Counted from the first letter of the stretch, positions 1 to 56,534 are shown. The stretch is 56,534 nt of DNA from Octopus bimaculoides (GCF_001194135.2 NC_069010.1:414388-470921), one strand, 5' to 3'. Made by a program: numbers and translations. The notes: a model not told the origin generated them from the letters alone.

Positions 1-355
1 TGACAACGTTTCTCTAAAAGAAATGGAAAAACTTTCAAAATACAAAGACCTGGAAATAGAGATAACTCGAATGTGGAATCTAAAAACAGAAACAATTCCT
101 ATCATAGTAGGTGCCTTAGGTATAATAAAAAAATATTCAGACAAATACATAACAAAAACACCAGGACTTACAAATATATATAACATACAGAAAATTGCAC
201 TACTGGGTACTGCACACATTCTACGCAAAACACTTTCAATACAGTAAACATAAGAGCACCACAGCAAACCACAGCACATACCCAAGGCGCTCGGTAGTGA
301 AGTGAAAGCACGTTATAAAAATAAAACTACTGAATAATAATAATAATAATAATAA
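1..355 (+). mobile_element. 3' end of R4/Dong-like RLE non-LTR retrotransposon (family A) with (AAT)n tail
   Basis: ORF 23-247 KLSKYKDLEIEITRMWNLKTETIPIIVGALG...IQKIALLGTAHILRK matches the C-terminal restriction-like endonuclease region of R4-clade LINEs. It is followed by a short 3' UTR and AAT repeats, and is near-identical to the copies at 20098 and 53750. Confidence 0.8.
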
Positions 356-424
356 ATATCCTGATGCAGTATCAAGCAGTGGCTGGTGCTGCATAGGGAG
401 ACCATTAGTCAGTGCTTGATCTGT

Positions 425-700
425 ACTTATTTTATCGACCCCGAAATGATAAAAGCCGAAGTCGACCACGGTAGGATCTGAATTCAGAACATCAAGGCGG
501 AAGAAATACAGCGAAGCATTTCGTCCTGCATGCTAACGACGAAATGCTTAACGATATTTTGTCTGCCGCCACGTTCTGCGTTCAAATTCTACCAAGGTCA
601 GTTTTGCTGTTCATCCTTTCGGGGTCGATGAAATAAGTACCAGTTGAACACTGGGGTCGAGCTAATCGATTCGTCCCCTCCCCTAAAATTCTTACCCTTG
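425..700. mobile_element. Head-to-head inverted pair of SINE fragments
   Basis: gtacttattttatcgaccccgaaa (424) is the reverse complement of tttcggggtcgatgaaataagtac (617). A central 12-bp inverted repeat reads aagcatttcgtc/gacgaaatgctt. Confidence 0.6.
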
Positions 701-798
701 AGGAAAAATTAGAATCCAATAATGATAACAATGGTTTCACATTTTGCTGAAAGGCCAGCAATTTAGTGGGGAGAAGATGAGTAACAATAATAATAATA

Positions 799-1345
799 TG
801 TCCTGGTGCAATACCAAGCACTGGCTCTCATAGCTCCTGATCTTAACTGATTGAAAATGTTATCTTGTACATGCTTTCTATTGGTATGAAAAGACGGGCT
901 ACAGCAAATATTCTGTCCAATTACACAGATTCGCTTGTCACTTGTTTGACCATAACCAATTGAGCATCACCTTGTTGGCGGAAGATATGTGCATCTCTGA
1001 TCACGAGCAGAAGTAGTTGGGAAACATCATAACCATGTGTTGAGAGGATTTCTTTGAAAAATTCACCTCTGAAAACATGGCTATTTCGCTCATCATCCTT
1101 AAACAAACCTTATTCAGGGACCTTTAAAGCAGGATGGGCTACTCAACCTGAAGAAAATTCAAACTGGTCCCTACCTACAAGGTTAGTCACAATTTATTTT
1201 GATACGAGATCACCATCTCACGCATATATCGTTGTGATGCATGTGCCTGGTATATCCTCTTCAGACATGTAGTCGTGATGGGTATACTGGACTTCATATT
1301 TTTGTACGCCACTATCATTTTCATGGCATGGCAGCTCTCTCAGTC
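799..1345. mobile_element. ~550-bp non-coding interspersed element flanked by AAT repeats (copy 1)
   Basis: Colinear with copies at 3159, 18363 and 20479, with the same start (tgtcctggtgcaatacc) and end (ctctcagtc-aataat). Confidence 0.7.
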
Positions 1346-1721
1346 AATAATAATGAAAATAAAAGAATCATTTCTACAGACTTGGAATTTAATCAGAAAT
1401 CACGCTACAACTGTTCATGTCACTATATTTGACCTGGTGAGTATTATAGGCTCTGGGTAAATCACTGTACTGGGTCATGTCGTGTGCATCTATTGAGAGT
1501 ACCTACAGCGTGCATAGATACATAGGTCAAGACAAGGTCCCTAGCCCCAAGAAGTTCTCTGACAACAGATAATTGACATGATGCGTCTTTCCGCCTCACT
1601 TTCAAGAAATTGGATTTATTTTCAAAATTTACTTTCAAATGTGGTAGATAACGATTATATCAAGTGAACGTCTGGCGATTATATATCTGTATCTCTATAT
1701 CTATATAAATATCTATTAAGA

Positions 1722-1774
<53 letters not shown>

Positions 1775-1783
<9 letters not shown>

Positions 1784-1975
1784 ATGCGTGTCTTTGTGTC
1801 TGTGCTTGTCTCCCACCACCGCTTGACAACTGGTATTAGTGCGTTTGTGTCCCCTGTAATTTAGCGGTTCCGCAAATGAACCAACAGAATGTCCTTAAGT
1901 CGATTTGTTTGCGTAAAGAACTTTAAAGGCGGTGGCCTAGCATGACCGCGGTCAAATTTAAAAAATGATCTTACA
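1775..1975 (+). mobile_element. SINE 3' half
   Basis: accaccgcttgacaactggtattagtgcgtttgtgtccc...ttagcggttcc...aaaggcggtg...gcatgaccgcggtcaaat matches the 3' half of the SINE at 27135-27544. Confidence 0.6.
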
Positions 1976-2779
1976 TTATCATGTATTTTTGTGATTTTGA
2001 TGATGTGACTGTTACCTTTTAAAATGACTTTGCATGGTGATTGTGAGAGGGCTGATCTGGTCAGTTTCAACACCAAATAGGGAGAATATTTGGGTCTAAC
2101 CTGGCCAGTTTTAATGCTGAAGGGTTAACGGAAAGTTACTGGAGTAAAAGTAAATGTAAAAAAGTACATTTACGTAATTTGGGGACACAGGCTTATGAGG
2201 CCTTTACGGTAGAGACCCCTTTTACCCCAAGTTAAATGCTGTTGAGGTGGCTAGACAATTGTCAATAAATTCCGATATAATATAATTAAAACAGTAACTT
2301 ACCCAAGATGTGGTTTCGCCTTTCTTTGTAATAGTGAGTGAGTGTTTATATATATAGATAGATAGATATAAATATGGGTCTGTATTTCTAATTCCAAAAA
2401 TGCGAAATGACAAGTTTGAATTAGCAGTTAAAGACGATAGGCGGTGGTTTTGAAAGTGTTAAAATGAGAGTGGTAGAGAGGAAGTGGAAGAAAGAGAGAG
2501 CGAGATGGAAAGAAGAGAGGAAGGGCTTTGTGTGTGTTTGTGTGTGTATATGTGTGTGATGCAATTAGATACATAACTCTGCTTTGGCATTTCTTTAATA
2601 TAAAACTGGAGTGAATATCACATTAACGATTATATTAAATGACAATTTAACTGTAAAGCAGTGAGTGAAAAGATTAGCCGGAAAAAAATTCAAAATAATA
2701 ATAATAATAATGGTTTCAAATTTTGCCATAAGGTCAGCAATTTAGGGGTGGGGCTGAGTCGATTACATCAGACCTAATG

Positions 2780-3060
2780 TTTTTCTGGTACTTATTTCAT
2801 CGACCCCGAAATGATGGAAGTCAACCTGGGTGGGATTTGACTTCAGAACATTGCGGACAAAATACAGCAAACTATTTCGTCCAGCATGCTAACGACGAAA
2901 TGCTTCGATGTATTTCGTCTGTTGCTAACGATCTGAGTTCAAATTCCAACAAAGTAAACTTCGCTTTTCATCTTTTCGAAGTCGATAAAGTAAGTACCAG
3001 TTGAACAATGGGGTCGAATTAATCGAATCATCACCTCCTTCAAAATTTCTGTCCTTCTTG
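2780..3060. mobile_element. Second inverted SINE pair, a paralog of 425-700
   Basis: Same arms and the same central catgctaacgacgaaatgctt motif. Confidence 0.55.
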
Positions 3061-3158
3061 CAAAATTTTAAAGTAATAATAATAATGGTTTCACATTTTG
3101 CTAAAAGGCAACAATTTTAGCGGCGTGGGGAAGAGTAATAATAATAATAATAATAATA

Positions 3159-3520
3159 TGCCCCCTGATGCAATACCAGGCACTGGCTCTCATGGCTTCT
3201 GATTTTAACTGATTGAAAGCATTATCTTTTACATGCTTCGTCTTGGTATGAAAAGATGGACTACATCAAATCTTCTGCGCAATCCCACAGATTCGCTTGT
3301 CATCAGTTGTTTGACATTAACCAGTTGAACACGTCCTTAGTGGCGGAAGATATGTGCATCTCTAATCACGAGCAGGAGTAGTAGGGGAACACTATAGCCA
3401 TGTGTTGAGCGGAATTCTTTGTGTTTGACTAATTCACCTCTGGAAACATGGCTGTTTCGCTCATCATTCTTAAACAAACCTTAGTCAGGGACCCATCGAG
3501 AAGGCTGGGCTACTCAACCA
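3159..3520. mobile_element. AAT-flanked element, copy 2 (truncated on the right)
   Basis: Colinear with 799-1170 and starts at the same point after an AAT tract. Confidence 0.65.
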
Positions 3521-4890
3521 GACACTAACTATAACGTACATAGGTCAAAACAAGGTCCCTAGATCCGAAAAGTTCCCGGACAACGGGTCAATATGCCCAT
3601 GCCTTAAGGCGGAATTGGGTGAGAGTTCTGATAATTGACATGATACAGCTTTCTTCCTAATTCTCAAACAGATATACTTTTTTGAATTTACACTCACATG
3701 GGGTAGATAAAGATTGCATCAAAGGAAATTCTGGTAATTATATATATGTATTTATACATCTACATCTATTTAGATGTGTGTGTGTGTGCGCGTATTTTTG
3801 GGGGTGTGTATGTGTGTGCGTGCGTGTATCTTTGTGTCTGTATTTGTCACCTACCACCGCTTGACAACCGGTATTAATGTGTTTATGTCCCTTTAAAATG
3901 GCGTCTTGGTAAACGACACCAAGAGAATAAGTACTAGGGATTAAAAAATGGCTTTGGGTCGATGTGTTTGGGTAAAACCCTTAAAGGCGATGCCCAAGCA
4001 TTGATACAGTCAACTGACAAAAGTAATCATACATTATCTTATGGCTTGGAGGTTTTGATGATGTTAGTGTTTCCTTTTAGAATGACTTTGCATGGTGGTT
4101 GGGAAAGGCCTGATCTGGTCAGTTTCTACACAAAGCAGGGAGAATGTTTTGTGTCTGACTTGGCCATTTTCAATGCGAAAGTGTTCACTGAAAGTTACTG
4201 AAGTAAAATAAAAGAAAAAAGGAACATTTCAGGTGATTTGGAGACACAAACTTATGAGGCCTTAACAGCAGAAATCCCTTTTATCCCATCCTAAATGTTG
4301 GCGAGATGGATGGACAATGGTCAATATATGACCGATATAACATAATTAAATACACGTAACTTGGATGTCCACTTAGTGGTCATCCTTTTTATATGTATGT
4401 AATATAAGTTTTCTGAATCTTCAGATATTTTAAATATGCTAGGCCACTGGTTTTAAATTGATATTAATCAAATTAATATTAAATTTTTCACCCTTATTTA
4501 AATTATATCTATATATAATTACATATATATACATATATATATACTTATACATCACATATCTATACACACATACACACAAACACACACACNNNNNNNNNNN
4601 NNNNNNNNNNNNNNNNNNNNNNNNNNNNNNNNNNNNNNNNNNNNNNNNNNNNNNNNNNNNNNNNNNNNNNNNNNNNNNNNNNNNNNNNNNNNNNNNNNNN
4701 NNNNNNNNNNNNNNNNNNNNNNNNNNNNNNNNNNNNNNNNNNNNNNNNNNNNNNNNNNNNNNNNNNNNNNNNNNNNNNNNNNNNNNNNNNNNNNNNNNNN
4801 NNNNNNNNNNNNNNNNNNNNNNNNNNNNNNNNNNNNNNNNNNNNNNNNNNNNNNNNNNNNNNNNNNNNNNNNNNNNNNNNNNNNNNNNNN

Positions 4891-4913
4891 ACAACAACAA
4901 CAACAACAACAAC

Positions 4914-4975
<62 letters not shown>

Positions 4976-5203
4976 TAATAATGATAATAATAATAATAAT
5001 TATAATAATAATAATGATGATAATAATAATAATGTTTATTATTATTATTATTATTTATTAGTTTTGTCATTATTATTATTATTACTATTATTATTATTAT
5101 TATTATTATTATAATTATTATTATTAATATTATTTTTGTTGTTATTATTATTATTATTATTATTATTAGTTTTGTTGTTATTATTATTATTAGTAGTAGT
5201 AGT

Positions 5204-5239
<36 letters not shown>

Positions 5240-5255
5240 CTTAGTTTTGTTGTTG

Positions 5256-5310
<55 letters not shown>

Positions 5311-5325
5311 CATTATCATTTGCCA
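4891..5325. repeat. (AAC/AAT)n followed by (ATT)n microsatellite
   Basis: Direct reading. The strand polarity flips near 5034. Confidence 0.9.
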
Positions 5326-5479
5326 ATAGGGCCAGCTTATAGGGTAGGATACAGTAGTCATGGACAGTGGGGATTTTACATAGAGATAACGAGTACACAA
5401 TTAAAAGAATAACAATGATATCCAACAAAAGAATACAACAATGAAAATTCGTAATAGGGGCAGTTAACCACCAATCCTG

Positions 5480-6430
5480 AACCAATCGACGCTTTGGGGG
5501 TATCTGGGAAGAGCACTCTTCTCCCTCTCATATTCACTAGCCCATAGACGCATTGTTAGAGTAGGTCCACTCACACGTACCATTTTCGCTATTCACCCAC
5601 CTTTTAGCAAATGTACTGGGAGGCAGCACTTCACTCTCCACCCTCATCTTCCTTTCCAAGAAAAAGTTGTTGAGTGATTGGCCGTGGAGAAAAAGTCTCT
5701 GCCTTCAGTCCTTTTAACCTGGTCCACAATACAGCCTTTTCGCAATTGCTATCAGCCAGAAGTAAATTGCCTGACCTACCGGACTGATGGAAAGCGGCTG
5801 ATCGAGCTTCACTATGGACTCGGCCGATAAACAGATCCACCCTACACGCGATAACAGCTGTTCAACATAACTCCAGTAATGCAAGGACACTGGACGAGTG
5901 CGTGCAGAGCAATTTCGTCGCTCTGCGCACATCTCGGGCAGGTCGGTCTGACAGAACTTCCGTGCCTGTAGAGTTAATCTCGAACCGGCAGTGCTCCCCG
6001 GTAGCACTGCTAAGCAAGGGATTTCTAGAAGTTATTCATCGTCCCCGGCTTGAAAGTCCTCCTGAACAGACTGGTTAATTCAATTTCGTCAACGCTTAGC
6101 GTCTCTCCAAGTACGTCATCGCACTTTCCCTCCACTAAGCCTCTATAGAACTCAAGAGTGGATTTTCCACTAATCGTATTGTCCACCTGGTATAGGACAG
6201 TGAGTGCTTGGCAACATTCCAGATGCCAGTCACCCTTCCTCGGTCTCTTCTTGACCCAGGACTGCAGCTCAGTCAAGGAGATGAGCTGTGGAAAAGCCTG
6301 TTTGACAAACGATGACCACACCAGTTCACCATTTAGGCAGAATATTTTGAGATGCCGCAGCCCCAGCGCAGGTCTGCGCATCATTAGCCACAGCATGCCC
6401 AGTCCTCCGAAAACCGGAAAACGAAAGCAC
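5480..6430 (-). mobile_element. Degenerate L1/Tx1-clade LINE 3' region
   Basis: The minus-strand frame reads KSLA*QCYRGALPVRD*LYRHG...TCPRCAQSDEIALHALVQCP, a zf-RVT-type CCHC motif typical of L1/Tx1 ORF2 C-termini, with stops and frameshifts. Confidence 0.65.
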
Positions 6431-7273
6431 AAAAACGAAAATGTAAAAAGTGAAAAATAAGAAAAAAGTAATAAGACTTCTCCTCGTTAGACCTTGAATT
6501 ATAAAAGGCTAAAATGATATCAAAAAGTTAATCAAGAACAGACGGAATTTTCCAGTTCTTTAAAATATATTTATACATATGCTTGCAACCACTGAATTTC
6601 TGACCTAGAGTCCATTAGAGAATTAAGCATCTTAGATCTGAACAGGATATGCACGCCTTCAGCTAAACAAAGCTTATATTCATTCCATCCATTGACATAT
6701 GTTATTGATTCTCAGTTACTTCCCATCCAATCGCATGTGGTGTTTCGTTACCTTCGAAAGTCCATACGCAGCTAGCCAGTTTAGTAGCTTTACTTTTGTC
6801 CTATGTCGGAAGGGGATTATGTGATTGGCATGACAACTTTTAAATTCACCTTAAATAAGCAAAAGTATAAAAGAATAAAAGAATATGTGTGTGTGTACAT
6901 GCATACAAAAATACACACACATACTCACGGATATATACATAAACACACACACACATATAGGCGTATGGATTATTGTTTCGGTGAGTTGTGTCCGCGAGAA
7001 AGACACTTCCAGTGCACTCGTCTGAAAAGCGCCAGCAACAACCAGGGGTTAGCCTTGCGTTAGACTGGTATCCCGTTCAGTCGGGTGTGTTGTATCTTTG
7101 TGTGTTGAAATACATTGGATACCGAGATATACTGGGTGCCTAAAGATCCTGTAGATCAGGTAGAGAATTTAACTTAGAAAATACTTTAATGTAGACATTC
7201 ACGCATGCACACTCAAGTGTTTGTGTAACGTTTATGGAATGAAACTTGACATAAATATGACAAAAAAGAAATA

Positions 7274-7814
7274 CCGTATTTTCCGGTGTATAAGCCGCTG
7301 GTTTTTACCTGGGAAATTTAGTGTACCGCTTAGAGAAAGGTGTGCCTAATGTGTGTATTTTTTTATAAGTTCCAGGAGGAAAATAGTTCGTATTTGGAAA
7401 TCGAATGATTTCACTGATTTTTTCAGAGGAAAGGTCGGTCGGTGAGCAACGGGAAAGACTATTGCTACAGTTCATTGGTGCCTGGAAGAAAACAAAGCAT
7501 ATTTGTTTTGTTTTACCTTCATGTTTTGATAATGTTATTTTTTTATTTAATAAAGAATTAAATATTGACGGAATGTGTTTGTTGCTGATTATAGTAAGAT
7601 AAAATCATAACAACAACAATACATCTCATAGTTGTAAAATAAGGCATTTTGGAACTACATACACGTCAACAACAAAACAAGCTAGCCGCGGACTTGTGGT
7701 TCCATAAGTCTTTTAAACACCGGTGCGCTTTATGTGTGGATAAAACCAAAGTTTTCCCCGAAATTCGACCCAGCGGATTCAATACCGTTCCGTTTTATAG
7801 ACAGGAAAATACGG
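7274..7814. mobile_element. Tc1/mariner-superfamily (Tc2-like) MITE
   Basis: Terminal inverted repeats (TIRs) ccgtattttccggtgtataa and ttatagacaggaaaatacgg, with TA on both flanks and no ORF. Confidence 0.7.
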
Positions 7815-9132
7815 TACTTAGTTCCTTGACTGGATTGTAGCTGTTGTGAAATGTTCATTACTGGATTAAGTTCATTGCTGGATTAATGACAGTTGAAAGA
7901 TCTGATAACGCGAATTAGATAAATAATTATGAGTCTAATCACCTAGAAAAATCTTGAACATTTTCAACTTTTTAGTGTAATGTTTAAAATAACTGATAAA
8001 ATCAGTCTCTCCAGGCGGTATTTGAACTTAGACTGCAGTATTTCAGTACATCATCAATAAAACAAAGATAGCAACAAGTCAGATTAAATCCTTTATTTAA
8101 CAAATTTAAAGCTTACATTGATAACATTAAATTGGAAATAGGAAAGAATATCAATATAGCATCAAATCAAATAAAAATAAAAAGTTATCGGAGGGGGCGT
8201 TGCATACCCTACACGCAGATAATTATTTTCGTAAATTATAATGTGACTTACGATGCCTTATTTGCCCAAGCTTTTAGATTGTACTGAATTAAGCTTTGTA
8301 AGTGTTTGACTGAAAGAGTATTAGAAGCGATTCATATTTTGAAAAAAAGAAGAGAAAGTGAGCAAAATAATATGACCACTTGCATATCCGGAAATTTGTA
8401 AGTTCGACTTATTTTAAGTTGTTTTTAAGTATCAACATTATAGGTAATTATATTCCGCGAAATCAAGAAATCAAGAAATCAAGTCGTAAATAAACGTAAA
8501 ACTCGAATCCATCATTGTACACACACACGGCACACGCACACACACACACACATACACACTCAGATTCGCATATCTATGTTTGCATATATGTATGTATATA
8601 CCCACAAATATCTCGGCACATACGTACACCATGATCTATACACACGCAGAGGAGAGTCGATTCATATGGAAAAGGAAGTGAACTAAATAATATGACCGAT
8701 TGCTTATCCGGAAATTAGTAAGTTCGATTTGTTCTTAAAGATAATCAAACCAGATGTTCATCATTTCGAGCCACTCACACAATGGTTATTTCTGCCAAAC
8801 GTGATAAAAATCAGTTCAGCCGCTTTCCAGTAATTTTGCGAAAACAACAGACAAAGACAAGTGATTAGAATACCTTGCTTTCGCTTACATAACAGCACGG
8901 TAACAGCATTTTCTATTTTCCTCTGTTTCAAGCAATAATGAGGCCCTGAAACGTGTCTAAATTACATTATTGCAGGTTATACAATGTCTCGGTTGCATAG
9001 TGTTGTATTGAAACGTACAAATATATTTTCTTGACAAGGAAATATATTTAATATTATATATGGAGAAAATATTATTGTATGGCGTAAAATACTATCTAAG
9101 ACAATTCTTGGAAGCACTTTTTCAGTTTTTAC

Positions 9133-9185
9133 TTATAAGTTGGTTTCTGCTATTCTATCCTCTATTTCATAACCAGAACTTGAAC
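9133..9185 (-). CDS. Candidate terminal exon of the LRR-Ly6 gene: (G)SSSGYEIEDRIAETNL*
   Basis: Strong acceptor ttttctcattttgtttccag|G, and phase 1 matches the donor at 12465. It is one of four candidate acceptors and has no transcript support. Confidence 0.3.
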
Positions 9186-10364
9186 CTGGAAACAAAATGA
9201 GAAAATCATATGAAATATTAAATTTGAAGCACATTAATTCCTGGACAGTATACTTTATATATTTATATATACAATGCCTGCAATTGCTATGAACTGTTTT
9301 TTTTTTCTATACGTAAAAAGATGTCTCTATAAAAACATTATGGATGAACAATGCAATTTATATTCAATACAATAGTTTTATAAACTAACGGTACCGAATA
9401 AGTTTGCAGGACTATTTTGAAAAATATTAGCAATTTTGGTTCGGGATTATTTTCTGGAAGGAATCACCATATTTATATTGTATAAAAGAATGGATTGTTT
9501 CATTCTATTCTGTTAAAGATGTGTATGGTTGTATGTAGATTTGAAAGTGTGCATATTAACATAGATCTACGAAAGGATGTATGTATATTTATGTATTCTA
9601 TACATGAATGTATATGTAGTAGTATGTACATTATTGCTGTAGGTTCATTTTTCATCTCTCCCTCTCTCTCTCCCTCTCTCTCTCCCTCTCTCTCTCTCTC
9701 TTTCACTCTTTCTCTCAGTATTTGGTTTGCAAGATTCTTGATGCGAACATGTATACCGAAACTGATTTTGTTGTACCTTAGGAGGATAATTACGAAAATA
9801 ACTAACACACACGCACTGGGTCAATACATGTGCATGTATGTATGCGTGCTACAGTTTGTAAACGAAAGAGAACTGTAATGAATACATGGTACAGAGTGTT
9901 TATTCCCACATCTATTGAAATTGAGGTTCGTTTTCATTGGTCAGTGCGTTTTAATAGATAGTTATTTGCTACAACAGTAGTATTATGTTTTGCCGTTCTA
10001 CCTCTTCTACGTCATTTGTAATTTTCAACTCCAATGTTTAATATTAAACAATTTTGACGTCTTCTCTTGGTAAAGATCTAATTTATCTTTTGGAGCAATT
10101 AATCTTTCTGATACAATATTAAATTTTTCGACGCGCATAGTCTTCATTTCCCTGAATAACCTACAAAAATGGATGGCATATTTATTATTTCCCTGGTTAT
10201 CTTCATGTTTATACCCTGAAAGGATTGCATTACATCTTTGTACATTTCAGACAGAAAATATTGCATTACACTGATGTACGTTTCAGATTAAACGTACATG
10301 CTTTGGGTACCTTTCTTTAAATGTTCTTCACGTTGCCATGTTGTAGCTTTTATATAAAAATCTA

Positions 10365-11600
10365 CAGGGGTTGGACAAAATAATGGAAACACCTAGCATC
10401 GTAGCATCATAATTTTGAAATATCTATAAAACCATCAAAAGCTTGTTTATTTTTATGTTTATTTTTATATATTATTGGTGTTGCTTAATATGTTTTGCTA
10501 AAATTGCTGTTACTTTTCAGATATTATCAGAAAAATGTAATTAAAATTCATTAAAGTGACAGATCTNNNNNNNNNNNNNNNNNNNNNNNNNNNNNNNNNN
10601 NNNNNNNNNNNNNNNNNNNNNNNNNNNNNNNNNNNNNNNNNNNNNNNNNNNNNNNNNNNNNNNNNNNNNNNNNNNNNNNNNNNNNNNNNNNNNNNNNNNN
10701 NNNNNNNNNNNNNNNNNNNNNNNNNNNNNNNNNNNNNNNNNNNNNNNNNNNNNNNNNNNNNNNNNNNNNNNNNNNNNNNNNNNNNNNNNNNNNNNNNNNN
10801 NNNNNNNNNNNNNNNNNNNNNGGAAGAAAACCAAAACTTTCAGATAGGGGCCCTCGGACTCTTACGCGAATTGTTAGAAAGGATCACAAAAGTACAGTTC
10901 CCAAAATTACTGCAGAGCTTAATGAACACACTGAGAACCCAATTTCCACAAAAACTGTTTGGCGAGAGCTGCACAAAGCCGGATTTCACGGGAGGGCCTC
11001 AATGGGAAAACCACTACTTTCAAAAAGAAAAACTGCAAAGCATTTAGAGTTGAGTAAAAGCCTACAGAATCGGTCCCTAGAGCAGTGGAAGAATGTTATT
11101 TTCTTGGACGAGTTATCCTTTACTTTAATTCGGACCACCGGACGAGTATGCGTGTGGAGAAAGCCAAACGAAGCATTTGATTCAGACTGCCTTCTTCCAA
11201 CTGTTAAACATGGAGGAACATCTGTGGTGATCTGGGGAGCTTTATCTTGGAAATCCGGCCCACTAGCGCCGGCCTACTGGTTTCCCGTCATGGTAGAATT
11301 AATAGTCAAGACTATTTAAGCATTTTATCTGATCAAATTCATCCTATGTTTGCGTATCTGTTTCCGGAGGGAAAATGCAATCTTTCAGGATGATAATGCA
11401 CCAATTCACACAGCTATAATGTAACTGAATGGCACGAGGAACATTCTAGTGAAGTTGAACATCTTACCTGGCCACCACAGTCTTGAGATCACAATATTAT
11501 TGAACATATATGGTCCATTTTCGAAAAACAAGTAAGGAGTCGATATCCTCCACCATCATCACTACAAGAACTGGAGACTGTTTTAGTTGAAGAATGGACA
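10365..11600 (+). mobile_element. Degenerate Tc1 (DD34E) transposon containing a gap
   Basis: TA followed by a left TIR caggggttggacaaaataatggaaacacct. Frames read KITAELN...TVWRELHKAGF, WKNVIFLDE, PTVKHGG.SVVIWG, FQDDNAPIH and WPPQS*DHNIIEHIW. No right TIR was seen. Confidence 0.85.
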
Positions 11601-12072
11601 ACATTTTTAGAGCTATATCCAAGGTTATAATGGTGCGGAGCTGAATGGGGCAATGATGGAAAGCGCTGGCCGTAGTGGATATGCATCCTCAGAATTCGTG
11701 AGAACTGCTGCCTTGATGGTAACTGCATTCAGTGCCAATGTTGAATGATACTATGGAGATGAATCTAAAATATATATTGGGTAACGGAACTATCATTCAA
11801 ACACCGATATTATAAACACAGACATTCATTTGTCTGTACCTGTAGAAAACGCGCCTCGGTTTTATCATGGTTTATATTATAGATAGAGTGGCAATCATAC
11901 AGGAACAGGAGTTTCAAATAGTAGATGCAGTATGACTTTTGAGCGAAAAATTATGAATTTTGTTTCAAATTGTTATAGTTGGAACACAGGAACGGAACAG
12001 TTAGTGCCTTGTATGCATGTAGCTAAGCATATTTTATGTAAAAATACCAGCCGTCTTCAATTTCATTCTTAT

Positions 12073-12134
12073 TCAGAAAATAATGTTGGATTCAAAATAA
12101 TTCATTAATATAGGTGCATGTGTAGATAATGGAC
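12073..12134 (-). CDS. Candidate terminal exon: (G)PLSTHAPILMNYFESNIIF*
   Basis: Nearest strong phase-1 acceptor (ttttacattcgttttag|GT) downstream of the Ly6 exon. Unconfirmed. Confidence 0.35.
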
Positions 12135-12187
12135 CTAAAACGAATGTAAAACCAATAAATATATACACGCGTAAAAACACACACACT

Positions 12188-12306
<119 letters not shown>

Positions 12307-12464
12307 TTATGCACTGCAGCAGGTGCATACATACATATACACACATACAGACGCGTATACATACATCAAAATATCTTCCCTTATATTAACTACTATGCAA
12401 TGTTCTTAACTATTAATTTGTGATAAACCTGGTGGTGTTATATTAGGCAATAGATAACACTTAC

Positions 12465-12648
12465 CAATGAACTCATTCTCGTTACATAAGTTCCCGACGC
12501 AACAACCAACACAAGAAATGCCACTGGTCCATTTAGTGCATGTAAAGATATTGTCTACCATAGCTTGAACACATTTCCTGTATGTGCTGCAGGACTTTTC
12601 AGTCTTCAAAGTAACACCGTTCGTTGATAATGCGAACCGGCATACAGG
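12465..12648 (-). CDS. Ly6/uPAR-like three-finger domain exon 2 (phase 0-1, 184 nt)
   Basis: tattacag|PVCRFALSTNGVTLKTEKSCSTYRKCVQAMVDNIFTCTKWTSGISCVGCCVGNLCNENEFI-G|gtaagt. It contains the CCxxxLCN terminal motif. Confidence 0.85.
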
Positions 12649-14503
12649 CTGTAATAATAGATATGAAAATTATACACTACAACCACAATATTTATGAGTA
12701 CGACTACTGCTAACTACAGCAACATCAACAATAATAAGATTATTGGGGATGTTTACGATGTAAGAAAGTTTAATCATTGCTTAAACATTTATCCAAAAGC
12801 AACAAGTAAAATAGAAAACAACTTGCCAAAATGTTGAAAGTTAACGGCAGCAGTAAACCACTGTAAAATTTATTGCCATTAACCACTTAAAATAATGTAT
12901 TAAATGCTGACAGTGTCCAAAGTTCTCTGATCCCATATAGATATGGCCATCAGATCACGCTCTATATCAAAACCGCATCACTCTGTCACCCACCATCAAA
13001 CTTAAACTAGGTCAAAGAATCTGAGTAAAACTGTATCAATCCGCCAGATTTCTTGTTAATCGGAGAATGCACACGAGGATTTTTTCATAAACAATTTACG
13101 AAAAATCACGCGTGCAAAACTCACCAAGAAGAGAAACTAAAACACCGTTACCCAAAGATGATAATTAAAAAAAAATGATCAAACTGAACTCCTCAGTCCT
13201 AGCAAAAAAAAAACAGAAAATAGTAAAATGGACAGAAGAGAAATTTGGTTTTATTTTGCAACTATCTTTTATGACCACGAAATGAAAATACGATATGCTA
13301 GAATAAAATGTGAAGAGAAAATAGCCAAGTTCGAACTGTATCATCGGATCCCAACAAACCAGCTAACTGAATAAGATACATTCTGAAAACGAAAAATATC
13401 GGAAACTGAGAAGAACATTTAAAGGGAAGAATGCATCAGAAAAATACAATAAATGATTTCAGACGCCTAACAACAATAAATATAATGGAAATGTACACCG
13501 CGAAGTCAGAAATAAGATATATGTAGTCTTAATTTGAACCTGAAACTCATTTCTTTCAAACTAGGAAAAATTTCAGAAAGAAAGTAGCCAGATCTCAGAA
13601 ACTAGGTCATGACGTCATGAAAAATGACCAATGATGCTTAAACACTACAGATAATATTGCTAGACTGGCGTCTTTAAAAGGTCAAATAGGGTCGGTGATT
13701 GCAAATGACTGAAGCTTTAAATAAGCTAACTGAACTTGAAGAAAACATAAAGGTCTGAGAACAAGACACACAATAAAACAGAGAACAGAATGCAGCCATG
13801 CTCTTATATTACGCTCTATTCTCCTATATTCTCGTCAGTTAATGTGAAGCATTGTTCTGTGTCAATACCGGTGTCTTTTATTGTTTCTCTCGTGTTCCTT
13901 TCACCAATGTACAACTGTGTAGTCAGAGATATGACTGGCAATTTCAATCTGTATTTTAGCTGCATTTTGAACGTATAGCTTTTAACTTCTTTTCCATTTG
14001 AAAGAATACGATCCCCACCCATTATGTTCTGGAGAGTGTGTTGTACTACTTGATGTGAGAGAAGATTTAACCCGTTTCCAACTTTTCACGTCCGACTTCT
14101 GAATACCTCCTCTAAGTGTAGCGACACAAGGTCGTTCCGCCAGGAACCTTGATCCGAAGTAGACTCCTGGCCCCATACATACACCCTACTGCAGCCATGT
14201 TTGTCGGATAAAGGTCACTCATAATTTCGTAACTTCGATTCCTGTACAGGGTTGTGTCCTTGAAGAAGGCTCTTGATTTCACTTTGTTCCAGTCTGTTCA
14301 ATTGATAATGGATTTGCAGCCTAGTAATGGTCATCTATTTCTCTCTTCAATCGTCACATATATGTCGTTCTGCTGAGTCATGAATAAGAAGACACCCAAA
14401 CAATTGGCGAAAGCATACTACAAGCTACCTACGCATACTGGCTTGCGAGTGACGGTTATCGATATATTTTAACAGAAAGGAAGAAAGTAAGATTTCAGTT
14501 TAC

Positions 14504-14595
14504 CTTTGGTCCTGGACACCTTGTCACTTCTGAATCCTTGCACATCGTTCCTGAACATGTTTGACAATGTAGGTTCCGTTGGAATAACGAGTAAT
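14504..14595 (-). CDS. Ly6/uPAR-like domain exon 1 (phase 1-0, 92 nt)
   Basis: ttctgtag|(N)YSLFQRNLHCQTCSGTMCKDSEVTRCPGPK|gtaaac. The CxxC start is typical of LU domains, and the phases fit both neighbours. Confidence 0.85.
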
Positions 14596-14991
14596 CTACA
14601 GAATATAAGTACATATCCATATTTACGTAACAAATAGTGTAATGCGTAGCAATAACAAGCATGAAAGTTATTTGTTGCCCTTTTCGTTTAGTATTCTGAT
14701 ATAACAAATAAGTGAAAAAGGTAGAACAAGTCAAATATAAGGATGAAATTTGAGAGTTGCAAGTGTTTTTGCAGTGCGAATTCCCTTATAGGAGATGGGA
14801 ATGTCATTTAAATTATGTTACAATGTGATACAGAATGTGGAAAAGGCCATAATATGTGAACTGAGTAACGTATTATTTGAATACACAATAGAAAACATGA
14901 TCACAAATATGATACTCTTTCAAATATATACTCGTTTATGTATGTATGTATGTATGAATACATGTTTGTGTGAGTGCATACGTGTGACTAT

Positions 14992-15048
<57 letters not shown>

Positions 15049-15370
15049 NNNNNNNNNNNNNNNNNNNNNNNNNNNNNNNNNNNNNNNNNNNNNNNNNNNN
15101 NNNNNNNNNNNNNNNNNNNNNNNNNNNNNNNNNNNNNNNNNNNNNNNNNNNNNNNNNNNNNNNNNNNNNTTGTACTTGGGGATGGTCATATTGCCAGTTT
15201 AGCCAATAAAAACACACGCACTGTATATTTGGTGTTAATTTGCTTCAGCTTTATATTACATTAATCTTAATCTTATTTCGGCCAGAGTTCTTTCGTCACA
15301 CTTCTGTGACCTCATCAGTGGTCCTTTGTTTCCTTCCTTCTTATGTGTGTCTCACCTTGCTAAATATCAG

Positions 15371-15404
<34 letters not shown>

Positions 15405-15888
15405 TGACACGTGGGTCTTCATGAGAGATGTGCATAATCGATCCCCATTTTAAGTGCATCACCTGGAAGCTTGATTGCTTTTATTGAAACCTTCTCTGTT
15501 GTAAACAACCAAGGCAAGTCGTTGATCTGAAGATACCTTCCTACTTAGCCCCGACCGATCACAGCAGCCTTGTCAATGGTCAAGAGCATTGACTGTCTTC
15601 CTGGTTTATCGCTAAAAATATAATTTACTTCTCAACTTCCTTTTCTTCCTCTCTCCCTCACAGCAGGACCAACCTACATCCATACATTATTTATCCCTTC
15701 TCTCACATTTACACTATATACACGCTTCATATGCTATACCACACATTTTACATACATATCTCACTTCGGTAGCACAGTTACTCTCTTCAAACTTTATTAC
15801 ACAAAACACCTCTTTACTTTTGGATATTCTATCTATGACACATACATACAAACACATACACACTGGTACATAGACTCATACATATTCA

Positions 15889-16013
<125 letters not shown>

Positions 16014-16299
16014 ACGCACAGACAAACACACACACACATATACACCTATACTCACAAGTAGCCTCGCACACATTCTTGCAACTATTGTTTCGATTTGTAT
16101 CTCTAAATCATTCAACTATTAGTTTACCTCCCATATACGCATACATGCCGACCCCTTCTGCTGTCTCTTTCGATTTGTGCTCACTCTTATCCCAATAAAA
16201 AAAACACTTTGTTCCTCTTGATTTCTTTCGTTAGTCATTTTCTGTCTCTCTCATAACACTCGTGTGTACCAACCCTTTGCTTGTAGTATCTAAATTATT

Positions 16300-17581
16300 T
16301 CACCTTCATCAAATGCGTCATCTTTTTCAGCCTTCTTATATTACTGAATGTTTTGCCTGCTCCTTAGACATTTTTCTGGCCATGGCATTTAACCTTGTCA
16401 AACAACTTTTCTCTCGTATTCAAATTTTAGCCTGTAGTTTCTGTCCATGTTACGTAGTATTACAGCCTTTACAATGTTCACAGAACATTGACCAGCAGTC
16501 GTGGAGTTTGAATTTTGATAACTGGCACGAGTAATCACGAACACAATGTAACTCTTTTCCGATATTTAGATGGCTTCCAGTCCTCCATGTCAGCTAACGC
16601 CATCGACGGTTTACCACTACACAAAGTTTTCCCTAATATAATGGGACATAAAATCGTCATATTTCATACCGACACTCTGTACATATCCATCCATCTACCA
16701 TTTTCTACGCTTTTCATTCCTGGGAGGAGCATGAAGACATCTGGTGCCTCGGGACTTCCTGCATAGGGTCCTATCAGAAGAAACTGCAAATGCAATTACT
16801 GATTGAATTTTCAAGCTTGACCAAATGAGGCTATGGATATTATCGAGCCATCTGTTCTTGGTCTACTGTTGTTTGCATCGTGTGAAGAATCGATCTTGCG
16901 ATTTTCTCATGTGACATTCAAATCGCCTGTCCGTATTACCGGAGATGTAGTGGCTCAATGCAGAAAAGTACCGACTCGATCTGGAGAGACTCCGTCATCT
17001 CCGAGGTATGTAGCGAGTTTGGTTTTGTCACCAAGTTGTCCTCTTCTGAGGATCGTATGTTGGAGCATTTGTTGTCTCTCGTGAGGGTGATTATGTCAAC
17101 AATATACACATGTACTGGTTGTATTTCACTTTATTATTCGTTACTTTGTTAATTTGTTAACGAATTAACTAAATGAATGTTCGCTTAACCGTTCGGTTAG
17201 ACTATCATTCAGTTGTGGTTACTAGCGACATCGTGTCGTCATTCGTGACCGCTTCATTGATTGTCTTAATATTATGGTTCTGTGCTTATGTAGTTGTGAG
17301 TGAGAATGTACGTGATAGAGGGAGCTAGAGAATATGTCTGTGTCTGTGTGCGTAGGTGTGTGTATATGTGAGCGTACATTCATGAATGTGTACGCTGTCA
17401 TGTACGTGTTTGTGTGCGTATGTACGTGTGCCTCTCTGTGTGTATGTGTGTGTGTGCCGTTGGGAGTTTGTGTGATACAGTTGTATCTATAAGGGCAATA
17501 GAGAGAAGATATGAAGGTAAAGCGTGGTAAAACGTTTATTTCTTTATATATCTTTATCAATTGTTTCCGTTTTATAAGACA
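16300..17581 (-). mobile_element. Probable LTR retrotransposon remnant (LTR ~17581-17037, primer-binding-site-like TGGTGAC, decayed internal region)
   Basis: On the minus strand TGTCTTATAAAA... ends at ...GAGGACA, followed by ACTTGGTGACAAAACC. There is an internal AATAAA, and the downstream frames are interrupted. Confidence 0.4.
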
Positions 17582-17672
17582 TTATATCGTGAACTGCAGA
17601 GAATAACCCAGATTTTTTGTTAGTGTTATTAATAAAAAACAAACAAACAGAAGCATGGAAGATTTTACTAAC

Positions 17673-17830
17673 TTTGACATTGCGAATATTTCAGTATATG
17701 TTTTACGTTGCCTGAACCTGCCTGACACTTGCCCTTGACAACCAAAATACGTCTGTATTCTTTTTTGATATGTTTTGCGAAGGCTGGCAGGTGACATCCA
17801 CACATCATATCGTTATTGTTTCGGAGGTCA
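17673..17830 (-). CDS. LRR C-terminal cap (LRRCT) exon (phase 2-1, 158 nt)
   Basis: ataattacag|T-DLRNNNDMMCGCHLPAFAKHIKKEYRRILVVKGKCQAGSGNVKHILKYSQCQ-A|gttagt, with the CxC...C...C pattern of LRRCT caps. Confidence 0.85.
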
Positions 17831-18362
17831 CTGTAATTATAAAGAGAGATGAATGCGCCTCAGATCAACAACAAAGAAACTCATGTTTGATTTGGCAAGA
17901 AGAAAAGATTATAGAATTTGAGCAGATATATTAAAGTTATGACATTCATGGCATTTTTTCCAAGAGTAGTTGATAACATCAATAATGTGAAATGGCTTCT
18001 AGTGGAAAGTGGAAACCTGTTAAGGTTCTATTCTCTTTTAGCTTACGTATTGAATAATAAAGTACATTTGAGAAAATTACTAGCCATTTCAAACGATTCC
18101 ATTTTATCGTGGTTTAGGGACGTTTTAGTGTCGGAAATTTTGTGTTAACATTCTTACACCACTGTATCTGAGAAAAAAAAATTTAGATGGGAGCTTTTGG
18201 CGCTTAGAATGTTGCGTTTATTCTAAATAGCAAGTATTTATAAAGTTAGGGACGTACCACCGTAGAAACTGAAAGATTACTATTGTACTATTTTCAGTTT
18301 CAACGTCACAGACATGTATACACCTGATTAACAACAACAACAACAACAACAATAATAATAAA

Positions 18363-18891
18363 TGCTCTGATGCAGTAACAGGCACTGGATCTAATGGCTT
18401 CTGATCTTAACTAATTCGAGTTGTTATCATATATATGATTTATCTTGGCGTAAAAGATGGGCTACAGCAAATATTCTGCCTCAATGCCACAGATTTGCCT
18501 GTCAGTTGTTTGACCATAAGCAGTTGAGCATATCCCTTGGTGGCTGACAGTATGTGCATCTCTGATCACGCGCAGAAGTAGTGAGAGAGCATCATGGCCA
18601 TGTGTCGAGGGAACTCTTGGGATTTGAATAATTCACCTCCGAAAACATAGGTGGTTCGTTGAACATCCTTAAAGCACCCTTATTCGTTAATATTTTGAGC
18701 GGGATATGTTACTCGGCCAGAAGAAAATTCTAACTGGACCTCATCTGCAAAGTCATACATTGTCTATCTTGATACCGCATCACCATGTCACGCACGTATG
18801 GTTGAGATGCATGTGCCTGGTGAACCCTTATCAGACGGGTTGTCATGGTATACTCCAGTATCACTTTGAAGGCATGCACTGTTATCTCACT

Positions 18892-18892
<1 letters not shown>
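18363..18892. mobile_element. AAT-flanked element, copy 3
   Basis: Same termini as the other copies, flanked by (AAC/AAT)n and (ACT)n(AAT)n. Confidence 0.7.
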
Positions 18893-18958
<66 letters not shown>

Positions 18959-18959
18959 G

Positions 18960-19026
<67 letters not shown>

Positions 19027-20097
19027 TGATAATAATGCTTTCAAAGTTTTCCACAAGAGAAGCCATTTTGTGGGAGGTGATGAGTCATTTACATCCGCAC
19101 CAGTATTCAATTGGTACTTGTTTTCTCGACCNNNNNNNNNNNNNNNNNNNNNNNNNNNNNNNNNNNNNNNNNNNNNNNNNNNNNNNNNNNNNNNNNNNNN
19201 NNNNNNNNNNNNNNNNNNNNNNNNNNNNNNNNNNNNNNNNNNNNNNNNNNNNNNNNNNNNNNNNNNNNNNNNNNNNNNNNNNNNNNNNNNNNNNNNNNNN
19301 NNNNNNNNNNNNNNNNNNNNNNNNNNNNNNNNNNNNNNNNNNNNNNNNNNNNNNNNNNNNNNNNNNNNNNNNNNNNNNNNNNNNNNNNNNNNNNNNNNNN
19401 NNNNNNNNNNNNNNNNNNNNNNNNNNNNNNNNNNNNNNNNNNNNNNNNNNNNNNNNNNNNNNNNNNNNNNNNNNNNNNNNNNNNNNNNNNNNNNNNNNNN
19501 NNNNNNNNNNNNNNNNNNNNNNNNNNNNNNNNNNNNNNNNNNNNNNNNNNNNNNNNNNNNNNNNNNNNNNNNNNNNNNNNNNNNNNNNNNNNNNNNNNNN
19601 NNNNNNNNNNNNNNNNNNNNNNNNNNNNNNNNNNNNNNNNNNNNNNNNNNNNNNNNNNNNNNNNNNNNNNNNNNNNNNNNNNNNNNNNNNNNNNNNNNNN
19701 NNNNNNNNNNNNNNNNNNNNNNNNNNNNNNNNNNNNNNNNNNNNNNNNNNNNNNNNNNNNNNNNNNNNNNNNNNNNNNNNNNNNNNNNNNNNNNNNNNNN
19801 NNNNNNNNNNNNNNNNNNNNNNNNNNNNNNNNNNNNNNNNNNNNNNNNNNNNNNNNNNNNNNNNNNNNNNNNNNNNNNNNNNNNNNNNNNNNNNNNNNNN
19901 NNNNNNNNNNNNNNNNNNNNNNNNNNNNNNNNNNNNNNNNNNNNNNNNNNNNNNNNNNNNNNNNNNNNNNNNNNNNNNNNNNNNNNNNNNNNNNNNNNNN
20001 NNNNNNNNNNNNNNNNNNNNNNNNNNNNNNNNNNNNNNNNNNNNNNNNNNNNNNNNNNNNNNNNNNNNNNNNNNNNNNNNNNNNNNNNNNNNNNNNN

Positions 20098-20391
20098 ACC
20101 TGGAAATAGAGATAACTCGAATGTGGAATCTAAAAACAGAAACAATTCCTATCATAGTAGGTGCCTTAGGTATAATAAAAAAATATTCAGACAAATACAT
20201 AACAAAAACACCAGGACTTACAAATATATATAACATACAGAAAATTGCACTACTGGGTACTGCACACATTCTACGCAAAACACTTTCAATACAGTAAACA
20301 TAAGAGCACCACAGCAAACCACAGCACATACCCAAGGCGCACAGAGCTGCGCTCGGTAGTGAAGTGAAAGCACGTTATAAAAATAAAACTA

Positions 20392-20400
<9 letters not shown>
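20098..20400 (+). mobile_element. R4/Dong-like family A 3' end
   Basis: LEIEITRMWNLKTETIPIIVGALG...RKTLSIQ*, followed by the 3' UTR and an AAT tail. Confidence 0.8.
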
Positions 20401-20432
<32 letters not shown>

Positions 20433-20478
20433 CAACAATAATGATAATAACAACAACAACAACAATAATAATAATAAA

Positions 20479-21033
20479 TGCCCGGATGCAGTACCAGGCA
20501 GTGGATCATGGCTTCTGATCTTAATTGATTGGAAGTGTTATCATGTATATTGCTTTGTCTTGGTATAAAATATGGGCTACAGCAAATATTCTGCTTAATA
20601 CCACAGATTTGCTTGTCAGTTGTTTGACCTTAACCATTTGAGCATGTCCCTTGGTGGCTGACGATTATGTGCATCTCTGATCATGAGCAGAAGTAGTGAG
20701 GGAGCATCATAGCCATGTGTTGAGAGGAATTCTTTGGAGTTTGAATAATTCACCTTTGGAAACATGGGTGTTTTGCTCAACATCCTTAAACAAACCTTAT
20801 ACAGAGACCATTTGAGTGGATTGGGGTACTCGACCCGAAGAAAATTCTAACTGGGCCCCACGTGCGAAGTCATACGCTGTTTATCTTGATATGAGATCAT
20901 CATGTCACACACATATGGTTGTGATGCATGTGCCTGGTGTACCCTTATCAGATGGGTAGTCATGATGGGTATAATGGGTTTCGTATATTTGTACCCCAGT
21001 GTCACTTTGATGGCATGCACTCCTCTCTCACTC
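20479..21033. mobile_element. AAT-flanked element, copy 4 (555 bp)
   Basis: Begins tgcccggatgcagtaccaggcagtgg and ends atgcactcctctctcactc, with AAT tracts on both sides. Confidence 0.75.
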
Positions 21034-21088
<55 letters not shown>

Positions 21089-21104
21089 GGAACAACAACG
21101 ATAA

Positions 21105-22621
21105 TAATATGTCTCCATTTCTCTTCTGCTTGGCACTGACACCTTTATCTGACTTGCTAAACAGAACTGGATGCGGATACAAATGTTACGGCAAAACAAT
21201 CAGCCACCTTTTATATATGGATGACCTAAAACTATGCTACAAATGATAAACAGCTGGAAACACTACTACAGACAGTACATGGATTTACCAAAGAAATAGA
21301 TATGAGATTTGGATTAGAAAAATGTGCCAAAGGAACACTGAAAAGAGAAGAACTAGTTAAGAGTAGCAACATCACAAATAAAGCCAATGAAATAAGATAA
21401 TTAGACCAAAGCCAGGCATACAAATATTTAGGAATCGATGAACTAGATAGGGATAGGTTACAACACACAAATGCAAGAGAAAATGAAGAAAGAATACTAT
21501 AGACGAGTTAGATCAATTCTGAAAACAGAGCTCAATACTAAAAACAAGATAATAGTTATTAACACTTTAGCCGTCCCAGTTACAAGTTACAGCTGCAATA
21601 TCCTTAACTGGACACTAAATGAACTATCTAAAATAGACAGGAAAACAAGAAAAATAACGACAGGATCTCAGATTTACAACCCAAAATCTGACATAGAACG
21701 GCTATATATACAACGTATAAAAGGTGGTAGAGGCCTTATACAGCTGGAAAACTATTATAAAATAAAAACTAATACAAATAGCCACAAAACACGAGCAGAA
21801 CAAAAAATCATACTACCTAACATATATGATGAAGAAGAAGAAGAAACAACAAAAGCTATAAAACAAATGAAATCCAAACTAAAACTAGAACAGCAACGGA
21901 CCATGATAAAACGATGGCAAGAAAAGCCCTTCATATAATGAAAAGAAACATAACAAGTAACTGCATAATATGTGAAGATGGACAAGAAACAATAAATCAT
22001 ATTATCTCATATTATCTCTGGCTGCCCAGACCTGGCTAAGAAGGAATATATTCACAGACATGACAGAGCTGGGACCTACACACACTGGAAGCTATGCCAA
22101 CACTATTGAATAACAAAAGGACAAAGATGGTATAGGCATACGCCAGAAAAGGTCGTAGAAAACAACCATACTCTGGGATATGCCAATACATACAAATAGA
22201 CAAATTAAAGCCAATATGCCAGATGTAGTTGTCAGAGATCATGAAGAAAACATGCTTTCTAATTGATGTATGAATACCAGCAGATGACAATGTTTCCCTA
22301 AAAGAAATAGAGAAACTTTCAAAATACAAAGACCTTGAAATAAAGGTAACTCGAATGTGGAATCTAAAAACAGAAACACTTTCTATCATAGTAGGCGCAT
22401 TAGGTATGATAAAAAAATATTCAAATACATAATAAAAACACCAGGACTTACAAATATATATAACATACAGAAAATTGCACTACTGGGCACTGCACACATC
22501 CTACGCAAAACATTTTCAATACAGTAACCATAAGAGAATCACAACAAACCACAGCACATACCCAAGGCACATAGAGCTGCGCTCGGTAGGGAAGTGAAAG
22601 CACGTTATAACAATAAAACTA

Positions 22622-22627
<6 letters not shown>
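21105..22627 (+). mobile_element. 5'-truncated, degenerate R4/Dong-like LINE (family A): RT C-terminal half, zinc knuckle and RLE
   Basis: Fragments SPFLFCLAL, ISHLLYMDDLKL, EYYRRVRSILKTELN, RLYIQRIKGGRGLIQL, C..C...ETINHI and RHDRAG, with frameshifts and an AAT tail. Confidence 0.85.
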
Positions 22628-22685
<58 letters not shown>

Positions 22686-22926
22686 GAGTCAAAATTAAAA
22701 GGAGAGTGCCTTTGTTATCTAGTGAACGATATTTCGACACCTTTGTGTATCCTCAACGGGTTCAAAAATAAATTTGTCAATCTACTTCATTTTGGTTAAT
22801 ATAGAAAAATTGAGGTAACTCCTCCTGAAGATATAGAGTCAAAATTACAAGAAGAGTTTCATTGTCATCTAGTGAACGATATTTCGACATCTTGCGTGTC
22901 TTCAGCGGGTTCAAAAGATAAATTTG

Positions 22927-23120
22927 TCAATAATTCTCAATTAAGACTGCATCCGGCTTCCTATTCTCTATCTGATGGTCGCACTGAATCATAAGATCCC
23001 ATAGGATCTTCGCATTTCTATTTTCGATGATGCCTTCAGATTTGTGGTCGTACCAATATTTAGCTCTGTCAAGTCCATACTTCTTACTTAATAGACAAAA
23101 TGGTGATGCAAGATTGCAAA
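22927..23120 (-). mobile_element. Inverted fragment of R4/Dong-like family B
   Basis: KKYGLDRAKYWYDHKSEGIIENRNAKILWDLMIQCDHQIENRKPD, paralogous to 24360-24500 on the plus strand. Confidence 0.75.
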
Positions 23121-23124
23121 TGAA

Positions 23125-24877
23125 GGAGAACAAATCTGGGAATGGCCTGGATGGACTATCAGAAAGCTTATGATAGGATTCCACATTCGTGGATCATCGA
23201 GTGCTTACATCTGTTTGGAACTGTGAGGAATGTAACGTGTTTTCTGAAGAGAAGTTTGGCGGAATGGAAACCTAAACTGACATTTTACGGAATAGCTTGG
23301 GCGCCCTTGGTATCAGTAGAAGGATTGTCCAGGGTGACAGCCTATCTCCGTTGCTTTTCATTCTCTGCATGATACTCCTTGGTACTCAGGAAAATTAACA
23401 TGGGGTACCAACTAAATGAAGTATCTCAAACAACCAACCACCCCCTCTTCATGGATGATTTGAAGCTGTATGGTAAAGATGAGACACGTGTAAGTTTCTT
23501 GGGGAACACGGTTCACTCTTTTGACATTGATGTTAGAAAGGAATCTGGACTCAATAAGTGCGGAACCGTCTACATAAAAGGGGGCAAGATACAGTCCCTA
23601 TCAGGGACAGAATTACCGAATACAGACTTGATCAACCAGATTGAAACGGAAGGATACATATACCTTGGCGTACTAAAGGTCAAAGAGATAATGGAAAGGG
23701 AAATGAATGAGCAACTGAGGATGGAATTTCCAGAGATTGAGGTTGGTTCTGCGCTGAATCTTGACTGGATGGAATATAATCAAAGCAGTTAATACGTGGG
23801 CGATAGCATCACTTCGGTATGGAGCGGGAATTATAAAATAGCAAAAGAGAGAAATGAAGAAAATATATACCAAGTTCAGAAAAATGTTGGCAGTAGATAT
23901 GGAGCAGGGGTAATCGCATGGACAGTAGACGAACTAAACAGCTTAGACAGAAAGACAAGGAAGTTGCTAACTAGATATGGGGCACTCCACCCCAAAAACG
24001 ACACAGACAGACTGTATGTACAAATAAAAGAGGGAGGAGAGGACTTATTGGGTGCGAATACGGCATTAGACCAGAAGAGAACAACATAGCATGGTATGCA
24101 AAAAATGTCACGGAACCGATATTATTAGAAGTAAGAAGATCAGGCTTGTGTAGGATAAAAGATTGCAAAGATAAAGCACTGTACAAGCAATTGAAAACGA
24201 ATGAAAGACAACACGTTAGAAAGTGATAAGTGCAGAGTCTGTGGAAACAATGGTGAAACCGTATGACATATTACCAGCCAATGTACGCCACTAGCCCAGA
24301 AGGAATATAAAAGACGCCACGACGATATAACAAAGGTTGTGCATTGGACACTTTGCAACAAGTATGGACTTGACAGAGCTAAATATTGGTACGACCACAA
24401 ACCCAACGGCATCATCGAAAATGATAATGCAAAGATCCTGTGGGATTTTATGATTCAGTGCGACCATGTGATAGAGAATAGGAAGCCAGAAATAGTCTTA
24501 ATTGAGAAAGAAAACAAACTATGCTGGATGATAGATATAGCATGCCCAGCTGGCAACAACGTATGCGATAAGGAAGAAAGAAAAGTCGAGAGATATGACA
24601 GGTTAACTTGGGAAGTTAAGCAGTTGTGGTCGGTGAAGAAGGTGGTAGTAGTATTAATAATTGTCAGAGCCCTGAAAACAGTGAGTGAAAATTTTGAGAA
24701 GTGCATGGAACAATTAGGGGTTGAAATAAAGGTGGAGCACTTGCAGAAAACAGCACTGCTTGGAACCTCTAGAATACTCCGGAAGGTGCTCGATAAACAA
24801 GGGGTGTTACCTTAGTTCACTTACAGTGAAAAGCTAACACTGTAGTACATCTACAGCGTTAGAAGCTGTTCAGAGGC

Positions 24878-24890
<13 letters not shown>
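23125..24890 (+). mobile_element. Degenerate R4/Dong-like LINE (family B), RT to RLE, with (AAT)n tail
   Basis: Fragments MAWMDYQKAYDRIPHSWI, HPLFMDDLKLYG, LDRKTRKLLTRYGALHPK, CRVCG..GETV.HI, ENRKPEIVLIEK and LQKTALLGTSRILRK. Confidence 0.85.
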
Positions 24891-24953
<63 letters not shown>

Positions 24954-24989
24954 GTAATAATAAAAAGATTATGGAACAAAGATATATTT

Positions 24990-25280
24990 TCTCAAATGAA
25001 CAAAATGAGTGCCGACGAGGTTCATATGGATGTAAAGATCAACTCTTAATCATTCGCATGATCCTTGAGAACTGTCATAACAGACGCAGAAATTTTGGTT
25101 CCGCATGGATTGATTATAAAGAAGACTTTGACGGCATACCGTATTCATGAATCTCGAAATCACTGGATATTTTCAAAATTACCAAATGGTTCCATGGTAG
25201 AAATCGAGAGACAAACGCTGCAATCATCAGAAATATTTGAATAGAATTATTGTGAATATTAATCCTCTTGATAATTTCGT
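24990..25280 (+). mobile_element. Older R4-like RT fragment
   Basis: RGSYGCKDQLLIIRMILENC...AWIDYKEDFDGIPYS*ISKSLDIFKI. Confidence 0.65.
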
Positions 25281-26370
25281 TGTCATAAGGTCATAATATA
25301 TAAGTAATAATAATATATATGTGAGGATTTATGTTTACCTATGTATATACATACACAAACACACATGCGTATATATATGTTTGTAGGTTGGTATGTAAGC
25401 CACTCTCTCAACTCCAGTTTATTATATCTAATTATAAACATGGAGGAAACTAGATCAAACCAACCTTTGCAATATTTGATCATAAACTTTACAATGTTGA
25501 ATCACAATGCTTATAAATCATGTTGGACCACTGAAAATTAAACCGACTCATCGCTATTATTATCAACTACATTTAATGAAGAACTTACAATTTGATGGCT
25601 TCATTTTATGATATAAATTTTACTATAAACAAAGAGCGTTGTTCTGCTTACATTTCAGCTATGCTGGAGAGGAATAAGAAAGTGCCATCTTCATATTTTT
25701 GTATTCGGTTGTTGCTCAAATTTCTGAAAAAGAAACATTACATGCATCAAAATAACTAAAGTAAATAAATCTGTTTCCTGCTTTGCAATATTGTTTAAAT
25801 TCGAGTTTACTCAACATTAGCAGAATAAATGCTGATGTTCAGAGTACAATTGTCTATTACACTAAGTAGTTCTCATGCAAGAGGTGTTTGTAGAGAAATA
25901 GGTTCCTTCAATTTAACTTGATTATCGTAAGAGAAAATCTTCTGATAAACAAGCAGGGAAAGACGGATGAAGATAAAATCTAAAGCATGACAATATAACA
26001 ACGAGACTTTCATCTCTGCACAATATCGGTTTACTTAACATTTCCATTTATAAGAAGTAGACGAAAAAGGAAGGAGAGGAAAAACGAGAAGCTGAAGCCA
26101 AAAGGGGAAAAAAGAGAAGCGGAAGTAGATAATGATGAACAGGAAGAAGAAGAAGAAGAAGAAGAAGAAGAAGAAGAAGAAGAAGAAGAAGAAGAAGAAG
26201 AAGAAGAAGAAGAAGAAGAAGAAAATGCTGACGAAAATGAAGAATAGAGTAGCAATATGGGCACTGAATATGAGCAAGAGTGATTAAAAGAAGGGGAAAG
26301 AGAAACGAGAACGCTGTTAAATTATGTAAAAATTACATTCATAATATAGTAACAACAAAAGTGAACTTAC

Positions 26371-26442
26371 AATATCTGTAAATTAGGAAGCATCTGGAAA
26401 ATTCTTTGTTCAATACGCAAAATATAATTTCCGTTTAAATAT
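26371..26442 (-). CDS. LRR exon (72 nt, phase 2-2): YLNGNYILRIEQRIFQMLPNLQI
   Basis: ttattgttacag|...|gtaagttc, open, fits LxxNxIxxIxxxxFxxLxxLxxL. Confidence 0.9.
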
Positions 26443-27134
26443 CTGTAACAATAAAGAACCATGATAACAGCTGTTACGGATAATATGTGAAAATGAATTG
26501 AATGATGTGTGTCTGAAATAAAGCAAATGACGACAAGACAGAATATGATAAACAAGGAGAAAATGAAGAAGAATGAGGAGGAGAGGGGAAACATGAAGAG
26601 AAAAGGAAAAAGATAAAGAAGTAGGAGATATAGAAGAGAAGAAGAAGAGGAAGAGAGGTGAAGAAGAAGAAAAGAAGAAGATGATGATGATGATGATGAT
26701 GATGATTAATTTTGTCGAGTGACTACTGAAGAATAGTTTGATGAATCGCGATGACGATGAGGATGATAATGATGATGATGATGAAGTTGATGGTAGTGGT
26801 AGCGGTGGTGGATATGATGACAAGGATAATGATGGGAAAAAGAAAGGAAAGGAAACGAAGGAACAAAAAAATTGTGGAAGGAAGAAAGAAAACAAAGGAA
26901 TTTACTGAAGAAATTAATGACGTACAAATGTACATGAAGACGTAGAAATTTCGGTAAATCATTAGAAAATGGAATAGTGCAGTCACTCGATATGCATATG
27001 AAACTGCACAATATCTGACGAGTTCAGGCATGGAAAAATTAAACGAGATGATATAATTAATATACAGCATAACCCTTACAGTCATTCAAAGGTGTAAAAT
27101 ATGCTTTCTCAGTTGAATATTTGAATAAGTCCTA

Positions 27135-27544
27135 GGCGCCGGAGTGGCTGTGTGGTAAATAGCTTGCCTACCAACCGCATGGTTCCGGATTCAGTCCCAC
27201 TGCGTGGCACCATGGGCAAGTGTCTTCTGCTATAGCCTCGGGCCGACCAAAGCCTTCTGAGTGGATTTGGTAGACGGAAACTGAAATAAGCCCGTCGTAT
27301 ATATGTGTATATATATATATATATGTATGTATGTGTGTTTGTCCCTCCCCCACCATAACTTGACAACCGATGATGGTGTGTTTATGTCCCCGTAACTTAG
27401 CGGTTCGGCAAAAAAGGACTGATAGAATAAGTACTAGGCTTACAAAGAATAAGTCTTGGGGTCGAATTTCTCGACTAAAGGCGGTGCTCCAGCATGGCCG
27501 CAGTCAAATGACTGAAACAAGTAAAGGAGTAAAAGAGTAAAGAG
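27135..27544 (+). mobile_element. Full-length tRNA-derived SINE (octopod-type)
   Basis: Head ggcgccggagtggctgtgtgg...ggttccggattcagtccc (A/B-box-like), an internal TA/TG tract, and a tail gaaacaagtaaaggagtaaaagag. Confidence 0.8.
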
Positions 27545-27619
27545 TTAGATCATACTGTCATTTCACTGACACACGTTACATGTTATACATGTTATACATG
27601 TATATCCTTATCTTTTATT

Positions 27620-28000
27620 TCACTTATTAGATTCGGCCATACTAGAACAACACCTTGAAAGATATAGACTCAAGTGCTTAATTTTGAAAGTTAGTTACTC
27701 ATTCTATTGGGTATTTTGCCGAACCGTTACCTTACGGCGTGGGAAACACCAGTACCGTTTGTTAAGAGGCGGTTGAGGACAAAACAGATACAAAGACAAA
27801 CTTCTCTCTATATATATATGCATGCAGCATACGACAGACTCGTTTCAGTTTCCGTCTGGAAACTCCACTCAAAAGGAAGTGGCGGACCCGATGTAAACCA
27901 AAACTTCACGTGCACAGTGTGCCACATAGTGACATCGAGTCTTGGACCATGTGGTTTGTTACAACTTTCTTCCTACACATCCACCTGTGCCTGCATATGG
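27620..28000 (-). mobile_element. Old SINE copy of the same family, reverse orientation
   Basis: Reverse-complement similarity to 27135-27544 (tttcagtttccgtct, gccgaaccg). Confidence 0.6.
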
Positions 28001-28239
28001 ATATGCGTGTGTGTGTGTTTAAATGCGAGTGTATGTAATTATGTATGCGTGTTTATCCCAGAAACATTCTAAAATGTTTCTTCCTCGAGAAAAAGGAATT
28101 CCTCTTTCGAATCTGAGTCCCAAAGAATATATCATTCATAGATATTAAAATCTTATAATCATCTACGTGAAGTAAACCCCGATGAAGGTGTATCGCTTAC
28201 AGTTTCTCTTTATTGTAAACAAAAAAAAAATGAACTTAC

Positions 28240-28311
28240 AATCTCTTCAAATTAGTAAGATTTTGGAAGCTTCCACGTTCGATTTTATCGATCTTATTAT
28301 GGTCCAGACGT
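28240..28311 (-). CDS. LRR exon class A: RLDHNKIDKIERGSFQNLTNLKR
   Basis: ttttattaacag|72 nt|gtaagttc, open. Confidence 0.9.
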
Positions 28312-29188
28312 CTGTTAATAAAACATGAATAGATTTTAGAAACGTTTTCTGATAAATGCTTAAATTTGGAGTCGGAATATGAAATGAATATATGAGGGAT
28401 ATGAAAGAGACATGTGCGATGATGATAATTTGGCGTAGGACGAGAAGAAGTAGATGGTAAAAGAAGGAAAATAGAAGGTTGGTAGTAGGGAAGGCTGAGA
28501 AGGGGAGAGGTGGAGGGAGAGAACGAGAGGAAGAGGGATAGGATGGGAGGGCAAGAAAAGGAGAGAATGAACGGAGGACAAGAGAAAGTGAGGACGAGAA
28601 AGAGAAGGAGCAGGTGTAATAAAGCGGTGAGGCAGAATAGAAATAGAACGGAATAACTAAAGAAAAATACATGTGTTTATGTGCATGTGTGTTTATTTGT
28701 GTGTGTGTGTGTGTGTGTATCTAAACGTGACTATATGAGATTCTATATGTCTGTTTAGCCCAGAAAAATTCTGAATTGTTTGTTCCTCGAGAAAACCAAT
28801 TCGTTTTTGAAATGTGAGTTCGAAAGAATAGGTCTCGCATAAATATTAATAGAAGCTTATAATCTTCTACGTGAAGTAACTTTCCATGAAAGTATATCGC
28901 ACACGATTTCTCTTTGTGTGTGTATGCATGAGAGTAAGGTATTTCATTAGAGTTACAGAATATGTTTTAATAGCAGGATTTTCTGTTAGTCAATATGATT
29001 TCTTTTACAAAGATAGAGAAAAACACATGGACACGAACTTACACGCCACACACAGATACAAACATACATGTTTACATGAAATTATACTCCCATGCACAAA
29101 ACATTTATTTATTCATACAGAGATACGTACATTGCTACGCAACTTCATACGCTTACAAACGAAAATATAACGACAGAATATAAATTAG

Positions 29189-29236
<48 letters not shown>

Positions 29237-29308
29237 NNNNNNNNNNNNNNNNNNNNNNNNNNNNNNNNNNNNNNNNNNNNNNNNNNNNNNNNNNNNNNNN
29301 NNNNNNNN

Positions 29309-29369
<61 letters not shown>

Positions 29370-29441
29370 AGAGTAAGTAAAAGTAGACATGAAATTTCTA
29401 GTGATAAAATGTTCATAAAATATCAACAAAATTGAACTTAC

Positions 29442-29513
29442 AGTCTCTGTAAATTGGTAAAAGTTTGGAAGATTCCACGTTCGATTTTCTCGATCTTATT
29501 ATGATCCAAATGT
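29442..29513 (-). CDS. LRR exon class A: HLDHNKIEKIERGIFQTFTNLQR
   Basis: ttttatgtcacag|72 nt|gtaagttc, open. Confidence 0.9.
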
Positions 29514-30552
29514 CTGTGACATAAAACAAATTATAAAGGAAATAGAATAAAAGGGTTCTCTAATAAAACATTAAATTTGGTGCCTTAGAATTAGAGGAAA
29601 AATTAGGACTATGAAAGAGAGAAGTGTGATGATGATAAGGAGGTCAAGGGCGAGGAGGAGGCATAGTGGAGAAGGCGTAGGTGGAGGTGGTGGAAGAGGA
29701 AGTAGAGGAGGGTAAGTAAAAGTTTGAAAGGAGGGGAAGTAGAAGAAGTGAAGAGAAGACGAGGGGTGTAGAGGACAAGTGAAGGGGAGGAAAAGACGAG
29801 AGGAGGGGCAGTTAGAATAAAGAGAAATTGGGGTGTAGAAGTGAGGTGTTGAAGGAAAGTAAGTCGTAGAAAGTATAAATCTATAGACGTGCAAGTAGAA
29901 TGCGATGAAAGAAAAACGACGTATGAGAAATGGGAAAAGAAGATGAAAATATTTAGAAAGAGGAGAGGAAGGAGGAGATGATGAACATGAATAATGTAGA
30001 GGAAAATTGTGAAGAAGACGAAAGATGCAGGAATAAAAAGCATAGTAGAAGGACGATGAAGAAAAATAACAATAGAAATCAGAATGAGTAAAGAAGGAGA
30101 AGGAAATAAATATGAATATAAAGACTACAATCACACATGCACAAAAATACACATACACCCAAACAATTTCAATCGCTGGTGTAGATACACCCACACACAC
30201 CTTTACACACACACACCTTCATAAATATATTCATTCAAAGACAGTCAAATACATTCACTCAGAAATTAAGAAAGACAATATGAATTAGAGCAGAGTAAAG
30301 TAGAAAGAAAAGCAAGATGGGAACACATTAAGGATTGCAAATTATCGTTGGTCGATATTGCTGATACTATAATGATGAAGACGTCTGTGGCATGAATGAG
30401 AGGTGATAAGAAGTTGCATTTCAGATAAACATTATAGATTTTTAATATTTAGTCTTGAGAATTTAATTAGGGAAACGAAGAATGGTGACGACGGAGAAAA
30501 GAAAAAAGAATACGATGATAATTACGAAGAATGAGATACCGAAGCAGAATAT

Positions 30553-30612
<60 letters not shown>

Positions 30613-31369
30613 TCAGGAACAGAAAAACAGAGGAGGTAGCAGCAGCAGCAGCAGCAAAAGAAGAAGAAGAAGAAGAAGAAGAAGAAGAAGAAGAAGAAGA
30701 AGAAGAAGAAGAAGAAGAAGAAGAAGAAGAAGAAGAAGAAGAAGAAGAAGAAGAAGAAGAAGAAGAAAATGCGTCGAGGAAGAAAGGGGAGAAAAAGAAA
30801 AGTAAAGAAAAGACTCCTGATAAAATATTAAATGTGTCTCAACGATGAGATGATGGAAGGAATGTAAGAGGACGATACAGATTATATGACGATGAACATT
30901 ATGTAAATGGTAATGGTGCATATTATGATGATGATATTGATATCATTGCTGCTGCTGCTGATGATGATGATAATTATGAAGATAATAACGAAGATGATTC
31001 GGATGAGGATGAGTATGTTGATGACCATGTTAATGTCAATATCAATGAATAGTCTATTGATTATGATAATGCTAATAATAATTATGATAATAATTAAGGT
31101 AACAATTAAGTATGAAGAAATTATGATTGGAATAATTAACTGATGCTGATGAAGGTGAGGTTGACAAGGGGAAGAGTAATGACAAGTATGATACTCAAGT
31201 TATCATCGATTAGGACAATTAAAATGATGTTGATAATATTGTTGGTGCTCTCACAAACATTCAAAGGTGGAAAATATGCTTTCGCAGTTGAATATTTGAA
31301 TAAGTCCTACGTTAGATCAAGCTATCATTTCTCTGACACATTACACTGACGCATGTCATATATATACAT

Positions 31370-31400
<31 letters not shown>

Positions 31401-31715
31401 TACATACACACACTGAGTTATACATTTGTTGCTTAAAATGTTCGAAATATCAGCCAAGACATTCACCAAATATAGAATATTATAGTATATGTAGCACTGT
31501 ATTNNNNNNNNNNNNNNNNNNNNNNNNNNNNNNNNNNNNNNNNNNNNNNNNNNNNNNNNNNNNNNNNNNNNNNNNNNNNNNNNNNNNNNNNNNNNNNNNN
31601 NNNNNNNNNNNNNNNNNNNNNNNNNNNNNNNNNNNNNNNNNNNNNNNNNNNNNNNNNNNNNNNNNNNNNNNNNNNNNNNNNNNNNNNNNNNNNNNNNNNN
31701 NNNNNNNNNNNNNNN

Positions 31716-31782
<67 letters not shown>

Positions 31783-31799
31783 CTTATCTTTCTCTTATT

Positions 31800-32190
31800 T
31801 CACTATTTCACTCATTAAACTTCGGCAATGCTAGAACACCACCTTCAAAGATTTTAGTCGAATATATCGACCCCTATATTTATTTATGAAGGCTTGTTAC
31901 TTATTCTATTGGTCAGTTTTGCCGAACCGTTAAGGTACAGTGAAGGAAACACACCAGTACCGTTTATTAAGAGGTGGTTGAGGACGAAATAGACACAAAA
32001 ATATCCATATATGTATATACATGCAGTACACGAGAGACTTGCTTCAGTTTCTGTCTGCAAAACCCACTCAAAAGGAATTGGTCGACCCGAGGTAAAAGGA
32101 AAAGTCACGTGCACGGGGTGCCACAGAATGACACTGACTATGTGGTCTGTAACAACCTTTTTAGTGCACAGCTGACACCTGTACCTGTAC
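31800..32190 (-). mobile_element. Old SINE copy, paralog of 27620-28000
   Basis: Colinear with 27620-28000, including the flanks. Confidence 0.6.
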
Positions 32191-32775
32191 ATATCTTCGT
32201 GTGTGTGTGTGTATGTAAACGTGAGTGTATGTGATTATGTATCCGTGTGCAACCCAGAAAGATTCTCAAATTGTTCTTCCGCGAGAAAAAACGAATTCCT
32301 ACTTGAACACTCAGTCCCAAAGAATAGATCTTCGATAAATATAAAAACAACTTATAATCCTCTACATAAAGTAGCTCTTAATGAAAGTATGTCGCTCACA
32401 GTTTGTCTCTCTCTCTTTCTGTATGCATGCGAGTAAGGTATTTCATAGGGGTGACAGAATGGTCTAAAAACCATGTGAAACAATTTTTGACAACATAATT
32501 TTTCGGTTAGTAAATATGAATTTTTTTACCAAAATGCAAACACATACAGACAGGAACGTACACAAATACAAAAATATAAGTACACATAAAATCATACTCA
32601 CACGCACAAAATATTTATTCACTCAAACACAGACACATAAACTCGTACACATCTTCATAAACACACGAACTAAAATATAATGACGGAATGTAAATTAGAA
32701 AGGCAGAGAGGGAAAAAAGACTTGAAATTTCTAGTGGTACTACGTTCGTAAAATATCAACAAAAATTGAACTTAC

Positions 32776-32847
32776 AATCTCTGCAAATTGGCAATGTTTT
32801 CGAAGACTCCACGTTCGATTTTCTCGATCTTATTATGGTCCAAATTT
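32776..32847 (-). CDS. LRR exon class A: NLDHNKIEKIERGVFENIANLQR
   Basis: tttcatgtaacag|72 nt|gtaagttc, open. Confidence 0.9.
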
Positions 32848-33416
32848 CTGTTACATGAAACAGTTTATAAAGGAAATAGGATTGAAAAGTTTTCTGATAA
32901 AGAATTAAATGTGGAGTCTTAAAATCAGATGAAGAAATGAGAGCTATATACAAGAAAAGCGAGATGATTATTATAACGAGGAGGAGGAGGGGGAGATGGA
33001 TGTAGAGATGGGGAAATAGGAGGAAGTCAGAAAAGGGAAGGAATGGAGGAAGAAAAGTGGGGATAAAGTGAAGGGAGAACAAAATAAGGGAGGACAATAG
33101 AACGGGAGGGGTAGGTGGGAAAAGAGGTGATACAAAATGAGAAATTCTGTTGGGTAACGGAGGTGGTGAGGGAAAATAAGTCATACAACGTGTCGTACAA
33201 GTAGGATACGATGAAACGAAATCGACGTATGAGAAATGGAAAAAGATGTTGAAAAAGTTTTAAAGAAGGGAGAAAACATGAACATGAACAATGTAAAAAT
33301 AAAATTGTAAAGAAGCCGAAAGATGTAGGAGAATGTGGATGAGAAAAATAAGGAAAATTAGAATGAGAAAAACAGGAAGAAGAAAATAATTATGAATAAA
33401 TTTGGCCATATATTAA

Positions 33417-34626
33417 TTATGGAATAAAGAAATTGTCATTTATTTAATTCGCTATTCTGTCTCCGTGTATAAATTCTTTAGATACTGCGGTATTTCATAT
33501 GTATATTAAGTGACTGGACATTTGTGATGATTTGCCAAAATTTCTACGTTTTCAGGTAATTTTTTGCGTTATTATTTTCTTTAGCAGCATTTTTCTTCCT
33601 TCCACTCTTTTATTCTTTCTTTCATTTCCTTTCCTTTCTGTTTTTATTGATCATCACCATCATCATTACCATCATCGATGTTGATTTATTATTCTAATCA
33701 TAATTTCCTCGTAATGAATTTTTATCTTGAGAATCGATATCTTCAATATCTATCTCCACCTCGTCCTCGTCCTCCTCTTCCTCCTCATCATCAATATCAT
33801 CATCATCACCACCACCAACATGACCACCACGACCAACATCATCATCATCAGAATCGTTAGATTATACATTGATATTAACATTATTATGATCATCATCAAC
33901 ATTCTCATCCTGTTTCACATCATCGTCGTCCTTAAGTTCATAATTATCATCATCATCATCATCATCATCCCCATGATCAATGTCGTCAACATCATTATTA
34001 TCGTAATCAACATCATCATAACATTATCATCGTCATCTTCATTATCATCGTCATCTTCCTTACATTCCTCTCACATTCATTATTTCTTCTTATTCACGAG
34101 TCAATTTTAATACTTTATCAGAAGTTATTTCTTTAGTTTTCTCCGTCTTAACTCATTTCTGTATTCCTTCACGTATTTTCCCGCCTCTGTTTTTTCTTTC
34201 ACGTCTTATTTCTTCTTCTTCTTCTTCTTCTTCTTCTTCTTCTTCTTCTTCTTCATTTTGTACTTCGCTTCTTTTTTCTTCCATCTACTTCTCCTGTGTC
34301 TTCCGCTTCAACTTCTTTTTCCTCCCCTTTTCTCTTCCTCCTCCTTCTTTTTCTTTTCTTCTTTCTATCCTTCTTCTTCTTATTCCTCACTTTCTTCTTC
34401 GTCTTCCTCTCTTTCTTAGTCTTCTTCATGGACACCATCATCTTTTTCTTCTTTTTCTGCTGCTCTGCTCCTGCTGCAGCCACCATTCCTGCTACTGCGA
34501 CTTCTCCTCTTCCACCCCATCGTTGTCTTCGTCGTCGTCATCCTCCTCCTCCTCCTCCTCCTCCTCCTGCTACTACTACTACTACTACTACTACTACTAT
34601 AACTACTACTACTACTGCTGCTACTG

Positions 34627-34688
<62 letters not shown>

Positions 34689-35490
34689 AATACTAAAACT
34701 GCTACTGCTACTGCTGCTGCTGAATTTACTACTACTACTAGACATTGTACTTTGTTATCTCATTCTTGTTAACTCTCATCTTTCTCCTTTTCCCGTCATC
34801 ATTCTTTTTGTTTCCTTATTTTATTCTAAATACTCAGGATTAATAATCTATAAAATCCATCTGAATTAGAATTGCTTATAAAAATTCTTTCATGCCACAG
34901 ATGTCTTCATCATTATAGTATCACCGATATCGTCCAAGTATGATTCGAAATACTTATTGCACTCACATCTTGCATTTCCTACTACTTTATTATTCTCTAA
35001 TTAATACTATCTCTCTCAAAGTTTGTGTAAATGCATTTGAATTTGTTTGTATGTCACTCTGTGGAGGTATATGCCTGAAGGAATGTATGGGCGTATCTAC
35101 GTCAGCGATTGATATCCTTGGCGAGATTTATGTGAGCATGTGCTGATGGGTGTATGTGTGATTGTACTATTTATATTCCAATTTATTTTCTTCCTCTCTT
35201 TTCGTCATTCTGATTTTCGTTGTTATTTTCCTCCTCTTCCTTTACTATATATATANNNNNNNNNNNNNNNNNNNNNNNNNNNNNNNNNNNNNNNNNNNNN
35301 NNNNNNNNNNNNNNNNNNNNNNNNNNNNNNNNNNNNNNNNNNNNNNNNNNNNNNNNNNNNNNNNNNNNNNNNNNNNNNNNNNNNNNNNNNNNTCTTGAAT
35401 CTATGTTCATCATCTTCGATTTTTCCACTTTATAAAAATTTTCAATTGCTTTTTCCATTTCTCATGAATCTTTTTTATTTCAATTGCATT
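33417..35490. repeat. Inverted copy of the class-A intron unit
   Basis: The plus strand switches to pyrimidine-rich. 33860-34020 is the reverse complement of 38030-38170, and 34840-35140 is the reverse complement of 30170-30450 and 37130-37390. Confidence 0.8.
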
Positions 35491-35500
35491 TTTATAGATC

Positions 35501-35540
<40 letters not shown>

Positions 35541-36048
35541 ATGGGAGGACAGAAGGAACGAAGAGAAAAGAAAGAAATTCGCTGAAGAATATAACAACGT
35601 AAAATGCACATGAAAACGTAGAAATATGGCTAAATCTTCACTGAATGGTATAGTCCAGTCACCCGATATGCATCTGAAACTGCGCAGTATCTGAAGAGCA
35701 TATGCACAGAGAATGAATTAAACGACATCCTTTTATTCCATAATACTAAAATTGTTTCTATATTTCATCATAGCCATAAATTAAAGATGAGATGATATAA
35801 TTTATATACGCCACACACACAGATCACACATACATGTTCACATAAACTTATACTCTTATGCACAAAACATTTATTTACTCATGCACAGACACATACACTC
35901 GTACACATCTTCATACACGCACTCACGGAAATATGACAGAATATAAATTAGAAAGGCAGAGAGTGAGTGGGAGAGAGACTAAGAAAGAGAAGACATTACA
36001 TTTCTAGTCATATTGTATTAATAAAATAAGAACAAAAATTGAACTTAC

Positions 36049-36120
36049 AGTCTCTGTAAATTGGTAAAATCTTGGAAGATACCATGTTCGATTTTCTCAA
36101 GCTTATTATGGTCCACATGT
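36049..36120 (-). CDS. LRR exon class A: HVDHNKLEKIEHGIFQDFTNLQR
   Basis: ttatacaacag|72 nt|gtaagttc, open. Confidence 0.88.
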
Positions 36121-38836
36121 CTGTTGTATAATAGAGATTTTGCAGGAAATACTATGGAAAAGCTTTCTGATAAATCATAAACTGTTGGAGTCATGAAATC
36201 AGATGAAAAAATATGGTTATGAAAGAGAAAAGCGTGATGATGATAATGAAGGGAGGACGGGTGGGACAGGTGCAGGAGTACGTAGAGGTGGGCAAGTAGG
36301 CGTGCGTGGGAGGACAAGATTATGAAAGGAGAAGGGGAATAAAAAGCGATGCACAATGAGAAATTGAGTGGAATGACGGGGATGGTAAAGGAAAATGAGT
36401 CATACATCGTGTAGGTCCATAGAAGTGCAAGTAGAAAACGATGAAACGAAAACAAGGAATGGGAAATGAGAAAATAAGTTGAAATATTTAAAAGGAGGAA
36501 AAAAACCGATGAGGATGAACATTAATAATGTAGAGCAATGCTGTGAAGAAAATGAAAGTTGCGGGAATAAAACACATAGCAGAAGGACGATGAGGAAAAT
36601 ATCAACGAATATCAGAATGAGGTAAAGAGAGAGAAGAAAATAAATATGAATACATTTGGAATCTTAAGATCAGATAAAAAGTTGATGGCTGTGAAAAAGG
36701 GTTCATAGAAGGAGGGAAAGTAAGACGGAAAGGGGGGACGAAAGAGAAAAGAAGGTGAAGACAAGATGAGATGGAATAAAGTGGCGATACACAATGGGAA
36801 ATTGAACGGAATAACGGAGGTAGTGAAAGAAAGTACGTGATAGAACGAAAGGATCTATAGAAGTACAATGAGAAATGGAAAAAGAAGCTGAAAAATTTAA
36901 AAAGACGGGTGGAATCAAATTATAATGAATATGAACAATGGAGATGAAAATTGTGAAGAAGTCGAAAGATTCAAGAATAGAATACATAGTAGAAAGACGA
37001 TGAGGAAATTAACAACGAAAATCTGATTGAGGAAAAGTGGGAGAAGATTATAAAAATCAAAATAGATAAAAAATAAAAACAGACATACAGATATCTGCAC
37101 ATACAAACATACAATTTTGCGTATCATATGAATCATTGATTTAGATACACCCATAGATAGTTTCTCACACATGCCTTCTCAGAGTTACATTCAAACAACT
37201 TCAAAATACATTCACAGAAAAATTGAGAGAGAAGATATGAATTAGAGAATAATAAAGGAGGAATAAATGCAAGATGTGAATACAATAAGCATTTCGAATT
37301 ACCATTAGATGATATTGCTGATACTATGCTGATGAAGGCGTCTGTAGCATGAAAGAGATTCGATAAGCAATTCTAAATCAGATAAATATTATAGGGAAAA
37401 AAAGAATGATGATGACGGAAAAAGAACAAAGAAAAATACGAAGACAATTACGAAGAATGAGATAATGAAGTAGAAAATGCAGTAGTAGTAGTAGCAGCAG
37501 CAACAGTAGAGTAAGAATAGAAAGAAGAAAAAGAAGATGATGAAGAAGAAATGATGAAGCTGAAGAAAGTAAAGAAAAGGAAAAGAAGTAAAAAGAAAAA
37601 GGTGGAGGACGAACCGAAGAAGAATGTAAAGGGGAAGAGTAAATGTGAAAGAGAAGAGTAAAAAGAAGAAGGAGAAGAAGGAGACGGGGGAGGAGGAGAA
37701 GGAGGTGGAGGAACAGAAGAAGAAGGTACAGAAGACGGTAAAGGAAAAGTAGAAGGAAAAAAAGAAAAAGTAGACGGAAAAGAAGAAAACTATATGGATA
37801 AGGAGGGGAAGAAGTAAAAGAAAATGAAATGTGAAAGAAAAAGAAGCTGAAAAAGATTAACGAATAGAGAAAGTAGTTAGGACAGAGACAACGTATTCGG
37901 CCATGTAGAAAGAAGTAAAGAAAATACTGATAAAATATTAAAATGGTCCCGAGAATGAGATGAAGAAAGGAATGTGATACGATAATTATGAAAATGGTGA
38001 TGATGATGATGATGAAAGTGATGTTAATGATGATGTCGAATATTATGATGAGGATGTTGGTGACATTGATCATGGGGATGATGATGATGATAACTAATAA
38101 CTTAAGGACAATGATGATGTGGAACAGAATGAGAATGTTGATGATCATGTGAATATCAATGAATAATCTGACGATTCTGATGATGATGTTGATAATAATT
38201 ATCGATGATGACGAGTATGGTTTCTAATGAATAATAGGTTGAATAAATTGCGTTAATGATGACGATGATGATGAATTTGATTATGATACAACAGAAAAAT
38301 TCTGAGGTGTTTCTTCCTTGAGAAAAACGAATAGCTTTTTGATATTTGAGTCCGAAAGAATAGGTCATCCATAAATATTAATAAAAATTTATAATCCCCT
38401 ATGGGAAGTAAATCTCGATGAAAGTATTTCGCTCACACTTTCGCTTTGTGTGAATATGCATGTAAGGTATTTCATTAGGGTTACAGAATGATATAAAAAC
38501 CATGTAAGACCATTTTTAAATAGTATAATTTTCTGTTAGTTAAAGTTTTTCTTACAAAGACACATAGAAACACACACGGATGCGAATGTACAAGCTACAC
38601 ACAGAAATATAAAGATGCATGTTTACATAAAATCATACTCTAATGCACAAAACATTTATTTAATCACACGGTGATCCATACGTTCGTACAAACTTCATAC
38701 AAACAACAGAAACGGAAATATAATGACCGAATATAAATTAGAGAGTCAGTGAGAAAGAACAAGAATAAGAAAGGGAAAACATTACGTTTGTAATTATTTT
38801 GCGTCAATAAAAATTATCAGCAAAAATTGAACTTAC

Positions 38837-38908
38837 AATCTCTTTAAATTGGTAAGATTTTGGAAGATACCAAGTTCGATTTTCTCCATCTTATTATGAT
38901 CGAAATGC
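38837..38908 (-). CDS. LRR exon class A: HFDHNKMEKIELGIFQNLTNLKR
   Basis: tttatataacag|72 nt|gtaagttc, open. Confidence 0.88.
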
Positions 38909-39994
38909 CTGTTATATAAACAGATCATAAACAACATGGCACAGAACAGTTTACTCATTCGACATTAAATTTAGAGCCTTAAAATTCGAGGACAAAATGA
39001 AGGCTATGAAAAAGAAGTGTTATGAAAATAATGAGAAGAGGTGGAGGAAGAGGTGGCGGAGGAGGTAGAAGGTGGGGAGAAGAGAAGTGGGAGTAGGAGC
39101 AGGAGGGCAAGAAATAGGGATTGAGAGTAAGGGAGGCGCAGGTGGAATAGTGAAAAACTGAGAGGAATAACGGAGGTTTTCAAGGAAAATAAAACATAGA
39201 TCGTATAGATCTATAGACGTGGAAGTAGAATACAATGTAACGAAAATGACGCGTGGCAAATGGAAAATGCAGTTGAAAAATTTCAAAAGAGTAGAGGAAA
39301 CAGATCATGAACATGAAAATATAGCGCAAAGTTGTGATGAAGACGAAAGATGGAGGAACAAAATACACAGCATAAGGACGACGAGAAAAGTAACGACAAA
39401 AATCAGAATGAGGAAAAGAGGGAGAAGATAATAAATATGAATATAAATATTATAGGTACGCATACACATATGTGAACATATACACAAAGAATTTGGACAT
39501 ACCTTCACAGACACACATTCAAATACACTGAAATGTATTCACACAAAAATTGAGAGAGAATATGAATCTGAGAAGAATAATGTAGGAAGAAAAGCAAGAC
39601 GTGAAAACAATAAGCATTCCGAATTATCCCTGGAAGATATTGATGATGCTATAATGATGAAGACGTCTGTGGCATAAACGAGTGTTGAGAAGGAATTCTA
39701 TTTCAGATACATATTTCAGATACATTCTATTTCAGATACATATTATAGCTTCTTAATATTGAGGCTTGAGAACTGAATTAGGGGTAGAAATAAAAAGAGT
39801 TTTGGGACTTTCAACTCGCGAATATTCTACATATAATTGTCCATGAGAGAAGCTAGGAGAAGGAAAGTTTAAGTCTATCAACCTTGAGAGATTGTCGTTG
39901 AGATTTATTTATTGACATAGGAAAACTTAGTTTCACTGAGAACTGGAGCGGTTTAAATTGAAAGGGGTGGTGAGATGGGATTAAAGGGAATGAA

Positions 39995-40400
39995 GACATC
40001 TTCACCGTAATATTTCCCAGTGATAATTGCTGCTTCTAGTTGCATCGCTTTCACCACCAGTCTGGTGACATTGCACAGGCGATTTGGATCCAGATTCGTG
40101 AGCAGCATATTTGGGAGACCCCTTTTTAAGTCTTAAGTTGTGTGGAGGCATTCCAGATGGCTGCAGAGAGTTCAGGAACTCAGTTGAAAAAGCTACAGCT
40201 TGGTCCTGATCAGTGACAGTGTCGATAGATTTGAAAGAGTGTTTTTTTCCTGGAAGCAGCTGCAAGAGATTCCAATTGATTTTATCGACAGCATCATTAT
40301 GTGGGGCGAAGATGGTTCGCTCACATAGCCAATGACTGTTGCTAAAGTTTTTTGCAATGTTTAAAAACATGCATTTTGAGATCATTGACAGTTGGTATCA
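39995..40400 (-). mobile_element. Helitron PIF1-like helicase fragment
   Basis: ERTIFAPHNDAVDKIN...SIDTV...EFLNSLQPSGMPPHNLRLKKG, then in a shifted frame LCNVTRLVV, characteristic of Helitron helicases. Confidence 0.8.
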
Positions 40401-43400
40401 CCTCAATATAGGATAGCTTGTTTTGCTGTTGCATTTCTCTATATAAATGATAGAAAGTGTGTATCAAATGGATTTAAAATCCTGATTCAGTGACAGACTG
40501 ATCATGTTAGTAAAGTTTTAACGTTTTTGGTAAAAACATATTCTCTTTTGTAATTCCATATTGAAAAAGAAAGTGCTACCCTGAAATTAAGTTCGCTTGA
40601 CTGGTGTATGTAGGGTGCATGGCATCGCCTGTGACCCTTTCCAATGTCTAATATTTACATTTATGACCTTTAGACTTTTATGCAGGAGGTATTCTTTCGT
40701 TACAAACAAAATAATTGTCAATCTCGATCATATGGGATTATATGATTGTTCGTGAATTTCCGTAATTTTATTTATTTCTTTACTCTCTTTGATAAGCGAC
40801 ATTTGCTTTGATGTGAGAGCAGAAAGTGAGAGGAGAAAGTGAAAGTTGTTCGTACGTCTATATGAAATGTAAGTGTGTGCGCCTGTGTGAGTGAGAGTGA
40901 GTCAAGGTGTATGTCGTCATATATATTTTTTGCATGTCTGTGTAAGTGGCACTCTCTCTCTCAGACACGCACGTCTTTCATATACACATTCACGCATACA
41001 TCTTTTTGTATGGGCGTGTGTGAGAGGGAGAGAAAGTGAATCAGTGAAAGTGTGTGTTGTCAAGCATATGTAAGTGGCGCACACACTACCTCTCATATAT
41101 ACATACATACAAAAATGCATATGCATATATCATTTTCGTCTGTCTGTGTAAGAGAGAGTGAGAGTGAATGAAGATGTGTGTTGTCATGTATGTATTTTTT
41201 TACATATATGCATAAGTGGCCTTCACTGTTTGTTACACACTCAAGCACACATTATCTTTCATATACACGTACATGCATAAATACATATGCATACATATTT
41301 TTATATGTGTACGTGTGCGTGAGAGACAGATAGAGAGACTGAGTGCCACTTACTCATATATAACACGCTTTCACTCACTCTCTCATACACACATACACTT
41401 TCTTGTCTCTTTCTTCTCTCTTTCAATTTCTACCCTCGAGGTAACGAATAAATACCATAGAGGGTAATAGGAGGCTTAAGGGGGATGGTCGGAAGAGAGT
41501 AAGGGGTAGGCTGGAAAGTTATGGAGAGAGGTTTCTCAGTCCCGTTCCCCTTTACCCGGTGGTATAATTGAGAAGGGTATAGGGAAGGGTATAGAACGGG
41601 GCCGCAGCCTCCCTCACTCTGGGAGGGGAGGAGTTTCCCTCCTTTGCTAGCTAGTATGTAATGTTAGTTATCAGCATACAATATTTCTTAATTTTTATCC
41701 AAGTATACTTACTCACAACTGATTTAAAATAGAAATATCCAGTGCTAATAAGTCAAGTTGCACCAAGAATATTTAAAGTAGGTAATGTAAGTTATCAGCA
41801 TATAATATTTTTCAAAACATATCCCAGAATAAATACTCACATCAGATTTAAACGTGAAATATTAAGTGTTAATAAGGCGAGTTGTTTCAAAAATATCCAA
41901 GTGGAAATAGTCACCTCGGATTTAAATATGAAATATCGAGTGTACTCTAGCTAATTCTATTAGTTCCACTCCACGAACAATTATTTGAATGATTCATGTC
42001 GATATTTCTAACTTATGTCACGGAAATATTGAACTTTGAAATTTATTTAGTATATCGTATAAATTGAAAGATATCCTACAGTGTATATTACCCAAATAAC
42101 GGAATGAGTGAACGACTTATATCAATGTAGAAAGGGTTTTCACCGGGCGTGCGTCCGTATGAAGCCTTTTCGTTAATTAGAAACGTTAATGCTTCTTTTT
42201 CTTCTGAAAATTACGTATGTTGTGTGTAACATCAAATTTCAAGTTTTACATAACAGTAATTCCAGTTCTTCACGGAGAACCTCTGCGACGGCAGGCGTTG
42301 CAGGGGCTTAGTACTGGCGCTGCTGTAGACACATTTATGGTTTAGGGTTTCAGTTAGGGTTAGTATTTAGCGAGTACGGTGTTATTGTAAATATTTACCA
42401 AATTTTTATCCAGTCACAATTATGTTTATCAGTAATCAACATTTGTGAGAACGTGTTGGTGTGAATGAGCAAGCAATAGGTTCATACACAGAAATTTTGT
42501 TTAGAAAAGTGCTTTTAGAAAAGTACATACCTTCCTGAAAATTCATTGGATTGATCCCAACGTTTATGGCAACAACATATTCTCTTTTCTAATTAAATAT
42601 TGAAAAAGAGAAAAAATTCTTTGGCAAATGAATTCTGGCGCCAAGAACTAAATCCCTTGTTTCAGTATCACAATTAAAAAGCGTTTATCTTTACTTTAAA
42701 AGAAGAAGTAGATTTGTATATTTATGACGGACAATTATTCAATATTGTGTTTGCTTCTATGAGAATCGTTTTCTTTTAAAGCGAAAAAGCAAAGCCTTCG
42801 CATACTACAGGTATGTAACAAATCTTTCTTTACTTTCTCTGTTCGTTTGCATGAGATGTAGAACTTGTGGTGCGTGCGCACACGCAGACAGAAATTTTCC
42901 AGACAGTTACCTGTTATTTTTAGCTGTTCATTTTGGAGTTCTTCATGGAAAATTTGAAAGAATTTTTTTTTTTCCGGATTTTGTCAGGTATATTAAAAAA
43001 CAAAATTGAAGAACAGTTAAAAATTTTAAATTTGAGGAGAGACGGTAATTGAAAATTTTGAAACCACAGTTTTTGCATATTGGGAATCTCCGACATTGAA
43101 AACAGGAATCGGCATAAGCTGTAGAAATTGTTGCGCACGCTCACACCCGAACGCGAGAAATTTCCAAACATTGATCTGTTATGTTTAGCAGTTCATGTTC
43201 AGTGTTAGACAACGGGTTGGGGCGGCGCACGGTGTGTGGATAGATTTTAAGTAGAAAAAATTACACGTGCTGTAAGCTGGTGACGTTTATAGAGAGAAAC
43301 GAATAGGTGATTATATTTATATATTCTACATTTACATGTATAGCTTCTATCAGATCAACGGTTCCCAAACCTTTTCGGGTTGTTGTCCCCTTGACAAGCA

Positions 43401-43826
43401 GGCCACATTCTTAACACACTCCTAGATAAGTAAATTAAAGTGAATGATGAAATTGGAAATGAATAGAAAACTTTGGAGGAAGAGAAATCAGAGGAGAACA
43501 AGAGGAGAAAGAAAATTCAAGACGGGAATGAAAAAGGAAGGAGGGGTAAAACATATGGATACGAATTATATAGTCAAATATGTATACACCGCCACTCACA
43601 AGCATATGAATATACATATTACACTTCTGTTTATAAATTTTCATGCCAACATATATGAAATTCGCGTTTTACACATCTTCATACACAATAGAAGCATTGT
43701 AACGTACATAAAGGGGCAGAATATGAGTAAGAGTGAGAGAAATCGAGAATTAAAGAGAAAGAAGAGGCTAAATGTATAGAAATATTACATTCATGAAATA
43801 GTATCAACAAAATTAAACGAACTTAC

Positions 43827-43898
43827 AGTTTTTGTAAACTGCGAAGACCCTCGAAGCTTCCTTTTTCAATGTGCGCAATATTGTTTTGTTGAAGATAT
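43827..43898 (-). CDS. LRR exon class B: YLQQNNIAHIEKGSFEGLRSLQK
   Basis: ttttctcctacag|72 nt|gtaagttc, open. Confidence 0.9.
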
Positions 43899-44352
43899 CT
43901 GTAGGAGAAAAGAAAGTGGGTAAGTGTTGATATCGAAAATATATGCAATAAGATATTAAATATTCTTTAAAATAGGAGAATGGATGAGAGGAAGGGTTGC
44001 AATAAATAAGGGAGAGGAGGAGAGAAAGAAGATGAAGAAAGAGAAAAAGAAGACGAAGAAGAAGAAAAAGCAGAAGAAATTGGGATGGAAGAGGAAAAAT
44101 AAGAGATGAAGCAGATAAATACGAAGAAGAAGAAGAAGATGGAGAAGGGAAAGAAGTTAAAATGGGCAAGAAGAATAAGAAAAGGAAACAGAAGAGAAGA
44201 AACAGAAGAAGTAGAAGGAGATCAGCGTACATATAGGGGCAGAATATGAGTAAGAGTGAGAGGAATCGAGAATTAAGGAGAAATAAGAGGCTATTAAATG
44301 TATAGAAATATTACATTCATGAAGTAGTATCAACAAAATTAAACGAACTTAC

Positions 44353-44424
44353 AAATCTTTTAAACTTGGAAGATCTCGGAAACTTCTTTTTTCTATATGC
44401 GAAATATTATTTTGCTGAAGATAT
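44353..44424 (-). CDS. LRR exon class B: YLQQNNISHIEKRSFRDLPSLKD
   Basis: ttttctcctatag|72 nt|gtaagttc, open. Confidence 0.9.
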
Positions 44425-46053
44425 CTATAGGAGAAAAGAAAGAGGGTATGTAATCATATACGAAATATTTGCAATGAGATATTTAAATAAGTATTTTATA
44501 AAACGGGGAGTAGATGAGAGGAGAGATTGTGATAAATAACTAGGAGAAGATGAAGAAGAATATGATGAAAAAGATGAAGTAGAAGTCGAAGAGGAAGGAG
44601 ATGTAAAAGAATAAAAATGAAGAATAAGTGAAAAAGATGAACATGAACATGAAGATGCAGAAGAAAAAGAAGAGGAAGAAAGAAAAGATGAAGTAGAAGT
44701 CCAAGAAGAGGAAGATGTAAAAGGAGAAGGAGATGAAGAATATGCAGAAGGAAAAGAAAAACGAGATGAACATGAAGATGCAGGAGAAAAAGAAGAGGAA
44801 GAATAAGAATAAGAAGAAGAAGTGGAAAAAAAGAAAAGCAGCAGCACAAAAAGAATTTCATGAGAAGGAAGGCAAAATAAGAGGAGGTAAAAATGATGAA
44901 GACGAAATAGAAGAGGAAGAAATAGAAATGAAGGACAACAGGAAGCACAAGAAAAGAAGACAAAGAAGAAACAGAAGATGAAGGACAAGAAGACGAAGAG
45001 AAAGAAGGTGAAGATGTAAACGAATTAAAAAGAAGAAATAAAAAGATAAATAAAACCAAAGACGAAGAGAGAAACAGAGTTATGAGAGGAGGAAGAGGAA
45101 GAGAGGAGGAAAAGTAGAAGAAGAAGAGAAAGAAGAAGGTGGGGCTATAATATGGAGAATAAGAAGTGGAAAAAGTAGACAAAGAAGAACACGAGAAATA
45201 AGCTGAAGAAGGAGAAGACGAAGAAGAAGAGGAAGCAGAAGCGGAAGAAAAAAAGATGAAGAGGAGGAAGTAAAGAAAAGAAGTGGTTGAAAAACAAAAG
45301 AAATTGCACGTGATATAAGCTGATGACGTTTACAAAGCGAAAGATATAGGCAACTATATTTATATAGTCCATTTGTATATCTATAGATTGTACCATATAA
45401 ATAAACTGAAGTGAATAATTAAGAAACTGGAGAAGAATAGAAGGATTTGGAGGAAGAGAAGATGGGAAAACAAAAGGAAAATAAAAATTCAAAACAGGAA
45501 TGATAAATGGAGGGGTAAAACATATATAATCAAATCTAAATACGCCGCCACTCACATAGATATGAATGTTTGCATATATATANNNNNNNNNNNNNNNNNN
45601 NNNNNNNNNNNNNNNNNNNNNNNNNNNNNNNNNNNNNNNNNNNNNNNNNNNNNNNNNNNNNNNNNNNNNNNNNNNNNNNNNNNNNNNNNNNNNNNNNNNN
45701 NNNNNNNNNNNNNNNNNNNNNNNNNNNNNNNNNNNNNNNNNNNNNNNNNNNNNNNNNNNNNNNNNNNNNNNNNNNNNNNNNNNNNNNNNNNNNNNNNNNN
45801 NNNNNNNNNNNNNNNNNNNNNNNNNNNNNNNNNNNNNNNNNNNNNNNNNNNNNNNNNNNNNNNNNNNNNNNNNNNNNNNNNNNNNNNNNNNNNNNNNNNN
45901 NNNNNNNNNNNNNNNNNNNNNNNNNNNNNNNNNNNNNNNNNNNNNNNNNNNNNNNNNNNNNNNNNNNNNNNNNNNNNNNNNNNNNNNNGAGGACATTAAA
46001 TGTATGCGAAAATTATTTTCATGAAGTAGTATTAAAAAATTAAACGAACTTAC

Positions 46054-46125
46054 AATTTCTCTAAGCTTGGTAGACCTCCAAAGATTCCTTTCTCAATATA
46101 CGAAATATTATTTTGCTGAAGATAT
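46054..46125 (-). CDS. LRR exon class B: YLQQNNISYIEKGIFGGLPSLEK
   Basis: ttttccgctatag|72 nt|gtaagttc, open. Confidence 0.9.
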
Positions 46126-47185
46126 CTATAGCGGAAAAAAAGTATTATAAATTTTGATATACAAATCATTTTCAATAAGATTTTAAATAAAGATTCTTTA
46201 AAAGGGGATAATGGATGACAGCAATGTTTGCGATAAATAAGGAAGAGGAAGAGGAGGAGAAGAAGAAGAAGAAGAAGAAGAAGAAGAAGAAGAAGAAGAA
46301 GAAGAAGAAGAAGAAGAAGAAGAAGAAAATAATATATAGATATAGGAGGCCAAGAAAAAGGTAAAGTTAAATAGGAGAAATGTGGAAGAAAAGTAGAAGA
46401 TGAAGACGATGAAGTAGAAAAAGAAGAGGTAAAAGAAGAAGAGGACGACAACAACAACAATAACAACAACCATAAGAAAAAGTAAGTGCACGTGCTGTAA
46501 GAGAGAAACGAATAGGTGGCTACTTATATATTCAACTTCTACATCTACAGATGGTATTATATCAGTGGTTCCGAAAGTTTCTCGAGCTGCTGCCCCCTTG
46601 ACAACCAGGCCACATTCCTCGTGCCCCCATCCCAACTAACCATCACAAACATAGACTTCTTTCCGAAACAAATTCAAAGCAGCCTTGTTTCATAAATATA
46701 ACTTAACCTAAAAAAATCTTGTTTTTAGATGAATCACCAGACGAATTATCAGGCCAATTTTTTCAAGAATCGCTACCCCATTATCACCCACTTTTCTTGA
46801 ACACCTTCTTGGAACATTCTACTGCCCCCAGGGGGAAATACCTCTCACTTTCGGAATAAATATATTAGATAAATATACGAAAGTGAATGAAGAAAATGGA
46901 GATGAAGAAATGAAGAAAGAAAAAAATGAAGATTGAAAAGAGGATGAGAAGACGGTAAAGAACAGGAGGAAGGCTAAGATTAAAGACGGGAATGAAAAAC
47001 GAAGGAGATGGTAAATCATATGATTTGAAAAATATAGTCAAATATAAACACGCCGCCACTCACATACATATGAGGGTACATATTACACTGTTATTGATAA
47101 GTTTTCATGAAGCATATATAAAATTCATGTTGTACGCACCCCATACACAATCAAAACAATATAACGTAAACATAGGATAGAATAT

Positions 47186-47566
47186 CGCGTGGTTCTCCGT
47201 CGGTTACGACGATAAGTTTTCCAGTTGATCTGATCAACGGAATAGCCTGCTCGTGAAATTAACGTGCAAGTGGCTGAGCACTCCACAGATACATGTGCCC
47301 TTACCTTAGTTCTCAAGGAGGTTCAGCGTGACACAGATTGTGACAAGGCTGACCATTTTAAATACAGATGCAACAGAAACAGGAAGAAAGAGTGAGAGAA
47401 AGTTGTGGTGCAAGAATGCAGCAGGGTTCACCACCACACCCTGCCAGAGCCTCGAGGAGCTTTAGGTGTTTTTACTTAAGAAACAATCACAACGCCCGAT
47501 TTGGGAATCGAAACCACGGTCCTACGACCGTGAGTCCATTGCCATAACCACTGGGCCATTGCGCCT
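47186..47566 (-). mobile_element. tRNA-derived SINE (second family)
   Basis: Minus strand ggcgcaatggcccagtggtt...ggtttcgattccc (A and B boxes), followed by a ~300-bp body. Confidence 0.75.
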
Positions 47567-47677
47567 CTACAGGACATAATATAAGAGTGGAANNNNNNNN
47601 NNNNNNNNNNNNNNNNNNNNNNNNNNNNNNNNNNNNNNNNNNNNNNNNNNNNNNNNNNNNNNNNNNNNNNNNNNNNN

Positions 47678-47749
47678 NNNNNNNNNNNNNNNNNNNNNNN
47701 NNNNNNNNNNNNNNNNNNNNNNNNNNNNNNNNNNNNNNNNNNNNGATGT
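47678..47749 (-). CDS. Probable class B LRR exon, mostly hidden in an N-gap
   Basis: Only 5 nt are visible (minus strand ACATC), directly after the class-B acceptor ttttctcctatag. The lower coordinate assumes 72 nt. Confidence 0.55.
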
Positions 47750-48976
47750 CTATAGGAGAAAAGTGTATATATAGTATAATGTATATATGATAAATGTATA
47801 TATAGAAAATATTTTCAATAAGATATTAAATATTCTTTAAAATAGGATAATGGATGAGAGGATGGTTTACTATAAATAAAAAGGAACTGAAGATGATGAA
47901 GAAGAAGGATAAGATGAGGAAAAAGAGAAAGGAGAGGAAGGACAAGATGAATTTGGGATGTCAAGGGAAAAATAAGAGAAGCAGGTAAAGAATAAGGGGA
48001 AGGAGATGAAGGAGAGGAGCAGGAAGTAAAAGAAATGAAGACAGAGAAGAAGCAACGGAAGAGGAAGAACAAGAAAACAAAGAGGAAGAAAATGAAGAAG
48101 CAAAAGAATTTAAAAAGAAGAATTATACCAAGAAAAAGAGGCAAAACGAAGTGTAGAACGGTGGGAGGAGAAGGAAAAGAGAGGAAGAAGAGGAGGAGGA
48201 GAAAGAAGAAAAAGAAGAAAAAGAAGAGGAGGGTAACGATGAAGCAAGAGATGAACAATAAGAAGTGGAAGAAGAAAATTAAGAAGAAAAAGAAGTAAAA
48301 GCAGAAAAAGATGTAGATGCAAGAACAAAAAAGTAAAAGAAGAAATACGTGGAAGAAAAGTAGAAGGAAAAGAAAAAAAATGATGAAGAAGAAGAAGAAG
48401 AGAGGAAGACGAAAAAGAGTATAAGTACAACAAAAAGACCAATAAGTAGAAGAAATTGCAGGTGTTGTAAGCTGGTCACGTTTACAGAGAGAAACGAATA
48501 AGTGATTATATTTATATATTCTACATTTACATGTATAGGTTGTATTAGATCAGGCCACATTTCTAACACATTCCTAGATAAATAAACTAAAGTGAATAAT
48601 GAAATTGGAAATGAATAGAAAAATCTGGAGGAAAACGGTGAAGAACAAGAGGAAAAAGAAAATTCAAGACGGGAATGAAAAACGAAGGAGGGGTAAAACA
48701 TATGGATATGAATTATATAGTGAAATATGTATATGCCGCTACTCACATACACAGAAATATGCATATTACACTTCTGTTTATAAATTTTTATACCAACATA
48801 TATAAAATCCCTGTTTTACGCATCTTCATACACAATAGAAGCATTGTAACGTACATATAGGGGCAGAATATGAGTAAGAGTGAGAGGAATCGAAAATTAA
48901 GAAGAAATAAGAGGCTATTAAATGTATAGAAATATTACATTCATGAAGTAGTATCAACAAAATTAAACGAACTTAC

Positions 48977-49048
48977 AATTTTTTTAAACTTGGAAGATCT
49001 CGGAAGCTTCTATTTTCTATATGCGAAATATTATTTTGCTGAAGATAT
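48977..49048 (-). CDS. LRR exon class B: YLQQNNISHIENRSFRDLPSLKK
   Basis: ttttctcctgtag|72 nt|gtaagttc, open. Confidence 0.9.
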
Positions 49049-49626
49049 CTACAGGAGAAAAGAAAGAGGGAAAGTGTTGATATATGAATTATTTGCAATA
49101 AGATATTAAATAAAGATTCTTTAAAATATGAGAATGGATGAGAGGAGGGATTGCGATAAATAAAGACAGGAAGAAGATACAAAAGATTATGAAGAAGAAA
49201 CAGATGAAGTATTAGTAGAAGGTGAAGAAGATGTTGATGATGAATTTAAAGTAAAAGTTCAGCAAGAAAAATGTGCAAGACAAACAGAAGTAGAAAGCAA
49301 ATATGATGAAGAAGAGAGTAGAAGAAAGAGGAAAAGAAAAACAGCAACAACAAGTCAAAGAAATTGCACGTGGTGTAAGGTGGTGATGTTTACAGATGGA
49401 AACCAGTAGGTGATTATATTTATATATTCCACCTCTACATCTATAGGTTGTATTAGTTAAAGAAGCTAAATTGAATGAAGAATTTGGATATGAATATAAA
49501 AATTTAGAGGAAGAGACACTAAAAACAATGGGAAAAAGTTCATGACAGGAATAAAAAACGAAATAAGTAGTAAAATATATGGATGCAAATTATATAGTCA
49601 AATATATATAAGCTGCCACTCACATA

Positions 49627-50895
49627 CAGGGTGGAGAAGCAAAAGTTGGAAAATAATAGATTATTCACCAAATTGTTTATATTACAACAATCAGCAACCT
49701 GAAATAAATGTAATTTTGACACAAGTATATAAAGAATTATTCTAGAGAATTAGTTTATTCAATATGTCTGTCTTCATTGTTCACCACAGCCGTCACACGC
49801 CGCCTGAAGGCGTTACAACTTTTCATGATGAAATACTCAGTCATGTTGTCCCAACCTGCCCTTAGGATTTGCTTAAAATGATCAAGTCTTGGATGCGAAG
49901 TTCTGTTGGCAGAGTGCTCCAATTTGCTCCATACGATAAAGTCCAGGGAGTTGAAGCCTGGACAGGAAGAAAGCTAGAGGTTGGCAGTCCAAAAGTCGGC
50001 GAAGTTTTCTTCGTAGACTTTCTGTACTTTCTTCGCCGTATGAGCAGGAGAACCATCTTAGGTCCACACATAATTTCCGTTGAGGTAGTTAGACTTCAGC
50101 CAAGGCAAATCCTTATGCCGCAGGACTTTTTAATAAACGTCATCCTCGCACATTCCTCCTCAGACTTGAAGAAATGGAGAGGCATCTGTGTTCCGTTAGA
50201 CGCCACGACTCCCAGTATAATGACATGAGCTGGAGGCGGGCGTGGTCCTAAAGATGCCCTTTCCTTCAGAAGATGACTTAGAAATGCATCGATCATTGCA
50301 ATGTTTTAAAACAGCAACAACGGTAAAGATAATTTCATCTGAAAGGATTTTGACGGTTTGTCCATTGTGCTTCAGGTATTGCAAAATGTTTTTGGCCCTT
50401 TCATGCATTTTAGCTTTTATTGCATGAGTCAATAGGTGTTTCGGGGTCCTCACGTATGACCCCAAATGGAAAGCAATGTGTACAACTCTTATGTCCATGG
50501 ACAGACTTCTTATAGGTGTCGTTGCGTCTTCCGAAATTTTTGCATTGAGATATTTAAGAAATGCATTATCCCGTTTTTTATTTGTTTCCACTTCTTTACT
50601 TCCTCTTGATGCCTCCAATATCCAGCATTCAGTTCTTAATGTTGACGAAAGTGCTCACAGAAGCCCAACAATCTTAGCAATGCGTCTAATTGCAACCCCA
50701 ACATGAAACAAATCTGATATGCGTTGCCTCTTGGCTTCCTAAGTGGACATATTAGATTGTATGGCTGGAGCTTTTGCTTAAATTAACTCTATATACCTCC
50801 ACCCTGAAATAGAAAACAATATTTTAGTATTTACGCTCAAGAATATATGAAAAATAAGGCATACAAAATATTCCAAGATTTGCTTCCCCACCCTG
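49627..50895 (-). mobile_element. Degenerate Tc1/mariner-superfamily DD37D (maT-like) transposon
   Basis: TIRs cagggtggagaagcaaaa and tttgcttccccaccctg with a TA target duplication. Frames read VIILGVVASNG and NYVWT*DGSPAH...FNSLD, with 37 residues between the last two Asp. Confidence 0.85.
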
Positions 50896-51121
50896 TACAT
50901 ATGAATATATATATTGCTCTTCTATTGATAAGTTTTCAGGAAAATATATATATAATCCTTATTGTAGGCATTCTCATACGCCATCACAGCAATATAGCGT
51001 AAATGTAGAGAAAGAATATAAGTAAGGGTGAAACCAATAAAGTAAAGAGAAAGGATAGGACATTACATGTATAGAAATATTACATTCATCAAGTAGAGTC
51101 AGCAAAATTAAACAAACTTAC

Positions 51122-51193
51122 AATTCCTCCAAACTTGGTAGACCTTGGAAAATTCCTCTTTCAATATGGTAAATATTATTTTGCTGAAGATAT
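51122..51193 (-). CDS. LRR exon class B: YLQQNNIYHIERGIFQGLPSLEE
   Basis: ttttctcctatag|72 nt|gtaagttt, open. Confidence 0.9.
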
Positions 51194-52087
51194 CTATAGG
51201 AGAAAAGAAAGAAGATAAGTTTTGATATAGAATATATTTGTCATGCGATATTAAATGAAGATTCTTTAAAATAGAATATTGCATGAGAAATGATTGCGAT
51301 AAATATGGAGGAGGAGAAGAAGAAGAAGAAGAAGAAGAAGAAGAAGAATTTGGTGTGAAAGAGGGGAAATAATGGAGGAAACTGGTAAAGCTGATGTAGT
51401 TGAAGAAGTAGAAGATGAAGAATAGGCAGAAGAAAAGGAAGGACAAGAAGACAAAAAGGAAAGACAGAGAAGAAGAAACAGAAGACAGAAGAGAAGAAAA
51501 AGAAAAGAACGAAGATGAAGAAGCAAAACAATTAAAAATAAGAAATAAAAAGAAGAATAAATTCAAGAAGTGACAAAAGGTGACGCAGAGCGGTGGGAGG
51601 AGGAGCAGGCAGTGAGGAAGAAAAAGAAGAATAATAAGAAGGATAAAAAGAAGAGGAAGGGAAAGAAGAAAAAGAAGAAGATGACGCAAGAGATGATCAA
51701 TAAGAAGTAGAAGAAGATAAAGAAGAAGAAAAAGAGGAAGAAGAAGAAGAAGATGAAGAAGAAGATTAAGCGAAAGAAAGGAAAGAGAGGAAACAAGAAA
51801 ACAAGGAACACTATGTAAAAGAAGTCAAAGAGAAAGATCAGCAACAATAGCAACAACAACAACAACGAGAAAAAGTACAAGGACAAGAACACCAAGAACA
51901 AGAAGAACACAGCGACAAGCACGATAAGAACAACAGCAAGCATCATTTCAAAAGAATAAGAATGAAGATACAAAGAAATACAAAAAGAAAAAGAAAAACA
52001 CACGGAGAACAAAAACAGGAGGAAGAAGAAAAGAAAGAAGAAGAAGGAGAAGAAAATGAAGGAGGAGAAGAAGAAGAAGAAGAAGAA

Positions 52088-52133
<46 letters not shown>

Positions 52134-52491
52134 GAGGAGGAGGAGGGGGATGAGGAGAAGGAGAGGAAGGAGGAAGATAAGAAGAAGAAGATGAAGAAGA
52201 AGAAGAAGAAGAAGAAGAAGAAGAAGAAGAAGAAGAAGAAGAAGAAGAAGAAGAATAGAAGAAGGAGAATAGAAGAAGGAGAATAGAAGAAGAATAGAAG
52301 AAGGAATTGAAAAAGCACACGAATGAATAAAAAGAAAAAAAGTAGAAATAGAGAATTTAGAAAAAGACGAAGAAATACAAGAAGGAAGGAGGTAGAAGAA
52401 GCGGAGGACGAGAGAAGAAGTGTATGAGTGGGAGGAGGAAAGAAGAAGGGGCATGAGTGGTATAAGTAATAACAAAATTACGCGAGCTTAC

Positions 52492-52563
52492 AATTCCTTT
52501 AAACTTGAAAGTCCCAGGAAGCTTCCTCTTTCAATATGGAAAATATCATTTTGATAAAGATAT
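52492..52563 (-). CDS. LRR exon class B-like: YLYQNDIFHIERGSFLGLSSLKE
   Basis: ttttacccctatag|72 nt|gtaagctc, open. Confidence 0.88.
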
Positions 52564-52717
52564 CTATAGGGGTAAAAAAAAGGATAAGGGTTTACATTGA
52601 AAATATTTGCAATAAGATATCAATAAAAGATTTTTAAAATAGGAGATTCTTTAAATGGAGGAGAAGAAGGATTGTGATAAATAAGGAGGAAGAGGAGGAG
52701 GAGGAGGAGGAGGAGAA

Positions 52718-53098
52718 GACAGTCGTAATTGAGGAAGAAAATAAACTATGCTGGATCATAGATATAGCATGCCCAACTGACTACAAGGTATGCGATGAGG
52801 AAGAAAGAAATGTCGAGAGATATGACGGGTTAGCTTGGGAAATTAAGCAGTTGTGGTCGATGAAAAAGGTAGCAGTAGTACCAATAATTGCTGGAGCCAT
52901 GGGAACAGTGAGCAAAAATCTCGAGAAGTACGCGGAAGAAATAGGGGCTGCAATAAAAGTGGAGTACTTGTAGAAAACAGCACTGCTTGGAACCGTTTGA
53001 ATACTCCGGAAGATGCTCGAAAAATAGATGTTACCTTAGTTCACTGGTAGTGAAATGCTGGCACCGTAGTACATTTCCAGCGTTAGAAGCTGTGCAAT
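52718..53098 (+). mobile_element. R4/Dong-like family B 3' fragment with AAT tail
   Basis: VVIEEENKLCWIIDIACP...YDGLAWEIKQLWS, colinear with 24495-24880. Confidence 0.8.
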
Positions 53099-53177
53099 AA
53101 TAATAATAATAACAACAACAACAACAACAATAATAATAATGATGATGATGATGATAATGATGATGATGATAATGATA

Positions 53178-53998
53178 ATAATAAATACAAATACAAACAA
53201 GAAATTATACTACCTAATAAAGAAGAAGAAGAAGAAGAAGAAGAAGAAGAAGAAGAAGAAGAAGAAGAAGAAGAAGAAGAAGAAGAAGAAGAAGAAGAAG
53301 AAGAAGAAACAAAACCTATAAAACAAATGAAATCCAAACTAAAACTAGAACAGTAACGGACCATGATAAAGCGATGGCAAGAAAAGCCCCTACATGGTAA
53401 ATACTGGGGCTAAACTAAATGCAAAAGAAATAGACAGAGAAAAATCCCAGCAATGGCTGAGAAGCTCAGGACTCAAAGCAGAGACTGAAGGATTTTTATT
53501 TGCTGCACAAGAAATTACCAAAAATCATATAATGTAAAGAAACATAACAAGTAACTGCAGAATATGTGGCGATGCACAAGAAACAATAAATCATATTATC
53601 TTTGGCTGCCCAGACCTGGCTAAGAAGGAATATATTCACAGACAGGACAGAGCTGGGACCTATATACACTGGAAGCTATGCCAACACTATGGAATAACAG
53701 CAGAAAAAGATGGTATAAACACACGCCAGAAAAGGTCACAGAAACAATTCCAATCATTGTAGGTGCCTTAGGTATAATAAAAAAATATTCAGACAAATAC
53801 ATAACAAAACACCAGGACTTACAAATATATATAACATACAGAACATTGCACTACTGGGTACTGCACACATTCTACGCAAAACACTTTCAATACAGTAAAC
53901 ATAAGAGCACCACAGCAAACCACAGCACATACCCAAGGCATACAGAGCTGCGCTCGGTAGTGAAGTGAAAGCACGTTATAAAAATAAAACTACTGAAT
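53178..53998 (+). mobile_element. R4/Dong-like family A fragment, internally deleted, with an expanded (GAA)n
   Basis: Colinear with 21765-22627. Confidence 0.8.
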
Positions 53999-54010
53999 AA
54001 TAATATTAGC

Positions 54011-54101
<91 letters not shown>

Positions 54102-54107
54102 GTAAAA

Positions 54108-54377
54108 GACCTGGAAATAGCAGTAACTCAAATGTGGAGTCTAAAAACAGAAACAATTCGTATCATAGTAGGCGCATTAGGTATGATAAAAATATTCAGA
54201 CAAATACATAACAAAAATACCAGGACTTACAAATATATATAACATACAGAAAATTGCACTACTGGGCACTGCACACATCCTACACTTTCAATATAGTAAC
54301 CATAAGAGCATCACAGCAAACCACATTACATACACAAAGCACACAAAGCTGCGCTCGGTAGTGAAGTGAAAGCACGT

Positions 54378-54380
<3 letters not shown>
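54108..54380 (+). mobile_element. R4/Dong-like family A 3' end
   Basis: Colinear with 45-330 and has an AAT tail. Confidence 0.75.
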
Positions 54381-54432
<52 letters not shown>

Positions 54433-55837
54433 TAATACTGTAATGAAAACACTGCTCTGCCACGATGCTGCTTTGCTATAATACTAACAGTACAACGCCA
54501 AATATATTTAGTTAAACATTTATTCTTCCTTTTTTCATTTTTCTCTTTTTTGTTTATCTTCTCCATATATTTCTATCTTTGCTACTGTAATGAAAAAACT
54601 CCTTTGCCATGAGGCGGATGCGAACCCACCGTCTCCTCCCCGTATTCAAATTGCGAGGTAATTCTTTTTTTATCTTTTGCTTTCAGTCGGAACGACGGTG
54701 ACTAAGCTGGTAACTCTGCAGAACTTGCTCTGTGAGGAGGGCATATGATTCTTGCTATTTTGACACCCAACAGGAAGAAAAACAAGACCTGTATAAAGGC
54801 TAATGAACTCTTACGAGGCAGTGGCCACCAAAATAGCATATACCTAAGAAGCAGAAGCAATCATAACACTTGAGCACTCCTACTAGGAGATGAAAACTTC
54901 AAAAATTAAACCAGGATTATAGGAATCTTATATTCGAGGGTGGAGATCCTGTCAGTATTGGTGTCACGGGAAAAGTACTGGTGTCTGTGCAACCTAATAT
55001 TCACTAAATCATCATGTGTGCTGAAATATCAAATAAAGATAGATATCAGAACGGTGTGAATGAGGCTGGAACATCTTATAAAAGTGTCTCGCCCGACGGA
55101 TGCCCCACTGGTAAGCTGCGTGGGCCCAGTCGGCATCAAACAACTGCTAACAGAAGGTGAATAAAAGAAATGAATGTGGCTGTAATGGAGTGCTAATTTC
55201 TGGGTAATCCGAGAAATGAATGGCGTAATAATATTAATAATAATACGAAGAAGAAGAACGAGAAAAATAAGAGAAAAGTAGAAGGGAAAGAAGAAAAAAA
55301 AGGAAGACGTAGGAGAAGATGGAGTAGAAGACGAAGAGATAAAGTAGACGACAATGAAGTGCAGATGAAGTGAAAGAAAAAGAAGAAAACCACAAGAGGG
55401 GAAGAAAATAAAAAGGAGAATTATAAGATGGCAATTACAAAGAATGAAATAGTTGTGAGAGAATATAAGTAGAAAATGGAGTAGAGGAGAGAAGAAGCAA
55501 CTTGAGAATATATCAAATATTTATAAATATATCTTCAGTGAAAGAGTAACTGGGAAAGTGTTATAAATTTCAAGTGCTGGAAGCTGGTACATTTTACAAC
55601 GAGAAAGAAAGATGTAACTTATAAGTATCTATATTTTTCACTTCTCCATCTTCATGTTACTGCATTAGATAAATAACCTGAATTGAATGAAGAAGTCGGA
55701 GATTAAGAGAAGACGAATAGAAATGAATAGAAGATGGAAAAGAACAAGAAGTTTAAAAGAAGACGAAATATGCATATAAAAGATATATTCACATGTACAT
55801 GAAAATACATACATTTCTATAAATAAGTTTTGATGCA

Positions 55838-55890
<53 letters not shown>

Positions 55891-56028
55891 ATCTGTACTC
55901 GTCATCACAAACAAACAGATATAATACCAATCACGGGACAATATAATTCAGAGTGATAAAAAATAGAGAGGGAAAGAGAAACGAGGTACATTTGTATTAT
56001 TGTAGCAACAAAAAGGAAAAAAACTTAC

Positions 56029-56100
56029 AATATATGTAGCCTAGAAAGACCTTGGAAGCTTGCTTCTCCAATTATCGAAATGACATTTCTGTGAATATAT
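56029..56100 (-). CDS. LRR exon (divergent): YIHRNVISIIGEASFQGLSRLHI
   Basis: tactgctacag|72 nt|gtaagttt, open. It is the most 5' exon visible in the window. Confidence 0.85.
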
Positions 56101-56534
56101 CTGTAGCAGTAAAGAACAGTGGTAATAGTTGTTATGGAAAAGTTTTACCATAAAACATTGCGGAACGTGTATCTATACTATAAAAGGCAAATCTACTCTG
56201 TGTGTGTGTGTGTATGTTTAAAATTCATACATTTACACAATTCAAAATTTCTTCGATTAAACAATCGCAATTAAAATTCTAAATACAATAAGGTAGGTCA
56301 CTGCGTCATTTTTTCACTCCAAATATTTCCTAATAATGAATAAAATCCGTAAAACTACAGGAGTAAACATTTTCTCCCTAATAAAATCTAATTTCCTCTT
56401 TCTAATACAAATCCTTTCAACTCCTACTTTCTCTTAATGAACCTTTACGAAAAATCCAACAACAAATACAAAAATAAAGGAAGGAGAAAAAGAAAACTAT
56501 TCCAGTATCAAATCACATTTCGATACTGTAATGA

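Follow-up and report, generated by a model that had tools for sequence, protein, structure and literature searches.

The locus described here raises the question of whether a long run of interchangeable LRR exons in an octopus gene serves to diversify a receptor by combinatorial splicing, or whether the interchangeability has a simpler origin. The window, meaning the whole stretch of DNA that was analysed, comprises 56,534 nt of Octopus bimaculoides (GCF_001194135.2, NC_069010.1:414388-470921). A mechanical scan of both strands for an AG acceptor, a 72-nt open frame in phase 2 with an LRR pattern, and a GT donor recovered 13 complete LRR exons on the minus strand in the interval 26371-56100, both bounds of which are exon edges. 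The Pfam LRR_8 profile matched the concatenated LRR translation with E = 2.4e-99, and the regularity of the array is far beyond chance.

All of the array exons (13/13) are exactly 72 nt long. The first base is A in 12/13 and G in 1/13 (exon 38837-38908), and the last bases are TT in 10/13 and CT in 3/13, so the exon starts and ends given in an earlier note on this DNA agree throughout. Its description of the donors as nearly all gtaagt was also borne out (12/13, the other being gtaagc), and the acceptor is AG in all. With exon 25652-25723, just outside the interval, there are 14 complete copies of a tandem 24-residue repeat carrying LxxLxLxxNxL and a conserved Phe, and in 14/14 one LRR occupies one 72-nt exon with phase-2 introns on both sides. 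The junction codon specifies the fourth residue of LxxLxLxxNxL, a conserved Leu. Every order-preserving join of two array exons (78/78) gives TTA, CTA, TTG or CTG, all Leu, and the earlier claim that any subset of exons keeps both the frame and this residue therefore holds. At the junction of exon 25652-25723 with the LRRCT exon the codon is ATT, for Ile. Because each LRR sits on its own 72-base exon, exon skipping stays in frame.

Table 1. LRR exons, capping and LU-like domain exons and pseudo-exons of the window, in order of transcription except for the pseudo-exons.
Feature	Sequence	Position	Strand	Details
LRR exon 1 of visible array	YIHRNVISIIGEASFQGLSRLHI	56029-56100	-	72 nt, phase 2-2, A...TT, donor gtaagt
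Class-B LRR exon	YLYQNDIFHIERGSFLGLSSLKE	52492-52563	-	72 nt, A...TT, donor gtaagc
Class-B LRR exon	YLQQNNIYHIERGIFQGLPSLEE	51122-51193	-	72 nt, A...TT
Class-B LRR exon	YLQQNNISHIENRSFRDLPSLKK	48977-49048	-	72 nt, A...TT
Gap-cut class-B LRR exon	first 5 nt ACATC	47745-47749	-	acceptor ttttctcctatag precedes
Class-B LRR exon	YLQQNNISYIEKGIFGGLPSLEK	46054-46125	-	72 nt, A...TT
Class-B LRR exon	YLQQNNISHIEKRSFRDLPSLKD	44353-44424	-	72 nt, A...TT
Class-B LRR exon	YLQQNNIAHIEKGSFEGLRSLQK	43827-43898	-	72 nt, A...CT
Class-A LRR exon	HFDHNKMEKIELGIFQNLTNLKR	38837-38908	-	72 nt, G...TT; sole G start; weak polypyrimidine tract
Class-A LRR exon	HVDHNKLEKIEHGIFQDFTNLQR	36049-36120	-	72 nt, A...CT
Class-A LRR exon	NLDHNKIEKIERGVFENIANLQR	32776-32847	-	72 nt, A...TT
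Class-A LRR exon	HLDHNKIEKIERGIFQTFTNLQR	29442-29513	-	72 nt, A...CT
Class-A LRR exon	RLDHNKIDKIERGSFQNLTNLKR	28240-28311	-	72 nt, A...TT
LRR exon	YLNGNYILRIEQRIFQMLPNLQI	26371-26442	-	72 nt, A...TT
Last (15th) LRR exon	NLSNNRIQKYEDGTFLFLSSIAE	25652-25723	-	72 nt, A...AT; just outside the array interval
LRRCT cap exon	DLRNNNDMMCGCHLPAFAKHIKKEYRRILVVKGKCQAGSGNVKHILKYSQCQ	17673-17830	-	158 nt, acceptor ttacag, donor gttagt
First LU-like domain exon	YSLFQRNLHCQTCSGTMCKDSEVTRCPGPK	14504-14595	-	92 nt
Second LU-like domain exon	PVCRF...CVGCCVGNLCNENEFIG	12465-12648	-	184 nt, donor gtaagt
Decayed LRR pseudo-exon in class-A unit		39595-39666	-	acceptor kept, stop at codon 14, donor lost
Sister pseudo-exon		37270-37341	-	
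Sister pseudo-exon, inverted		34901-34972	+	
Sister pseudo-exon		30313-30384	-	

Two blocks of sister exons make up most of the array, class B with six complete exons and one gap-cut exon, and class A with five. Within the classes, exons were on average 79-84% identical pairwise and the adjoining ~150 nt of intron 63-77%, with background levels beyond; to call the flanks near-identical within each class, as had been done, was an overstatement. Homology between units reaches 0.2-1.2 kb around the exons at 66-87% identity, and the youngest pair of the array, exons 48977-49048 and 44353-44424, are 94% identical. Each class-A unit also bears a dead pseudo-exon, and the four pseudo-exons have a common stop and a common donor loss. 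The flanks of exon 26371-26442 resemble those of exon 56029-56100.

The blocks would have arisen by tandem duplication of one-exon-plus-intron units of ~0.5-3.3 kb, and unequal crossover clearly built the array. The longest exact tracts common to units are at most 76 nt, compared with 150-224 nt in L002, a paralogue in O. sinensis, and continuing copy-number change is therefore less likely at the present locus. The earlier suggestion of unequal crossover thus stands for the origin of the array and is weakened for ongoing variation in copy number. The frame and the Leu would survive the choice of any subset because every copy descends from one symmetric exon, and this neutrality would then be an inherited by-product of duplication rather than a purpose-built device.

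The array is interrupted by five assembly gaps, and exon number and order between contigs are provisional. The gap at 47593-47744 truncates a 14th array exon, of class B, which is supported by ~130 nt of class-B upstream flank at 47750-47900. The gap at 29237-29308 lies within a (GA)n run, with both sides colinear with a paralogous unit, and those at 31504-31715, 35256-35392 and 45583-45988 are intronic, the last beginning 66 nt downstream of the donor of exon 46054-46125. The gaps touch no complete exon and therefore raise no issue of frame continuity.

Five N gaps in 30 kb, one of them cutting an exon, an inverted segment adjoining a gap and four dead pseudo-exons would all be expected of a duplicate that has become a pseudogene, or of faulty scaffolding in a short-read assembly. 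The exons have no counterpart among annotated proteins (best identity in the protein collection 45%) and no downstream GPS/7TM exon was found in the window, which would fit the same reading. Decay or misassembly is nevertheless very improbable. Reading frames are uninterrupted in each of the 14 complete LRR exons, in the LRRCT exon and in the two LU exons, their splice sites are canonical, and no family cysteine is missing. The 6-26% pairwise divergence of sister exons marks them as separate copies and not as duplicates created in assembly. Comparison of sister exons gave a pooled dN/dS well below 1, at 0.24 in class B and 0.41 in class A, which indicates purifying selection and suggests that the sister exons are expressed coding exons.

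The domains beyond the array were used to place the gene. Exon 17673-17830 encodes ...MMCGCHLP...GKC...YSQC and can be aligned with the LRRCT of every member of the family. A query of LRRCT and LU matched 11 Octopus proteins (E = 7.6e-70 to 1.5e-26, 48-70% identity), and the LRRCT and LU regions of the family were placed on the window exons by tblastn. The LU-like framework is present, starting LxCxxC and ending CCxxxLCN, and the domain has 12 invariant Cys family-wide, all of which stay in register with human LYPD1 (6zss_A) from one end of the domain to the other. Among PDB profiles LYPD1 was the best match, although weak (E = 0.15); no Pfam match was found at E <= 1, the hhalign alignment to CD59 was limited to the C-terminal motif, and the AlphaFold model (pLDDT 39) was too low for use. 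The Ly6/uPAR-like (LU) assignment is thus weak by sequence statistics.

An exhaustive phmmer search gave a family of only 35 representative clusters, and the members looked up by name were nearly all from octopods (Octopus species, Argonauta). Long members combine LRR_8, GPS and 7tm_2, one also with a Death domain; GPS/7TM also occur in ~4-kb contigs of sequencing-run assemblies of unconfirmed library type, with a 1155-aa ORF. Family models with complete N-termini have ~4 to 15 LRRs, and the present gene, with at least 15 LRR exons, is at the top of this range. The window, of which only 434 nt lie upstream of exon 56029-56100, gave no LRRNT-like match at any position, and the exons for the LRRNT and the signal peptide must be situated past its end. 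At the other end, the exon that follows LU in the family (WTNSF...) was not found within the window, and tblastn of window 1-12400, the 12 kb downstream of the LU exons, found no GPS/7TM exon; the adhesion-GPCR status of the present gene is accordingly taken from its relatives. Such exons may be located outside the window or be missing from this copy. By its sequence, the gene belongs to an octopod-restricted family whose ectodomain comprises, in order, an LRRNT, an LRR array, an LRRCT and a Ly6/uPAR-like three-finger domain, and whose full-length members are adhesion GPCRs with GAIN/GPS and a secretin-type 7TM. The array would be the part of this octopus-lineage cell-surface receptor that binds ligand.

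This family was compared with an octopus-specific adhesion-GPCR expansion ('group 3') which, in the available part of Ritschard et al. 2019 (PMC6408891), has LRR/GPS/7TM members, one with a Death domain, and is reported as expressed in axial nerve cord, suckers and skin. The domain set of the long family members agrees with that description, whereas the present window shows no GPS or 7TM exon. RefSeq names of the matching proteins include 'G-protein coupled receptor 126-like' and 'adhesion GPCR G6-like' (O. bimaculoides, O. sinensis, O. vulgaris). The same part of that paper contains no discussion of cassette exon structure or an LU-like domain.

Evidence on splicing came from the paralogue L002, which has 11 intact 72-nt phase-2 exons in a layout like that of the present locus. 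Its 13 RefSeq isoforms, which are computational annotation models of a paralogue and not of the present locus, include lengths of 409, 385, 361 and 337 aa, in steps of one 24-residue cassette. Whole-exon skipping with genomic order kept is sufficient to explain 8/13 models; in the other 5/13 there are hybrid cassettes, whose source is an exon of 73 nt that includes an A8 run. Each model holds 5-8 cassettes, so cassette number varies and is not one per cluster. Variation is mostly in the 5' cassettes: every model includes f, g and h, the three 3'-most, and almost every model d and e.

These models could be short-read mapping artefacts, with all of the at least 15 LRR exons always spliced in to form one long horseshoe. 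Ambiguous mapping is invited in L002 because its cassettes are nearly identical, and both its hybrid cassettes and its exact tracts favour mis-mapping. At the present locus, where sister exons are much more diverged than in L002, the strong donors throughout (GTAAG), class-B polypyrimidine tracts of 78-94% and purifying selection on every sister exon would also suit constitutive inclusion. However, the clean whole-exon skips in most of the L002 models argue against it. The class-A acceptors are also weak, with 56-67% pyrimidine and purines beside the AG. Acceptors of this kind are characteristic of exons that can be skipped. Other genes are moreover documented to lose 72-nt LRR exons by skipping with the frame kept (PMC9927937, PMC11378527). 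We therefore regard invariant inclusion as rather unlikely, though the strongest of the alternatives, and exon skipping at the present locus as plausible.

The locus is probably the minus-strand LRR array of one octopod LRR-LRRCT-LU receptor gene, tandem-duplicated and mostly inclusive, with some cassette skipping. Most likely, most exons would be included and whole cassettes occasionally skipped, as modelled for L002. The effect of skipping would be on how long and how curved the LRR horseshoe is, and hence on how the binding faces of the two classes and the LU domain near the membrane are spaced; no new binding specificities would be created. The concave (binding-face) residues are Y/Q/Q/N in class B and H-or-N-or-R/D/H/K in class A. 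Within a class, concave positions have 1-3 residue types (mean 1.4-1.8) versus 1.9-2.6 for convex positions; positions 5 and 8 in class B and 3, 7, 8 and 10 in class A are invariant, and most variation is on the convex side. Because the concave residues are almost invariant within a class, swap or loss of a sister exon alters length, not chemistry.

The same observations bear on regulated combinatorial splicing in the manner of Dscam or VLR, with up to 2^13 or more ectodomains for recognition or self-identity. Frame-neutral subsets that keep the structural Leu, the 13 isoforms modelled for L002, the range of LRR number in the family and the tissues reported for the octopod-specific expansion in the available part of PMC6408891 would be in keeping with such a repertoire. 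It is disfavoured by the near-constant concave face, by dN/dS < 1 and by the largely 5' restriction of the L002 variation. The cassettes have normal splice sites and no sign of somatic rearrangement. A conserved ~30-nt element lies upstream of class-B exons in one orientation only, and the docking/selector complement of this one element was absent from the search results (2 and 18 matches). A recognition repertoire is consequently a doubtful reading of this locus. Similarly low odds attach to the broader proposal that combinatorial skipping in octopod LRR-LRRCT-LU adhesion GPCRs yields many horseshoe lengths in the arm nervous system, suckers and skin. If true, octopods would have a means of diversifying the cell surface alongside the expanded protocadherins; no description of one was found in the literature searched.

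Among known systems, lamprey and hagfish VLR and arthropod Dscam1 resemble the array only in the concept of combinable modular cassettes, VLR further in an LRR solenoid that ends in LRRCT. VLR diversity comes from somatic gene-conversion-like assembly of unspliced donor cassettes with hypervariable concave residues, and Dscam1 diversity from mutually exclusive choice via docking/selector RNA pairing. Neither the donor assembly and hypervariability of the one nor, for the single class-B upstream element searched, the RNA pairing of the other is seen at the present locus. Somatic assembly was rejected because each cassette is flanked by canonical AG and GTAAG splice sites and all lie colinearly within a single transcription unit, and a VLR-type hypervariable face was rejected on the concave means and the dN/dS of 0.24 and 0.41 given above. 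One-exon-per-cluster choice is contradicted by the L002 models, which concern the paralogue only. There is no sign of an antibody-like diversity system. Of the earlier idea that skipping gives many solenoids, the skipping is realistic, given the L002 models and the frame-neutral subsets, while the VLR/Dscam-like diversification is not supported: these are ordinary spliced exons.

Closer parallels are found in other LRR genes. Little et al. 2002 reportedly described Slit genes as arrays of phase-2 single-LRR exons. The LGR and gonadotropin receptors (LHCGR, FSHR, LGR4-6) have one LRR per ~72-nt exon, phase-2 introns, in-frame exon loss and an LRR ectodomain ahead of a 7TM receptor. Introns of gonadotropin receptor genes are all phase 2 (PMC11378527, citing Koo 1991), and when LGR4 exon 6 is skipped, exactly 72 nt are lost (PMC9927937). 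The LGRs and Slit differ in receptor class, being rhodopsin-type and secreted, respectively, and their exons are old and individually distinct, whereas the present exons form recently duplicated sister blocks with homologous introns.

Brown-algal LRR-ROCO genes have exact 72-bp phase-2 exons with one LRR each (Zambounis et al. 2012; Teng et al. 2024, PMC11378527). Their exons have been duplicated in tandem and shuffled, LRRs are combined differently by alternative splicing, and the same parallel to Dscam and adaptive immunity is drawn by the authors (PMC11378527). The idea of combining cassettes is thus not new for LRR genes. In ROCO four concave-face sites are under positive selection (PMC11378527), in contrast to the nearly invariant concave positions and the dN/dS of 0.24-0.41 seen here, and ROCO proteins are cytoplasmic GTPases, whereas the present gene encodes an extracellular cysteine-capped LRR. 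Ciliate exon arrays likewise have exact-length exons with an extreme phase-2 bias and a common junction codon, and have been attributed to clonal expansion of exons together with unequal crossing over (2019, PMC6564038). The ciliate arrays differ in having 90 bp rather than 72 bp exons in thousands of genes, with no LRRCT, LU or GPCR context. Overall, the frame-neutral layout of the octopus array is that of the classic phase-2 72-nt LRR exon, multiplied here by tandem duplication.

The window has the character of AT-rich eukaryotic genomic DNA (35 % GC), with many microsatellites and nine N gaps. Repeat analysis revealed units of ~110 nt at kilobase spacing, and their alignment showed a conserved core with plus-strand borders CTTAC and CTATAG, corresponding to AG/exon/GTAAG on the minus strand. 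A strict LxxLxLxxNxL scan of the six-frame translations was uninformative because phase-2 introns split the motif. An nhmmer profile of the aligned core overcame this, giving 13 strong core copies at 26358–56111 and further weaker copies. Minus-strand extraction yielded 13 exons within the array (26371–56100), whose two end coordinates coincide with exon ends, and one outside it at 25723–25652. All 14 measure exactly 72 nt, sit between an AG acceptor and a GTAAG donor and are open in phase 2, and the same 14 exons, and no others, were recovered by an independent mechanical scan of both strands. Their concatenated translation forms a perfect series of 24-residue LRRs (Pfam LRR_8, E = 2.4e-99); no large non-repetitive ORF overlaps the array on the plus strand.

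Exons are named here by their high-coordinate ends. The 13 exons of the array begin with A (G in exon 38908) and end in TT or CT, as described in the earlier note, and its claim that any LRR–LRR join keeps the junction leucine was likewise borne out, with Leu encoded at 78/78 order-preserving joins among the 13 exons. Joining array exons to exon 25723 gives Leu as well, and joining any exon directly to the exon of the C-terminal LRR cap (LRRCT) gives Phe, Leu or Ile.

The sister exons fall into two blocks, class B and class A, and the outer exons 56100 and 26442 bear a weak mutual resemblance. Unit-to-unit homology reaches 0.2–1.2 kb into the introns at 66–87 % identity. The flanks had been described as near-identical within each class, which was an overstatement: class-averaged flank identity is 63–77 % in the nearest ~150 nt and at background level farther out. 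Each class-B exon is preceded, at a distance of ~100–130 nt, by a conserved element of ~30 nt that always has the same orientation and is flanked by (GAA)n/(TTC)n microsatellites.

In all four LRR pseudo-exons, one per class-A unit, the acceptor survives, the donor is gone and codon 14 is a common stop, which indicates that the duplication unit already carried a dead exon before it multiplied. Pooled over sister exons, dN/dS (Nei–Gojobori) was 0.24 for class B and 0.41 for class A, values that are indicative only, the exon pairs being non-independent; the live exons appear to be maintained as coding sequence under purifying selection. Acceptor pyrimidine content is weak in class A (56–67 %) and strong in class B (78–94 %), which would make class A the likelier target if skipping occurs at this locus.

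No complete exon is affected by any of the five N gaps within the array, and continuity of the frame is therefore not in question; because of these gaps, the number and order of exons are minimum estimates. The gap at 47593–47744 cuts coding sequence. Above it lies ~130 nt of class-B upstream flank ending in ttttctcctatag/ACATC at 47749–47745, indicating that a seventh class-B exon begins there and runs into the Ns, with its first 5 nt and upstream flank readable and the rest in the gap. On the low-coordinate side is a GC-richer stretch, CCATAACCACTGGGCCATTGCGCC, that shows no relation to the downstream flanks of class-B exons; the gap is therefore probably longer than its estimated size, or else this stretch includes an insertion. 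The gap at 29237–29308 falls within a (GA)n tract, both sides of which are colinear with the paralogous unit around 35805–36249, and that at 45583–45988 starts 66 nt downstream of the exon at 46054 and, judged against the unit of exon 43898, probably replaces ~150 nt of intron. The gaps at 31504–31715 and 35256–35392 are intronic. A ~730-nt segment at 34523–35252, directly adjoining the latter gap, is inverted relative to its paralogues in other class-A units, which may reflect either a true inversion or misassembly at this point.

Coordinates of LRR exons, pseudo-exons, upstream elements and downstream exons in the window
Feature	Position	Strand	Characteristics
Class-B LRR exons (starts)	52563, 51193, 49048, 47749 (cut by gap), 46125, 44424, 43898	minus	motif YLQQNNIxHIE; exon identity 74–94 %
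Class-A LRR exons (starts)	38908, 36120, 32847, 29513, 28311	minus	motif xLDHNKIEKIE; exon identity 81–89 %
LRR pseudo-exons	39666–39595, 37341–37270, 30384–30313	minus	class-A units
LRR pseudo-exon, inverted copy	34901–34972	plus	class-A unit
Class-B upstream element	43979–44010, 44509–44540, 46210–46241, 47849–47880, 49133–49164, 51276–51307, 52654–52685		AATGGATGAGAGGAGGGATTGCGATAAATAA on plus strand
LRRCT cap exon	17830–17673	minus	
12-cysteine module (two exons)	14595–14504, 12648–12465	minus	begins LHCQTC, finishes CCVGNLCN

The 12-cysteine module most likely represents a Ly6/uPAR three-finger domain (LU). The best match of the family profile in the PDB was human LYPD1, in a full-length alignment that keeps every cysteine in register, but at an E of only 0.15; the LU-like domain was unrecognised by Pfam, and phmmer of this domain against the PDB returned noise only. 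The AlphaFold model of the LRRCT and LU module (pLDDT 39) was unusable. No GPS or 7TM exons were found in the 12 kb below the LU exons, and tblastn with the downstream parts of the family (WTNSF/SEA-like, GAIN/GPS and 7TM) gave nothing credible in the window, from which the family's normal next exon (WTNSF...) is absent. That this gene copy encodes an adhesion GPCR is inferred from relatives. Should the donor that follows the second LU exon go unused, the frame continues at 12464–12406 (minus strand) as GKCYLLPNITPPGLSQINS followed by a stop, and the RefSeq models of two relatives, P0124 and P0127, finish in a similar read-through (GKRCLF... and GKCCLF...). ORFs that resemble retrotransposon fragments, as judged by eye, are present on the plus strand within the 7.8-kb intron preceding the LRRCT exon (21471–21938, 23379–23792 and 24339–24815) and on the minus strand downstream of the gene part (~5600–6500).

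The LRRCT and LU query retrieved 11 proteins at 48–70 % identity, every one belonging to Octopus bimaculoides, O. sinensis or O. vulgaris. These map onto the window exon for exon, none of the 11 being identical, and the LRR-only translation retrieved generic LRR proteins at ≤45 % identity and no octopus protein; the locus is therefore unannotated in the protein collection. Across 1.84 billion representatives, exhaustive searching with phmmer returned only 35 clusters, and among ten of the longer and more distant clusters whose source names were looked up, most of those named were octopods (Octopus species and Argonauta hians), with distant matches to a whelk and a scallop. Long family members carry LRR_8, GPS and 7tm_2, with a Death domain in one, and contigs of ~4 kb from sequencing-run assemblies contain a 1155-aa ORF with the whole family architecture. 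The domain content of the long members matches the octopus-specific adhesion-GPCR expansion termed 'group 3' by Ritschard et al. 2019 (PMC6408891). Relatives are annotated as pieces ('Slit-like', 'LRRC4-like', 'GPR126-like').

The closest relative found was P0121 (67 % protein identity), at an O. bimaculoides locus (L001, CM046630.1:796126–846331) that is colinear with 12–26 kb of the window at 74–77 % nucleotide identity, introns included (~76 % in introns). It may be either a recent paralogue or the orthologue of another species. A tandem second copy of the LU exon region is present there, and the segment at ~24206–24958 of the window shows 88 % identity to part of this locus. With 14 kb of N and no more than three reachable LRR exons, the L001 locus was unusable for the exon-count comparison and was left out.

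Slit genes are reportedly built from similar 72-bp phase-2 LRR exons. The 72-nt, phase-2, one-LRR exon is a design long known. In gonadotropin receptor genes every intron is phase 2 (Koo 1991, as cited in PMC11378527); an LGR4 transcript that skips exon 6 is shorter by exactly 72 nt (PMC9927937); and Tetrahymena has a 90-bp version whose junction codon follows the same logic (PMC6564038). Brown-algal ROCO genes contain 72-bp phase-2 LRR exons subject to shuffling and alternative splicing, for which their authors likewise drew an analogy with Dscam and adaptive immunity (PMC11378527). No paper was found in the literature on LRR cassette splicing in cephalopod adhesion GPCRs. Since a single symmetric exon gave rise to all the sister exons, the frame and the junction Leu persist automatically; frame-neutrality is what LRR exon duplication ordinarily leaves behind and is no evidence for a diversity generator.

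Evidence that interchangeability is used comes only from the paralogous O. sinensis locus (L002, contig VCDQ01004985.1), which is gap-free and has 11 intact 72-nt phase-2 LRR exons plus one of 73 nt. Its 13 RefSeq isoform models (XP_036355612-623 and XP_029656609; 409, 385, 361 and 337 aa) decompose into subsets of cassettes in genomic order. Eight of the 13 are clean whole-exon skips, and the remaining five have a hybrid first cassette traced to the 73-nt exon, which lies at 11132–11204, contains an A8 run and reflects either a homopolymer error in long reads or a genuine frameshift. All 13 models include the three 3'-most cassettes, and nearly all include the two adjacent to these. Two intact 72-nt phase-2 LRR exons (28668–28739 and 31667–31738), located after the last cassette in use and before the LRRCT exon, are in none, and a decayed copy of the 'IEKYEDG' penultimate exon lies at ~35728. 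A second, nearly identical O. sinensis 'gene' has the same isoform-model pattern. These isoforms are computational models over near-identical repeats with exact common tracts of 150–224 nt, and some may be mapping artefacts. For the proposal that interchangeable exons are spliced combinatorially, the neutrality of frame and leucine is real and paralogue models do skip cassettes, but nothing pointed to a diversity system of the antibody type.

LRR count across family models with complete N-termini ranges from ~4 to 15. The array was obviously built by unequal exchange, but recurrent crossover of this kind between individuals is less probable at this locus than at the O. sinensis paralogue, since units at this locus share at most 76 nt of exact identity, microsatellites aside, against 150–224 nt there.

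Overall, the original observation was confirmed with corrections and its interpretation partly supported. The locus is an unannotated, newly described gene whose exon design is already known elsewhere. The result is an exon-level model for an LRR-rich member of an octopod-specific adhesion-GPCR expansion, a family in which an LRR horseshoe is combined with a three-finger domain and the core of an adhesion GPCR. It flags one exon lost in an assembly gap and shows why gene predictors break up these loci, as seen in the piecewise annotation of relatives. The exon design allows horseshoe length to be adjusted by one repeat at a time through evolution and possibly splicing. Extensive, regulated cassette use would raise its importance, and widespread skipping, if true, would make this a second diversified surface-receptor family beside protocadherins in the octopus peripheral nervous system.

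The suggested likeness to VLR or Dscam diversification was not upheld. With the junction Leu numbered as position 4 of LxxLxLxxNxL, positions 5, 7, 8 and 10, which are exposed to solvent on the strands of the concave face, hardly vary within a class, being Y, Q, Q and N in class B (one exon deviates at 7 and 10) and H/N/R, D, H and K in class A, and within-class differences fall mostly at convex or loop positions. Loss or swap of a sister exon would alter horseshoe length and not surface chemistry. No inverted copy of the one element searched for Dscam-type docking, the ~30-nt class-B upstream element, was found. The cassettes here appear to be under purifying selection; unlike in VLR, they have normal splice sites and form one colinear unit; and unlike in Dscam, the paralogue models vary cassette number, with no one-per-cluster choice.
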